From NCBI GenBank assembly GCA_973895155.1, contig OZ316891.1, positions 4,136,018 to 4,200,017 of the forward strand: a DNA stretch of 64,000 nucleotides, in the 5' to 3' direction. Position numbers and translations under genes: made by a program. The DNA comes from Marsupella aquatica (taxonomy: Eukaryota > Plantae > Marchantiophyta). The notes beneath the pieces are model-generated. The model was not told the DNA's origin. It saw only the letters and a list, made by a program, of their open reading frames with translations, and did no database searches. Positions within the stretch are counted from its first letter, which is position 1. Each line of letters starts with the position of its first letter. Shown here piece by piece: positions 1 through 64,000 of this stretch.

Positions 1-2447
1 AGTCACTTGGTATTTGGGGTAACATCCAACTGCGGCGGGCTGGTATTGACAACTATTTTGTAACTCAGATGCAGTAAAATATATTGCACCTGTGACTGGA
101 CAAAATACTTCCACAAAGCCTGCACAAAGGCAGTGCAATATGTAGGGCAAGGGAAGGGGTGTGTACACAATACATATGACAGCCAAGCCTGGGAAAAATT
201 GTTTGGGCAGCCAAAAAAATGGCAGTCAATTGGTGGTTTGAACTGGGAGTTCAAAAATGAACCTAAGTTCCCTTCACTGATTAAGTCCTTAAGTCCTGCT
301 AGTGAATGTAGCAATGACATATCCACCTTAGCCAAGTATTTGACTACAGTTAAACTAAGTACAGCTACATAGTAACACTAGACCCACTAGTAAATGGCCA
401 ACAAATACTCAGTCACTCTCCACCCATTGCATACCTCAGGTCCATCGCACATGCTAAAGTTAAATTACTTGAGCTAACATGTGTCAACTTGGGATAAAAT
501 AAATGCAAGATCCTCAATATAAATCTAATAGACCAAGAGATGGTGCCACATCAGCAAAACGACGGACCCACCACGAGGTGACTAGAATAGGTCATTGTGT
601 CCCAAAGTTCCTGAAAAGTAAATTGGCCTGTTAGCAGATTTGTATGGCTCGGATTTGATATAAAACCCAGGGAGCTGCAAAGAGCTGACCTGCCTCCCAC
701 TTCTTGTAATGTTCCCCTTATTTGTGCTCACATTTTGGCAAGGAGAAATGAAAATAATATTTGTCTTAATATAGGCCGAGGTATTGTATCAAGCAAACAG
801 GAATTTTAATACTTAGCTAGGAGAGTCACTACTGGTTATACATTTCTTTTGTGCCTTTTCTAATTTTGGTGTTTTTTGAGACCCCAAATGGCTAGCTAGC
901 CAAAACAGCAGTCCCCAAAATGGATGGTACCAACCAGGTTCTTCTTAGGGAAGCATTTGGATACAGAAAAATAGTTGTAAAGTGAGTAAAAACATTGCTC
1001 ATGCTAGTATTTTTGAATTTTTTTAGTGTTTCCTCTCACCTACGATATCTGACTAGTCCTTCAAAGTAGCGGAGGGATAGTAGGGCCAGTCAACTTGTAT
1101 AGGAAGCGCAGAGCCCCGTTGTCTGGTTATTCGGCACACGGTGATCCCCAAATCCCCAAAACCCGGTGTGGTCAGCACACGCCACACTAAAAGTATCAAG
1201 AAGACACTGTTTCTCGAAAGTAGGTTGCTGAGTGACGAGATATGCTACAATGATGTGGGAAGAGGGAAATGAGCGATTGTGAGTAAAGTCTAGAACAGCA
1301 AGCCATCTGGAACAACAAGGAGTGTTGAACGACCGGAATGGGGTCCCCCGTCTCTCAATCTGCTTCGAATCCCATTTGATGCTAATAGATGAACCGTGCC
1401 CAAAAAGAATCGTGCCCTCGCCCACTATGTGACAGTCAATTATGTAGCTGCAACAGTGGCGATATCGATTCAAAGAAACGAGTGTGAGCTCTCAAGAAAT
1501 GAAAGAAGGGAAAGGCCCGAGAAGTCGATCCAAAACGGAAGTGGGACACTAGCTAGAGAAATGCAAGCTTGCGAAGCAACGCGTGTTCTGTATCATCTGT
1601 GAGGGTCTTTCAAATTCGGCTGTCTTCCCAATTGCGGGCAAGTCTGCAAAACTCTATTCATGGAGGGCATAGTTGACACGCTCCGACTTGTCCCGTAGTT
1701 AAGTAGTTTCCTATACTGACTCTACGGTACGTCGCAGAGCTGACACCCAAATTTGAGCTCGCACCTGATCATTCATCTGTTACAGCAGTTATGGCCTACA
1801 CTCACTCTCCCTAACGGAACGGGGGGCCCCCCACACGACTCGCCATCTGCCTCATGCGCGTGGGAACAATCTTTCTAATGCGTGAGTTAATACTGTAGAG
1901 GGGATTCTTTAATGTATGCACAGACTGCTCAAATTACTCGTGTTCCACGAGCCCAGATATAAGTGTATGAGCCATATAAGCTCGAACGTCCGAGTAAGCT
2001 AGTGGGACTCGTTGGCGGTTGGCTAGTGAGCTAGACAAGTACGTGGGAGCCCGCTAGTTGATTCCCCTTCTATTCGCAATTCGATGTCTCTTTACTCCTA
2101 ACTTGGCCCTATCTATTTTATAATTCTGATTCCTGGCCTTAATATGTTGCGGGCATTACTGTACCTCCTTGTGCAGCTCCGAGTGATTTAATGAATACGT
2201 CAAAACAAAAGGAATGTTTTCTGTCAGGTGGGACTCTGAAGTAGAGAGAGCTGTAGATCGCGCGCATGGGAATAGTTCAAAACATCGAATTTAAGTTCAA
2301 ATTTGGGGAACATTTGATGTACCGAGATATACATGAACCAAGTTCGATACCTGAAACTGATCCAGGCATGGCTCGGCAACTCTGATTTAAACCACCTGCT
2401 TTTGGATCTAGCCTCACTGCTATTGGACAATTACAATATATCAGCAG

Positions 2448-4988
2448 TTACACTCTGTCTATTAATATTGCTTCCCTGGCGATGTCGACATCAACTGCTA
2501 CTTTTAGCCGAACAGCAAACTGGGCGGCAGTTATCGTCTCTTTCCCGGTGCGTGTCTGTCCAGAGTCCAGGAAAAAGCAAAAAGCTTAGCTGAATCAATT
2601 TCCACTAAGAAATACCATGCAAATATTACAATTCTAAATTCTATTGGCCAGCAGATGAAGTGCATTGCAAATTCTCCTAGCTAGATCGGGGAATTATGTC
2701 GTGTACGTTCGAACCTTAAGCCCCACGACGCAAATGAAGTAGCCAGATAGCTTCACAATGTTGCAGGTGCTGACGTCGAGCTGAAACTCGTTTACCAAAC
2801 CCAGCATCGTACTCAAATAGTCGTTTCCGCATCGACACTTCAAAAGATTCTCCTGTTGAACTCTAACGCTACTGTCTAGGTGGATATGGAATTCAACAAA
2901 AATGTCTTCCTGTTCCCGAATTTGTCGAACCGACGAGATCATTGCAGATCTTTGTGTTGGCCTGGATTGAGCACTTGTACCCCATGTAGGCTGAGTTAGG
3001 ACGTCGATTGGCTTCATGTATGTTCCTAAGCGTTTGATGATCACTTCATTTGAGAAGCAATTCCCACTCGTTCTCATGTTGCAGTTAGTTGATATTGGTA
3101 CACTGACTTTCCCTGGATCCAAGGATTGTCTGTGCCCCGCCGACGGTGCTAAACTGGCCCTAAGGAGCTTTTTTGCATCGAAACGCTTTTGAAGATCCTT
3201 GACCTCTCGCTCTAATCTCCTCAGCAGGTGAATTGCATCGTACACCACAGAGACCCTGTCCCTCTACAACCATAATTTCAAATTAACCAATATGAGTGCG
3301 AATGGCTCAATCGTGAGCAGTGAACTGAGCACTGCTCGAGTCTGGATTACCACTTGCATGTTACTATCTACGGACATATATAAAAAATCGAAGCAACTTT
3401 TGAGTTGGCTTGAGAACCTTAGCACCGTTCCATTCACCATCTCGAGCCATTCTGGAAAGAGGTGCACGCAAACTGACGTCTATGCTGAATTGCAAAATAC
3501 TTTATGTTGAAGTCACATATCCAAATCTACGCAATACAAGAACCAACCTTCCCCACCCCCAAATAGACACGTACAACACATTCACATTGCAACCGTTTTC
3601 ACGATACACAGAAACTAAAAAGCCGCATTTGTCTAGAGGAGATGTGGCCAGCGCAGGAGTGCAAAGAGATGAACTGCCAGTAATTACAAACGTACTTTGG
3701 AGCTTTTCGGGAGCAGGAGTTCCAGTGCTGCAATCTTGGACGCCATGAGATCTCGCCGTTGCCGTTCCCTCTGGATGTGATCCAATGGGGTCAGGAAACT
3801 GGTAGCTTCATCTTTCATAGTATTGCCATGACGCATCCTTCGTCTCTGGTATTTCCTGGGCTCAAATGGTAGTTCCTTTCCGTTCTTCTTCAACTCCGGA
3901 CGATCTCTAAGATTTTCGCTCCTAAATTGGTGCGGTTTGCCACCAGTATTACATTCTCCACGGTGATGACGTCCGTGCAAGTCTGGTGAACTTGGCATAG
4001 AAACGCTTGGCCCTTGGTGTAGGAAATTGTACTGCCGACTGTCCAGGTTCACCTTTGAATCATGGACCCCATCACTAAAGTGCCCCACTCCAGTTACGCC
4101 TTGCACTGGACCCCTCGCCAGGGATTGGGACTGGGATTGGGACTGAAATCCACTCTTCTGGCAAGCCGATTGAGGAGGGGTACACAAGGTCTTTTCAAGA
4201 ATCTCCGTTTGATGGCCCGACTTAGCCTGAGGAAAACAGTTGTCCTCTGAATGAATACTCCTTGATGATATAGTCGAACCGAAGCCCACCGATGTAAGAC
4301 TTGTCTTAACTGGCCAGGGTAAATGATTGTTCTCAGGCTCAAGTGGCCTCGGACACTCGAGATCGATTCCTTCCAGTGCCGAAGTTTCTGCAATGGTTGG
4401 GATCGGATAGCTGCAACTACTACGCTTTCCTGATGGCCTGTGTAATTCGGATGAAATCTTGGTACTCACAGGATCTCCAGTCGGACAACAAGACGTCGAA
4501 CCCTCGTTCCATCCGAGTTTCTGGGGTGGAAGCACAGCATACGTCGCCAGGTCTTGCGAAAGAGGTCGTAAGTCTCCCCAGAAACCCGACAGCTCGTTGA
4601 AAGCAAGCGAGTCATAATCGCCCGACAACTCACGCCCAAAGGATTCATGCACAGTGGGCAGGTGCTGGCTGGCAGGATACGATCCCACACGTCCTTGCAT
4701 TATGTGCGCCAGTTCACTAGAAACTCCAGCAGACGCACCAGGAGAGAGCACTGCAGTTCCTGGGAAGAAAATCCTTTTTCCAGTTCCAGTGAACCGCTGT
4801 TGTTGCTGAAGGTCGTCTACTGAGGACAGTGCTCTAGATGAGCTGCGTGGATCGTGATTAAACTCCGCAAAGCATCTCGACGAAAACGGAAGCGAGTCTC
4901 TATACAATGTATCCTTCGGATCGAGCGTGTGTTTATCATGAGCTCTCGATTGGTCCTGAATCTCCCAGGATGTCAATGCTATAGCCAT
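2448..4988 (-). CDS. bHLH transcription factor with C-terminal ACT-like domain; 3 exons (4988-3696, 3263-2715, 2555-2448), ~649 aa
   Basis: Exon 1 ends with basic region/helix 1 DHIQRERQRRDLMASKIAALELLLPKSSK, then a GT donor. Exon 2 begins after an AG with helix 2 RDRVSVVYDAIHLLRRLEREVKDL and ends in an ACT-like segment (LLKCRC..LSTMLGLVNEFQLDVSTCNIVK). Putative exon 3 (TRTGKETITAAQFAVRLKVAV...DRV*) follows a pyrimidine tract + CAG in phase 0. Exon 3 is less certain. Confidence 0.85.
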
Positions 4989-6539
4989 GGTGCATCGACG
5001 ATCGACAAAGGATTTGTCTCAGGCATGTCGTCCCCTTCGACCAAGAAAACGTGTACCCGCACTGCTGCACAGCAATCTATTGAGGAAAACCTCCCTCTAT
5101 CCCTGTTTATACTGGATTCGAAACCACCAACCAGCATTTTCGAGAATCAATCATATTGCGCAAGTCACATTGGATTCTTGAGTTGAAAAAGAATGTCCCG
5201 CGCTGAAGTATTGAGTGATGAAAACTCCACCAATCTTTCAGTAAAATCTACCGTTGAAGAGAAGGAAAAAACGTCTCCGCCACTGAACCTCTTTAAAGCC
5301 CTCTGTTAGACTGAGAAACAATTAGGGTGTTGGTCGCTGGACTGATGCCACGCGGGGGGGGGGGGGGGGAGGGTCGGTAGTCTCTGACGATCTTGTACGA
5401 AGAGAATTTACCAACTGAGTTGATGATCTGAGATGCCCAATTGGCAGTTTCCGAACATTTCACCCACGGGTTGCAGGATAATCTTTTTGAGTCCATGGCA
5501 TCATGCCAGGTTTTATTTTTTTACCCCAGTGCTTTCTACTCGAGGTCCTCAACTGTCATGAGCCCTCGCGGACTGTATTACTTTGGAGTAAGAAAATGAG
5601 GTACTATCTTGCTGCGAGTGTCCAGAACGAAGACGATGATGTGCGGGTAATGTAATTAACCGTTCACTAAACCTTTCCACACGCCATAGCGCAAAAAGCC
5701 TCGAACGATACGGCCTCCGACCCAACGACGGCACCAACTTTGAGACTGAGACAAGAATCAGAAGCAAATCAGGAATTGAAAGGCTTGTTTACCACTAAGA
5801 CAATATGGACCCTGACCGCTTAATTTGTAATGAACGAAAAGCTCTCGCCTGACGGCATTCGTCAGGTTCAGTTCATCCGGAAGCATGAGATATAAGCACT
5901 GTGCAGTAGAGTTATTAGAACAGTACAGCAATTTGGGAATCTACTGGGAGCTACAGAAAATCTACAACTATCTCAAAGTGAACGAGGTAAAACCCATAAA
6001 CAATTAATTTCCAGATACTCCTGAGTTCCGAGAGCACTGTTTGGTGCGTGGGACGGCATGATTGGAGTCTCCCTTATGTCAGAAGTGTGAAACTCACGTA
6101 ATTGTTGCGAGTGTCTAGGATTGATTGTATGGTCCGGAGCTGCACCGTCTCAACCCCGGTCTCAACTATAAATTCTCCAGTGTAAAAGCAAATAACCCCT
6201 GGACTACGTGAGACAAAAGACACGATTATTTGCTACTCTACGAAAACATTTCATTAGCGTGCTGTGAAAAAGTTCAATTTCTCAGGTCGTCGGTAAATGT
6301 GGATATAGCTCCATGATTTCCGGCCGTGAGCGGTGTGGGCTGTTGGGCTCCAAGATTTCCGGTCGCCAGTGGTGTGGACTGTTGGTGACTCTTGTCGATC
6401 TCCAAGTGACCAGCATCGACATAGAGTCCAGCATAGAGTCTTTGAAACAGTCCAAGGAGTTGCATTGTGACCACGAAATGACTGTGCTCACGAAACAAGC
6501 AGTTATTTGAGTGATTTACAAGAGTCTGGGAGAAATGTT

Positions 6540-7255
6540 GACACGAACAACATTCAAAATATTTGCATAACAATAGGCTCATCTCTTGAGTTATCTACTA
6601 AAATCTAACCATGCACAACGTACACTAATGTTGAGACCAAACTTCAATGCATTGGCAGTGAACAATATATAGGTTGATCTCTTGACCAATCGATCTACTA
6701 GAGTCTGACCAAGCATGAGTCATGTTGAGACTAACAAGCTTCAATGCATTCGGACCATGCATGAGTCACGTTGAGACGCATACTAACAAGCTTCAATGTA
6801 TTCACATAACAATAAACTGACCTCTTCAGTTATTGAGCAGTGTCTGATCAGGTATGAGTAAATATGTTGAGACTAACAAGTTTCAATGCATTCACGTAAC
6901 AATAAACTGATCTCTTGAGTTATCTATTAGAGTCTGACCGTGCATGAGTAATGTTGAGACTAACAAGTTTCAATGCATTCGTGTAACTATAACCTGATCT
7001 ATTGAGTTATCTATTAGAGTCTGACCATGCATGAGTAATGTAGAGTATGTATCAACTTTCAATGTATTCATGTAACAATAAACTGATCTATTGAGTTATC
7101 TACTAGAGTCTGACCATGCCTGAGTAATGGAGAGACTATCAAGTTTCAATGTATTCACGTAACAATAAGCAGCGGATCTCTTGAGTTATCTACTAGAGTC
7201 TGACCATGCATGAGTAATGTTGAAAATAACAAGCTCAATGCATTCACAGAACAAT
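6540..7255. repeat. Tandem array of ~87-bp units (about 7-8 copies, outer ones degenerate)
   Basis: Unit GTTGAGACTAACAAGTTTCAATGCATTCACGTAACAATAAACTGATCTCTTGAGTTATCTATTAGAGTCTGACCATGCATGAGTAAT recurs at about 6866, 6953, 7040, 7129 and 7219, with more diverged copies from ~6540. Confidence 0.9.
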
Positions 7256-7779
7256 ATATATACTCTGATCTCATGGGGATGAACTTGAATGTGCTCACCA
7301 AACAATAATCTAATCTGTTGTCGACATTGGTTTAGAAGTCTAGGAGTTACATTCAAATTGTACACTGGATTGTGCTTACACTATCATATTCTCAAAATCT
7401 ACTAATCTAAATCTATTGAACCCATTGGTTTAGTCATTGGTTTAGTCAGGAGTCCATCAGAACTGGAATGTGTTAAGTACTCTTATATTCATTCCTACAT
7501 GTACATCCTAATCTGTTGTAACATTGCATTAGGCTAGGGATTCTATCAAATCTAGAAAGTTTCATTTTCATATTATGAAACATTGATAGATGGTGATCAA
7601 TTATTTTTCAATTGTATGAGATCTTGAATCAATTATTTTTCAATTGTATGAGATCTTGAAATTATAAGTGTCACAAGTATGAAATAGTCATGAACATAAA
7701 TTAGATGTGCTAATAAAAAGTCAAACTTAAGTTTATCAAATCTAAAATTGTAAATCTTTGTCAGAGTGAAAGAATAATA

Positions 7780-8200
7780 ATCAAATATAAACATAAATAT
7801 GTATTAAAAAAATTAAATATTCTTATATTAGATCTATAAATTGTAAATATAATCATTTAATATATGTGATATTTATTAATATATAAATTTAAATATTTTT
7901 ATTAACAAAATTTTAAAATTTATATGTTTTAATAATAGAATAATAATTATTAAAAATAATCATATTACTAAAATAATTAACAACATATAAATATATTTTA
8001 TTTATTTATATTTTATAATTATATATTATTTTGAAAATATAAATATTTATAAAATATATTAATAAATTAGAATTTATTTATATAAATATTATTTTTAAAT
8101 TTTTAATTTTTAATAAATATTTAAATTATTTTATAATGTAAAAAATATGTTTATTAAGATAAGAAATATTCAATGTAAATCAAAATTAAAAGTTTAATAT
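7780..8200. other. Extremely AT-rich low-complexity island
   Basis: Almost only A/T for ~400 bp; no ORF. Confidence 0.85.
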
Positions 8201-8219
8201 TAACATGTTTCTTTTACTG

Positions 8220-8905
8220 CACATACATGGGTTTCATTAATCAGGATAATTATTTTTAATCAAAAATTGACATCTAGTCATAGCAGATGATAAGGTACAT
8301 GCATGGGTTTCAATAATCAGGATAATTTTTTTCAATCAAAAATTGACATCTAGTCCGTAGCAGATGATAAGGTAGCAGATGATACACAATCATGGAGCCT
8401 GTCACTTCATGGAGCCTGTTACTTTCACAATTTCCAATTCAAAGCTTCAGGGAGTGTTGAAAACCCTAGAGCTACGTAGGACTCCATGACTAGACTTGTG
8501 ATAAATTCATCGAGATTCAAGAGATGGAGCCTGTCACTTCATGGAGCCTGAGTGTTCGAACTCCATGACTAGGCTAGCTTGTAATAAATTCATCTAGATT
8601 CAAGAGATGGAGCCTGTCACTTCATCGAGGCTGTTGGAACTCCATGACTAGGCTAGCTTGTGATAAATTCATCTAGATTAGAGATGGAGCCTGTCACGTC
8701 ACAATTCCAATTTGAGCGATGGAGCCTGTCACTTCATGGAGGCTGTTCGAACTCCATGACTAGGCTAGCTTGTGATAAATTCATCTAGATTAGAGATGGA
8801 GCCTGTCACGTCACAATTCTAATTTGAGCGCTTCAGTGAGTGCTGAAAACTCCAGAGCTAAGTCGAACTCCATGATTAGGCTTGTGATAAATTGATCTAG
8901 ATTCT
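8220..8905. repeat. Compound tandem repeats: a ~76-bp duplication (8220-8375), then modular repeats of ATGGAGCCTGTCAC(TTC) and ACTCCATGACTAGGCTAGCTTGTGATAAATTCATCTAGATT
   Basis: Both motifs recur several times between 8390 and 8905. Confidence 0.85.
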
Positions 8906-11900
8906 TAATTTCTAACAGAACCACGTACCAGCTTGCAACTTGCTCTAATCAATCAAAGCACGGGGTAGGTCTTCAACAACGTTAGAAATATATAATTCTC
9001 ACTGAGTGAATGTAACTTCAATCCTGTTGACATACATGACGTGTAATGTTTACTCCTCAATCATTCATAGATCAGTTATTCAGGAGATCCACACATGATC
9101 TGCACTCCAGGTTGATTTGCAGATTGCCCACCACGAAGTGTAAGATAGGTCCTCTCAAGATTAAAACTCGGCTCATCTCCCATCAATTGCATTGACTAAC
9201 TAAGTCTGTCTTCAAAGGGTTTCAGGAAAACTGCATAGATATTTCAAATGTGAGGCGCAGCCCAATTCTTTTGTGCAAATGGGGCTAACTAACCTGTCCT
9301 CGTGACAACAAAGCACCAGAGTTGCATCAAGTCTTCCTGCGAGCGGATCATACGTACGCATGACAACAGAGGGTTACCAGAAGTGCACAGTGTTCACAAT
9401 ATATATATACACGAGGCAACCCGTTGGTGGGCCTGAAAAAACATAAGTGCACTCGAGAGTGGCTCCACATAAACGTATAACTAGTCACAGCATGCTATAT
9501 AGTGTTCAAAAAGACAAGAAAGACAAGGTATGACAAAGTAATCACGTATGGTGGCCTAGGTAGGGAGTATCTAGTACCTAGGGTGGCTTTACTCTAATGC
9601 ACATGCACTCAGTGGGCCCAAGCATTCACTCTTTTTTGTAGGGCCAAGGCAGGTACGTTGGCTTTAGGGGCTTTCAACAGATTCCACTTTGCCACCCTCC
9701 TATGTGGTTTGCTCTGAAGCTCGATTTATCAGGCTTTTCAATTCTTCCCTTAGTAGGATATTAGTCTTGGCGTCCTATCATAGCTGCCCTCTGATGTGCA
9801 ATGTCTTGGATGGTTTTACTAGCCCCCTTGGCCCCTTGGCTTGCTGCTTGGCCCTGGTTGTACGTGCGGTCCCTGCAATGAAGATAAGGGGTTTCCCAGC
9901 CCCAAATCAGTTCTGCCTTCAGGAGGGGCTTTCCCTCCCCTTGTTTTAAGAAAAAAGTGATTGCAATGAATCCTGCATTCACGTAAGGTAGTTCGACCTA
10001 ATTTGAATGTTCTCATGTTTGAGCTTGCATTCATTTGAGATTTTTACTATTAACAGAGTTGCAAGAGGCAGGCTGCAGTTGTCACAAAAATGCAATCTCC
10101 AAAAATTCACTGGATAGTAGAGCACACATGCGCCTTTATATTAAGTCTTGAGTGTTTGAAAGAATCATGGCTATTTCATTCACCCTTGATATTTCGAACT
10201 GAAAGTATTTTTGAGGAGTGAGTCGGAACAGATCTATCCATGAAAATTAAATTTACAAAATGTATATATTACGGAAAATTCTTAACACCTCCTACTTGCC
10301 TTGGAGGTAACATTCACAGTGTTCAAAATTAGTCAAAGATTATTCTGGTAGGAACGCGTGGAAGGTAAGCATTTTGCATGAAAGAGTTTACAGTTGAACT
10401 GGAATTGAACTCAGCGTATTTTAAGTAAACCATGTGCAATCTTGACCTAATAGAAGTACCCTATGTTTTGACACATGACTATTCCCATCTTATATTCCAA
10501 ATTAAAATAACCTGTTTTACTTTATAGAAAGTATGAAATTGTAATAATCTCTCTTTTTGTGTTGTCTAAACAAAAATTAAGATTACTTTTGGATGGCACC
10601 TACCAGTAGTTCCAAACTTTGACCCCAGCTATCCCCATCAACAATTTCTAGCGGAAGAAAGTGAACATATCTTTCCGTGAAAGCTTTTTTAATCATCGTT
10701 CCTCACATGCAGGGCAGTATAGAAAGGCCTCTCCATTAATTAAGGTACCACATGCTTCTGACAATCACACTCGTCAGGGCTCTGGTTCCTTAAAATGTTT
10801 TCCTTATTGGCTGTTTATCACATAAACACCATTCAAATTGGAACATCAAGCCAGTTATTCACGGAACATTTGCACTAATCCATATGCACTTATCCATATG
10901 TACATACAGTAGTCTGCAATATCCCCGGAAATATCTATTAAGAGCATGGAAATCACTTATGAAATTCCCCATTGTGCACACACATAGGACTTCTCATAAT
11001 CATAGTGCACATGCATACTGGATAAGTGCATGAAAGTACTTTACAAGGTTGCGTGCTGCACTTATCAATAAACGCTTCTTATGCATTGCAGTAATTGATA
11101 AATACATATGTATACTTATAGATGGAAATGCACTTATGTCTGGGCTTATATATTTGTTGTCTAGTGCCGACAGTATGCCGTTTAGTGTAGGTCGACCTGC
11201 ACTTATATATGCAAACTGTATTTTTGGTGCATGTACAAAGAAAGTTCTTGGAACTTCATGGGAAGACATGGTTTGCCTGCATTGATCCACATAATGTATT
11301 AATCCACATAATGCACTTATCCACGCTGCACTTATACTCCGTTCACTGTAGTCTGTTTAGATTAGTTTTACCTAGTTACTGTTTTGTAACAATAATTGCA
11401 GCTGGTGGTAGAACGGGCTTGGTGGTCCCTGAAAGACGTCATGCTATAACTCAAGGAGCTACCAGTGCTACATGATTTTTAATTCTCACACAAAATCAAA
11501 TTTCTAAGTGACTGTTGAGTGAAGTGTTGGATCATAATATGTGACCATATTCCTGGTCAGTATCAATGGTCAGACATACTAAAGAAACGAGCCTCCTTAT
11601 TAAGAAAAAAAAAACTCCAATAACAACTAGAAGTAAAATTGGTAGTTCACCAAGAGCGTACACCTTGAGTGAATTCCTTGTGTCCAAGTTGAGAACTCTT
11701 GCAGAGCTGAAGACAATAGGGAAATGGGTAGGAAGGGAGAATGTCGGGAAGAGTGTATTCACAGCAGGCTCCATGTTTGCTTGCTTGAACTAGGTGCACG
11801 ACAAAGTCACCAGAAAGGTCCTAGTGCCAACATATTTCCTGCCCCAACTTGATGTCAACATGTTGGTGGTGATCTTGTTACCCAATGCTGCAGTACCTAC

Positions 11901-13904
11901 AGACAGGCAGGAGTCTACCAGAAACACAGCTTCCAATCAAACCAGTCATGCATCTTGAGGGCCCGCAAAACATTCAGGGAGATGAGTTTTGTATGGCCAG
12001 GGATAAAAATTAAAATAATGTCCAAAACAATTGGACTTGGGGATATGGAACAAGGGGCGCCATATATAGCAGCAGCAGAACTTTTGAGGAGACATGATCA
12101 CATAAAAAACCATTTATCACTCAATCACATATCTTTTCTACATACAAGGTTGGAAATAGTCTAAGTTGGCTACCCTGGGAAACGACAGAGTCTCCCAAAG
12201 GTGCTGTGCTTGACAAGTTTGTCAAGACACTCAAAGAACTAGGAACCATGCTTGTACCAATTCTTTGCAAACTTTCAAAACCCTGTCAGTTGGAGCACAC
12301 TTCCCAATCCTGGCCTTGTCTTCTCTACCACGTACTTTTGGATTCGCTTCATAGGGGCCTTCTGCTGGGTTGGTTTTTATGCTCTTTTCATAGGGCTTTC
12401 TTTTGTTTTACTGGTTTCTCAGCTTGTTGCACAATTAAGGCCTTTCTTCTCCTGTCTCTGCTCAACACCACCTCTAATATTGTTTGCCTTTTGACCAGTT
12501 ACTAACCTCTTTTGTTGGCTTCTTGTACTCACCTCTTTTGTTGGCTTCTTCCTAAAACTGAAAGCAGCTACCCCACCAGGAACATGATTGGCACCTCACA
12601 ACAATGGGCAGGTACAAGAAACTAATAAAAGAGGTTGGTTTATCTCCCTGGCTCTGATGGGTGTCTCCTTGGTTAATTTTTCTATCTCCAAATTACTTGA
12701 ACCCACCATATATATATATATCATCTCTGATTTCCATATTCAAATACAATTAGACACCCCCCCCCCTCTAAGGTTCATTCCTTTCCATGCCCTCAATCAA
12801 AGAAAAGAAAAGTTGCCAGTCGTGTGCCTTGAACACGCCACGTCGTAGTCTCAACTGAGCTCCAATACCCTAGGTCATCAATTCTCCATGCTCATTACTA
12901 TTTAATCATTTATAATTATTTTAAAATTTATATTAAAAATATATTGATATTTTTAAAATTGATATTATAGAACTTGTACATTACTTTTGAATAAGTTGTA
13001 AGGGTCAAGCATTAGAACCCCTCAAAAATCTGTGCCCTCCTCCAAACTGAACGGGGACACAAAAATGTGGCTGGCCTGAAACTGAAGTGAGACACAAAAA
13101 TGGAGAGAGCGTTCCGGTGGGCTGTGGGGGAGAATCGACGTGCATTGAATGACAATGCAGGGACTCGTCTCCCTGAATCGCAAAACAAAGTGGAAGGCTG
13201 GACAGGCCATCCACTCTCACTCTTTTCAAACTTGAGGGTTTCTCTCAAGTGAGTAAAGGCTGCAATCTCCTCCACGAATCATGGAGATCTACAGTACTCA
13301 TCCCCATTCAGCTGATGGAACAATGCCCCAAGTACTCACAAAGTTGGTGACTGCTTGACAACCCGCTTGACAACTTTCTTAAGCCGCAGGCTCAAATCCA
13401 TCATATGAGAGTTGCATAGATGTTTTTTTATCACACCTTTTCAGCTCACTTATTCATTTGGCTTGCTTTCAATCTGGTTGAAATCATAGCTTTAAGATGA
13501 AGATCAAAACTCCCTTCTTCTCTAGGCAACATTATTGAGCTATTCATACAACATTACACTAAACAGAGGGCATTTTCAAAAGCGCAGCTTGATGTCAGCC
13601 CGGTGGTCAAGTTGTCTAATGCTTTGCTATAGAATTTATCTCAGTTTGAAATTCTATCCAAAATGGGATCGGACCCTTTTTTGGGTGTGAACTTGCTAAT
13701 CACTTTATTCAGTCCATGGGAATGGACAGAGACAACTTACATCTTGGCTTTGTCCAGGCTTATGTTTCCCCAATTTAACTTTTCTTTTCCATACAACAGC
13801 AAAAAGTTGGAAAATCAAAATCGAACTGGTAAATTAAACTGCTATACATGTATGTGGGGTTCCAATCACCAGTTTTGCTCTGTTGATCCTTTAGGGCTTG
13901 CTAT

Positions 13905-16520
13905 ATTGTTCACCGTAATTAGTGTTATGCAAGGTTTAGTGTTAGGACAAAATTAGTGTTACTAATTTTAGGGATAACACTCATTTTGGTAAAAAATGAT
14001 TTTGAGTCCAAGTAACACTAATTTTTGTTTGATTTTCAAAAACTATGTTTTTTCACTTTAGTTTAAATTGCTTGTAAAAAATGGATGATCTTTAGTCCAA
14101 AGTAACAATTATTGTTGTGTATTTTTCAAAATAATGTTTTTTTCTCTATTTTTCCACTCTTAAGACCACAGTAACATTAATTCATGTGCGCAAAAATAGT
14201 GTTAGCACAAACTTAGTGTGACTAACACTAATTTGTGAGTAGACCCTGAAAATGGGCGCTCTTGAATTAGTGTTACTCACATTAATTAAGTTGAATAGTG
14301 TAGTTAGGTGACTAGCTTGCCAATTATGCCCTCTTCTAAGTTGGGCCTGGATCACCAAATGAATCTCTCTGGCTTGCAATGTCATGTCTCTACTTTCTTT
14401 GATGTTTTAGTTAATTGTTTCCCTATTGCCCCTCGGGGGGTTGACTATCAAAAATCTTAGGAACCACGTGCGATCCAAAATAGGTATTTTTGATAGAAAT
14501 TAACTAAATTTTTTAAAAGCGTAGGAGGCAAAAGAAGGTATTATAAACTCATGTTTAGAGAATATTCTCTAATATATATTTTTTATAAAATAAAATAGGT
14601 TATTAATATTGAAAATAGAGAATATTCTTGTAATATTTTCTTTATAAAATAGGTCTATTTATATTAGGCTAGGATCGCACGTGGTACCCCAAAATATACA
14701 CTTAGTTAACCCCCCGAGTATTGCCCCGCCTAGTTGTTTTGCTTGGGTTGCCTGTTTCCTGTGTTTGTTAGCTTGGGTAGGCTCACAAAAACCAGCTCAC
14801 ACCCTTGCTCACACCTGCCCACTGTATTACCAAATTGCCCATATGGTGGGATCACCAAACTGGCTCCAGGAGTCCACCCCCTGCAACGGCCCCCAGAAAT
14901 TAAAGGGAAATGTTGTTCTGATGATGGTAGAACAAGAATGGGGACTCCACCATGCTATTTATGACCTAAGTGGGTTGTATGTTCATGTATGGTTTGGAGT
15001 GATTTATGTCATTATGGCATTTTTATGTTAGTCAATGAATGTTATGCTAAAAGAAAGGTGTTTGACAAGTACTGACATACATGCGAATTTGTTGGTGCCA
15101 AATATACTAACAGAGAAGTGTGTGACTTAGAAAAATCAGGTAAGTGACATTGAGCTGGCATGAGAAAGAAAACTAAACTTTTGATGTGTGACTTGCAGAA
15201 AGTGCTCCCTTCCAATCCTTTTGGGATGCAGCCGGATGAGGTGGCAATAGTTGGGTCAGTCCATGCTCATTGGATGTATTGGGTGGAGAGGTACATTCAT
15301 GAAAGTTTTGAGGTCATGGGTTTTGCAACCTCCACAGCCAGAGGGTAGGCGCATGACACTTAGGTATTTGCATAGTCATGACTGTCTGCTCTGTTGGGGG
15401 GCCTTGTTGCAAGCTTGGACAAGGAGGACCCCACAGTTTGGAAGGAGGCACATTTGCTTTATTGAAACTGAATTATTCCCATACAAGTATTCTACATATG
15501 TGCTTACAACTAACTATGGGAAGTCAGAGGCGAAATAGTTTTACACCATTTCTCCCAGGCATTCCCCTAAGTTTGACAAAGCACAATTGTGTTTCCTTTA
15601 ACACAACATCATGTTTATGTTGCTTATTCTGTAGTTGGAGCAAGTTTCCTTGGACTGTGGATATAGCTAGGGCTGTCTATCGATCTACAAGGGGATATAG
15701 CTAGGGCCGTATATCTACACAATAAGCTATACAGACTTTCCTAAGTTATGAAACGGTAAAAAATAGGGTGCTAGGACCCAAATTTCACTATATTTTGCCC
15801 ATATGAGACGATACTTCCAAGCTTCTTACAAGCTCAAGACGACCAGACTAACTTGAGCGCATTAATTTTGTCATGACACTATTTTGGTTGACATAAATTA
15901 GTGTTAGTGTGGAATCTATTAGGATTTACTCTTAGGTCTAGAGTAACGACTATACCGTAATTAAGGCTAACTTTAGTCACAGACTTGGTTAGGTTAGTCA
16001 TGTTGTGCACACTCTATACCCAAACGGTGTTTTCTTGGAGAGTAGGAACTCAGGCTTATTAATTGTTACGGAACCAGTTGAGAGATAGGGAGAGCTTGTG
16101 TTCTGGATGCTTGATATGGCCGGTCGGTCTAGAGTGCAGTAAAGCTCTTGTGTATTTCCATGGACGTAACCTCATGTGGAGGTGAACCACATATCTCTCT
16201 GTGTTGACACTTGTACATTGGATGGTTCATGGGCTTGCCATTGTGATTGTAGTCTATGCTCAACACTCTCAAGAGTGGGAAAATAGAGGAAAAAAACTAT
16301 TTTGAAAAATACATAAAAATTTGTGTTACTTTGGGTTCAAGATTGCCCATTTTTTACTAGCAATATAAACAAAAGTGGAAAAAGACTATTCTAACAACCC
16401 AACAAAAATCAGTGTTATTTAGACTCAAAATCACTTTTACCAAAATTAGTCTTAGTAATAATTTTTGTATAGTAATCTATTGTAATTCTTGTATAACACT
16501 ATTTAGGGGAGACAGTGAAG
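13905..16520. mobile_element. Probable non-autonomous DNA transposon with long (~200-260 bp) diverged terminal inverted repeats (MULE/foldback-like)
   Basis: 13978-14163 aligns by eye with the reverse complement of 16270-16450 (TTTTGGTAAAA..TGATTTTGAGTC..AAAGTAACA..TATTTTTCAAAATA..CCACTCTT). Many TTAGTGTTAC-type motifs. No TSD resolved, so the ends are approximate. Confidence 0.6.
14432..14718. mobile_element. MITE (287 bp) with TIRs and an 8-bp TSD (hAT- or MULE-derived), nested in the larger element
   Basis: Left end CTCGGGGGGTTGACTA...GGAACCACGTGCGATCC; right end GGATCGCACGTGGTACC...TAGTTAACCCCCCGAG; AT-rich core; TATTGCCC on both sides (14424-14431, 14719-14726). Confidence 0.85.
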
Positions 16521-17471
16521 AAGGGTATCAATAAGGTGTGTCAAACCCCCCAAGCTACTCTTATGGGGCTTGTAATTAGTCTTACGTCCTGACTTAAACT
16601 ATAAACCAGTTGCCTTGGCAGTATGTGAATATATTGCACTCTTTTGACACACCCTAATGAGTGATGTAAATGGTTTCACTTCCATGGGAGATTTTCTCAT
16701 TGTCATGTGACGACTCCTTTGTTTGGCACTGAAAGTAGAGCTGATACGTAAGTTAAGTAACGAGTCGGCTCTAGGTAATGCCCAAAGAGCTCAACGGAAG
16801 CAAATTATTATCAAACAATCTTCAGCCGCGTGGCGATTCTGTAAAATCTTGGAGCCTTCACTATACGCAATGAGTACTTTCATGTCATTTCGAGTTTTTC
16901 AAGGTAAGACTCGCCAAGGTCCCAGCACGGTCCAAATCAAGAATCTCGATGAGCTTTTCTTCCACGAAATAGGCCTTTCTAGCAACGAAATCCAGGGGTT
17001 ACCCGAGAGAAAGTAGCGACAGTCTTGCTTAGCAGGACTTGGAGCCGCCCAAGATCTATCATGGGTTGTTGCATGATGGCCAGCTCAATGTTGCCATACC
17101 TGGCTGGCTGGTCTGTCTAGAAAGTGCAAACTGCTTTTTGCAAGAAAATTTTCACGAGCAAGATCTATTATAGGTGACCGACATTATATATTTAAAAGTG
17201 CCGACAATATAGGTGTTTAACCGGGAGACAATATAGGTGTTTGCATGATGGCCAGCGGAAACTGCTTTTGTATGAAAGTCTTCAAGAGTAAAAAGTTTGT
17301 AAAAAGTTTGTTTTCTTTTTTTCTTTTCTTTTTTCTTCAAGAACACCATGAACTCAAAACAGATGGCACGTGGCATTCTTTAGAACAGCCTCCCTGAAGT
17401 CAAAACCAATGCAAAACAATTAATTAATGCAAACCAATGAAGTGATATTTCTTTCCGTGGTCAGAGATTCG

Positions 17472-17683
17472 TTAAACCACACCTGCCACTATAAAAGCCT
17501 CATTCCATGTCTCACTATTCACCATAAAAGGTGAAAACCTAGCACCTTTTGTGGAGTACTTGTCAAAAAAAGTTTTGCAGTCAGCATCTTTTGTGGAGCT
17601 CAAAACCCATTTCTGAACTTGTACTCTTTAGAATGAGAGCTACGGGTTACCCGTAGCCCTTTATAGGGGCAGGTGTGGTTTAA
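17472..17683. mobile_element. MITE (~210 bp) with ~24-bp TIRs and TTAA/TA-type ends
   Basis: TTAAACCACACCTGCCACTATAAA at 17472 and TTTATAGGGGCAGGTGTGGTTTAA ending at 17683 (one mismatch). Internal palindrome GCTACGGGT-T-ACCCGTAGC at 17639-17657. Confidence 0.75.
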
Positions 17684-20474
17684 TTACATTGAGGACGTTG
17701 AGCTAGAGTGGCCAGCCCGGTACTGTTTTATTTTATTTTTGCCTCGAAAAACTAATTGAATGCCCGATCCTGTTTTTTTTTTTTACCTCGAAAAAACCCG
17801 GTCCTGTTTTGCTTTTGCAATGAAAGGCAATTTCTGAAAACGGACGGGAGCGACGAGGTCTTGGCTGGCTATCAAGATTTTGAAACAAAATCCGGGCCGG
17901 GAGGAATTTGGGTCGGTGCATTGACAGAATGATTTCGATGTCAAAAGAAGATTTACTTTGAAACTAAAATAAACCAGAGCCTACCTACAGAGTGGCAAGA
18001 TTTGGGCTCAAACAGTACGATCAAAGGTTGATGAGAGAAATCAAGGCCTACCAAGGGTGGCACGATCCTGGCTATCTATGCCGTTGTACAGTTGTAGGCC
18101 GAACTGGAAGATCGTGGCTTATTATGACAGATTTTAACGGATCTAAATCTTGGCCTCCTTGGATTGGCAATATCCCACTTGGATATCTGTGACGATTTTG
18201 TGCAGGTCGCTCATAGGTGCCAAGCTTGTCGAATGTCGAGTTCTGGATCATACTAAGATACGGTAGGTTAGAAAGGCAATCACTTTACAAACCTTGACAT
18301 CCACAGTAGAACCTTCCATGTTCACAAGGTAAGTTGGGTTGTGCAGTTGGTCAAACACCAGCACTCAAATTACCCGGTGTTCCACGTAATTTTATTAAGC
18401 AGTATTTTCTCGTGCAAAATGTGTGACCTTCAATTTCTCGTTTAAAAATTATCTTAGTTACACTTCGTTAACTGGCTTTAACATTCAGTGTGGTGACACT
18501 GTAATTTCACACAAGAAAACCCAGTGCCCTTGCGAAGGCGAGTTTCTTCTCCCAAGTTCGGAGGCTGGCTGCTGGCTCGCTGCTGGTTGAGAGAAAGATG
18601 GTGATGGCCCCCATTCGAGGGAGATTGTCTAGGCCCTTTCTTACGAAACTTAATATGCTCCGGATCTCTTTCTACATGAGTAAGTCAAAACTCCATGTTC
18701 GCTGCTTGCCACTCGGATATCAGCCCCAAGAGTTGAGATGCGCAAACTAGGTGACAGAAGAGCTCCTTGCCACAAAATTGAACCTGAAATTCAGGATGTT
18801 GTGCCAACGTGAGTGCTTGGTCTCTCGTTGGCGCAAGGTCGACTGTACCTTCATGGTCACGCTCGTGTGAGCGTGACTTTCCTTTCGTTCCAAGAACCCT
18901 GGGCACCGGCATCCTGCCTGAAGAATAGAATGTATTATATTCAGCATAATGCCCAGGACACTTTTTGCCGAAAGGTGTTGATCGGATTCTGTCTTGGCAA
19001 GGTTATTTCACATGTACATATTCATAGTTGGCGAGGTTAATTTTCATATATATTCAAGTTGGCAAGTTTGATTTTCATATATAGTCATATAATTTGGTTT
19101 TGATAAATTTACTAGACTAAATAAGCCATTGCAATTATAAACATATCCGTATACTAGCCTAACAGTAGGCCAGTCATGCGCAAAAGGTGGAAATGACATA
19201 CCAAAATCAGATATGACAAAAGTATTGTTTCACACAATCGAAAGACTCACGAAAAGTTTTCCTGTACCAAAATTGATCACTTTCATAACTTTTGCAAAAT
19301 TTAACCTTAGTTAGTTTATTAACTCAGGTTACATTATGAGTTTGGGGCTGTTGTTGTGCTTTACCCTTTTACTCGGCCGCCAGGCCCACAGTCTGTCTTT
19401 GCAATGAGCAGCTGATGACCATGAGAAGCAAAACCAGCTAAGTGTACAAGCAAGATCAAGGCTATGGATCCAAGCACAGGTAGAATCAGACTTCAATCTC
19501 AGTCAGGTTTGGGTTTCCCCTACAAACGCCGCATCGCTACTTGAAGTTCAATCACTTGTCTTTGCATCCCTCTGATCTGAAGCACCTTTCTTTCTATGTA
19601 TACGTGCTTCCGTACCGGCTCCAAGCAGCTCCAAGCCTTGATTTCACTTTACGTCTAGCAATCGTCACCTTTGCTCTCTTAATATTCCTATTCCCAATTA
19701 ATAAGCTCAATTGATTTTGTGTATTCAAACCCTTCGATGCTCTGTAATAGTTTTGTGCAAGGTCTACTCCTGTCCCCCTGATGGTATTGCTGGCATGTGC
19801 AAGAAGCAAGCACCTAACTAGTATTCTGAGCCACTCATAAGGCCACGAATTGGATGCAAGAGATCTTCTTGGCACATCAATTTCAATAAAGTTGACCGGA
19901 AAAAGCCCTCCGGGTGAGGAACGCGAGTGTCATGCGGCCGAACAGCGACCAGAAAACAACCCAATCTCTTAATTGCCGGTTTACTTGGTGAACTGGCGAC
20001 CTCCACTCCTCTTCAAGCCCGATTCATTCTTTTCGATCAATCCATGTGAGCCCAGCTTGTGAAACTTGTACTCTACATTCAGAGCTCTTCTCATCATTGC
20101 CCTGACTGAATCAATTCGACCTTCAATTTGATCCACACAAAGAGTTCCCATTCAAAATCGCTGATACATTGGTTTGGAAATTCATATTAGCTGGGTATAC
20201 ACTCCTCCCTATCTGAGGTGACAATCCACTCCTAAGCTCTGGTCTATAATTGTGTTACTTCTGAAATCAGCGCAAGTCATATGCAGATTAATTAGTTGAC
20301 GTGAGTAGTGTCTCAATCATTTGTCTGTCTAGTTACTTCTAGTAAATTTTAGAAAAGGCTTTTGCCTCGAAGTAGATGCATTGGAAATGACAGGAGCTTT
20401 ACTTTCTGTAAGGTTCGATGATGGGTTTTACTTCCATTCATCTGCTACCTAAGCGTTACATGGAATGCTGCAGT

Positions 20475-20645
20475 ATTCATTTGTCCAGGGATTTGTTCCA
20501 TAAGCTTAAGTTCTGGGCTCAAATCTGAATTGAGCTTCCGTCTCGAAAACACGAATAACATTCATTTGTCCAGGGATTTGTTCCATAAGCTTCAGTTCTG
20601 GGCTCAAATCTTTATTGAGCTCCCATCTCGAAAACACGAATAACA
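20475..20645. repeat. ~85-bp direct tandem duplication
   Basis: ATTCATTTGTCCAGGGATTTGTTCCATAAGCTT...TCTCGAAAACACGAATAACA occurs twice. Confidence 0.85.
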
Positions 20646-21044
20646 CTCACTGAATATATAATTCCTCTATTTACCACTACTGCCTGCTCCTGCAACCTAT
20701 CTGCCTAAATTCATGTTCTGCAGAGGGTTTATTCACACTCAGCAGTCGAGTCTCAACATCAGTGGTATATCAAGGCGGGGCATTCCAAAAAAATCACATC
20801 CACTTAGGGACTTACAGTTGTTGACCTGGACTTGAAGGTGATAGCACTTAATCCAAGTCAATTAACCTAGGTTGAATTTGAAAAAGTGAACTTGACCCCT
20901 ATTCAAATCCTTTCAAAGATGTACAAAATTTAATGTCAATTGGAATTAAAATAATTAAAACCTGCAAAGAGCCGTGGGCGGCATTTTCGGATATGTTTAA
21001 TGAAGTTTAAATTTATCTGACTATTGAAAAAATGAAGGTTGACA

Positions 21045-21131
21045 TTGTCAAGTGGACATAGGGCCAGTTGTAATTGTCAAGTGGACATAGGGCCACATGT
21101 AATTGACAAGTGGACATAGGGCCTATTGTAA
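21045..21131. repeat. 3 x 29-bp minisatellite
   Basis: TTG(T/A)CAAGTGGACATAGGGCCnnnTGTAA three times. Confidence 0.85.
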
Positions 21132-24100
21132 GGAAATAAAAACGTGTGGCAGTAATAAAACGTGGGGAACTAGCCAGTACCAGGTGCTGTGATCTCTTTC
21201 GACCGTTCATGTCAACACCCCACTGAAAGCCAAAACTTTGGATACTTACCCATACTTAGATCTACTGTAGAGATTCTTGACTCTCTTTGTATTAGTATGC
21301 ATGTGGGACATCTACACATATACATTACATTATATATATGTACATAATGAATCGCTTACTACAGTGAACAATTGAAAATGTCGTGCTGAAATTCTGCCCA
21401 CAAAATCGAATCTCACCTGTAGCAATTGGATATGTGCAATTAGTGTATTCCTGGTTCGTTACACATCCATGTCAGAGTTTATTCCCGAAAGCAAGTGACA
21501 ATGGAACGACTGTAAATAATCCACTAACTGCTAGGCTGTACAATCAAACCTTTTGTACTTTCTACAGTAACTCGGTCCACTAGACCCTGGGCGGCCTGGC
21601 TGGGCCTCTGATGTGGAGAAGTTGCCATACACCAACCTGCACAGGCTCATGACTATTTAAGACAATCATCGTTTACTTGTTGAAGCTTACATCTTTCACA
21701 AGAAGTTCAGAAAGTACTGTCTCCCCTGAAAGGTTCAAAAAATGTTTTGAAAAGAGAGGTGTTTGTGAAGTTTTTAGAAAGGAAATATTTTAGAGAGTTT
21801 CTTTATAAGGTGGAGGATGCATGTGTTTAGGTTGTAAGGGTTTTCAAGGAGGTGGCATGCATGAGGATAGCTTTGGAAAAGGTGTGGTTGCATATATAGT
21901 GGTACATTGAAGAATTCTTATACTAGTGAGCCGTACTCATGAAATTTCAAAGTCCAAGTGTTGATAAGGTAAGACCAAAAAAAGAAATATATATATATAT
22001 ATATATATATCAATAAATAGAACCACAATAATTAGTCAAATAACAAATTTTGGGCCCTAGCTTGCACTATCTATTACTAGTGCATCAAACTTGGTCCTCA
22101 TTCTCTTCTAAGTTTGACACAATAATAAAATCAGATTTTTATAACTACTGACCACTCCCTTTGGGTCTGGTGGGTATGGAATATAGAAACGCTGCTCAAG
22201 GTGACTCGAGAATGTAAATGGTTCAGATGTTTAGCCAAGTAAATTCACACTCATCAAGTAGTACCCGTGTGATTAACACCCAACTAGGTCAATTTTGAAC
22301 CACTTACACTTGACAGCATACTCAAAATTTGAATTTGCATCATAGAATATTATCAAGATCTCTTCTATCTTCCCATCTTGAGACACCACATCTCTGATCA
22401 CATTAGTGTCATGGTGGCTACTTTGCAAATCCTGCGTGACCTGCCCTTGAACTCCATAGTCAAAAGTTAATTTCTCTGCCCATTTCGAATGATGGGATCC
22501 ACACAGTGAAACGTGCATCCAAGAACAACAGAGTTGCTTCAACTTTGCCAATGTGAAATTTGTGCCTCTAAAATTGTTTGAGTCTGACGTTGGCACAGTG
22601 CTTGAATGTGCAACTTTGGACCCAAAGTCAAACATGCAGCAAACCTCAATTGTGCAATGTGGACAGCGATGAGCACAGTTCTACAACCCACGTACGTACC
22701 ACAGGGATGGCGAGTCCACGAGCGAGTCTCAGCTGAAGCCTTGGCTGTCCATTTGTCTGGAGATGGCTTGCTGCACACTGTCTGATGGATTTAGTGAGAG
22801 TGTGCACAGATGGTTGGCGGGCAGGACAAAATTGCAAGGGGGAGGAAATTTTGATTGACAGTAAGGGTGGTATCCCAGAGAAATATCAAGTTCCATTGGG
22901 GATGGAAAACTGGCCATCTTCTTCTGTTTATGCTAAAAACCTTACCTCAAATGTACTTAGTTTGTCATATTGTCATATGGAGGCTGCCTCTGCTAAAGTT
23001 ACAACCTTGGTTATCCTCAAACTGCTATAATGGTGAATCTACTTTTCAGATTTTGTCTTATTCAGATTTTATGTTCAGTATTTTGATTTTAAGGTGCTTT
23101 AAGAAGGTGAATCATTTGTATTAATTTAATTTTGAATTATCTTTTGGATCCCTTTTAATTTTAGTGAACTTGGAGTATTTTCAATGTATTTGGGTCCCTC
23201 ATAAATATTTAATTTTTCCTTTTCAATCACTCCTTAGTGAATTATCTTTTTTTCTCATGAGAGTGAGAGAAATGAATTTGAACAGTGTGCACATTTGGTG
23301 TACTAAGTTCCCATCATGGTTTCTTTTACAACATCTATGGTTTTACATGAATTAGATTATCATTACCTAGAAGCAAGTGAAATCTGTAGTGCATGTGTAC
23401 AACTCTTTAGTACCTTTATACTTTCTTGGACATAATGTGCTTTTCTTTGCAAATAAATTCACATTGGCAAAGTGATAATAGAGGTTTTTGGGATCAAACC
23501 ACGCAATGTGACTATTTACATTTCCAAAGTGATAATAGAGGTTTTCGGGATCAAACCACTATGCCAATGTGACTATTTACTATGTCACTCACTTTTCATT
23601 AACATATATTAATTTATTGGCATATACTTTACATGTACCTACTTCTTTTATCATAAAATAAATAGATTGAATTATATGTCACTACAAAACAAAACAAAAA
23701 GAGGCATGTTCCAGGATGAACATGTAATATCCATTGGTGACAACTTGGTCTACTGCCATAGGCTTTTTGTAGCACAGGTGCCCTCTATTAATTTTCCCCC
23801 CATGAGTCTATTATTATAAGGCACTGTTCGTTTGGGAGCCCGGTTAGACCGTTATACTGATGAGCTGATGATTGAGAGCTTTTAGGGGCAACTGTGGGGC
23901 TCATGACTCAAAATACTGGACTTTCAGACTGCCTTCCTTAGTTTCTTGGTTTCTTTTACATTTTTAAACATGGAAGCAGCCTTTGAACAAGCTGCGAGCT
24001 CTGTAGCTTGCACGAGTTGCAATGTCGTTATTTAATATGTACAACTGGTTTGCATGCAGCCAGGGAAACCCCTCGTTTACATTAAATTTGTATTTGTTTG

Positions 24101-24190
24101 CGTTGGTTTTTGACAGCTGGTTGCAGTTGAATTCGTGACACTTCAATATAGACAAGGTTGGAACAAGTGGACGGCAACAATACAAGTGAG

Positions 24191-24513
24191 AACCAACTGG
24201 CTTTGGTCAGTTGGCCAGAGGATGAGCCTAGAACCGAGAGGTCCCAGGTTCAATCCTCCCTCCACACATAAGGGGTGTGGAGGATATGTGTGTGTGTGGG
24301 GTGTAGTGGTGGGAGTATTGATTATCTCCTCAGCCCTGGTTGCCCACTTTGGGTTCTGGTTTAATCCTCTCTCCCTCCTGGTCTGGGTCCCTGTAGGATC
24401 CTTGGGTATTGTCCCCTTGTGGCTGCCCTACATAGAACTGCATGCTCCAAAGCGGACGTCTATCCTCTATTGGATGGGCCTGCTTTCGGTTTTCAAGGCA
24501 AAAAAAAAAAAAA
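24191..24513 (+). mobile_element. tRNA-derived SINE, copy 1
   Basis: A-box-like TTGGTCAGTTGG, B-box GGTTCAATCC (24247-24256), poly(A) tail, 15-bp TSD AACAATACAAGTGAG (24176-24190, 24514-24528). Near-identical copy at 32057. Confidence 0.9.
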
Positions 24514-24828
24514 AACAATACAAGTGAGGTCTCAATACTAGTCCATTTGACTAGGCGGGTATCCTAGAGTAATTCTTGAAAACTTTTGAAAAGTAACAAT
24601 GAATGCAACAAAGAATGTCAGTGGGACACAATGTAAAGACCATTGTTTTTTTGACCTGGCCAGTTAATACCGTTTTTTTAATAAATATATTTACCATTAT
24701 TACCATTATTACTTTTTGCCTTTTTATCTTGTTCCCTGTAAGCCTCTTTTTGTTCTTTGGGTTGAATTATAGCTCAATCCAAGTAGCTCAAACCCATGTG
24801 TTGCACAAAAGATGTGGTTACAAAAAAT

Positions 24829-25020
24829 GAAGTTGTGTCGCCAAAGATGTCCTTATGTAAAAGATATCATGAAGTAAAATGATGTCATTAAGAATAAAGA
24901 AGTTGTGTCGCCAAAAATGCCGTGAAGTAAAAAGATGTCATTCAGAAAAAGGAAGTTGTGTCGCGAAAGATGTCATGAAGTAAAACACTATCATTATGTA
25001 AAAGATGTCATCAAGTAAAA
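24829..25020. repeat. Degenerate tandem repeat (GAAGTTGTGTCGCCAAAGATGTC / GTAAAAGATGTCAT modules)
   Basis: Modules recur at ~24830, 24900 and 24953. Confidence 0.7.
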
Positions 25021-25540
25021 CGATGTAGGGATGCCATTAATGTGGTTATTGTTCTTGATTGTTGAGATGACACCCCCAAAATGAACCCAAGATGTATTGT
25101 CAAAATGGCAGCCAATACAGTCTTTTCAAGGAAATATGGGTGGAGATTTTCTTTTGGGAGAATAGGCGTTTTCTTAGGGCGACCTAAAAGGTTGTACAAT
25201 TAGGGAAGAGGTAAAGCTAGCAGTAGCAAGTGGTGCTGAGATAAGTGGCTAAGAGACAAATTGAGGACCCACTTCACCTGAACATCACGTGGGTCTTTGA
25301 CTAGAGCTCGTCTCGCTTTGAGAGGAGAAAATTTGATGGACTACTTGTGGGTGCACTTTTAAGATAAATGACTTGAAATATGAATAGACCAAGCCCCAAG
25401 ATGAAGAGATCTCCAAGATAGGTGGCCTAAAACTGGGACAAAATTCCCACAAGCAAAATTTGGGCCCCACTCAATTCCATCTAGGAAGGGTGACACCATA
25501 GAAAGAAAATGCCCCTACTTTTGGTAAAGTGAACTGGAAG

Positions 25541-27297
25541 AAAATGGATGGCACGGAGAACGGGCCGTTTGATGTGTCTCGGACAGGGTTAGAGAGGAGA
25601 GTGGCGGACGGAGTTGAGATCAGTTACAGGGCTCGGGGTAAAAGGAGTGGTTGCCGTATGTAATTCCAAAAGTTTAATCTCACCAGCAGACTAATTTGTC
25701 TGTTCAAAACGATGTGTCACTGGATGATACTTGGTCACTACGTTTACGAATCCTATTCCGGGAAGTGCGACGAACAGTCGTTTTGAGCGACGTTATTCCT
25801 TTGGGTAGTGCCGCTGCTCTGCATTTTATGCTGTGAGATTGGCCTTTCCCATATATTCTGGGTTTGCCTCTGTTTGCTTTCTCATTTTAGTAAGGGAGAG
25901 CATTTTCGAAGTGACCCGCCAATGCGAAGTTTGAATATAAGGTGCATTGTTCCTAATTTCTGGCAAGCAGAATGTGACATTTTGGTAAGATCTGTGGTAA
26001 AGAGAACCCGGCGAAGTTACTTTCCAATCTGGGAGGGAGTATCGAAAATAATTCCCAGTCTAAGAGAGTCGTGCAGATGCATTCTATCACCACTGATCAA
26101 CACGAGGTTGATGTAACAACAATCGCAAACTTCAAAAGAATTGGAAAAGACAAGCAGGAGGAGTCACCGTGCAAACCATACCAATGACGAGTCCCAAGTT
26201 ATCCCACTCCTAGACTGAACACATGAAGCCTGATTTCGAACAATACAGATGTTAGTTAGAAAAAGACACAGATCCTCATTGGCGGATCTTTCTGATGACC
26301 TTATTCCAGTATGTCTCTGACGCTCAGTCAAATTACTCGGTCCCCACCGTCATGAACAAATTTTTCACAAAAAATGGCAGCACATTTATTACACGTACAA
26401 GACGACGCCCAGTCAAATTACTCGGTACCCCACCGTCATGAACTCAGAAAAAATGCCAGCAGATGTATTAAACGTACGAGTACGACGCTCAGTCAGATTA
26501 CTCGGTACCCCACTGTCATGAACAAATTTTTCAGAAAAAATGCCAGCAGATTTATTACACGTACAAGTACGACGCTCAGTCAAATTACTCGGTACCCCAC
26601 CGTCATGAACAATTTTTCAGGAAAAATGCCAGGAGATTTATTACACATACAAGTACTGGGATGAAACTGCAGCCCTTCAGCCAGTGCGTAGGTTTAGGAC
26701 CACCTGAACCAAAAGAAAGAGACTTGGGAATGAACGCCTGGCCTTGGCATTCCTTTACTACGACACAATAATGCGGAAGGAGCTTTCCTGAATATTTAAA
26801 TGACAACTCTGTCCGCTTTAAACAATGAATAATGCCCAAATCTCACTTCGTTCAATCTGATCAACCGCTTGAACTGATATAGATATTTAAGTGATAAGCA
26901 TATCAGAATCAAGAAGATCACTAAGCCTAATGGATGCAAAAAGAACGTTGGTGACAGACAGTCCACAGGCTAAGCATGAGATTGGATAGCGCCAAGTTTA
27001 CCTCCGCTACTTTGTTCAATATCTCCTTCACATTCCAATTGGCAACATTGAGATCGGGTGCAAGCTCGAAACAAAATTGATAGTGAAGCTCAGATTGTGG
27101 TCTGAGGCGCTTTCGGAAGAGTGAGGCATGGATATCAAGCAAAACAAAATTACCTTTTGTCCAATGAATTTTCTCCCAGCAGAGTGGACAAAGTAAATTG
27201 TCATTATAGCAGGTGAACTCTAGAGAATCATTTTCCTATAGCATTCTTACCAACTCAGCATTTTACATTCCTAATTGGTGGAATCTCATGACCTTCA
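25541..27297. pseudogene. Decayed direct duplicate of the ALP1-like/HO1 segment, with the ALP1-like CDS deleted and HO1 exon 2-4 remnants on the minus strand
   Basis: 25541-25632 matches ~36634-36726, then jumps to ~38760 and stays colinear to ~40343. HO1 remnants include HCLKRTELSFKYSGKLL and VKEILNKVAE, with frameshifts and deletions. Confidence 0.9.
26320..26657. repeat. 4 x ~80-87-bp tandem array inside the decayed duplicate
   Basis: GACGC(T/C)CAGTCA(A/G)ATTACTCGGT...AAAAAATGCCAGCAGA units at ~26320, 26404, 26484 and 26571. Single-copy counterpart at ~39440-39530. Confidence 0.9.
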
Positions 27298-27914
27298 GAC
27301 ACAAATTTAGCAAGTGTACAAAATCGTAAGAGTCTGCTTTCAGTGAGTTGTACTCAGGACCTCCCGCTTACTGAACGGGTGCTCGAGCCAATTGAGTTAT
27401 AGAAGCACAAGAGCAATATTGCATAGTCATATAATTAGGGGTCCAATCTATCGGCTACCTTTTATGTAAGTGTACTGATCTTATACAGAAACCACCCACC
27501 AACTCGTGTATCTTGCTTACTTTATGCCATTTGATATTTCAAGCCTTCTTCATTTGCAAACTCACAAATAGTGCTTGTGAGTTGAAAAACCGAGCCACAG
27601 AGAAGCTATTAACAAATGTAATCCTCAATGTGCCATTGATGGGGCTACAGTGATGTGACTGAACGGAGAGACGTAGAAAGTATTTGCGAGTGGGATGGGC
27701 AGTCGGAAATTGTGCCCGCTTATAATAGTTGGCGATAGGATTCGGGAAAATCAATGTCAACGATACAGGGAGTTGGAGTTCTGTAAACCAAGATCTTAGA
27801 CTTCCTGTTCCAAATACATTGCATTGCATTGCATTACTTCCTGTAATACTGGCACCGTAAGCATTGAACTTAGCCTGTCTTTGGGTTCCATAGCTACTGC
27901 CTATAGCGTTCAAA

Positions 27915-30900
27915 TTACTGCGTTATCCTCTGGCTGTACTTCACATTGAATACTCGAATTGAATAATCTGCCCCACAGGATGCTAGCTGAAAAGGTTCAT
28001 TCCCTAAAAGTGCCGATCCATTTACGTGTGATGAATCAGACTTTCGGCAATGTACAGCATTTTCATCGTCAACTGGCATATCCCTCCAAGCTAATCTTTG
28101 AACAGCCGCCACATGGCAATTGAATCTATCAAACTTTTGCAAGCAGGACATGTCAAACTTCCAAGAGTTTTCGTCAGTAAAGGGTGATGATTCAGTTGGA
28201 CCAGTCCCCTTAGCTTCCGCCACATGAGAGATGTCTTTCACACTTCCGTGAAGACTTCCTTCCCATAATTCCAAAGTACCATCTTCCATACCCACAGCCA
28301 GCAGGAGTCCTGGACCCCATGCCAAGGCAGTGACACTACTCTTGAAGACAGGAAGAGATAACACATTCTGAACTTTGACTCCAATTTCAGTATCTCTGAC
28401 AGCCCAAATTTTAACAATCTTGTCCCTTGACCCTGTTGCAAAAAAGCGGTCACAGCAGCTCCAGGAGCAAGTCCAGATAATGCGCTTGTGAGCATCAATC
28501 TTCGTCACTAACTGATACGGAGGTGAGGACCCTGAGTCGTTCTCTGCAAGAACGACAACGCATTTCCACCATTTACAAGATTACATTACAAATCATGCCC
28601 ATCAATGTCCGGATTATTGGACACTAGATAAGGAGGTAAAGAGTCATACTGACTCTACAATTAACAGTCTTTACCATTTCAAGTTTACACCATAGATCAA
28701 ACGAATATTGGGTGACAGCGTTAAGAGAGCATTGTAGTGAACTAAAGATCGCTTTCAATTCCTTCAGCACTAGTACATTTTCCTAATCAAAGGATGGAAT
28801 GTACAGTGCCATATTTATAGCTAACTACAAGATCTTGCTACCAATTATCCACGTTTTGAATTTTCTGTCGCAATCAAGAGGAAATGGGAGGGCCTTAAGT
28901 TAAGTCCTTATGGATAAACATCCTCTAGGAAGCTTACAAGCACTGCTTCAGTTGTAGGTCCCACGTACCTGCTTGCACGCGTTCAAAGACGGATAGATGA
29001 CGATCTCTTGAAACGGACAACAGAAATCTATCATTGTGAGAGAACTCCAACTGGGTCACGGTAAGCGCATGTGCCTTCAGTTGCCCAGCTGGCCTCCAAA
29101 AGTCGACTTGCCACAACCATATTTGAGAAAAGGTTTCTGATTGTGCCTGTACTCCATTCAACAAGTTGAGAACAACAAAACGAGGCTGTCCCTTGGGAGT
29201 TCGAGCGGTTCTTTAATCAACCCAAGATGTTGTCCGTATATCATCACAAAGTAAGTCAACCAACAGTTTCCTATCCAAAATTGAGAAGCCTAAGAAACAG
29301 ACCTCTATGATGAGTTGACATTCAGGAAATACACCACAGATGCAGGAACGAGTGAAATGTCAACTAAACGAGATGCTATGTGGCTGCATTCGTACCTTAC
29401 ACGCAGTTGCAACAAACTTTCCAGCATGATCACAGCACATAGCAAACAGCTCATTGCCATGACCATAGAGCTTGTGTGACTCTGGCCACAGAGTATTTTG
29501 TGCAAGGTGCTCTTCAAATGGAGGCTCTGTCAGGACAGTAGGCACTGCCTCGGGGAATGCACCCATAGTATCCAACCCAGCCTCATCGAGGTCTTTTGTT
29601 ATTACAGACTCCGCCCCAGATAAACCCCTCCCTGCACGTATTGACAGTTCAGAATACTCCCTAACTCTGACGAGAGAAAAAGAACAGGAATATAGCACAT
29701 CAATGTGAAGTGTCAATACTGTAGTTAACGTCACCATCCAGTATAAATCATCCCACCTGATGCATATATTGGCTTCTGCGACAGGCCAAGAGCGGACATA
29801 TTGGCTCCAAGAATATGAACGTCATCTCGGTTGAGTCCATCGCTCTTTCCGCCAGTAGTGAAAGTCAGGGTATCTAGCAAAGCTCCAGGAGCCTCAAACA
29901 CCCTTGCAACCTTCTCTTCGGCTCCGCTAACGTAACGATGATTGCCTGGGCCTCTGACCATTGCCAAACAGTTCAAGTCATGGCCATGCACTTGAGGCCG
30001 CCCAATTTCGTGCCAGGATGTCCTGTCGGAGCTCTGGTCTTCATGGTTCCAATTCCAGCATGCAAATAGTCTGGCTGTCTACAAAGGAAAAGTCGTTTTG
30101 TCAGTGCCATGAGGAAATGAATAATTCATATCAACCAGGGCATCACAAGAAATCCAAGCTTGTCAGAGGGCCATATTCGCTGACACATACTAAAACTAAA
30201 GAAGGGCGTTCCTTTCAGCACCTGATCGTGGCTCACAGAGATTAAAAACTGGCCAGTTTTTGCCCATGCGAAGTCCACAACTGATGCTGCATGGCCCGAT
30301 GGAGTGAGTTGGGGCTGCCAATCTCCAGTTTGCAGATTCAGATTCTTCCAGAGATGGAGAGACCCGCCATATCCATTTGCGAGAATAGCATTACCTTGGG
30401 GACTCCACACCCCACCAAAGAATCCAAGTGCTGATGGTGCAAGTTCTCCAACAGTGACTTCATTTATCCATATTCCTGATGCAGCATCTGGCTTCCATAT
30501 CATCATCGATCTATCCATTGAAGCTGAAAGAACGCACATCGGCTCCTCAGCCCCTGGCTTTCTTTCATGGGCATTGCTGGCCTCCATCACTACATCAGAA
30601 ACACGAGGCTTCCATCTCACTGAATACACCCAATCCTCATGGCCCAATAGAAGAGACTCCATCGATACTTGCCAAATATCCTCTCCAGCTTTGAAAATTG
30701 GTCCATCTATGAATGTCCTTAGGCTCATTTCCAGCGTTTCTTCCCCCTCACTCTGGGCAGCTCGACGAGAGATCTTCCATATCCGAATCGATTTATCTTG
30801 GGAGGAACTGGCAAGAAAAACAGTGCCATTTGCATTACTGTGTGAGGCCGAAGAAAAGTCGACGGCACGGATCCAATCTTGATGACCCTTCACCTGGCAC

Positions 30901-33397
30901 GCAAGAGAGAACTGCATCCGAATGGCACCATTAAGGATGACAAAATGACAGAAAACTCTTTAATGTCCTAATCTTTAGACAAGAGACAAGCTAGGAATGA
31001 TCGATTATAAACAGTATACATAGAAAATCAAAGAGCTAGGTATGGACTAGACCACAGGCTCCGTCTGAAGATACTCGGAGAAGTATGGTTGGGTTGATGC
31101 ATCTCCCCTTGCATTCATGAAAAATCAATAATTTTGGGACTCGATTTCATTTCAATGATGCCTAACATGTACTTCGGGGTGGCTAGGAGGACATGTTCAC
31201 GAAACCAGTCCTAGGGACACTGTTAGATCCCTAGGGAAGAAAACAACCAAACACAACCAACTGAGAACAATGCTATGAGATAATCTGTAGTTTGCACAAT
31301 CTGTTTGAGTTTGGGAATTCATACCTCTCCCGTCAATAACCCCACATAGAAGTGAACATGGTTGTCAAGGCCACCCAAAGCTAGTAAGAATGTCTGCTGG
31401 CTGCCAGGAAGCGCAGTCAGTGACGTAGCAACCATGGGTCTTGAGCCCACAGGTATTGATTGTAGGAGGGAAATACTGCAGTCACCTGACTCGCAAACAA
31501 ACAATATTGTTTCAACTTAACGACTAGGCCCTTCGCGAATCAGAAACTAGGACACAAATCTCCGTACTCCAAATTGCCCAAATCATCTTAACAGTGAAAC
31601 CTTTATGTCAATCAGTCAACCTAATCCATTCACGACCTAATTACCCTTAGATCAGCTCCAATTGCACAGAACGGAAAGTGCAAAAGCTAAGTTGCAACTG
31701 GCTACTAGCCTAATCGTGTTAGAGGTAAGAGAGTACGTCAAAAAAGGTTGGAAATTCCTACCCTATCACCAAAGTAATGGGGAAAAAACACGTAAGCCTC
31801 ACCATTACCTTTTGTAGGCAAAGAGACATTCCAAATTCGAACACATGAATCTGAAGAAGTTGAAGATAACAGAGCCAGTGATGGTGAAACCATGTAGGCA
31901 GCTATGCACGTAACGGTTCTCTCATGTGCTTTTGGAAGTTGAGCTGCCATCCTCCACTGAAACAAAGCAGTAAGACAGGTGCTGAGCAACGACATGCGAA
32001 TTATTGGTCAAGATTCCCAACTAGAGAAATCAACCAAATCAACAATCTAGCACCTAAACCAACTGGCTTTGCTCAGTTGGCCAGAGGATGAGCCTAGAAC
32101 CGAGAGGTCCCAGGTTCAATCCTCCCTCCACACATAAGGGGTGTGGAGGGTATGTGTGTGTGTGTGTGTGTGGGTGGGGTGTAGTGGTGGGAGTATTGAT
32201 TATCTCCTCAGCCCTGGTTGCCCACTTTGGGTTCTGGTTTAATCCTCTCTTCCTCCTGGTCTGGGTCCCTGTCGATTCCCTGGGTATTGTCCCCTTGTGG
32301 CTGCCCTACATAGAAATGCATGCTCCCAAAGCAGGACGTCTATCCTCAGTTGGATGGGCCTGCTTTCGGTTTTCAAGGCAAAAAAAAACAATCTAGCACC
32401 TACTACATTGTACAGAGTATGTGACATGTAGAGGAGCCGGAAAACTTATTGAGAGTGTCTTGACTGCAAGCTTACATTGGCGGCTACTTTAACTGGATTG
32501 GGATTCGCTAGTCAATTCACTTCTTCCAGGTTATTCCGGGAGGAGCAATTGAACAAGAACACTCTGCAGAACAGTACCTTACTCTCGACCGATGAATATG
32601 CCCACAAAATGATGGCTCCATCTGCACTCCCAGAGAGTAAGAAGTGCTCGCTGGTCGACTCATCTGCATTGCCCAGCATCAGTTCCAGAAAACCGATGCG
32701 CTTGTCAACGAATAGAAGTCGTAAATTTGAAAGAACATATTTTCAACGGTACAAGCTGTAAACTCCATATATCCAAGGCAGCAAAGTAACACTACAAACG
32801 GAGGGAATTAATAGATAGAACAAAAAGAAAAAGTACCTGGATAAACTAGATTACTGACAGGGAGCCACAGGACACAGTTAACAAGGTCCTTATGGCCTGG
32901 AAGGGTCACCAAAATTCTGCTTTCCTGAGGTCCAGTTCCAGTTTTATGACAGCTATTAATTGAACTCCAACTTTGCCGACTATTGTGATATACACAAAAA
33001 TAAATGAAGCTTATGCAGAAGGGTAAGGTAGCTTCAGAATCAGAAAAACCTAAACCCTAAACCCTAAACCCTAAACCTCGAAACGTTCCTTCAAACACGG
33101 AAACGTATCACAGCAGGTGACACTTCAAAGCAGTCGAGCACACAATTGACGTACCTGAGGGGAAAAAATTGCCACAGTGTTGTGAGCTCCAAAAGCGACC
33201 AAATTGCAAGGACCCCATGAGACAGCACCGACAACCCTATTGCATCCAATCGCGATGAACGCCCTTTCTACTTCAACAGACACCTCAGCCAACGCTCCAA
33301 ATACTGCCTGCCTCTCCATGTGATCATGCCCTTGGTCGCCCTCCAAAATCATGCCTTCGCCCTCGTTTCTGAACAGCAAAGCCGTGTCCTGCTGCAT
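27915..33397 (-). CDS. ELP2: Elongator complex protein 2 (WD40), ~10 exons, with a chimeric N-terminus derived from the ALP1-like gene
   Basis: ELP2-type motifs FIAIGCNR, GHQDWIRAVDF, LLLGHEDWVYSVRW, LSASMDRSMMIW, ALGFFGG, HGHDLNC, YVSGAEEKVARVF, ANMSALGLSQKP, TLWPESHKLYGHGNE, AHKRIIW. GT-AG introns (e.g. exon 1 ends 33155; exon 2 32924-32837). Start uncertain: in-frame ATGs at 33397, 33352 and 33319 all lie in the duplicated segment. Confidence 0.93.
32057..32386 (+). mobile_element. tRNA-derived SINE, copy 2, antisense within an ELP2 intron
   Basis: Same body as copy 1 with a longer (GT)n tract; A-box-like TTGCTCAGTTGG, B-box GGTTCAATCC, poly(A); 16-bp TSD AACAATCTAGCACCTA (32041-32056, 32387-32402). 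Confidence 0.9.
33046..33077. repeat. Short interstitial plant telomeric (CCCTAAA)n tract / telo-box cluster in ELP2 intron 1
   Basis: AAACCTAAACCCTAAACCCTAAACCCTAAACC. Confidence 0.8.
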
Positions 33398-33869
33398 TGA
33401 TTCATTGATGACAGAAAGCCCCAGCTTCCGTCATTCTCAGACCTTGTCTCTCGTTCATGGAATCCAAATTGCTCTGCCCCAGAAATCCCTTCCAAAAGGG
33501 AATGGGAATAAGATGCTTCTCTCTCAACCATACCCTCTCTCAAGCCAAGATTACCACCACCACGACTGAACTTTACTGGCGAGCGTTAAGATATGCTCGA
33601 TCATATCTGAGGTCCGGATGATGCTCCTGGTGCTGCTGACGGAGATGATCATTTTGATGAATTGATCTCGCCTCTGTTTCATTGTGCATCACACCAGAAT
33701 TGTCGCTTCCATACTTGCCTTGTAATTGATCTCCACCCCGTTCCCCACTCTCCTCTCTATCCCTGTCCGGAGCCACATCAAACGGCCCGTCCTCCGTGTC
33801 ATCCATTCTCTTCCAAATCTCCTGTCCCTCCTCTGCCTTCCCCCTCACAAATCCGGCACTAATATTCCA
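33286..33869 (-). repeat. Inverted copy of the ALP1-like 5' region (36574-37156) forming the 5' end of ELP2
   Basis: Reverse complement is nearly identical to 36574-37156, with scattered substitutions and two small indels. The ORF track shows the same peptides on both (MVEREASYSHSLLEG, MQQDTALLFRNEGEG). Confidence 0.95.
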
Positions 33870-36800
33870 CACCTCAATTAGTGCGACCAAAAGTGTGACT
33901 TCTTGTGAATTGTAATTTGTGTGACATATAAACTAATGTGAGACAAAAAAATGTAAAGGGCTACCCAATTAGTGTGACTAACACTAATTGCAGTGAAGAG
34001 TGTAGTCAACATATTATGCACAGAAAAAATTACGGACTACTAAATTCATAATACACAAGCTTTTTGATAATAGACCCCCCAGAGAGTCACAGTCTAGAGG
34101 CTTCACTCTAGAAACCTAGAATTGAACTCTAGCTTCTCATCAAGATTTGTAATAGATAACTTTTTTGCCATAAAGATTGGATATATGTCATGACCATAAG
34201 TCACTATAGAGGCAGTGAAACAAAAACAAAAACTAAACTTTACACAACCCATCATTTGCAACTTTATAACTTGGAGTTGCCCTATTAATGACCATTGATG
34301 CTTTTGCCAGAGTTGTTTTTAGTATCATCTCCAAACATTGAACTCTAGCCTATGGTTTAAAGCATTTTCTCCAATTCCACCTAAAGTTGCACCTAAAATT
34401 GATGTCCTTGTTTGTCTCTTGATTGGTTTCACTCATCAGAATTTTCAGAGTGGGTGGGAACACTATCCTTGTTTATTTCTTCACTGGTTTAACTAATCAG
34501 GACTTTCAGAGATCTTGGGAACACTATCATTGTCTGTATCCTTGTTTATCTCTTGATTGGTTTCACTCATCAAGACTTCTAGAAAGGGTGAGAATGAACA
34601 GATATAGCAAGATGATCTTGGGCTTTCCAAGTCGAGCTGCAAATGACAAGGACCCCTCAATCCCCCTTTTATGACATGCTTTGGTCTCCCACCACTTAAA
34701 CGGCCACTAGCCATATAAAAGGGGGAAGTGTCCAAGACTTGTCCTTTTTCACTTTCCTCTCATTCTTCTCCTCCAGTTCCATATTGCTCCACAAATTCAG
34801 GAAATGATACTGTTTATGGTGAAACCTGGTGGACCAGGTTTTTGTCATGGCTAGTGGTGGTTCAAGTGGCAAGGGGCCCTTTCCTAGCATAAGTCCGGCT
34901 AGAGACATTGTGGTATCAGCTAAAGCCCAAACCCTCTTAGCACAATAGATTCCTTTGCAGAATAGAAAACATTTATGCACCTTGCTTATCCCACCCTAGA
35001 TATTCATGTTATGCCCTTGGTGCCATCAAGACATATGGGTGTAGGGCAAGCACATACAATTGCTCAGACAATTTGTGCTATATCTGGGGCTTGAATGGTA
35101 AACAATATCAATTAACAAATACTTGTGTTTGCATCTTGTTGAAAACACCACTGTTCTTTGTTTTGACTAGAAGTGGTGATGTGGGTGCACTTGGTGATTC
35201 TGGAAAAGAAATCCATGGGGTTTGAAACTAAAACTTATTTTGGGACGCATAATCATCAAGTCACGGGTCCCAAGCTCCCATGGACCACCAAAATATGGTC
35301 CACCGGAGCATTGTGTACAACATGGTGGTTCATTATGGCCTCAAACTCAAAATTTTCCTATGCTTCTCATTTGTAAACGATAGTTGTAGTCTTCACAAAT
35401 TATTTTATTTTGTCTCAAAAATTGAACTATGAATGGAGACAATTTTCCTGAGGATTTCATATGAGTGTGTTTGATACTTGTGTGCATTTGAAACCGGTAA
35501 ATAATGTTATCTTTGGGTTTAGGGTTTGTGTGTATTTGAAATAGATTTGAGATTGTTAAATTCAAGCACTACTTAGTGCACTGTAAGGTAAAACACTCAT
35601 TGAGGGTCAGTTTAGAGAATTTTGTGTATAGAGAACGGGATAGAGAACAATAGGGACTTGAAGGTTGGTAAGCTATCAATGATAGACACAAAATAATTAT
35701 GCTAGGAAGATAATTGCAAGGTTCAACATGAGTGATAGCAAGTGAGTAATAAGGGAGTGTCACAAATGCTCACACTACTAAGGGCTAGGTTCCATGGGGC
35801 ACATGTGTGTGAGCATGTTTGAGCCAATAAGTTCACAACTTTTCCGGGGAGTGAGGAGTGTATAAATACGGTAATAGGATTTTCCCTCACATTGGGGTGC
35901 CTTGGATAGTGACACTTGAAGTGCATTTTCATTGGCTCTAAAGTCAAAACTCATACATTTAAAATATTGTGTACACCTTGGCATAGGGTGTATTTGGGCC
36001 CCAGGGGTGTGGGGTGATTGTTACTCCCTGCCCCTGGCCCATGGAACCCTGCCCTAATAATAGATACCTACAGAGCACAAAATTCCATCGGGAGAAAATC
36101 GACACCAATGAATTGGAAACGATGAAGGATGGCCGCTTCAAGAGCAAAGAAACAGAACTGGTAGATTTGGACTCAGCAAAGAGCACGGCATGGAGTCGGA
36201 ATGACAATTGCAATGCAGGGCTCACTTCTTCCAATAGAACTGTGCTTGCCACTCTACAAAGTACCCGAACACACATAGATTTGGACTGATTCTTCTTTGC
36301 GAGAGGAGCTTCTGACTAACACCACCGGCAAAGATGGGTTCACTCCAATTCTCTTAATTGACCGGCAAAGATGAATTCTCTCCAGTTCTCCGATTTGAGC
36401 AAGTCGTCGAAGTCTTGGACTTCATGGGCCCCAATTCGTAGACTCATGGAGTGAGATTTCATCACTTTAAAGATTTTTTTTTCTGGATTAGGTTATTAGA
36501 AAGACCCGCCAGTTGTGTGCAACAGGACTAGTCAATTCCTTAATATCAAATTGATCGTGGATTGATTATGCTCTGGAATATTAGGGCCGGATTTGTGAGG
36601 GGGAAGGCAGAGGAGGGACAGGAGATTTGGAAGAGAATGGATGACACGGAGGACGGGCCGTTTGATGTGGCTCCGGACAGGGATAGAGAGGAGTGTGGGG
36701 GACGGGGTGGAGATCAATTACAAGGCAAGTATGGAAGCGACAATTCTGGTGTTGCACAATGAAACAGAGGCGAGATCAATTCATCAAAATGATCATCTCC

Positions 36801-36909
36801 GTCAGCAGCACCAGGAGCATCATCCGGACCTCAGATATGATCGAGCATATCTTAACGCTCCCCAGTAAAGTTAAGTCGCGGTGGTGGTAATCTTGGCTTG
36901 AGAGAGGGT

Positions 36910-38445
36910 ATGGTTGAGAGAGAAGCATCTTATTCCCATTCCCTTTTGGAAGGGACTTCTGGGGCAGAGCAATTTGGATTCCATGAACGTGAGACAAGGT
37001 CTGAGAATGACGGAAAGCTGGGGCTTTCTGTCATTAATGAATCAATGCAGCAGGACACGGCTTTGCTGTTCAGAAACGAGGGCGAAGGCATGATTTTGGA
37101 GGGTGAGCAAAGACATGATCACATGGGGAGGCAGGCAGTATTTGGAGCGTTGGCTGCCGCTGCGCTGGCCATCAATGTGGCCCTGCAATCCATTTCGGGA
37201 GTAGGGAGCGTTGCCTTGAATCCCACCACTGCCGACTCTTATTTAGAACACAGGAGGTTTAGAAAAAGGAAGCGGAAGAATGATGATGAAACTGTCTTCA
37301 TTCCTGCCGTTCTCAGCACATTTGCAGATGCTGAGGCCATGGCCTCCTTCTATGTCACTGACTCATCTCCCAAGAAAGACCACCCCTTCTTGTTCGATGA
37401 CTATGACTGGTTTCTAAAACCCAGATCCAGGAGGTGGTGGAGAAAACTATTTCGAGTCTCAAAGTCAACTTTCGATTACATCTGCCAGCTTGTGAAGCCG
37501 GACATTGAGTCTGACACCCCTGCCTCTTTCCAAGGGATCGAGGGAAGACTAATCACTGTAGAGAAGCAGGTGGCTATTGCGCTGAGAAGGCTGGCATCTG
37601 GAGACTCTTTATCCATCCTGGGGGATTTCTTCGGAGTGGGAGAGTCCACCGTTTCCAAAGTGATCTGGAAGTTTGTCAATTCCATGGAGAAGAGGGCAAG
37701 ACATCACATGCAATGGCCAGAAGGTGCAGAAATGGAGAGAGTGAAGACTGGATTCGAGGTTGACCATGGTTTGCCGAATTGCTGTGGAGTGATCGACTTA
37801 ACCCACATCCTCATGGAGCTGCCAGGAACCGACGCCTCCATGGCTTGGGTCGACAGGGAGCAGAATTACAGCATGCTCGTGCAAATTGTTGTGGATATGG
37901 ACATGAAGGTAAGAGACTTGTTCACCGGTTGGCCGGGAAGGATAACAGACTCACGTCTATTCCGAAACTCTGGATTCTTTGCAGTCTGTGAAAGTGGGGA
38001 TAGGTTGAGTGGTGCATCTAGAACGGTGCAGGGGATTGAAGTCCGGGAGTATATTATTGGGGACTCTGGTTATCCACTGCTGCCGTGGCTCATCAACCCA
38101 TACACTGCAACGGCGTCATCTCCCAGTAGGGACACATTCAACACCAAGCATGCTTCAACGAAAACCGTGGTGGAGGATGCTTTGGGGCGGTTGAAAGGAG
38201 CCTGGAAGATTTTGCACAAGGTGTCGTGGCGTCCAGATATCAGGAAGCTGCCCAAAATTGTTCTCGTGTGCTGCTTGCTGCATAACATCCTCATTGAGGC
38301 CGGAGAGGAGATGGAGGAGGGAGTGGCCCTGGTTGGCCACCATGACGAAGGCTACAGGCAACAGTGGTGTCTCTCTGCGCAACCAGAAGGGCACCTCATC
38401 AGAGAAGTATTAGCAGGGCATATTTTTGCCAGCGATCAACGTTGA
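36910..38445 (+). CDS. Harbinger/PIF transposase-derived nuclease, ALP1-like (HARBI1 / DDE_Tnp_4 family), intronless
   Basis: Motifs FRVSKSTFDYIC, VEKQVAIALRRLASG, CCGVIDLTHI, TGWPG, IGDSGYPLLPWL, LGRLKGAWKIL, WRPD.RKLP.IVLVCCLLHN, GHHD.GY match the ALP1 clade as I recall it. First ATG at 36910 (track ORF opens at TTG 36898). No TIRs seen. Confidence 0.9.
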   Translation: MVEREASYSHSLLEGTSGAEQFGFHERETRSENDGKLGLSVINESMQQDTALLFRNEGEGMILEGEQRHDHMGRQAVFGALAAAALAINVALQSISGVGSVALNPTTADSYLEHRRFRKRKRKNDDETVFIPAVLSTFADAEAMASFYVTDSSPKKDHPFLFDDYDWFLKPRSRRWWRKLFRVSKSTFDYICQLVKPDIESDTPASFQGIEGRLITVEKQVAIALRRLASGDSLSILGDFFGVGESTVSKVIWKFVNSMEKRARHHMQWPEGAEMERVKTGFEVDHGLPNCCGVIDLTHILMELPGTDASMAWVDREQNYSMLVQIVVDMDMKVRDLFTGWPGRITDSRLFRNSGFFAVCESGDRLSGASRTVQGIEVREYIIGDSGYPLLPWLINPYTATASSPSRDTFNTKHASTKTVVEDALGRLKGAWKILHKVSWRPDIRKLPKIVLVCCLLHNILIEAGEEMEEGVALVGHHDEGYRQQWCLSAQPEGHLIREVLAGHIFASDQR

Positions 38446-39630
38446 TGTTCCTGTGTTGTGAAGGAGCTGCTGTTGCTCGAAAACTCTTTTAATGGGCTGA
38501 CCACCAGCAATTTGGTCAAGGTATTGTAAGTTATATGGACTATGCTCTTGCCCTTCTGTGCTCAGATTTGGACATAACTGCAGAGAAACGCGAATCATTG
38601 TCAAATTGCAGGCCTGGGTTGTTACGTCTGCAACAAGTATATCATGCAAACACTACAGTTGTGTCCTACTTGTTAGAGGAGAACGTCCATCACTAAACAC
38701 AGCAGTTAAGCCAATGTACAGATTTATCTCCGACTGCTGGGTACTGCCTCCTTAATGAACTCGGGGTAAAAGGAGAGCTTTACGTATGTACATCGAATGT
38801 TTAATCTTACCAGCAGACCCATTTGTCTGTTCAGAACGATGTGTCACTGGATGAGATTTGGTCTCAATGTTTACGAATCCTGTTTTGGAAAGTGTGTAAT
38901 AAGAACAATCATTTTGAGTGATTCTATTCCTTTGGGCAGTGCTGCTGCTGTGCCTTTATGCTGTGAGATTGGCCACCCCATACATCTGGACTTTTGCCTC
39001 TGTTCGCCTTCTCGTTTTAGTACGGGAGAGCATTTTCGAAGTGAGCCTATACTGCAACGTTTGAAATTTAAGGTTCAGTGTTTCCGGCAAGCAGAATGTT
39101 GTAGTAAGACTTTTTTGTCTGATCAGTGATAAATTGAATCCGGGCGAAGTTACTTTCAATCTGGCAGCGGTATCGAAGATAATTCCCAGCCTCCGAGGGT
39201 CATGCAGATGCATTCTATTTACCACTGATCAACACGAGATTCATGTAACAAGAATAGCATACTTCAAAAGAATTGAAAAAGGTCAACAGGAGAACTCACC
39301 ATATAAAACCATTTCAATGGGAAGGCCAAAGCTATCCCCTTCCAGACTGAACAAGTAAGGTCTGATTTCGAGCTTTACAAAGGTTAGAAAAAGACAGATC
39401 CAAACCCGGGATGATTATGTAACCATTCCAATAGGTCTCTGATGCTGAGTAGAATAACTCAGAGCCCTACTATGTATGATCGATTTTTTAAGAAAAAATG
39501 CCAGCAGATCTTTACATGTACAACTACTGCGATAACACTGCAGCCCTTCAGCTAGTGCGTAGAGGTTTAGGACCACCTGAACCAAAAGAATGAAACTTGG
39601 ATATGTACGTCTTGTCTTGGCTTTCCTCTA

Positions 39631-41748
39631 CTACGACACAATAAGGCGGAGGAGTTTCCCTGAATATTTAAACGACAACTCGGTCTGTTCTAAACAATGA
39701 TCCTTCTCTTCTCTCGTCCATTCCTGCCAGGCAAAAGGTATATCAGGAAACAATAACTAATTCCCAAACCCCACTTCATTCAATCTACATCTGGTTGAAC
39801 TGATAAAGATTTATAAGTAATATGCAGATTGGAATCAAGAAGATCACGAAGCCAAATGAATGCATTTTTCTTGTCTGCCAAAATCTCAGGGCCTAGAATG
39901 TTGCTGACAGACGGTCCACAGGCCAAGCAGGAGACTGGACATGAGAGTGCCAAGTATACCTCTGCTACTTTGTTCAATTTCTCCTTCACATTAGCTAACA
40001 GCGTTTGAAGGTCTCCCTCCCACTTGTAGAACTCCAAAACCTTACCATCTATTACTGTATCGGCAACCTGCATTCCAATTGCCAACATTGAGATCGGGTA
40101 CAAAACTTGAAACAAAATTGACAATGAAGCCCAGATTAGGGTCGGAGGCGCTTGCGGGATAATGAGGTATGGTTTTCAAGCAAAATTACCTTTTGTCCAA
40201 TGAATTTTCCTCCAGCAGAGTGTGCAAAGTAAACGTTGTAAAAATGGCAGATGAACGCTGGAGGATCATTTTCTGACAGATTTTTCAACAGCTCAGCATA
40301 TGAGTTTCCTTCATCCCCAACTGGTGGGATCTCATGACCTTCACTCGCGAACCACTCCAAATCCTTGGCCAGACGGGCAGATCGTTCGAGTCCAGTATCC
40401 TGAAATTCTGCATCTGTTACAATTTTGAAGCAACCCAATAAATTTTACTGTGGGTTCTGCCGGGAGCTGAAGACAGCCATATGAAGGCAAAGCAATGTCT
40501 GGCCCTCAAATGACCTGGACTATCTTTGACACATTTTACAACAAGAATTTGTCCCAATTTGCAAGTTTCTTCGTGGACTCTCAATTAAAGTTTTTAGAGT
40601 CATACTTCGAAGGCCAAAACTGATTACCAACAACAAGTGTATTTTCGCTCTCCAAGATGAAGCGCTAGTGCAACGTTTTCTCTACTCCGGTCATATGCCG
40701 CTTTGTACCCTTTACTCACTGAAAACCTTCAACACCCCTCGATTCTGCGACTCTAGCTCCACCGAGCCATTCATTTGAGAGGAATGAATGGAATTTATAT
40801 TCACCGAGTAATTAATTCGAAGAACGTGAATCGACTCCACATCCACCGAGCTATTCATTCGGAAGGATGAATGGAGGCTATTCCTACCGAGGCAAATTTT
40901 TCGGAACGAACGAATGGAAACATACAATTCGGAGTCCAGAGAGAACCAATCGGACCGAAATCATCCGCTGATTTAAACGAGATTGAACTCTTCGCGCAAC
41001 GCGATAGCGAGTCTATATCCTCTCCGTCAATAGCAACCGGAGTATCATTCCAGTCTATCCTCTCTTTGCGCTTTCAGTCTTCACAAAATCGTTCGCTCTG
41101 TCACATTCCCCCATTACCGTGCGGTCAAACACTCTGATCGTCAATCGATTGCTTCGTTGATCGTGAACATGGCATGAACGGAATCATATCTCGGAAAGGA
41201 AAATTGAACCTGAACTTACAGGAAGGGTGAGCAGCCGTTGCAACAATCTCCTCCAAAGTGTCATAGACCTTCTTACTGTTGACCAAAAACTTCAGGTACC
41301 CTTCAACAGTGGGTTGCCACTTAGCCACCGGCTGCACATCCTTGTCCTCCTTCTCACCTTCTTTGGATTGGTCCTTGGTGTGCAATTTCATGGCCACGAA
41401 GCGCATTTCCTCAACGAACCCCTTCGCTTCGCCAGGGTACCGCTTCTTCTTACTAGAAGGCATCACTGGCGTGGCAGAATCTGGTCCCGCCCGGACAGCC
41501 ACACCCACCGAAGAGTCTCCAAGCCCAGCTCTAGAGTTCTCATGGATTCCGAAATCGGCCCAGCCATGGCTTTGCTGCACCCGTAGAGCCCCCACAGATG
41601 AAGTTTTTTCCCCCGAATTTCTTCGCAGAGCGGTGGGTTTGGAGGAGGCCTCCACTCGCTTGGATGCCCTAAAATTGCCAAGCCCACTAAATCCCAAGCC
41701 CAGTCCCACCGCTGTCTGCTGCACAAGGTCCCGTAAGGAGAACGCCAT
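39631..41748 (-). CDS. HO1: Plastid heme oxygenase 1 (HY1-like); exons 41748-41220, 40413-40190, 40067-39960, 39723-39631
   Basis: KGFVEEMRFVAMKLHTKDQ, WQPTVEGYLKFLV, TGLERS..LAKDLEWF, AFICHFYNVYFAHSAGG, LEFYKWEG, WTREEKDHCLEQTELSFKYSG. All introns are GT-AG and the joins are in frame. Confidence 0.95.
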
Positions 41749-43907
41749 TGGCTGGCTAGCTGGCTGGTAACCTCTCTAGGGAATTGCTTCAATCAAAATC
41801 TGCCAGTAAATTGCCTGAAATCAGATTCCGGTACTGAGCCTACCGGATGGTGCAGAGAGGGGCTAAAAATTGCTCGCGACAGGATTGCCAAGAGACAAAC
41901 AGGGGAAATTAAGCACTGGACTAGACACTGCTGCTGCAAAATCAGTCAGATCAATCCCATCCAATTTCTCCACAAGGCCAACAGATTCACCGGAGAGGGG
42001 GACAGCTTCCGAATTTAAAAGAGGCGACCACAGAGATGGTGGTTCTAGAGAGCTGCAGGCAACCTACATGCGCAACAGGACAGTCTTTGAAAGGAGACGA
42101 GAGCTCACAAAATTCTATAGATAAATCAAAAGCCCGTGCTGCCTCGTCTTGCAGTCTCGCTCGCTTCCTGCAGACACAGCAGTAAGTTGCCGTAATCACC
42201 TACCAACTCGACGAGCAAGGAAGCAGGCAAAATACCAGCACCGCAAGTTTTGAGGCCCCTTTGCTTCCACAAGCTCTCAATCAATGCACTAGGGAAGCTT
42301 CTCAGGCTTCTGCTACAGTAGTCTAGTACAAGTGCAGTGGAGCCTAAAACAGACGGAGTGATTCGTTGCCAAGTTGCCTTGAAGAGAAGGAATCTCAGCA
42401 GTGGCTCCGCCTTCCAAAGCCCGAAAATGAACGAATCAATGAATTCATTTCCCACACACTACGGTCCCGTGTCGTGGTGGGCAATCACGTCTCCCCCAAC
42501 CACATATTCCTACTAACGACAAGCTATAATCCCCAACAATCCCAAACAGCAGAACCTAGAACCCACAGTCCCACACTATCCGAACTGCACCGTCACTAGG
42601 GTTTTCGGGCTCCGCTAAAACCGCTGACTGCGGAACTCCTCCGAACATCCGGCTATGGCGGCAAAGCACCATAAGGCATAAGCATTCTCCTACAGGTATC
42701 GTGGAAGTTTCACTGCGTTTTGATTCAACATGGATGCGTCTGAACTACACATCCTGGACTGCCCCATGAGCTCTTCTCACCGCCCATCTCCAATCCACAA
42801 ATCAATCTCCAGAGAGATATGAGTACTGCGGAATTGTAATTGTTAGCGTGGGTCCAAACTGGGCAAAGTACAGTAGGGCCGCAATGACCAAAACAGGGTA
42901 ACCCTGGTTAAAGAAGGCAAGGACTGCGTTGTCCCGAAAATCTCGGGGACTGCAAACGATATGATTCTGGGTTTGGATTTCTGAGAATAGTTTGGCCCTA
43001 TCTGTGGTCCAAGCACTACTGCACTCGCTCACTCACTGACCAACCAGCCTTCCCTGCTTGGAACACGCCTAGCTCCTCGTCGGCCTTCCATCGCTTTGAG
43101 CCAGAGAGAACGTTGGTGTGAGGTGTTTGGCCACTGTTGCTCACCCTGACCCTGGTGTAGTTCTTCTCAGAATTTTGCCCTGAGTCATTTCTGGATCGAA
43201 TGAATTGTCGGCGTATGGAATTGAAGCTAGATTGAGCGCTTTGCGGTAAGTGTAGGAGAAGGAATTTCGAATTTAGAGCTTCTAGAATTGGAGTTGATGT
43301 AACCCATTGGAGTCCCCAATTCTTTCGCTCTTGAGTGAACGATGGAAGTGTCTACTCACTTAGGACTACGAAACAATGCTTTCATGCTGAGAGTTCTGAC
43401 GTTCAGATAAAGAAGGTGGATGCACTTACTCGAAAATGTGTATTCGAAGAGAGTGAGAATAGTTAAACTGAGAGCATTTTCTGTCACGGTATAAATAGCA
43501 GCATCTCTGATTGTGTGTCGAGGTTACAGCTCGGAAGTGACTTTGACATTGACTTTTCTCAAGTTTTATGTCCTGATCTACCGCTGCTGACAAGTTATAT
43601 AATTCTAGCTGTGCTTACTATTATCCCTCTAGAACAATGGAACTGTTCTGTTGATGATGGCACCATCGTATCACACTTCACAGTCGGTACAATTAGGTTC
43701 GCATGTGTGCAAGAAGAGCTTTCTCGAAACAAGATCTAAAGCAAATGAGGTGGGGAACAACGAGCAGCAGTCAATTCTGAGAATGAGGAAGATTCTGATA
43801 ATGAACGTTGGTTCGCGTCCTTCTTATCGATCATCGATCATTTCGGTTACCATACATTGAATTTTAAGTTACCATCGCAGGTCATTACCTCCTACGCATG
43901 ATGTTTC

Positions 43908-44540
43908 CGGCCTTAGAAGGCGGAGCCACTGTGGCGATCTCTTCTCTTGTTCTAGGCTCTACTGTACTGAACTACTGTATCTGAAGGCTGAGGAGCTCGC
44001 GTCGTGCTTTGATTGAGACCTTGTGGAAGCAAAGGGGCCTCAAAACTTGCCGTGTTGTCATGTTGCCTGCTTGCTTGGGTCGTCGAGTTCTCGGTCATTA
44101 TGAATCCCATATATTCGTCTCAAATGAATGCCTCGGTAGATCACGCAACTCACTGTTGTGTCCGCAGGAAGCGAGCGAGACTCTCAAGAGAATAGACAGG
44201 TGGGGCCTTTAATTTGTTCAAAGAATTTTGCGAGGTCTCATCTCCTTTCACTGGCTTTCCAGTTGCTCGCATTCAGTTTGCCTCTCTAGAGCCACCCTCT
44301 CTTTTGGATAGCCTGTTTTAATCCTTGTCTCGGAAACTGTCCTCCTCTCCGGTGAATTTGTTGGCTGTGTGGAGAAATTTTCATGGGTTTGATTGACTGA
44401 TTTCGCACCAGCAGTTTCTAGTCCAGTGCTTAATTTACCCTGTCTATCTGTCGGGGGAGTCCTGTCGAGTAATTCTTATAACTCTGCATCATCACGTAGC
44501 CTCTTTGCTGGAATCTGGTTGTTGGCAATCTGAGTGCTGG
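43908..44540 (+). repeat. Third, CDS-less copy of the HO1/Der shared 5' leader
   Basis: Aligns with the reverse complement of ~41800-42420 (GAAGGCGGAGCCACTG..TTGTGGAAGCAAAGGGGCCTCAAAACTTGC..GCAGGAAGCGAGCGAGACT) and with 49300-49585. Similarity stops shortly before the position of the ATG. Confidence 0.85.
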
Positions 44541-44865
44541 AACCCTCTGGTGTTTTGGTCACGAGAGCACGCTGCAAAGAATCATGTCCTCGACAATAAT
44601 TGTGAAATAAAATGTTAGTTTTTCGGTCGAATGCGTGAGAAGCAGGCGATACGATATCCTTTGAAGTTTTCCTTTAAAACCCTTTGGATCACGTGATGCG
44701 TGGAGGAGCGAGGACAAGAGGCACGCCATTGTCTCGATGAATAGTGTACCAAAAGATTAGGTTTTTGTGTGGTCGTCGGAGTTCCTATATCTTCTGGGAG
44801 ACACAATTTCATTACCATCAATTCAATCACCATTGTTCATGATCTGATAAGGGCGGGCTTCGACG

Positions 44866-44935
44866 TGTTCTGTTCTGTTCTGTTCTGTTCTGTTCTGTTC
44901 TGTTCTGTTCTGTTCTGTTCTGTTCTGTTCTGTTC
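44866..44935. repeat. (TGTTC)14 microsatellite
   Basis: Perfect pentanucleotide run ~145 bp upstream of the ATG at 45080. Confidence 0.95.
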
Positions 44936-45079
44936 TCTCCCTGATTGATTTATTGATCTTGGCCCTCCTTATTTCAGGTGACGAACGAGTTACGGAGAAC
45001 AAGAGTGCCGTGAGTCTGTGTTTCTCTGTGCGCTCGCTCGCAAGCAAGCAAGCAAATTGTGCTTGATTGGCAGGAGAAG

Positions 45080-46453
45080 ATGGCGGGCCAGCAGATTGCC
45101 AAGCGAATTCCCCGGATCAAGTTTCCCGACCGCCGTGCAGCTGCTGCTGCCGGCTCTGGTGCTCCACCTCCGCCAGGTACCACTCTCTCCCTCTCTCTCT
45201 CTCTCTCAGCACTACCGTAGAGGCAGAGTATTCACTTTCCTGTCATGCTTTGTCGATGCTTTCATCGTCCGAAGGCTTCAACGTAGCCGCATTCCTGCTC
45301 TTCTCCCCTTCCATTGAGGGACTTCGTGTTGGTAGGCGAGGCAAGGCCGCCCGCTGATACGGAGAACTTCCCTTTTTACGCTCTCATGTTGGTTTGTGAG
45401 TGCGTTCGTCGACCTCTTTTCTTGACAGCAGGTAGACTTGTGCGGTTCTCATTGAATGTATTTTTGAATGGGGTCTCAATTTCGACTTCACCGCGAAGAT
45501 TGCGTTTTCTATGACTTGGCTCGTGATCTATCACGTTCTTTACACAAGTAGCGTCAATCCAAGCTACAATTTCACCTTGCCATCTAAAGAAGTATGGCTT
45601 GAATAATGGTTAATTCGTCAGTTCCGTCTCTGCAGTCTAGCGATTCTTCATTCATTGGATTTACTTGCACTAGGGTAGCATTTGCGATAGAGTTGATGTG
45701 GTTGGTATCCAATTCTGTCAATGTTAGCTTCAGTGATAGGCTACTCTTCAGGAATTTTGAATATGCCTTGAAAATCTCTTAGGGAGAATTCAAAACGGAA
45801 GAGAAGGTTTCTTCATAAATAGAGCTCCTCGTTTGCTCCTTCTCTGTTGTAAAATTGTACATAATAACATCCACAAGCTCGGATGTTGCGTCCATATGAA
45901 ATAGTTTGCGGTAGATGCTTTCATGTATAAGTGATAGGTAAATGGAAGACTCGAGTTACAGTGCTGGTGAATGAATTTGTTCTCTGATGTGCCAATAAGA
46001 GCAATGTCAGTGATTTGTAATTTGGTTTCGTATAAATGCACCTGTTATCAAAATTGTAGTTCAGAGTTGTCCTAATTGGAGCTCACGTGTAGAGCTGCTG
46101 ATTGTGCATTGATTTGTTCTCAGCAAGTCAAAGCGTTCCCAAAACTTCAACAGCCCCACCAGCAAGTTCAGCAAGTTCGGGAAGTGTTGGGGCTGCTTCA
46201 ATTCAGCCAAGGCGACCCAAAGTCTCGAAAGAAGAGATTGATGCCGTGCTGGTACTGTAGTCTGCCCCCAATAATAACATGACCTTTTAACGTAAGAGTT
46301 TAGTTTCATATCTGGTTAGGTTCTCCGTATCAAGCTCACAACCAAGAGTCTGACTGGTCTAGGAGTATCGAAGAAGGTGACTTGAGCGACGTGATATGAG
46401 TATTAAACTTCGAGTTTTATTTTTGTTTGCAGCTTGGTGGTGTTGTGTATTGA
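45080..46453 (+). CDS. Small mitochondrial KGD4/MRPS36-like protein (2-oxoglutarate dehydrogenase adaptor family), 81 aa; exons 45080-45176, 46124-46251, 46433-46453
   Basis: Spliced product MAGQQIAKRIPRIKFPDRR-(A/S/P-rich linker)-SIQPRRPKVSKEEIDAVLLGGVVY*. The N-terminal P.IKF and C-terminal S.EEI..V.LGG motifs are typical of the family. GT-AG introns with consistent phases. Confidence 0.8.
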
Positions 46454-49400
46454 TGTTGGATACCCATCATTTCCTCCGGCAGGGAGCTTAGCTTGTATTT
46501 TGCTAAGTATGCAGATGAGCAAGCAATAAAGTTGTTTTCAGGTGTGCCCATGTTAACCCTTCACTCCCTTTTCAGAGCAAGCACTTAGTATTCCACAGTC
46601 TGCCACAGAAGATTTGATTCACTCTGGGTTTTACGTCCTCTCTAGGCCGAATACCCACATGTTTCACTGCAGCAGTAAACCACATGGTTCACCGAAAATA
46701 GTTATTTCGTGTCGTGGATTAAGGGACCACCATCCCAATGTAATGAGTCACTCATTTCATTACCTGTCTGTCAATGAGCTCTGTATGAATTTGTGATTCT
46801 CTATGCATCATGCCAGTCAGGAGATGGCTCGAGGATGGACGTTGGAAATGCTGGACAGCAAGTTCAGAGCTATATATAGCCGCTTTATGGGGATGATGGT
46901 TTTTGAATTTATCACATCTTGTGTAGTGCACTGTCAAGCATCGTTTAGTGAAATCTGAATGACCTGTGGTTAGAAAGAGATCCCAGGGATTTAGTCACTA
47001 TGGTTGTGGCGATGTCAGACAACCAAATATCATGAAGTCAGTGTCGTTTAGGAGTATAACATGTTCCGAGTTATTCCCGATGTTCTTTGCACACATTCCT
47101 TTTTGTACTACTTTGTCGCAGTTAAAGCGGATTCCAGACAATAACATAGAAAACTCTCCATTTGCACGATCACAATCAACTAATCTATAGATGCTCTGCC
47201 TTGAGTTTTAAAAGACCGCTGACGTCTTGATCACAACAAAAGCGCGTCAGACTAGTTTTGAATACTCTCCATTTGCACTATTTTCCGTAAGGCACACAAA
47301 TCATAAATGCTTTCAAGTTGATCTGCAAGGAGTGATGATTTTATCAGCAACATGAATGAATTTCAGAAGATCCAGCTCGTGGAACTTGCCATGGCTTGCT
47401 ACGGCACATCGGTGTACAGCTTCAACACCATCCAGTTTCTTCAAATGTACATTCCACCAATCGAAGAAAATACTTGATGAGAGAGAATAATGGCAGATGC
47501 GACGACACGTGAAAAACTATCAGACAAGCTGGAAAGCCTTTGAGAGTTCTTGAAATCTACATTCCACCAATCAAAGTAAAAAAAAATTAAGATCGGTGGC
47601 AGAACGAATGATGGCAGATGTGAACAAACCTGGAAAATCGAGAGCGCAAATCTATACTGTCAGTGATATGACCGAAGATCTCTGAATTTGAATGAAATTT
47701 ATACCTTAATTAGGGAGACCCATACAATTCCGAGGGATAAACATGGAATCACAATTTTGCTAGATTCAGTAAAATTTGATAGGAATGATGACAGATTCTG
47801 AATTCATAAAAGTTGCCGGCACTTCTAGGACAACGCTATAGGGCAGGCCTGTCTTCACACTTTTGGACGATGTGGCCCAAATGTAACCTGTTAACTGTAT
47901 GCTAAATTACCCTTGCTAAGATCACTTCTTGTTCCTAAAATATATTGAGATCTGTATTGGGCTAAACCAGTTTCCAAATCAACACAGCCAGAGTTCAAAT
48001 AGTAAATTCAATGTGTCACACATTTAAATGGCATTATATGCTACATCTCAAACCCGTGCACTCAAGACATCTGTTGCCAAGCGCAAGTTTGCCATGTGCT
48101 GACCCGGCCATGATAGCTTAGACTTTTTTGACCACCATGGTCTTAACATACGTATTATATATATGGAAGCACCTAGCCCTCTTATAGAATACTAGTCATT
48201 TGGATGCCATTCTACTGCATTTGGTTCACAATCTTTGTAGGTACATCAATATAGTGTAAATTATTTTGGCCTTCAACTCGTTGTCCTTGCACAATGTTAA
48301 ATAAAACCAAACATGTATTATATTCCTTCCCAGCATCAAAGTATACATAAGGAAAGGATACACAAATCAATCCCACTACACTTTGGTTCAACATAACGGT
48401 GGCTGTGGCTGCATTAGGGGATCTCAAACCTGAAGTCCTGCAAAAAAAATCCTTGGCTCAAAAGCACGAGTTATGGACTTTGGTCACAAGTGGTAGGAAC
48501 AAGCTTGAGTGAGTCCTCCACTTTACTTCTCAGAGAACCTGCGTGACCGCCAAAACCCAGTGGTTTGAGCACCCAACTATGCCATGAAGACTAACCCATG
48601 AGTTCTACTCACTGCCCATTGCCAATCTATAAATCAATGAACTGTGGCATTCTCCACAACTGGCAGCGTCAGGGTCAAACTGGGTCATAGTATAGTAAAA
48701 TGGTGTAGTTGCAATCGGGACTACCAATGTGTAAGCCCCCCCTTCCCCCCCCCTTTGCGGCGGCAGCCTGGCCTGGGGGTCATGAGATTTTGTAACCTGC
48801 CTAGAGGGTTAACCAAGTTCAGGCACAATTTTCAGATCATAAGTAAACTTACACTCTGGGCTTATGCTGGTTATAATTCATGGCCACTAGGGTTTAGAGT
48901 TTAACCACCAAACAACCCCCACCCACCCCCCCCCCCCAATCCCCCGGGGCGGGCTCACTGCTCTTGGGGATCCCCTTGGGGCCATGGATTACCCTACACC
49001 ATAACCCTGGTGAATAGGGCAATTGTGGGTTAAGGATAGCCAATGGCAATAGGAACTCGGTCACAAGTCAATATTAACCTGTATACGAAATGGAGGATGG
49101 GGAGGGGTTCATCATTAATTCTATTTGAGAAGAAAAGCACCTTAGTAATGTAATATACGGTAATTGGAGGACAAATTAGTAAAAAGCTGTCTCTGGGATA
49201 CTTTTGGCCCTCTCTGTACAGTAGACTCAATCACTGACCAACCAGCCCTCCCGAGTGTGTCTGTCTTGTCTCTATGTCTCTCTTTGCTCTCCCATCGCAA
49301 TCTCCTTTCACTGGCTGTCCTGTGGGCTGTGGCTTCACCTCTCCCTAGAGCCACCTTCTCTCTGGAACCTGTTTTGAATCTTCTTTCGAAAAGCTGTCCA

Positions 49401-49652
49401 TGCTCTCTCTTGTGATTTGTTGGCCCTGTGAAGAAATTTTGGTGGGATTGATAGACTGATTTCGCACTAGCAATGTGTAGTGCAGCGCTTGATTTCCCAT
49501 GTCTGGGGAATCCTGTCGAGTGATTCTTATCGACTCTCGGCATCATCAGGTAGCCTCTTTGCTGGAATGTGAGTGTTGGCAATCCACTGGTGGATGTTGA
49601 TCGAAGCAATTCCTTAGTGAGGTGACCAGCCAGCCAGCCAGCCAGCCAGCCA

Positions 49653-52600
49653 ATGGCGCTCTCCTTAGGGGAGCTTGTGCAGCAGAAGGCGGTGGGACTG
49701 GGATTTAGTGGGCTTGGCAATTTTACCGCATTCCGGGGAGTGAGGGCCTCCTTGAAACCCTCTGCTCTGTGGAGCAATTCTCGGCAAAGAATTTCGTCTG
49801 TGGGGGCTTTACGGGTGCAGCAAAGCCATGGCTGGGCAGATTTTGGAATCCATGAGAACTCTAGAACTGGACTTGGGGGCTCTTCGGTGGGTGTGGCTGT
49901 CCGGGCAGGGAAAGGGACTGAGGAAGATGCTGACGATGATGATGATGAACCCCTATCGAAAGAGATGCTAGAGCAGGAGGCAGCTCGTGTTGCGCAACAG
50001 TACGCCCGATCTGTGGAGGAAGAGCTTCGCCAGGGTGAGCCTCATGACTTTTTATGTTCGTTTGTCGATCGTGCATTCTTTTATTGGAGATTGTACGCCG
50101 ATTCCTTGGAGTATCCTTACCTGATGAAGGTTTTAATATGTTTCTCGCTAAAATAAATGAATCATTCGCCAGAGGATGAGGCGGAAGCTTCGGGCGGAAA
50201 GAGGAAGAAGAGAGGACGGAAGGGAAGCTGGGACGAGGGAAGCGAACTGGACGTTCCAGATCATCTCCTTCCTAAAGTGGCCATTGTTGGGAGGCCAAAT
50301 GTAGGAAAATCAGCTTTGTTCAACCGTCTGGCCGGGGTGAGTTTCATATCGCATACCTGGGTGGACCTCGTAATCAAGTTTTTTGTCATGTGTGTGGTTT
50401 CGACAGTAAGCTTGCAATTTCCACTCTTTCACTGATCCTTAGTGGTACAGGGTGATGTTGCAATTGTACATGATGAACCAGGTGTGACTCGCGATCGTCT
50501 ATACACTCGAGCTTTTTGGGGTGTGCATGAGTTTCTGTTGGTCGATACTGGGGGCGTTTTGACAGTCCCTTCATCTTCGAATATGGGTTCAGATGCACTG
50601 GCTATCACCAGAGGTGGTGGCTCAGATGCAGTGACTCAAGCATTGAAAGAGGCAGCAGCTGCTGGCCTGCCGTCTTTGATTGAGAAACAAGCAGCTGCTG
50701 CTGTGGAGGATGCTTCTTCTGTCATCTTTGTGGTTGACGGCCAGGTAAATTGCTTGCCTGTTGATATCTCACTGCTTTGTAACGCTGTAATCGTGACACT
50801 GTATTTAGTCTGGCGCTCTTGAGCAGCGGATGCTTTTGTTGAGTGTCTTTTTCTGGTCTTCTTAGAGTTCTGAGTTTGCTGCATTCGGATCAGTTTTCTC
50901 TCCCTCTCCAGGCGTAAGAATTCTTTGGTTCGATTTTAGTCGAAACTAGAAGACGAAGGCTCATCATACCTGCTATTCATAGATTCAGAGCTTCTAACCG
51001 CGTTTGAATTTAACAGGCTGGTCCCAGTGCAGCAGATACTGATATTGCGAATTGGTTGAGGAGGAAACACTCTAACAAAAGGATAACGCTAGCAGTAAAC
51101 AAGTGTGAATCACCAACCAAAGGGCGAATCCAAGCAGCCGAGTTCTGGGGTTTGGGGTGAGCAGGCAGTCTGTTGCAATTGTTTTGTGTATACGTTCAGC
51201 TGCCTTCTTCAGTTTTTTTTAATTGAAAGCTTAGAAATTGATTGTTTTCTGAAATGTACTCAAGATCTAATGTATTTCCAGGATACTGGAAAATAAAAAC
51301 ACTTTTCTTCTTGCTGTAGACCCCATGCCCTACATAGCTTTGTTTATCTTCACCGATGTTTTTTCCAGAAGAAATATCACTCGTTCCTTTTTAGCAATTT
51401 CTATGAAAGGGTAATACGTGAAAGCAAAAGAAGTAATTGAAACAAGGAAAAAAGGCTAGGGGAAAGATTATGTTGAAATCTGATGGCAAAGATTTTTGCC
51501 GAGCAAAACAAGGCAGCTTTTGGATACATGTTGAACTTACTTTTCTTCCCAGTAATTTTAAAGTTTTCACTCAGGGTCTTCCGTGTACTAAAGACAATAT
51601 CCTACATGTATCTTGGGATCAGGTTTACTCCTATTGCCGTCTCTGCAATCTCTGGCACTGGAACTGGAGACTTGCTGGACAGTGTCTGCTTGGAGCTCCA
51701 AACACCGAAGGTATAAAGGAGGTGGCTGTTTGGTTTGACGAAAAGAAGTTTGGGTTATTGCTGTGTGTAGTCCTGAATTTTGAGTATCTTAGGATAGGTA
51801 TTCCAGTTATTTATGGGTTTTCTTGTAAGTGAAGGTGCCAGACGATTTCAAGGAGGAAGAACGGCCTCTGGGTATCGCCATTGTTGGTCGACCAAATGTT
51901 GGAAAAAGTAGCATATTAAATTCGTTGGTCGGTGAGGATAGGACCATTGTCAGTCCAATAAGTGGAACTACACGAGATGCTATCGATGCTGATTTTACTG
52001 GCCCCGATGGACAGGTTGGTGGTATCCCCTGCCTAGCAATACATTATTGTACAGAATCAAGATTTGTGAGGAACCTATGCAAGTCACAGGTCTATCTCAA
52101 AGCTACATTCAAGTCATACAACGAAATAGGTCATAGTACTAGGTGTTCAATCCGCAAGGTCCCAGGAAAGCAGAGAACATATATCTTAGTTTTCATTCAG
52201 GTCCTTGAAGTTTCAAATTTAGGGTTTGTCTCATGTACGAGGATCTCAGAGCAAGTAAATTATGGCATTTGCAGATGTACCGTCTTATAGACACAGCTGG
52301 AATTCGGCGGAGAACAGCTGTTGCATCTGCTGGTAGCAGATCAGAGTATCTTTCTATTAATAGGGCATTTAGGGCTATACGACGCTCTGATGTAGTGGCG
52401 CTTGTAATTGATGCCATGCAGTGTGTAACAGAGCAGGTAAATTGGATTTTCTCATTTTGTCATCTATGATACATATGTTTGGTATTGTTGTTGTCAATTG
52501 TCAGGGATAGAGTATATCGTTCAGACGGTCTGATGTCACCTAGAGTATGAATGGTATGGTCTCGATTCTCAATCTCGAACTTCGAGACTCAGAAGAGTGC

Positions 52601-53540
52601 CGAAGGAGGTGCTGACTGCTGTGGTGTGGGAGTGCATTTTAAGCAAACAGCGTACAAATTCCACGGATATGGAGAGAAGCACAGTTACCAGGGCTGATGT
52701 TGAGATCTGTAAATGATGGCAGGATTTCAGACTAGGTGAGAGAATTGAGAAGGAAGGGAAGGCTTGTGTAATCGTGGTAAACAAATGGGACACAGTCCCT
52801 GATAAGGACTCTATGAGCACTTACTGGTACGACCGAGATGTGAAAGAGCGGTTGCGTGGGCTTAACTGGGCACCAATCGTCTACACTTCCGCCACAAGTG
52901 GGCAGCGGATTGAAAGGTGACTGGACCAGATTATTTGGAGCTCTTATTTTGTACGGGGAAAATTGAACTGCGCACGACCCTTGGATTGTACTGACTTGAT
53001 GTGTTTCCAGGATATTGGAGACTGCTAGTGCGGCTGGGAGGGAGAGGTGTCGAAGGTTGACAACTGCTGTCCTTAACCAAGTGGTAACAGAGGCTATAGC
53101 GCTGAAGCAGCCAACTATAGGCCGTGGTGGCAAGAAAGGCAGAATATACTACTGCACTCAGGTTGGTCCTCCTGAAAAGTTTCATTGCCGATTTGTGTTT
53201 TTCCCCGTTTCTCAGTGATTTCTATGCACCCTGATTTATATGCGGAGAACGTTGTTGTAATCCAATTGTGTGCACGGCTAACACCTTTAACACCTTTTCC
53301 ATAAAATTGTGACAGGCTGCTATCAGACCCCCAACCTTCGTCCTTTTTGTGAATGATGCCAAGTTGTTTCCAGAGCTATACCGCAGATACATGGAAAAAC
53401 AAATACGAGCAAATGTTGGGTATCCTGGCACTCCAATTCGAATACTCTGGCGGAGTAAAAAGAAAACTGAGAGAGAATATCCCTCTAGGAATGCTCCTTC
53501 AAGATCCCCTGCCTATGCTTCTAGCTCCCAAAGATATTAG
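49653..53540 (+). CDS. der: Plastid ribosome-biogenesis GTPase Der/EngA; 10 exons (49653-50034, 50173-50336, 50451-50744, 51017-51156, 51623-51710, 51835-52014, 52275-52436, 52723-52916, 53011-53161, 53316-53540)
   Basis: Two G domains (GRPNVGKS twice; GVTRD/GTTRD; DTGG/DTAG; NKCE/NKWD) and a C-terminal KH-like region ([24 protein letters not shown]...GTPIR). Confidence 0.95.
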
Positions 53541-55213
53541 CATCCTGGAAATAATCAGGTAGCCGTGTCTGGCCTCAGTGGAACACATATTATATGGCAT
53601 CTTATTCATCACAAGTCGATAACCGGTCTAGCTTACTTGCAAGTATGCTAACTAGGCTCTGATGGGTGTCAGGTCAGCTGTGGATCCATGTAAGATCGTA
53701 TAGCGAGTGAAGATGATTTTGAAAGCATTTTCTCTCAAATGTATCGATATGTTTTCAGAATTCCTTTCGTACTGGTGGAACCTAAAGAGCTCCATCGGAG
53801 ACCTCAAAGCGCATGCTAGCAGTTGAAAATGTTGGGTACTATTCCTCTGGAAGAGCTTGAAGTTTGTGGCAATGTTCACACATCCTTTCTCATTTCTCTC
53901 GTGGATGTCTAGAAACTGTTGTTTGGTTTCCATTGTAACGTCCGGCGTTGGCTGTGCTTGGATTTGTTCAGATGAGGTGCCCAATTTTGTTTGGCTTTTG
54001 TTCTTCAACAGTTATATATCTTTTCGTGCCTGACGGAGGAACAAAGTTTTTCCTTCCGGAACGAGCCTAAGGTCCTGTAAAAAGGAGTTTTGAGACCAAA
54101 GGTTCATGCTTTTCAGTTTGGTTCTTCCGTTGCGCCCCCCAATGAAGAACTGATCTTGTTTACGCTTAAATTCTATTTACATCTCCGAATTGAATAAAAA
54201 ACAGGATGCGCCGATTGAAACTATATGGGAATTTTCACAATGGTTAATGCAAGTCAGCTAGAGTTCCGCATGATGGCCAAGATTGGAAACCGAATGTGGC
54301 ATGCCCTAAGTCGGTAGCTCATATCGTCATTCTGACTATTCCGAACAACCCAACATCTATAAAGAATATACTGATAATCTTAAAATTACACTCTACAGTA
54401 TTACCAGAGACCTCCACAAGAAGATGAACTAAGTTCTGATGGGGATGTTTGTTAGTTTTTGCATCAGTTCTTCGGAAACCACCATCAATGCTTTCTGTAG
54501 ATGCTTTCACGGTCCAGATCCGCCCCCCAAGTGAGCGCACCACACCAATAGATTACGCATACCATGGCCCACAAGGTGGAGCTGGTGGGTAAGACTTCAG
54601 TAGTTCAATTCAATACGAAAAGTTCTGACAAGTCCATGTGGGTAATAAGGTAGTTTATGGGGCTTTGAGTTTCTTGCGAACTAGGCTACAAGTAATGAGA
54701 TCCGTCAGGGTACAGGATGAATATCCAGGACAGCAAAATGAGGCCATCAGTAGGTGCCCTTCATTATTTATTCAAAATTTCTGTGAAGGTCGGAACTTCG
54801 ATGTTTCTCTGTGAAACGTTTCAAAACATAAAATTTGATACTGGCTCCAGCATGCTGTGTCACCACCATATGTCTCCAAAGCAACAACTCATCAGATCCA
54901 CATCCGAGTGACGAGTTCAGTAATATCATGCAATATCATGATTTCCTCATTCTTGTGTGAACGTACCCTGCCACCATGATTTGGTATATGGTGTTCCGTA
55001 TGAATCTTGAGAAGGGTCAAGGTTACATCCTTTAAAGGTTGCATTTTGGTTATAGATGATGCACAGCAGCAGCTCTACACTTCCAGAATTGTGGGTCTGA
55101 ATAAGCATCCAATTGAATCGCTTAGCCACAACCTGCAAAAGGAAAAATGCAACAGCCAAAGCGTTTTCGAGCTGGTAGTGCAAAGGAGGAGCTGGGTCTA
55201 GAACGCTCCCAAA

Positions 55214-58200
55214 TCACTTTGGCCCCAGCATCTTCAATGGATCAACGGCTGCGTCGAAGTCCTCGGATTTCAAATAGCCAAGCTTCATACAAGAATCCTG
55301 CAAGCATTCAGTAAGAATAGTTAGTAGAAATAAACCTTGTTGACTGGTCAATACAACCCGATGACTACATTCATAACTTTAAACCAGTGAAACGAAGGGA
55401 ATCTGTATATATTTTCCTCTAGACACTTGTCTCTGCTTTGCTGCCATGGCACAAGTAGTCACACTCTGGAGATACATATAAAAGAGAAGAATGGCTGATA
55501 TGAAAACAACTTACCTTCAGTGTTAAATTCTCGGCATGAGCTTTCTTCGCTACTGAAGCTGCTTTGTCATAGCCAATCACCTGAAGCCAAGCCAATGCTT
55601 TGAATGAGATGTGAAATAGATCGCAAGAACAAGGTGGTACGTGAAGCTCATTGGGACAAAGCCTGCCACTCTGTTCAACCTACTCAACGAACTTACCAGA
55701 CTTCTGTCGGAAACATCGAAAAACCGGAAACAATCACATTATGAGGAAGAGGTACTTGATCTAACATATATTTCCCTTACGTTGCCTCTGCCATCCACGC
55801 ACGAGAAGCAGTAAATATTAAACGAGTGAGTTGAGAAACACAAATACTCACAGGATTGAGCGCTGTTACAAGCATCAGCGACTGCAATTGCCACATTAAG
55901 CAAACAGTGCAATGTCAGATTCCCCAAAATGATAGCTGATTCTTAAAATTTCCAAATGAAGCTAGCTGACACACAACACGCACTAGCTTATCCTCGTCTC
56001 GGAAATGATGGAATATCAAGGAGCACATCAGTGTGCTGAAGTAGATTTAAGAAGTGTACCTGCTGCAAGTAATCCGCAATCTTAGCTTCGTTCGGTTTGA
56101 TGCCAACAACTAGGTTCTTTCTAAATGACTCAGCAGCATCACCAAGCAATCGCATTGACTGCAAGACAGCCAGTTTATTACTGAAAATACCCAAGTGTCC
56201 AATGCCTACACCTAACTGCACTTCATAAGAGAATAGATCAGCAAAAAAGGGACCATCATGCACTTGAACGAACCATAGTTGCTAAACTAACGCTAAATGA
56301 TGACCACAATAGAGAGAGTGGCACATTATTTACATTCAGTGCTCGATTCCTCAACACAGGGTAGTTCCTTTCATAGATATAGGAAACGACAGTCCAAGAT
56401 AAGGACTGATTTCCCATCAAGGAGGATGGGGCTCTCCCAAAACGCTCACCATAAGCAACCCATTTGCCATCAATGGCTTGAAGACGTTAAGCTCAAAGTG
56501 ACCATTCGATCCTCCAACGGTGATAGCTACATGGTTTCCCATCACCTGCAAAGCCATACGATTACTTACAAGTGCGGTCCTTGTATAAGATATTCGCGGG
56601 AGAAGAATTGCCTCCCAAAACTTCAAGGAAACAACCACAGGATGTTCGTGAAGCTCTCATGACTTGGCTTGATTTGATTTAGAGTTTTACATTCCCAAAC
56701 ATCTGTCTTCTTTGGTAAAGATCACTGTCAAATAGCGTCGGTTGGAATGCTAAGCCCCTGTGATACAATATATGATTGACGTAGCAATACCTGACAGCAG
56801 ACCATTGTCAAGGCTTCACACTGAGTGGGATTAACTTTTCCCTGGACAGACGTCAGACAATATGTTGCCGGTTACTGGGGTATGACGTCATCACCGAACA
56901 AACTAGAAGAAAACAGTTCAGAACAAACATACCTTCAAAGCTTACATCAGACAGTACAAACAGAAAAACTTGTTACTCTCAGTCTTTTTATAGCTTGCTA
57001 TTCTCCCTCTCATGGAAAGATCAAGTCCTCAAGGAAAGCTTCTAAAGAGGACTAACTGATGCCCATAGAATAAGAATATTACTAGGGGAAGGTAAGAAAG
57101 CATACAGGCATGATACTGCTTCCAGGCTCGTTTGAGGGAAGCTCTAACTCTCCTAGCCCACATCGAGGTCCACTGCACAACAGACACTACAATGAATGAC
57201 TGCAACGAGTGCACGAGATGATATCGACGTCGGGGTGTTAATATTGTACAGAACCTAGATATAAATACAATTATTATATATGAAAGAGTAGAGATACACA
57301 CCTTCCCAGTAGCCTTATGTCATTGGCTATTTTGAACAAAGACACGGCCAAAGTGTTAAGGGCCCCACTTGTGAAAACATAAGCATCATTCGCAGCCTGC
57401 AAAGAGGATAAATGCCAACCATTAGATGAGACTAGAACAAAGTGCGTAAGTAGGGTCAAAATCGTCTGTGAATTGGGACTGAACAATCAGAGAGCTTCAA
57501 TATTTGTCTTAAAATGAATAGCGTGCATGAATAGGAGCTGAAATGTTACCAGAGCTTCAAACTTGTTTGGTGCGGGCTTAAACGGAATTCCCGTTTCTTT
57601 TTCTAGTTCTGCTGCAAGTTTTACATCAAATCTGCCATCAAAATTACGTGAAGCCAATGTTGTAAGCAGGTGCGGGAAATAGTCTCAGGCAACTTGAAAG
57701 CATCAGAGCACCCATCACTACAAGAAACAGGTCTGATCCACCGTTGACAATGCAATCAACTATCAAAGATGCCCCGGACGCGAAAGGCGTTCATCTACAT
57801 CCCCTCCTGAACACTTACCCTTTCCTCGAATTGAGGCCAGTTCCAACTGCAGTCCCTCCTTGCGCCAGCTGTCACAAACGACGCATCTCAAATATCTTTA
57901 TTATCAAGAACTGTTATGCAGTAGTTGGACAATGGGATTAGCATTTTTCGGTCTCTTAGCAACGGATGCAACAATTTGAACTTCCGACTCAATTGGCCAG
58001 TAGAGGCTTTATGAATAATACTAAACCTGCTGAAGTAGGTCATAGCTGGCCTCAATGCGCTTAATCCCGTATTCCACCTGCTCCGACAAACCAGTTGTCC
58101 AGTAAGCATCACAAGAACCACCCATCCTTCAGCCTTTAAGTGTCTGTGCAGTGTAAGTGAAATCTACTCATTCAAAGTCAATTAGGTGTGAAGAGGCACA

Positions 58201-60995
58201 TTTGAAATCGCAATTGGAGAAAGTCTGAGGATGAGCTACTTGACTCTAGAGTGATAAACTAGAGGCAGATGATTTGCCTGAGTCTCACTGATGATATCAA
58301 CAACGGAAACTGCTGGACTGCAATAAAACAAGAGGCGCATAATCACCTGAGTAGCATAAGCACTGAACACATCCCCTAATCGCAGAGGTACAGCATCCAT
58401 GGTATGAGTACGACCAATCTTGATGATATCCCAAAATTCCTTTGACTGTATCCACCAGCCAATAGCATTCCAATTAGAGTACAAGAATGGCAACTGCATC
58501 AAGACAACTGCAGTGGTAGAAAAGAATGAGAGTTTCAAGAATGGAAGCAATATTCCAGTAGACTAAGCAGTATCTAAACCCAAGGCAAAGCACACAACTA
58601 AGAAATGGGAACAGCAACAAAACATAAAGCTCGTTTCCTTAAAGCAGTGAACAACAAAATACCCTGGGCTCATACACCTTCACCCTTCACGACATATATG
58701 ATACCAGACTCTGATTCTCCACGGTACCGGGACAATTAGCGAATCCCTGGAGTGTTTGCTTTGGTGTTTGGTGTTTTCAAGCAGTACCTTATCATTCAAA
58801 GCTTCATGAAGTGCGGTCAGATTGGGCACAAGATGATTCACAGACTGCCTCATTGCAGCAACATGCATTGCCTGAATCCATAGACGCAAAAATGACATCA
58901 AAGGTCTTTGAATAGCAAATACAGTCGGATGAAAATGATGCACACTATGGTACCTAACTTGGAAGGCAACAAGCTAAGAAAGTGGTTGAATGATACAGAT
59001 AAGATGTGGAGATCTGAATCAACTTTCAGTAATTCAGACAAACCAGATACGCTTACAGTTGGAAATGAATCATTGGAAGATTGGCCCATGTTGACATGAT
59101 CATTGGGATGCACAAACTTTGAGCCTAATTTATGGCCCAAAACCTCCCCCGCACGATTGGCAATGACCTATAGAGACAGAAAGGTAGCCAGACAGATCAG
59201 TTTGTCCAGTATCACGTAAGAGATCTATAGATCCTTTGTCGAATGTGATGCCATATGATTGACTTTGCAGACCATTCAACGCTGAAGTGTTCGTAAACAC
59301 CTAATTTAAGAACTGATCCAAATTGACAAGGAACGATCACGCATGACCAAGATGATTACAATAGAAGAAACTTGATCTTGTCCAAGCTCACCTCATTCAC
59401 ATTCATATTGGTTTGAGTACCACTCCCAGTCTGCCACACCACGAGAGGGAAGTGATCATCCAATTTCCCTTCAGATACTTCTTGCGCAGCTTCTATAATT
59501 GCCTTGGCCTTTGTGGCATCTAAACCATAGTCCATATTCACCTGATCAGCAAGCAACCCCACGTTTTGAGTGAGGATCACTGATAATAGCCCTCTTATCA
59601 GACTGCAATTGCTTTGGCGACATAAAAGTCCCTAAATCCGCATCCGTTGAAAAGCAATACGTTGAACCAGCTCACGGGTAAACACTTAAATATCTGTTGT
59701 GAGGTTTGATTCCCATAGCGAGAGTCCCTTACCTTGGCACAGCATTTCTTCAGAATTGCATAGGCATGGATAAGCTCCTCAGGCATTCGGTGTCGGTGGC
59801 CACCAATCTTAAAATTTTGCAGGGATCTCTGCGTTTGCGCTCCCCAATACCTTGCAATGATGTGACGGCAACAAAACATAAAAATTCTTCTGTCCAGTGC
59901 TTGGTTTCATTTCCCGACTAACTCAGAGGCAAGATTCAGCTCATCAGAGGAAGCTCAATTCTGAAAGATTTCAACCGCTCTAGCAAAACTTTGTGAAGGC
60001 CTACAGAAATGGTAGGACCTAAAGACGGAATGCTATGAGACAAGACAAGGATAACACGTCGTCGGTGAGCAACAAAGAATTTGCAGAAGAGTGCCTTGCC
60101 ATGATAGAATGAAGAGAATATGGGATACAATGACCGCGATGATTGAATGCTAATACTTCTCTGGTTGTGGCAACCTTGGCACATTTGAGCTCCCACCCCT
60201 TTGTGCCTCAATTTATCTACTGCAATTTTTGCGGTTGGCAGATTTATTTGTTTCTGCAAAGGTTAGAGACACAAGGTGGATTCTGTCCACCAGAACGAGG
60301 TGGGACGTAAGGAGCACCAAACCCTAGGGACCCACCTTTGAGAGAGAGTCTCAAGTCAGCATTCCACACCGATAACAATATGTTTGGGAAGACACAGATC
60401 AGTCCTTGGCGTGGACTTGTTTTCCTAGGGGTGAATCTCTCCGCACAACCTGATCGTTCGCAACAATTGAGGTGGTACGATAACAGTCTGAAGTGTGGCA
60501 TTCAACACAGAAAAGAAAAAGGTTTTCCAAGACAAAGCAATTCTTGGCGCGGGATTGAGAAAGAGGGTCACTGAGTATTTAGAGAGCCGCTCTCTCTCAA
60601 ATATCATTCCCAAGAACTGATAATATCTTCACACAATGCCCAAGCCCTTGAAGTCCCCATGACGTCAATTTCGGAATTGCAAACTGAAAATCAAACTCAT
60701 GTATCAAAATCCGAAAAGCAAACAGATACCAGACGACATATGATAGATCCGCGTGGACGTGGGAAAATTGGCCAATTAACCCACCCACATGGATGAATTC
60801 ACGCACACACACGCACACACACCTGTCTGCTGGAACCATGACGACTCCCATAGTGTCTTTCTCTTCCCGGAACTCAGCGGAGGGCTTGCTGTCACCGGTC
60901 TGGAAGAAGCGCACAACGCACATTCTCACTGCCACAGAAGACCTCACGGAGCTCTCTGGCGACCTCAGCAAGCGCCGCAGCACTGTAGTTGCCAT
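55214..60995 (-). CDS. FUM1: Class II fumarate hydratase (fumarase), multi-exon, with a mitochondrial-type presequence
   Basis: [54 protein letters not shown], signature EPGSSIMP|[24 protein letters not shown]-terminus [10 protein letters not shown]-terminus [12 protein letters not shown] is Arg/Ser-rich. Confidence 0.95.
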
Positions 60996-61302
60996 TGGTC
61001 CGATAGCCTCAGAACACGACACCTCGTTCTGCAGCTCCTGACCTTCACTCTCGATCGATTGAGGGAAATGGCGGGCGTTGCCACCTCTCTAGGAGAAGAA
61101 TCGATGTGAAGGACGGGACGGAGAGGTGGAGACGAATGTCAATCAGGTGCCGTGTTGTGCATGGGAGAGCTCATGTGTGTCCTCTCCTCTCCCGTTGCCT
61201 CTTGATGCCCAATTTACAGATCTGTATCTCAAAGCACTACGAGTCTCTGGTGTCCCCTTCAGCTGAACGACATGTCATGTGCATGGCGTCACCGTGATAG
61301 CA

Positions 61303-61632
61303 CCTTCCCGAGTCATTTTTTGAACCTTATGACTATGTTGAAACGTGCATGATTTTGTGGTCTGATGGGCCAATGGGCAGTATTGCGTCAGATGACTGAG
61401 GTTCATCACTCGTGAACAACTCGTGCTGCACCTTCTTCACACTTCATACTTCTTTGTGGATGGAGTATAAGGCTTTCCCAAGTCATTTCTTGAACCTTGC
61501 GACTATGTTGAAATATGCATAATTATATTTGTCTGATGGGAAATATTCTGTCAGTAAGGTTGACTGTGCTCGTCTGTAGAGAACAATGCCATGCTGCCCT
61601 TTCAGTCCTCTTTCGGTGGATGGAGTAAAAGG
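61303..61632. repeat. Diverged ~170-bp direct duplication upstream of fumarase
   Basis: TTCCC(G/A)AGTCATTT.TTGAACCTT..GACTATGTTGAAA...GTGGATGGAGTA occurs twice. Confidence 0.7.
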
Positions 61633-63059
61633 TTGTCAGCAAATTGGTCCTCAATCTGAAGGAAGGTCATAATTCTGTTGCTTGGTGAGCACGGGAGACT
61701 TGTTCTACATATCACTTTTCGTTTCTACCAAGTTTGCAAGGTCTGGAGGTGATTGTCATGAAAACTGACCTTCAAGGTTTCTTGTCCACAAGAGAAGCAC
61801 CGCAAATGTTCTTGACATTTGAGAGTTATCACTCGGTCTCTTCAGACTGGCCATCAGTAAACAAAATCAATTCATCCTGAGGACCTTGAGATCTGGTTGG
61901 GTATGAAACCGAGAGTTCTGTTAAAATTAATTGAAGCTGTTCAAAACTGAAGTACGACTGGAAGACGATGTGCATGAGGAGACATGGCATCTCAACCTGG
62001 GGGTGATCTTCAGCGTGCCCTGAAGGGAGTACAAGTGATTTACATTTTTTATGCACCTTCAAATGTTGCCTTGGTAGACCGTAGAAAGTTTTGAAGTTTG
62101 AAAGATGTCCAGGGTTTATCTTGATGCAAATGAAAACTTGTAAATTTACCATTCCACACCTCTTCTCGAGGTTAAGAGAGGACCCAGTTGCTTCTTCATA
62201 TAGGCAGTTGCTTCTTCATGATGTATGTGCTTCCAAATTCCTTATCTGCAGGTGCCAGTTACTAGTAATTCTCAACAATGTGTGAGAGAAACGATACTGA
62301 GGCCAACGAAATTCGATGTTTCTATGCCTTGAACTTCAGACCACAATGGTCATGTCCCGCCGACCTACCACCCCCAACACAAAACTTAACGGGAAAAAGT
62401 GGGAGGGGAAAAAAATTATTTTGACCGGGAATTCGTGTTTTCGAGTACTTCCAAAATTCGTGAGGGATGTTTGCATTCGAAAGCATCAGGCTATCGAGGT
62501 GCTTAGCCCCTTCCTCCTTTACAACGTCATACGTGACGTTTGTAGAAGCTCATGCGTGGCCAGGGAAACCAGAACCTTGATGAATGCCATGCACAAGTTG
62601 ATTGTTAAACTGGTACGCGCCGTCCTCTATCAAGCAGACGCCCATACCAAAGTGGATTCCATCTTGAACAATAACATCTGAAAAGTTTGAAGAAAAACAG
62701 GAGGACCAATACTCCACTAAGGAGGACTAAATACTCATGAAGTAGCCCTGCACCTTCAGCCTTGGTACCGTGCCCAGCCCCTAGTATATCCACAGATTCC
62801 ACTTCTATCGAATCTGAGTCTCCTACAGAGAGCAATGGATCAGTAAATGCAGAAAAACTCTTCCTAAGATCCAGATCTGGGATCTCAGGAAGAGCTGATA
62901 TTGGCCAGCATTCCCAGTCCCAGACTTCTAATACTGGATATCTGCTGGGGAGGCTGTGGAGAGATCTTGGAAGATTCACGAGGAGTGTCAAGAATGAAGA
63001 GGACCACGAGGATACAACCGTCTGCATCAAACAGCAGAAAGAAGGATGAGAACTGCCAG

Positions 63060-63365
63060 GCACGCCTTGCAAGTGAGACGTTTCCAAACAAGCTGGTTTG
63101 AGACAGTATTTAAGCTCCCATTTATTTATTTTATTTACCTCAAACTTCCTTGCAGTGGCTGGGTTGGAGATTATGAGGATTCATACTCTGGTTGTGTCAT
63201 AACCAAAACGAAACAAGAATTGCCAAGCACACCTCGCAAGTGAAACGTTTTCAACCAGGTTAGTTTGGGACAGTACTTAAGGTCCCATTTATTACCTCAA
63301 ACTTGCTGGCAGTGCCTGGGTTGAACATTTGAAAGCATTCATAGTCTGGTTGTGTCATATCACCA
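63060..63365. repeat. Diverged ~140-170-bp direct duplication
   Basis: GCAC.CCT.GCAAGTGA.ACGTTT...TCTGGTTGTGTCATA at ~63060-63200 and ~63228-63360. Confidence 0.75.
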
Positions 63366-64000
63366 TAGATCTGAAGTGACACAAGTTAACCCACGTCAAA
63401 AACTTTAAGTACGGAAAAGACTGGTCAAAATATAAGATGTTGCCCAGCCAGGTTACAACGATTCAAGCAGATAATAAGAGCGACCAGTTTGAAGGGTATT
63501 GTTGCAGCAAACAAACTTCGGGTTGTGGATGCATTTGACTAACCTCCCACGTGAATGCCATGGGAACTCCTAGCTTGTCATACATATAGTCAGTGGCTGT
63601 GCCATGTGCTAAGTAGCTGCAGACATATTCCAAGAGTATTCCGTGTCTGAGTAAGCTTCACATCTACGAATATCACGCTTCATTGAGAACACAACAAGCC
63701 TCGTAAAGAATTCACAAGTTGGTGAGTAATTAAGTATCAGACGAGCGGACACGAAGAAGTTGCAAGACTCGACCAACTTATATAGCCTACCCGACAGCAC
63801 CACCACCAGATCCAACCACACATTTTCCTTCACAATGCTGTTTATTCAGGATTTGGAGCAAGCTCTTCATTGCCGGCCCGCCATCAACAGGAATGATGGA
63901 TTTATGATCATAAGGCATAAACAAAGCCTAGAGCACAGGGCGAGTGTTCAAACGGGAATAAGTTAGAATAGATATGCTTATATCCAGTACACATGTAAAA

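What the first reader, a model, noticed from the sequence alone, without database searches (positions are those of the whole stretch)
25541..49910. Local hotspot of 5'-module shuffling: several duplications of different apparent ages within 25 kb
Seen: a very similar inverted duplication (ALP1-like to ELP2), a more diverged inverted duplication (HO1/Der), an orphan third leader copy, and a decayed direct duplicate of ALP1-like/HO1. Both chimeric junctions are in frame at the boundary between an N-terminal extension and the conserved body. Inference: recurrent microhomology-mediated template switching rewires leaders and targeting signals of housekeeping genes here while leaving them intact. 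A role for the DDE-intact Harbinger-derived nuclease at the centre is speculative.
Basis: inference. Interest (0 to 1): 0.7.

Follow-up and report, generated by a model that had tools for sequence, protein, structure and literature searches.

The report
Liverwort genes wearing neighbours' front ends
In a liverwort, two housekeeping genes carry copies of their neighbours' front ends in place of their own: the GTPase Der has heme oxygenase's leader and predicted chloroplast-import signal, and ELP2 has a recent piece of an ALP1-like gene; both were likely left by DNA-break repair that copied nearby sequence.

Summary
All four duplications are real, and there is a fifth (HO1-side intergenic DNA copied in front of Der). 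Direction is now fixed. HO1's transit peptide and the ALP1-like N-terminus are native in other liverworts, while Calypogeia, Marchantia and Riccia Der have unrelated N-termini and lie on other contigs. So Der swapped its transit peptide for HO1's, at the predicted cleavage site, and the copy shows some coding constraint. The 585-bp ALP1-to-ELP2 copy is young (14 substitutions), is bridged by independent contigs, seems absent from one low-depth relative, and is bracketed by an 8-bp direct repeat. Corrections: there are two age classes (about 2% and about 11-30%), not several. The long ALP1::ELP2 fusion is not in frame (derived 1-nt deletion); only ALP1's internal Met codons can start ELP2. Nothing supports a role for the ALP1-like nuclease, whose DDE is ancestral in non-flowering plants. 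'Hotspot' is untested: no genome was held. Most likely mechanism: templated break repair plus survival of functional junctions. Transit-peptide capture is a known kind; replacement in an old nuclear gene, with a second 5' capture 13 kb away, is a new variant.

The parts
25535..27297 (+). Decayed direct duplicate: 98 nt of the ALP1-like 5' end (36628-36726) joined to the intergenic and HO1 3' region (38760-40343); the ALP1 body is missing; deletions and an 85-nt tandem expansion
   Evidence: HO1 exon remnants by tblastn
27939..33319 (-). ELP2-like WD40 gene; body complete (825 of 862 residues of homolog P0393 covered); start codon likely ALP1-derived (33319, or 33352 / 33397)
33286..33869 (-). 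Young inverted copy of the ALP1-like 5' part, replacing ELP2's own 5' end; derived 1-nt deletion near 33427 and 2-nt insertion at 33689; bracketed by an 8-bp direct repeat (TGAGGTGT on the - strand)
33869..36000 (.). Spacer of high-copy repeats; a repeat-family member is cut off at 33869, the outer junction of the copy
   Evidence: depth table; loose ends
36574..37156 (+). Donor module: ALP1-like 5' region from 63 nt before the first ATG (36637) to the conserved MxRQAVFGALA motif
36637..38445 (+). ALP1-like domesticated Harbinger nuclease gene, DDE intact; first 75 codons frame-disrupted against Marchantia; predicted GC-AG intron 36725-36865
39631..41748 (-). HO1 heme oxygenase, complete; native transit peptide 41748-41485
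41749..42426 (-). HO1 5' leader, donor of both leader copies
42757..43054 (+). Intergenic, promoter-like segment U, also found directly repeated in front of Der
43904..44530 (+). Third copy of the HO1 leader, without ATG or transit peptide; closer to the Der copy than to HO1; lies upstream of the small gene at 45080, possibly inside its 5' UTR intron
   Evidence: intron position inferred from splice-like sites
45080..46453 (+).
   Evidence: sequence; no Pfam hit on single exons
48589..49252 (+). Direct copy of segment U (two blocks, 82%)
49283..49910 (+). HO1-derived 5' leader and 86-codon transit peptide on Der
49911..53540 (+). Der (EngA) GTPase body, complete (Calypogeia residues 128-686 all covered)

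Best explanation
Der carries a copy of HO1's 5' leader and predicted transit peptide, and ELP2 carries a recent copy of the ALP1-like gene's 5' part; both likely arose when a DNA break near the gene's start was repaired by copying nearby sequence in inverted orientation, and likely persisted because each junction left a usable protein. Shown: the copies, their direction, whole gene bodies, two age classes. Inferred: an old episode (11-30% divergence) brought Der next to the ancient ALP1-HO1 pair, gave it HO1's leader, and duplicated flanking DNA directly. The third leader and segment U are then the two halves of one direct duplication with the small gene between them. A separate young event (2.4%) deleted ELP2's promoter and start between a repeat and codon ~12, and filled the gap with 585 nt templated from ALP1. 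ELP2 would now start at an ALP1 internal Met. Precision at module boundaries is put down to selection, not to a targeting mechanism.
For: Direction: window Der N-terminus scores 230 against Calypogeia HO1 (z 43) and 28 against Calypogeia Der (z 0.7); Marchantia Der scores 28-29, Riccia Der 42. HO1 exon 1 aligns over 100% to Calypogeia and both Riccia HO1. The ALP1-like ORF is 98% covered by Marchantia and Riccia proteins. Linkage: ALP1-like and HO1 have consecutive locus tags in both Riccia species; Der is on a different contig from HO1 or ALP1-like in Riccia, Marchantia and Calypogeia. Constraint: one in-frame 6-nt gap in 258 nt of transit peptide, p 0.136 against 0.27 in the leader, dN/dS 0.54. 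Young event: run X1 contigs bridge both ELP2-side junctions with 0 differences (records 2 and 6) and both ALP1-side ones (records 5 and 6). In X5 an ELP2 contig leaves the window at 33290, and one unbranched contig holds the module without the ELP2-side flank (records 29 and 30). 8-bp bracket: 39 of 20000 random pairs at tolerance 2, 81 of 20000 at tolerance 5. Third leader and Der copy are the closest pair (0.205 against 0.238 and 0.279; HO1 differs alone at 36 sites, third copy 16, Der copy 27). Templated insertions at microhomology-marked deletions are a described plant repair outcome (PMC10923293, passages).
Against: The repair pathway is not shown. The outer junction has only 1 nt of overlap, and the 8-bp bracket also fits a target-site duplication; it was noticed after the fact. 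The passages seen give no size range that covers a 585-nt filler. X5 contigs have depth 3-4 and may be wrong or incomplete; X1 may be the sample the window came from. ELP2 function is uncertain: 12 ATGs lie upstream of the first open in-frame ATG, and only 63 nt upstream of ALP1's ATG were copied, so no promoter is evident. dN/dS 0.54 rests on 35 differences and was not tested against 1. The order of the old events is not determined; their divergences (0.11-0.30) overlap but come from differently constrained sequence. One junction in three is in frame by chance.
Confidence: 0.6

Rival explanations
1. Transposon-driven: the young module was placed by a transposase or by alternative transposition of the repeat next to it, leaving an 8-bp target-site duplication; the older copies arose likewise.
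For: 8-bp direct repeat in target-site register; a repeat-family member ends at the outer junction; the spacer is high-copy repeats.
Against: The module has no terminal inverted repeats. The 8-mer appears native to both the repeat family and ELP2, so it need not have been made by insertion. No repeat longer than 5 nt brackets the five old modules tested, while both SINEs keep 15-16-bp duplications.
Confidence: 0.17
2. Ordinary background: local duplications of this kind occur all over this genome, and this region stands out only because it was picked. This is compatible with the best explanation's mechanism and denies only the hotspot.
For: Picked after the fact. The old copies may be one episode, leaving two or three events in all. 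A likely deleted ELP2 remnant lies elsewhere, so genes here are duplicated at other places too.
Against: In the 64-kb self-BLAST, every match that I could tie to a gene lies in 25.5-49.9 kb; the rest look like tandem or dispersed repeats (not all classified). One window is a weak control.
Confidence: 0.4
3. The DDE-intact ALP1-like nuclease cuts near its own gene and drives the rearrangements.
For: DDE triad intact; its gene is the donor of two of the copies.
Against: DDE is kept in all land-plant groups outside angiosperms (PMC4671723, passage) and in the Marchantia and Riccia orthologs. The gene has stayed beside HO1 since the split from Riccia. No terminal repeats flank it, and I saw no TAA/TTA duplication at the junctions printed. 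A eukaryotic protein made in the cytosol has no obvious reason to cut near its own gene (general knowledge).
Confidence: 0.04
4. Assembly artefact: the inverted repeats are misjoins.
For: X1 collapses the core of the young repeat into one mixed contig (record 5); no single contig spans the locus.
Against: All four junctions of the young repeat are bridged by single-copy-depth contigs. The copies differ at 14 sites, split 7 and 7 against X5. Old copies are 11-30% diverged, and diverged versions of the decayed duplicate and third leader are in runs X3 and X4.
Confidence: 0.03

Closest known systems
Transit-peptide capture from an existing nuclear gene (SODcp-RPL32 in Malpighiales, also accD, rps7; PMC8429499, passages; exon shuffling, PMC7456531, passages)
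   Same: A plastid protein uses a transit peptide copied from an unrelated plastid-targeted gene.
   Different: Those recipients were newly transferred organelle genes without a signal. Der is an old nuclear gene whose relatives have their own N-terminal extension. The junction lies inside an exon, not at an intron; the leader came along; the donor sits 8 kb away.
Deletions with templated insertions (filler DNA) from polymerase-theta end joining in Arabidopsis (PMC10923293, passages)
   Same: Deletion plus insertion copied from nearby DNA, with short overlaps at the junctions.
   Different: Here the insert is 585 nt from about 3 kb away, is inherited, and supplies a start codon. The pathway is inferred only.
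Soybean I locus chimeric genes (bioRxiv 10.1101/2025.01.21.634198, passages)
   Same: Repeated local duplications and inversions put 5' fragments of neighbouring unrelated genes in front of another gene, several times in one region.
   Different: There the products are small-RNA loci in a CHS repeat cluster; here they are whole protein-coding housekeeping genes.
ALP1 family of domesticated Harbinger transposases (PMC4671723, passages)
   Same: DDE_Tnp_4 domain; DDE kept as in non-angiosperms; immobile.
   Different: The window's protein groups with Marchantia and Riccia proteins that have a long acidic N-terminal extension; its first 75 codons are frame-disrupted.

Membership tests
Transit-peptide capture from an existing gene | Recipient N-terminus homologous to a donor's N-terminus, not to orthologs' N-termini | tested here: met
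   230 vs Calypogeia HO1, 28 vs Calypogeia Der
Transit-peptide capture from an existing gene | The peptide is ancestral in the donor lineage | tested here: met
   Calypogeia and Riccia HO1 share it
Transit-peptide capture from an existing gene | In-frame fusion to an intact body, kept under constraint | tested here: met
   constraint is moderate (dN/dS 0.54, no significance test)
Transit-peptide capture from an existing gene | Transcribed and imported into plastids | not testable with these tools
   no transcript or localisation data; the VRA cleavage-site reading is recalled, not computed
Templated-insertion repair (TMEJ-like) | Deletion of resident sequence with insertion copied from nearby | tested here: met
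   the native ELP2 5' end rests on one low-depth contig and on family N-termini
Templated-insertion repair (TMEJ-like) | Microhomology at the junctions | tested here: inconclusive
   5 nt inner, 1 nt outer, 8-bp bracket; old junctions unreadable
Templated-insertion repair (TMEJ-like) | Dependence on polymerase theta | not testable with these tools
   historical event
Pack-type transposon or retrocopy | Terminal inverted repeats or poly(A) tail on the module | tested here: not met
   intron sequence is retained in the copies
Pack-type transposon or retrocopy | Target-site duplication | tested here: inconclusive
   8 bp at the young module only
ALP1-like domesticated Harbinger nuclease | DDE_Tnp_4 domain with DDE triad | tested here: met
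ALP1-like domesticated Harbinger nuclease | Immobile: conserved neighbour, no terminal repeats | tested here: met
   adjacent to HO1 in two Riccia species
ALP1-like domesticated Harbinger nuclease | Nuclease activity or PRC2 association | not testable with these tools
   none
Rearrangement hotspot | Rate above the genome-wide background | not testable with these tools
   no genome held

The most novel reading that the evidence does not exclude
The ancient ALP1-HO1 pair acts as a landing pad: housekeeping genes that move in (Der, ELP2, perhaps the small gene at 45080) lose their own promoter, start and targeting signal and are re-equipped with copies of the residents' 5' modules. It happened at least twice independently within 25 kb, and the younger swap still differs between close lineages, so 5'-end replacement can be studied with both alleles in hand.
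Probability: 0.3. Interest if true: 0.75.

Novelty: new variant of a known kind. Interest (0 to 1): 0.52.

Why it matters
Transit peptides diverge so fast that their origin is rarely traceable, and one study found no donor for newly gained ones and called de novo origin the commonest route (PMC10375062, passage). Here donor, recipient and by-products all lie in view, and the recipient had its own N-terminal extension, so signals are being replaced, not only gained. It shows how a gene can survive losing its 5' end in a rearrangement. The young ELP2 swap, with an apparently unswapped relative, allows a direct test of what such a swap does to expression and translation.

Tried and rejected
Whole genome: none held, so no genome-wide count and no search for a second Der. 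RNA: no RNA holder listed. Staggered-break inversion for the young repeat: it predicts ALP1's native upstream on the ELP2 side, but X5 record 30 stops matching at 33869; rejected on low-depth data. One large inversion splitting an HO1 duplicate into the 25.6-27.3 kb piece and the Der leader: it predicts the native Der 5' end near 27.3-27.9 kb; Calypogeia Der residues 1-127 match nothing in the window and no further HO1 sequence lies there; unsupported, though decay could hide it. Spliced or retro origin of the decayed duplicate: its break is 2 nt into the predicted donor, but there is no acceptor AG at 38760 and HO1 intron sequence is kept. My first guesses of a 6-nt inner and 3-nt outer microhomology were cut to 5 and 1 nt. 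Extension of the third leader into transit-peptide codons, or upstream of 42426: scores at control level. A 19-nt motif of the ELP2 paralog's 5' side: no match in the window at up to 4 substitutions. KGD4 label: no Pfam hit on single exons; the atlas did not answer. Earlier findings: none. Literature: 9 searches; two searches returned 0 papers; none of the listed titles or abstract starts describes this locus or a transit-peptide swap in liverworts. The library is partial, six papers were read as passages only, and no supplements were opened.
Full report
Setting. The window is eukaryotic and intron-rich. Its proteins are closest to liverwort records: HO1 exon 1 is 79% identical to Calypogeia fissa, a Der exon 95%, and the ALP1-like protein 70-73% to Marchantia and Riccia. 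It is likely a leafy liverwort. No genome is held.

Observation. Self-BLAST and alignments confirm all four duplications. A fifth was missed: 42757-42875 and 42980-43054 recur directly at 48589-48697 and 49192-49252 (scores 89 and 56; best of 60 control windows 32 and 28). So 42757-44530 and 48589-49585 are collinear direct copies with the small gene between them. Divergences: young repeat 0.024 (SE 0.006); HO1 leader to third copy 0.23; HO1 to Der leader 0.27; third copy to Der copy 0.205; four parts of the decayed duplicate 0.11, 0.13, 0.17 and 0.23; segment U 0.30. That is two age classes. The old values come from global alignments with many gaps and are rough.

Der took HO1's front end. 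The window's Der N-terminus (86 aa) scores 230 against Calypogeia HO1 (z 43; 0 of 300 shuffles reach it) and 28 against Calypogeia Der (67 of 300). Marchantia Der scores 28-29; Riccia Der scores 42 (1 and 8 of 300), as does an unnamed Der at 41 (0 of 300), weak matches that give no long alignment. Both Calypogeia Der records have an unrelated 110-residue N-terminus. The same peptide on HO1 aligns end to end with Calypogeia and both Riccia HO1. So HO1 is the donor, and the swap is absent from Calypogeia. A small tree places the Der peptide with leafy-liverwort HO1 peptides (100/100) but does not resolve the order inside that group. The shared block ends right after V-R-A-G, where HO1's conserved part begins and just before Der's acidic stretch shared with Calypogeia; reading VRA as the cleavage site is from recall. 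The 258 coding nucleotides carry one in-frame 6-nt gap, p 0.136 against 0.27 in the leader, and dN/dS 0.54 from 35 differences: moderate constraint, not formally tested. The Der body is complete (residues 128-686 of 686). ALP1-like and HO1 are consecutive loci in Riccia fluitans (R1flu_001353/4) and R. sorocarpa (R1sor_023813/4). Der lies on a different contig from HO1 or ALP1-like in both Riccia species, Marchantia and Calypogeia. So Der and this pair were brought together in this lineage; which side moved is not known.

ELP2 took the ALP1-like front end. The copied block is native to the ALP1-like gene (98% query cover by three liverwort proteins; MERQAVFGALA motif in them). ELP2 family members start a median 19 residues before the G-x-N-R motif (130 of 150 listed hits had the motif). 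The ALP1-derived ATG at 33319 gives 24, a normal length. The body is complete (825 of 862 residues covered; no stops in the exons matched to P0393). In run X1, contigs with 0 differences bridge the inner junction (33179-33368) and the outer one (33828-33935), and both ALP1-side boundaries (records 5, 6). The collapsed core has depth 26.8 against about 17 for the flanks. X1 may be the window's own sample, so this checks the assembly, not the population. In X5, an ELP2 contig matches up to 33290 and then has 265 unlike letters, and a single 1495-nt contig carries the whole module without the ELP2-side flank (records 29, 30; depth 3-4, so tentative). Using X5 as outgroup, 7 substitutions fall on each copy, 5 listed ones are private to X5, and both indels are on the ELP2 copy. 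The event is thus about as old as the split from that lineage. X3 and X4 hold the window's outer junction at roughly half the depth of the core, next to a diverged haplotype.

The long fusion is broken. The derived 1-nt deletion near 33427 puts the first ALP1-derived ATG out of frame; only 33397, 33352 and 33319 are open into ELP2, behind 12 upstream ATGs. Five of these would be removed if a predicted GC-AG intron (33718-33576; 36725-36865 in ALP1) is spliced. Whether this ELP2 is expressed is unknown. In favour of its use: in X1, depth over the ELP2 body is flat at 15.8, and the other ELP2-like contigs match only short stretches; one has the same depth (21.1; 34.4 in X2) at exon 1 and at the 3' end, which suggests a mostly deleted remnant elsewhere (inference).

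Junction signatures. Inner overlap 5 nt (33286-33290, from X5), outer overlap 1 nt with a repeat-family member that ends there. An 8-bp direct repeat brackets the module; random pairs reach this in 39 of 20000 (tolerance 2) and 81 of 20000 (tolerance 5) trials, but it was noticed after the fact. The 8-mer seems native to both the repeat and ELP2. This fits two broken ends aligned on a shared 8-mer and then filled from a nearby template, and it also fits a target-site duplication. None of five old modules has a bracket over 5 nt. One 82-nt deletion in the decayed duplicate has a 4-nt overlap.

Mechanism. Best reading: break repair with templated copying from DNA a few kb away (the kind described in PMC10923293, passages), then selection of junctions that leave a working protein. 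Two or three events suffice: an old episode at HO1/Der with the direct duplications, and a young one at ELP2. The third leader is closest to the Der copy and shares segment U with it, so it is likely the other half of a direct duplication and not a separate capture. The nuclease idea has no support: DDE is kept in land plants outside angiosperms (PMC4671723, passage) and in the orthologs, and the gene has not moved.

Comparison. Capture of an existing transit peptide is known for transferred organelle genes (PMC8429499) and exon shuffling is cited as a route (PMC7456531); another study found no donors and called de novo origin commonest (PMC10375062). Repeated 5' capture from neighbours in one region is known at the soybean I locus (bioRxiv 10.1101/2025.01.21.634198). 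All were read as passages only. Nine searches of a partial library found no report of this locus.

Verdict. The Der swap is well supported (about 0.9), the ELP2 swap real (about 0.9) but of unknown function, the mechanism likely (0.6), the hotspot untested. New variant of a known kind; interest 0.52.

Noticed in passing
window 24191-24513 and 32057-32389: Two copies of a SINE-like element, 4.4% apart, with A-tails and 15-16-bp target-site duplications; the second sits in an ELP2 intron.
   Followed up: partly
window 36637-36865: The ALP1-like N-terminus matches Marchantia in frame 0, then frame 1, then frame 0; the disruption is shared by all copies. A predicted 141-nt GC-AG intron would restore an ORF: possible intronisation of coding sequence.
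   Followed up: partly
runs X1-X5 over window 33087-33271 and 27556: Contigs of a second, 3-9% diverged ELP2-like piece elsewhere in the genome; likely a largely deleted remnant.
   Followed up: partly
runs X3, X4 over window 25500-27300 and 33085-33935: X4 shows two haplotypes at about equal depth, one like the window and one several percent apart; X3 also holds both types: an allopolyploid, hybrid or mixed sample.
   Followed up: no
window 44090-44140 and 40748-40875: A 42-nt insert in the third leader copy matches a small repeat in HO1 intron 1 (82%, inverted).
   Followed up: no
window 26319-26656: An 85-nt unit expanded to about four tandem copies inside the decayed duplicate; single in the source.
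   Followed up: no
window 33045-33077 and 44866-44935: Telomere-like AAACCCT repeats in ELP2 intron 1; a (TGTTC)n tract upstream of the small gene.
   Followed up: no
window 13937-16454 and 33930-34006: A repeat family with TAGTGT..ACACTA palindromes, with an inverted pair at 13975-14165 / 16267-16454 and a member at the outer junction of the young copy.
   Followed up: partly
window 3687-5018 (-): Long ORF with a weak bHLH match at its end (E 0.005).
   Followed up: no
one search list: No record named Calypogeia among the 120 listed ALP1-like hits, although its HO1 and Der were found.
   Followed up: no

Follow-up and report, generated by a model that had tools for sequence, protein, structure and literature searches.

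Genes and inverted copies at the locus

We analyzed a 64,000-nt window of the genome of the leafy liverwort Marsupella aquatica (contig OZ316891.1), which contains ELP2, a conserved tRNA-modification gene, and an ALP1-like domesticated Harbinger nuclease gene (Table 1). The ELP2 model has 0 internal stops and GT-AG boundaries in 9/9 introns, and the protein is identical to Calypogeia fissa P0121 at 768 of 884 residues (86.9%). The reading frame is open and, from these figures, under constraint; its 2.7 kb of coding sequence is undamaged, as is every splice site. In sequencing run X1, the contig covering 26581-32101 had a depth of 15.8, and other unique contigs 14.4-18.6. A further full copy of ELP2 was sought and none was detected by X1 depth; the gene is single-copy in this run.

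Self-BLAST of the window recovered the inverted repeat described in an earlier sequence-only reading. The two arms were found to be 97.1% identical over 585 columns (E=0.0), with 17 differing columns made up of 14 substitutions, a 2-nt insertion and a 1-nt deletion, both indels lying on the ELP2 side. They differ at 6 of 64 synonymous sites. The homology ends at TTGGCTG, where that reading had placed it, and an open frame then runs into ELP2 exon 1 (...AVFGALA followed by EVSVEVERAFIAIGCNR). The same reading took the copy to be an upstream region plus ~82 codons. This holds for the last ~82 codons, which lie in the present ALP1-like ORF, while only 63 nt lie 5' of the ancestral ATG (36637). 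Former ALP1-like coding sequence makes up 520 of the 583 copied bases and is already broken by two frameshifts. The three frames of the donor arm align successively to residues 1-20, 16-65, and 93-188 of Marchantia Mp6g10730.

Table 1 Coordinates, strand, and basis of the features in the window.
Feature	Position	Strand	Basis
Older decayed duplicate: 98 nt of ALP1-like 5' end, its 3' flank, heme oxygenase 3' remnants	25535..27297	+	73-88% to 36628-36726, 38760-40343
ELP2, 10 exons, 902 aa from ATG 33319; further in-frame ATGs 33352, 33397	27915..33319	-	gene model
Fusion junction, ~residue 7 of native ELP2	33280..33292	-	comparison with C. fissa ELP2 N-terminus
Inverted copy of ALP1-like 5' end, now ELP2 leader and first codons	33286..33869	-	97.1%, 585 columns to 36574-37156
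Possible 346-nt intron, predicted only; twin at 36729-37073	33369..33714	-	small splice matrix
Spacer, 2.7 kb	33870..36573	.	high-copy repeats toward ELP2; single-copy DNA beside ALP1-like gene
Donor arm: 63 nt upstream and ~173 former ALP1-like codons, three frames	36574..37156	+	protein alignment
ALP1-like gene for a domesticated Harbinger nuclease; ORF now 511 aa	36910..38445	+	Pfam, homology, tree
Heme oxygenase leader and codons for its transit peptide; second-swap donor	41485..42097	-	aligns to C. fissa P0237
Third inverted copy, heme oxygenase upstream DNA	43904..44529	+	82% of ungapped columns
Inverted heme oxygenase 5' copy fused in frame to EngA/Der GTPase gene	49301..49911	+	83% of ungapped columns

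The ALP1-like gene matches Pfam DDE_Tnp_4 (E=3e-30), is 75-80% identical to Marchantia and Riccia proteins, and is single-copy (X1 depth 17.6). No repeat pair flanking it was found in a search for terminal inverted repeats. It groups with the Marchantia and Riccia proteins (support 99), in a bryophyte clade that is separate from the vascular-plant matches, in a quick tree of 28 rows hand-picked from ~130 and excluding active transposases.

The arm sequence is present on Marchantia, Riccia, and moss ALP1-like proteins, as expected if this gene was the donor; the N-terminus of Mp6g10730 covers the whole arm and the Physcomitrium protein carries its last part. The FGALA motif occurs in 5 of the 120 listed ALP1-like matches (of 301), which are the five best and all belong to one bryophyte clade, and by eye in 0 of 59 matches within the first 60 residues of ELP2. 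The ELP2 N-termini of C. fissa, Marchantia, Riccia, and Physcomitrium do not carry the arm sequence, so the fusion is derived. On this sequence comparison we regard the direction of copying, from the ALP1-like gene to ELP2, as settled. No leafy-liverwort ALP1-like protein was among the 120 listed of 301 matches. Metagenome scans did not find a relative with the ALP1-like query and, with the ELP2 query, returned only one contig (L001, 54%), of an unrelated lineage.

The start and N-terminus of ELP2

ELP2 is left without a start codon of its own, as had been proposed, and its three in-frame ATGs give foreign extensions of 10, 21 or 36 aa. The accompanying idea, that a native MAEV start had its ATG replaced by TTG, was unsupported: both C. 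fissa ELP2 copies read MSAMGGAEASVEVER, with the N-terminus MSAMGGAE. The native start was thus probably something other than MAEV. The C. fissa N-terminus implies that ~six native residues were lost and that the microhomology was likely only GCTG or GGCTG, a length of 4-5 nt that is read from the C. fissa codons. In the AlphaFold model of C. fissa ELP2, residues 1-6 have pLDDT<50 and the first strand spans residues 10-19; the match to a solved ELP2 begins at residue 13. On these models, the residues lost by ELP2 are only predicted disordered ones. Between 10 and 57 residues precede the GCNR motif in 59 of the 66 plant ELP2s examined, and 24-50 in the window ELP2.

The borrowed leader is crowded with other starts. 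Twelve out-of-frame or stopped ATGs lie upstream of the first in-frame ATG, and a 60-aa upstream ORF overlaps two of the three in-frame ELP2 starts. A 1-nt deletion at 33427 separates ELP2 from the ATG with which the ALP1-like ORF begins today. Removal of the predicted 346-nt intron would bring the ancestral ATG (33806) into frame with ELP2. This intron was the top splice pair with 12 training introns and ranked 2-3 after retraining with 11; the candidate has exon-like composition, and 119 of 400 shuffles attained the top-pair score. Splice rescue of the ancestral ATG is a minority reading of these predictions.

ELP2 likely depends on a borrowed start, to judge from the gene model. The chance that translation would begin at one of the three in-frame ATGs, adding 10-36 foreign residues, seems slightly better than even. 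Initiation at the ancestral ATG after intron removal, which would add 57 foreign residues, is possible though clearly less favored, and poor translation of ELP2 would be unlikely. Transcription would begin inside the arm or just outside it. As a disordered extension, the foreign tail would be neutral, and any biological effect would fall on ELP2 expression.

Origin of the chimera

The assembly around the arms was compared with contigs from sequencing runs. The unique X1 contigs stop at 36615 and resume at 37074, exactly 30 nt past the nearest arm-specific bases. These breaks, together with a contig carrying the ELP2-side bases, imply that both arm versions are present in the X1 reads, although X1 may be the source of the assembly itself. 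Depth in the spacer was ~900-1000 over the repeats versus 16-18 over single-copy DNA, where unique contigs cover 35046-35958 and 35956-36615. The contigs are also interrupted at telomere-like repeats of ELP2 intron 1. Neither arm end showed transposon ends or a TAA/TTA duplication, which counts against active Harbinger-mediated capture; the end motif used was what we take to be the Harbinger one. A target-site duplication was looked for here and not found.

By locus names and contig sizes, ELP2 is not linked to the ALP1-like or heme oxygenase genes in three genera. The C. fissa ELP2 and heme oxygenase copies are on four separate contigs, the Marchantia genes are Mp8g01670 (ELP2) and Mp6g10730 (ALP1-like), and the Riccia fluitans copies are on different contigs. 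This suggested that ELP2 likely moved to its present locus, although the later arrival could instead be the ALP1-like gene.

Second alleles were observed at 33175, 33176, and 33209 in 4/4 runs and at 27556 in three, and X1 depth is roughly double at 33209 and 27556. As read from 3 variant rows among 40 listed of 702, a second copy of exon 1 is ~97% identical and present in 4/4 runs; the duplicated exon piece is seen over only ~100 nt. The contigs hint at leftover copies of ELP2 exon 1 and 3' flank elsewhere. A single joined contig for 27556 and 33175, which have equal depths, was considered and rejected, since the distances to the contig ends fit two separate bubbles. In the divergent run X5 the second exon-1 alleles are present, yet the ALP1-side arm is crossed by one unbroken contig at low depth, a pattern that is a poor, if weak, fit to the arm and the ELP2 copy arising together.

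An older duplicate adjoins the 3' flank of ELP2. As the sequence-only reading had noticed, it combines an old copy of the arm sequence (25535-25632, 88% identical to either arm) with duplicated ALP1-like 3' flank (25632-26400 against 38760-39523, 77%). Heme oxygenase 3' pieces lie further along, up to 27297. At 73-88% identity this duplicate is far older than the arm (97%), so a single event cannot explain both unless the arms were homogenised.

We consider it probable that ELP2 is an intact chimera whose leader and first codons are an inverted copy from the ALP1-like gene, likely made by break repair that copied the neighbor and then a distant ELP2, and that the chimera is, as its sequence suggests, likely the working copy. 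A break next to the repeat-rich spacer would have been repaired by fold-back synthesis, which would have taken 583 nt from the ALP1-like gene. A template switch at the short microhomology would then have led into ELP2 exon 1 at its old locus, after which ~6 kb of ELP2 would have been copied. The old ELP2 would later have lost its body, with the exon-1 and 3'-flank copies remaining.

In a rather unlikely alternative, ELP2 already occupied this locus in a head-to-head arrangement with the ALP1-like gene, and its 5' end was swapped in place by a local fold-back duplication or a staggered-break inversion of the spacer. Inverted copies around a short spacer are the shape expected of staggered breaks, as described in the available part of PMC7487137, and the position of the older duplicate suggests that ELP2 could predate the arm. 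However, after an inversion the spacer would be expected to carry the native ELP2 leader at its far end, where the C. fissa leader peptide was unmatched (score 21 versus noise 32, a comparison of low power), and X5 is collinear over 35695-37165. A resident ELP2 also leaves the second exon-1 copy unexplained.

We also considered a mis-join, in which the arm was fused only to a stray exon-1 fragment, the assembly attached the ELP2 body, and the real ELP2 has its native start. The second exon-1 copy fits this account, and none of the listed X1 pieces (32 of 11,838) bridges the ELP2-side junction or ties it to exon 2. However, the X1 contigs on either side agree with the window with zero differences, the duplicated piece is short for a mis-join if the assembly came from long reads, and an older swap of like design lies in the same window. 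A mis-join is improbable. Even less probable is a real chimera that is scarcely translated, with ELP2 heading for loss in the lineage; the many upstream ATGs and the deletion at 33427 would suit it, but the coding sequence and splice sites have stayed intact despite the synonymous differences between the arms, and depth indicates no other full copy. The reverse capture, of sequence native to ELP2 by the ALP1-like gene, is already refuted by the arm's presence on the ALP1-like proteins and not the ELP2s of Marchantia, Riccia, and Physcomitrium, and no point in its favor was found.

Recurrent swaps and known systems

On sequence alignment, there is a second, older swap 16 kb from ELP2, in which a heme oxygenase leader and 86-codon transit peptide are on a plastid EngA/Der gene. 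The shared stretch of 86 codons has dN 0.12 and dS 0.27. A later exon of the heme oxygenase gene matches Pfam Heme_oxygenase (E=1e-4, slightly below the curated cut-off). EngA/Der matches TIGR03594 in later exons, and the sole match of its fused first exon is C. fissa heme oxygenase. A search for the native EngA N-terminus gave 0 matches and likewise no usable Atlas match. A small gene that begins at 45080 follows the third inverted copy at a distance of 551 nt; Pfam did not name it, and we take it to be KGD4/MRPS36-like. A tRNA scan found 0 genes.

In rice, rps11 reportedly recruited an existing organelle targeting peptide by duplication. The swap from heme oxygenase to EngA resembles it in providing a ready transit peptide and leader; it differs in that EngA is a long-established nuclear gene, so the peptide would have been replaced rather than first supplied.

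More tentatively, the 25-kb cluster might be a landing pad, where ELP2, plastid EngA/Der, and the small gene of mitochondrial type arrived separately over time, each lacking its own 5' end. Each would have been activated by a fold-back copy of a resident neighbor's front, including promoter, start codon, and transit peptide, and the originals would have decayed. For ELP2, dead transposase coding sequence would have become an intron common to both genes.

Related systems were compared through the available parts of their reports. The Ghd7 ortholog Bradi3g10010 exemplifies a gene that changed position when a double-strand break was repaired with filler DNA. The present case resembles it in having a single-copy gene, a probable non-syntenic position, and possible break-repair traces at the ends; Bradi3g10010 moved whole, whereas ELP2 would have come without its start and taken a neighbor's 5' end by inverted copy (PMC3503983). 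Staggered inversion breakpoints in Drosophila carry inverted duplications, which likewise leave the donor gene whole and can yield a chimeric product; here, however, the search across the spacer for a displaced ELP2 leader was negative, and the 'inverted' segment would be only 2.7 kb (PMC7487137). Maize offers a further comparison in its p1/p2 chimeras and composite insertions: one gene's regulatory DNA is likewise put on another, and junctions have 3-19 bp microhomology or locally templated filler (bioRxiv 10.1101/2020.08.10.245175; PMC3014980). Those genes are paralogs rearranged by Ac/Ds ends, whereas in the ELP2 case the genes are unrelated, the junction lacks transposon ends, and the copy is apparently the sole one. 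The donor resembles the domesticated PIF/Harbinger nucleases in being single-copy, conserved across liverworts, and in keeping D-D-E motifs, as in non-angiosperm members (PMC4671723). Our literature searches did not find an ALP1-like gene as a 5'-end donor, nor an ELP2 or ALP1-like fusion in liverworts, although supplements could hold liverwort gene models.

Chimeric genes formed by 5' capture are already known, and what stands out here is the recurrence within one cluster. For Elongator biochemistry the finding holds little new, the fold being untouched. As a natural swap of promoter and start, it would be a clean example: it affects the sole copy of a gene conserved across eukaryotes, its arms have so far kept 97% identity, and the plant is haploid-dominant, leaving a broken ELP2 copy nowhere to hide. 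It would offer a route for genes to survive moving without promoters, and its repeat at EngA, with a transit peptide, makes this route testable across liverwort genomes.

Inverted arms and the direction of transfer

The two arms, one at the 5′ end of ELP2, a conserved tRNA-modification (Elongator) gene, and the other at ALP1-like, a domesticated Harbinger transposase gene, lie in inverted orientation. They share 97.1% identity across 585 columns, differing by 14 substitutions and two indels, and the reading frame is continuous from the arm into ELP2 exon 1. Both the near-identical copy and the in-frame fusion claimed by the sequence-only reading were therefore found. The top match of ELP2 was from Calypogeia fissa (87%), and those of ALP1-like were from Marchantia and Riccia (75-80%), which points to a liverwort, probably a leafy one, as the source of the window.

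Four sequencing runs, assembled into contigs, were compared with the window. In run X1, unique contigs end at 36615 and restart at 37074. Both of these points are exactly 30 nt away from the closest arm-specific base, and a raised-depth contig bears the ELP2-side arm bases. This indicates that both arm versions are present in the X1 reads. The X1 contigs showed zero differences from the window, and X1 may be the source of its assembly. We sought a piece bridging the ELP2-side junction in X1 and found none among 32 listed of 11,838 pieces. The 5′ swap is genuine in the assembly; a literature search found no report of it.

Features of the ELP2/ALP1-like cluster (window coordinates)
Feature	Position	Strand	Remark
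Tandem arrays	6500-7260, 8400-8900, 24800-25040, 26317-26656		several; units ~17-18, 85-90, 112 nt
Old duplicate	25535-27297		decayed, with ALP1-like 5′ sequence
ELP2	27915-33319	minus	
SINE-like element	32057-32391; 24191-24511		ELP2 intron 3; copy 8 kb away
AAACCCT repeats	33045-33076		ELP2 intron 1
ELP2-side arm	33286-33869		
Candidate intron	33714-33369		346 nt
Spacer			2.7 kb, between ELP2 and ALP1-like
ALP1-side arm	36574-37156		donor
N-terminal extension	36637-36866		of ALP1-like
ALP1-like	36910-38445	plus	ORF
Heme oxygenase arm	41485-42097		leader and first 86 codons
Heme oxygenase	41748 (start)	minus	
Third copy	43904-44529		heme oxygenase upstream DNA
Small gene	45080	plus	three exons
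EngA/Der arm	49301-49911		inverted copy
EngA/Der	49653	plus	

Marchantia Mp6g10730 and both Riccia ALP1-like proteins start with MDD and carry QAVFGALA 150-190 residues later, and the Physcomitrium ALP1-like protein initiates at the same Met as MERQ in the window. The motif was absent from the first 60 residues of all 59 ELP2 matches read by eye. On these protein comparisons, which bear out ALP1-like as the proposed donor, we regard the direction from ALP1-like to ELP2 as settled; reverse capture was ruled out because the arm matches ALP1-like N-termini and none of these ELP2 matches has the motif there. Read in three frames, one after another, the arm matches residues 1-20, 16-65, and 93-188 of the Marchantia protein, so 520 of the 583 donor-arm bases are former coding sequence. 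The middle-frame piece was reached by 9 (Marchantia), 12 (R. sorocarpa), and 597 (R. fluitans) of 1000 shuffles. Two frameshifts are common to both arms, the first being present in the old duplicate too. They sum to -3 and disrupt the long liverwort N-terminal extension of ALP1-like. The Marchantia records P0001, P0239, and P0240 differ in the same N-terminal region by missing blocks of 32 and 39 residues, reflecting either gene-prediction artefacts or within-exon splicing.

Both C. fissa ELP2 copies have the N-terminus MSAMGGAEASVEVER, and the window ELP2 reads GALAEVSVEVER at the junction. This suggests that the native residues before AE were probably GG rather than M, leaving the proposed replacement of ATG by TTG at a native MAEV start unsupported. 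Judging from the codons, the junction microhomology would be 4-5 nt.

Origin of the locus

ELP2 (Mp8g01670) and ALP1-like are on separate chromosomes in Marchantia and on different contigs in Riccia fluitans, and both C. fissa ELP2 copies are on contigs other than those of heme oxygenase. The contigs hint at a second, ~97% copy of ELP2 exon 1 (33145-33240) and part of the 3′ flank (27556) elsewhere, with no second body. Second alleles were found for exon 1 in 4 of 4 runs and for the 3′ flank in 3 of 4 (among 40 listed of 702 variant rows). X1 depth was about double at these sites and single across the ELP2 body (15.8; other unique contigs, 14.4-18.6).

The simplest account is duplicative movement, in which ELP2 would have arrived via break repair with a template switch and the old body would then have been lost. 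This resembles the modelled movement of Bradi3g10010 (PMC3503983) and the short microhomologies of maize composite insertions (bioRxiv 10.1101/2020.08.10.245175). However, the ELP2 3′-end duplicate is far older than the arm, the comparison leaves either gene as the candidate mover, and the divergent run X5 holds second exon-1 alleles yet has a single 1.5-kb contig, of single-copy depth, that spans the ALP1-side arm. An assembly mis-join linking an arm-fused exon-1 copy to the ELP2 body is possible, given the apparent second exon-1 copy. A staggered-break inversion (PMC7487137) predicts displaced partner sequence, here the ELP2 leader, which a low-power search did not find.

ALP1-like has a DDE_Tnp_4 domain and retains the D, D, and E motifs, like the non-angiosperm ALP1 homologues reported in PMC4671723. 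It is single copy by X1 depth and groups with Marchantia and Riccia (support 99, in a quick tree that excluded active transposases). No transposon ends were found at the junctions, so the transposon ancestry of the donor looks incidental to the swap.

Translation start and candidate intron

Twelve ATGs precede the first in-frame ATG in the ELP2-side arm, and a 1-nt deletion at 33427 makes the present ALP1-like start a 60-aa upstream ORF on this side. With a late transcription start, or with ribosomes bypassing or reinitiating, ELP2 would start at 33397, 33352, or 33319. Alternatively, if the candidate intron were spliced out, ELP2 would be read in frame from the ancestral ATG, as would ALP1-like on removal of the 345-nt twin. 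Both arm indels fall within this intron, and the top-scoring splice pair was one of the few in frame (21 of 396 and 60 of 424 pairs). Counting against splicing are its drop to rank 2-3 once the splice model was retrained, the 119 of 400 shuffles equalling its score, its exon-like composition, and an excess of synonymous differences between the arms in the main frame (6/64 vs 5/227 sites, p=0.017). The synonymous excess suggests that at least one arm still uses the stretch as coding sequence. In the upstream 285 nt, only 3 sites differ between the arms, below synonymous sites (p=0.002, on small numbers), which would reflect either promoter constraint or gene conversion.

Heme oxygenase copies and the integrity of ELP2

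An inverted copy of the heme oxygenase 5′ end, comprising the leader and 86 codons, opens EngA/Der in frame and is identical to its source in 83% of ungapped columns (dN 0.12, dS 0.27). For this transit-peptide copy, dN/dS is ~0.45. The sole protein match of the first EngA/Der exon was C. fissa heme oxygenase, and the later exons match TIGR03594, with the G1 motif in exon 2. The native EngA N-terminus appears to have been replaced by the copy. A gap of 551 nt separates the third inverted copy from the small gene, which we take to resemble KGD4/MRPS36; a Pfam search gave no support for this resemblance.

The ELP2 model comprises ten exons and 902 residues without a stop, with GT-AG in 9 of 9 introns, and is identical to C. 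fissa at 768 of 884 residues. Intron 3 holds a high-copy element, SINE-like by eye, with a 92.5% copy nearby, in which ARAGORN found no tRNA. The telomere-like repeats of intron 1 lie 80 nt away from exon 1 and may represent either a telo-box or a healing scar. In the predicted fold of C. fissa ELP2, pLDDT is <50 at residues 1-6 and the first strand spans 10-19, and alignment to solved ELP2 starts at residue 13; the lost residues are predicted to be disordered. Plant ELP2s have 10-57 residues ahead of GCNR (59 of 66 examined, the other 7 being without a start or motif). A foreign tail of 10-36 residues falls within this range, and the 57-residue foreign form (71 residues before GCNR) is beyond it. 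By these sequence features, the chimeric ELP2 is likely functional. The chimera is the sole full ELP2 copy seen, and the design recurs within one cluster.

What the first reader, a model, noticed from the sequence alone, without database searches (positions are those of the whole stretch)
41485..49910. Two unrelated plastid proteins (HO1 and GTPase Der) share a homologous transit peptide and 5' leader
Seen: the first 88 aa of HO1 and 86 aa of Der align at 67/86 identical residues (counted by hand), and homology ends abruptly at VAVRAG. In the 24-codon block [25 protein letters not shown] count 4 synonymous and 0 replacement differences. Similarity extends ~350 bp upstream of both ATGs (..CCAGCCAATGGCG). 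The genes diverge from each other ~8 kb apart. Known: both families are plastid-localised in plants, and transit peptides normally diverge quickly. Inference: one gene replaced its leader and targeting peptide with its neighbour's by inverted duplication, and the shared module is under purifying selection or gene conversion.
Basis: partly seen in the sequence, partly recalled or inferred. Interest (0 to 1): 0.85.

Follow-up and report, generated by a model that had tools for sequence, protein, structure and literature searches.

The report
Gene borrows neighbour's chloroplast address tag
In a leafy liverwort, the gene for a chloroplast ribosome-assembly protein (Der) begins with a flipped copy of the front end of the nearby heme oxygenase gene instead of the unrelated front end its relatives have; the copy likely now serves as its chloroplast address tag, and a second gene pair close by shares a front end in the same way.

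Summary
Real and confirmed. HO1 (minus strand, ATG 41748) and Der (plus strand, ATG 49653) share an inverted 610-bp module (77.5% identical): about 350 bp of leader plus 86-88 codons (67/86 residues). The window is a leafy liverwort near Calypogeia fissa. C. fissa HO1 has this peptide, while C. fissa Der has an unrelated one, so HO1 is the donor and Der's own front end was replaced, inside an exon, almost exactly at the predicted cleavage site. Der is otherwise intact (659 aa, 94% to C. fissa). The copy kept its frame and its distal 38 codons are conserved at protein level; over all 86 codons selection is not significant (omega 0.54). Gene conversion is not supported. Donors are ancestral neighbours; Der lies elsewhere in four other liverworts. 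Borrowed transit peptides are known for genes newly moved from organelles; replacement in a long-established nuclear gene by local inverted duplication was not found in my searches. Expression and import are untested.

The parts
39631..41748 (-). HO1 (plastid-type heme oxygenase) coding span, 4 exons, 317 aa; donor gene
   Evidence: exons 41748-41220, 40413-40190, 40067-39960, 39723-39631, GT-AG; mature part 206/229 identical to C. fissa HO1; Pfam PF01126
41485..41748 (-). HO1 predicted transit peptide, 88 codons (donor copy)
   Evidence: 60/75 identical to the N-terminus of C. fissa HO1; aligns with Marchantia and Riccia HO1 at both ends
41749..42426 (-). HO1 upstream leader (donor copy of the non-coding part)
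   Evidence: 41749-42097 matches Der upstream; 41810-42426 matches the middle copy
42980..43054 (+). short element shared in direct orientation with Der upstream; candidate promoter or start-site piece of the middle gene
   Evidence: score 52 against a maximum of 35 in 200 shuffles; a 17-base word occurs only here and at 49231 in the window; function inferred
43904..44530 (+). third copy of the HO1 leader, inverted relative to HO1, lacking ATG and transit-peptide codons; probably inside a 5' intron of the middle gene
   Evidence: 71% over 601 columns to HO1 upstream, 77% over 299 to Der upstream; no continuation after 44530; intron inferred from splice-like sites near 43246 and 44977
45080..46453 (+). 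small 3-exon gene, 81 aa, between HO1 and Der; resembles mitochondrial KGD4/MRPS36-type proteins by recall only
   Evidence: spliced model open with GT-AG anchors; no Pfam hit on either exon, no Atlas hit
49192..49252 (+). direct copy of the 42980-43054 element in front of the Der leader
49301..49652 (+). Der upstream leader, inverted copy of HO1 upstream
   Evidence: 267/332 identical, 14 gaps, 11 not a multiple of 3; six upstream ATGs, all closed before the main ATG
49653..49910 (+). HO1-derived predicted transit peptide of Der, 86 codons; junction at about 49910 inside exon 1
   Evidence: 67/86 to window HO1, 56/75 to C. fissa HO1; unrelated to C. fissa Der N-terminus
49653..53540 (+). Der (EngA-type plastid GTPase) coding span, 10 exons, 659 aa; recipient gene
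   Evidence: 9 of 9 introns GT-AG, one stop, 520/553 identical to both C. fissa Der proteins; TIGR03594 on the orthologue
33286..33878 (-). second case: inverted copy of the ALP1-like front end fused to ELP2 (ELP2 candidate ATG 33319)
   Evidence: 573/591 identical to 36565-37156; ELP2 identity from PDB Elp2 hits, E 2e-41
36565..38445 (+). ALP1/HARBI1-like DDE gene (name recalled; Pfam DDE_Tnp_4) whose front end 36565-37156 is the donor in the second case
   Evidence: Pfam PF13359; 349/438 identical to Riccia fluitans R1flu_001353, which has the same MGRQAVFGALA start motif

Best explanation
Der in this liverwort begins with an inverted copy of the leader and first 88 codons of the nearby HO1 gene, joined in frame inside exon 1, and this copy likely replaced Der's own transit peptide and likely imports Der into the chloroplast. 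Shown: homology, orientation, intact frame, donor direction, and that the join falls within two codons of the acidic stretch where orthologous Der sequence resumes. Inferred: Der came to lie near HO1 after the split from Calypogeia; a local DNA-level rearrangement (break repair with template switch, or a staggered-break inversion) copied HO1's front end onto it; the product survived because the copied piece was a whole leader, start codon and targeting peptide ending at the predicted cleavage site, which an essential plastid protein needs. A later direct duplication probably gave the third, non-coding copy. The same kind of event happened again more recently between the ALP1-like gene and ELP2.
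For: Donor: the 86-aa module found 1 protein among 343 candidates, C. fissa HO1; of 240 fetched N-termini only that one matched strongly (E 3e-28); both C. fissa Der proteins and the Marchantia, Riccia and moss Der proteins have unrelated N-termini. Intact recipient: 659 aa, 520/553 to C. fissa. Coding constraint: 0 frame-shifting gaps in 258 coding bases against 11 in 332 upstream bases (p 0.0035); codons 49-86 have 7 synonymous and 2 replacement differences (Fisher p 0.0015), where 9.4 replacements are expected on the Der branch alone if neutral (p 0.004). Composition is transit-peptide-like (S+T 16%, 9 basic, 3 acidic). Derived position: Der and HO1 lie on different contigs in C. fissa, Marchantia and both Riccia species, whereas HO1 and the ALP1-like gene have consecutive locus tags in R. 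fluitans. Junction: one contig of run X1 spans 48468-54500 with no difference, and a contig of run X4 (another study) spans 40931-42116 with 32 differences. Plant DER is plastid-targeted by an N-terminal peptide and essential in Arabidopsis (PMC3883289, passages).
Against: Over all 86 codons selection is not significant (omega 0.54, interval 0.27-1.13, p 0.10; Der branch p 0.20); codons 26-48 evolve at omega about 1.1; the distal block was chosen after seeing the data. The Der leader holds six upstream ATGs against two in HO1. No remnant of the old Der peptide was found between the genes (8 of 8 tests within shuffled range), so the inversion route is unproven. X1 may be the sample the window came from, and no contig from the second study was shown across the Der junction. 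In runs X3/X4 one of four listed differences in the HO1 copy changes a residue next to the predicted cleavage site. No genome was available, so a second Der gene with the old peptide cannot be excluded. Only one close outgroup genus fixes the direction and date.
Confidence: 0.8

Rival explanations
1. Promoter capture with a passenger peptide: this Der is an extra copy that took HO1's leader for expression; the peptide is kept only in frame, and a parent Der with its own peptide exists elsewhere.
For: Whole-module omega is not significantly below 1; 7 residue changes fall on the Der branch against 4 on HO1, 8 unpolarised; the third copy and the ELP2 case involve no targeting function, so front ends are copied here regardless of targeting.
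Against: Distal 38 codons are constrained on the Der branch; the join sits at the predicted cleavage site; mature Der is as conserved as mature HO1 (94% and 90% to C. fissa); there is no other N-terminal extension to do the targeting.
Confidence: 0.09
2. A transposon (Pack-MULE or Helitron type) picked up HO1's front end and dropped it in front of Der and the middle gene.
For: Three copies exist; a repeat lies just upstream of Der (about 48470-49100, many loose-ended contigs); a DDE-family gene lies 4 kb from HO1.
Against: No terminal repeats flank the copies among the 25 longest of 41 inverted pairs or in the self-comparison; all copies are within 8.5 kb of the donor and inverted relative to it, twice over; the DDE gene is a conserved, syntenic gene (80% to Riccia), not a young element.
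Confidence: 0.07
3. Ongoing gene conversion between the inverted copies keeps the two peptides alike.
For: Identity rises to 92-94% in the last 90 columns before the junction; codons 1-25 have a low synonymous distance (0.085).
Against: Synonymous distance in the most conserved part (0.27-0.29) is no lower than upstream (0.23); the longest identical run is 28 bases in 632 columns.
Confidence: 0.03
4. Assembly artefact.
For: The region holds several local duplications.
Against: Copies differ at 14-23% of sites with many gaps; contigs of run X1 cross both junctions without a difference and one of X4 crosses the HO1 side.
Confidence: 0.01

Closest known systems
SODcp-RPL32 of Malpighiales (Populus, Viola): plastid rpl32 using the transit peptide of Cu-Zn superoxide dismutase (PMC8429499, passages)
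   Same: An unrelated plastid protein uses a pre-existing transit peptide from another nuclear gene.
   Different: There a gene newly moved from the plastid, with no peptide, inserted into an intron of the donor and is alternatively spliced or later duplicated. Here a long-established nuclear gene lost an existing peptide, the join is inside an exon, and the donor piece was copied in inverted orientation 8 kb away with its leader.
Inverted duplications at inversion breakpoints made by staggered breaks (Drosophila; PMC1885836, passages)
   Same: Inverted copies of unique sequence, of similar size (median 321 bp, up to 1.9 kb) and divergence (about 88%), with reuse of the same region.
   Different: Most such copies were judged non-functional; here one appears to supply a start codon and targeting peptide. 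An inversion of the intervening DNA was not shown here.
De novo gain of transit peptides (PMC7456531, passages; PMC10375062, passages and section 9)
   Same: Concerns how N-terminal targeting peptides turn over in plants.
   Different: Those surveys found small insertions, deletions and new start sites dominant, no alternative-first-exon candidates, and no donated peptide among Sileneae synthetases; this is a whole-peptide swap.
Plant DER (NbDER, At3g12080; PMC3883289, passages)
   Same: Two GTPase domains, acidic stretch after an N-terminal peptide.
   Different: The peptide here is homologous to that of HO1.

Membership tests
Plastid Der/EngA GTPase | Two tandem GTPase domains and C-terminal KH-like domain; TIGR03594 | tested here: met
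   C. fissa orthologue 460 bits, cut-off 307; window model 520/553 identical to it; MMR_HSR1 on three exons
Plastid Der/EngA GTPase | Plastid localisation of the protein | not testable with these tools
   shown for NbDER in PMC3883289; no predictor or assay here
Plant heme oxygenase HO1/HY1 | Heme_oxygenase domain and orthology to MpHY1 | tested here: met
   PF01126; mature part 175/225 identical to MpHY1
Chloroplast transit peptide | N-terminal, hydroxylated and basic, few acids, ends in a V-x-A-type cleavage motif (motif recalled) | tested here: inconclusive
   S+T 16%, 9 K/R, 3 D/E, ends VRAG; composition only
Chloroplast transit peptide | Directs import and is cleaved | not testable with these tools
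   needs GFP fusion or N-terminal proteomics
Recruited pre-existing transit peptide (SODcp-RPL32 type) | Peptide homologous to that of an unrelated gene, donor fixed by outgroups | tested here: met
Recruited pre-existing transit peptide (SODcp-RPL32 type) | Recipient newly transferred from an organelle and lacking a peptide | tested here: not met
   Der is nuclear, with introns and an N-terminal extension, in liverworts, mosses and algae
Recruited pre-existing transit peptide (SODcp-RPL32 type) | Join through an intron or alternative splicing | tested here: not met
   join at about 49910 lies inside Der exon 1 (49653-50034) and inside HO1 exon 1; RNA not seen
Staggered-break inversion with inverted duplication | Inverted copy of unique sequence | tested here: met
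Staggered-break inversion with inverted duplication | Intervening segment inverted relative to an outgroup, displaced old end retained | tested here: inconclusive
   no remnant of the old Der peptide in 8 of 8 scans; no outgroup DNA available
Pack-MULE or Helitron gene-fragment capture | Terminal repeats or element ends and target duplication around the fragment | tested here: not met
   none seen around the three copies; Helitron ends were not searched for specifically
Pack-MULE or Helitron gene-fragment capture | Dispersed copies elsewhere in the genome | not testable with these tools
   no genome held for this window

The most novel reading that the evidence does not exclude
In this liverwort lineage, relocated genes repeatedly gain a working front end by local inverted duplication of a resident neighbour's leader, start codon and, where needed, transit peptide: Der from HO1, ELP2 from the ALP1-like gene, and perhaps the middle gene, at least two separate events of different age in 25 kb. 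If genome-wide, this is a general route by which established genes swap targeting peptides and regulation, and it would explain why transit peptides of orthologues so often look unrelated.
Probability: 0.25. Interest if true: 0.85.

Novelty: new variant of a known kind. Interest (0 to 1): 0.62.

Why it matters
Transit peptides of orthologous proteins usually cannot be aligned, and surveys credit small changes and new start sites for their turnover. This locus catches a whole-peptide replacement in a gene that is essential in Arabidopsis while the donor is still recognisable and 8 kb away. It offers a natural swap experiment (does a peptide evolved for a stromal enzyme suffice for a nucleoid-associated GTPase, and which half stays constrained), links the regulation of phytochrome-chromophore synthesis and plastid ribosome assembly if the leader is functional, and shows the same rearrangement twice in one region.

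Tried and rejected
No whole genome is held, so copy number of the module and of Der was not tested. No RNA holder listed; this says nothing on expression. Contig depth was flat over the HO1 module and the Der exons in run X1 and high over 48518-49018, but depth there is no copy number, so it is not used as evidence. A closer look at the Der junction in the second study's contigs was not obtained. Metagenome scans: 0 relatives among 594 pattern matches for Der exon 1; 1 of 596 for exon 3, a 26-residue match at 69% (L001), not examined. Remnant of the old Der peptide: none by tblastn or frameshift-tolerant scan, 8 of 8 negative, while the positive control scored 138 against a shuffled maximum of 42. 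Riccia ALP1-like residues 1-172 alone do not match the duplicated segment significantly (2 and 4 of 40 shuffles reach the score); the match rests on the motif at its end. Middle gene: no Pfam hit on 2 of 2 exons tried, no Atlas hit. A weak Pfam CKS match (E 0.01-0.02, below cut-off) in both peptides is taken as chance. The first three-way alignment was partly out of register and was redone; order of the three copies is not resolved (HO1-only 34, Der-only 27, middle-only 15 differences). Marchantia neighbours of HO1 and Der: 0 papers name the six gene ids tried. Whether ELP2 and the middle gene are newcomers was not tested. Earlier findings: nothing for this genome or sequence.
Full report
Observation. 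HO1 lies on the minus strand (ATG 41748, four exons, 317 aa) and Der on the plus strand (ATG 49653, ten exons, 9 of 9 introns GT-AG, 659 aa). A self-comparison of the window aligns 41486-42097 with 49909-49301 in inverted orientation over 632 columns at 77.5%. Similarity stops at the VAVRAG codons.

Organism and gene identity. The best hits are Calypogeia fissa proteins: mature Der 520/553, mature HO1 206/229 and 203/229; Marchantia and Riccia are further away (Der 449/550 and 443/550). The window is therefore a leafy liverwort related to, but not the same as, C. fissa. Der is confirmed by TIGR03594 on the orthologue, HO1 by PF01126 and by MpHY1 being the next hit.

Direction. The 86-residue module found one protein among 343 candidates of 152-2000 residues, C. 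fissa HO1 (word-based, so weak for absence). Against the first 150 residues of 240 fetched proteins only that protein matched strongly. Marchantia and Riccia HO1 share the first ten residues' pattern and the motif at the end of the peptide. Both C. fissa Der proteins, and Der of Marchantia, Riccia and mosses, have unrelated N-termini. Orthologous Der sequence resumes two codons after the shared block, at the acidic stretch. HO1 is thus the donor and Der lost its former front end; the swap is almost exactly peptide for peptide, taking V-R-A-G as the cleavage site (motif recalled, not tested). The join lies inside exon 1 of both genes, so it is not intron-mediated shuffling. An 11-residue segment present in both window copies is absent from C. 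fissa HO1, consistent with the event post-dating the split.

Is the copy functional? Upstream, the copies differ at 65 of 332 sites (distance 0.227) with 14 gaps, 11 frame-shifting in size; the coding part has one gap of 6 bases in 258 (p 0.0035). Synonymous distance over the 86 codons is also 0.227, replacement distance 0.123, omega 0.54, bootstrap interval 0.27-1.13, Fisher p 0.10: not significant as a whole. It is uneven: codons 26-48 have omega about 1.1, codons 49-86 have 7 synonymous and 2 replacement differences (p 0.0015), against 9.4 replacements expected on the Der branch alone under neutrality (p 0.004; whole module p 0.20). The partition was chosen after seeing the data. With C. 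fissa as outgroup, 7 of 19 residue differences fall on Der, 4 on HO1 and 8 cannot be placed. Conversion would lower synonymous distance where identity is high; it does not (0.27-0.29), and the longest identical run is 28 bases. Against function: six upstream ATGs in the Der leader, all closed before the main ATG, against two in HO1. Expression and import were not tested.

(1) A third copy of the leader at 43904-44530, inverted relative to HO1 and direct relative to Der, extends the HO1 match to 42426 but lacks the ATG and peptide. (2) It precedes an 81-residue, three-exon gene at 45080-46453, probably within a 5' intron; its likeness to mitochondrial KGD4/MRPS36 proteins is recalled and was not confirmed. 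(3) A 60-75 base element at 42980-43054 recurs at 49192-49252 (score 52, maximum 35 in 200 shuffles), which suggests a direct duplication of a promoter-plus-leader unit. The order of the three copies is unresolved. (4) A second, younger case: 33286-33878 is an inverted copy of 36565-37156 (573/591) and gives ELP2 the start motif of an ALP1-like DDE gene (the ALP1 name is recalled). The Riccia orthologue has that motif, so the DDE gene is the donor.

Synteny. In R. fluitans the ALP1-like gene and HO1 are R1flu_001353 and R1flu_001354 on one contig, as they are neighbours here. Der is on another contig than HO1 in 4 of 4 species compared (C. fissa, both copies; M. polymorpha; R. fluitans; R. sorocarpa, from contig lengths and locus tags). 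So both donors are old residents and Der is the likely newcomer. Whether ELP2 is also a newcomer was not tested.

Reality of the sequence. Contigs of run X1 span 39500-42272 and 48468-54500 with no difference, crossing both junctions; X1 may be the source sample. A contig of run X4 from another study spans 40931-42116 with 32 differences. Of four listed differences in the HO1 copy (from 40 shown of 506), three are synonymous and one changes residue 84. No contig from that study was shown across the Der junction.

Mechanism. I commit to a DNA-level local inverted duplication, made during break repair when or after Der moved next to HO1, that fused HO1's leader, ATG and peptide in frame to Der; selection then kept it because Der needs plastid import (essential in Arabidopsis and targeted by an N-terminal peptide in tobacco; PMC3883289, passages). 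Staggered-break inversions produce such inverted copies, of this size, and reuse regions (PMC1885836, passages). That route predicts the old Der front end between the genes; 8 of 8 scans found none although the control worked, so the exact route is open. Transposon capture is less likely: no element ends were seen and all copies are local and inverted.

Comparison with what is known. Use of a pre-existing transit peptide is documented for genes newly moved from the plastid, such as SODcp-RPL32 (PMC8429499, passages). A 15-genus survey found small insertions, deletions and new start sites dominant and no alternative-first-exon candidates (PMC7456531, passages), and recently gained peptides on Sileneae synthetases had no donor (PMC10375062, passages and section 9). 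This case works like SODcp-RPL32 but fails two of its features: the recipient was already nuclear with its own peptide, and the join is not through an intron. Searches (listings only, open-access library) showed no report of this locus or of such a replacement by neighbour duplication; some searches served background. Subscription papers and supplements were not seen and may hold examples. HO1's plastid location is recalled.

Verdict. A real, well-polarised transit-peptide replacement, with a second front-end capture nearby: a new variant of a known kind. Confidence 0.8 in the main reading, interest 0.62; 0.85 if a genome-wide scan shows the process to be general (probability 0.25).

Noticed in passing
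window 33286-33878 (-) and 36565-37156 (+): 97% identical inverted duplication that puts the front end of the ALP1-like DDE gene on ELP2; two small gaps shift the upstream frames, so ELP2's true start (33319 or an in-frame ATG further up) is unclear.
   Followed up: partly
window 25535-27300: Decayed direct copy of the ALP1-like upstream piece (36628-36726, 88%) joined to a copy of 38760-40343 that holds the broken 3' half of HO1 (73-85%); a further local duplication.
   Followed up: partly
window 36637-37122: The ALP1-like gene seems to have a degenerating acidic N-terminal extension: Riccia has 173 residues before the shared motif, while here the frame is interrupted; similarity of that part alone is not significant.
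   Followed up: partly
window 40758-40823 and 44080-44140: A 60-base piece in HO1 intron 1 matches, inverted, an insertion found only in the middle copy of the leader (score 69, shuffled maximum 30); possibly a small mobile element.
   Followed up: partly
window 48470-49100 and 42757-42806: Repeat-like segment upstream of Der with many loose-ended contigs; a 50-base relative lies between HO1 and the middle gene.
   Followed up: no
window 13975-14165 and 16267-16454: 190-base inverted repeats (81%) 2.1 kb apart, like the ends of a non-autonomous DNA transposon.
   Followed up: no
window 24191-24511 and 32057-32391: Two 92% identical copies of a 330-base element, one inside an ELP2 intron.
   Followed up: no
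window 6500-7250, 8390-8900, 24800-25040, 26310-26660: Short tandem arrays with units of about 89, 83-112, 17-18 and 85-87 bases.
   Followed up: no
window about 55990-61030 (-) and 2694-5018 (-): Exons that read like a fumarase gene with an organelle presequence, and a bHLH-like gene, by eye from ORF lists; names recalled, not searched.
   Followed up: no
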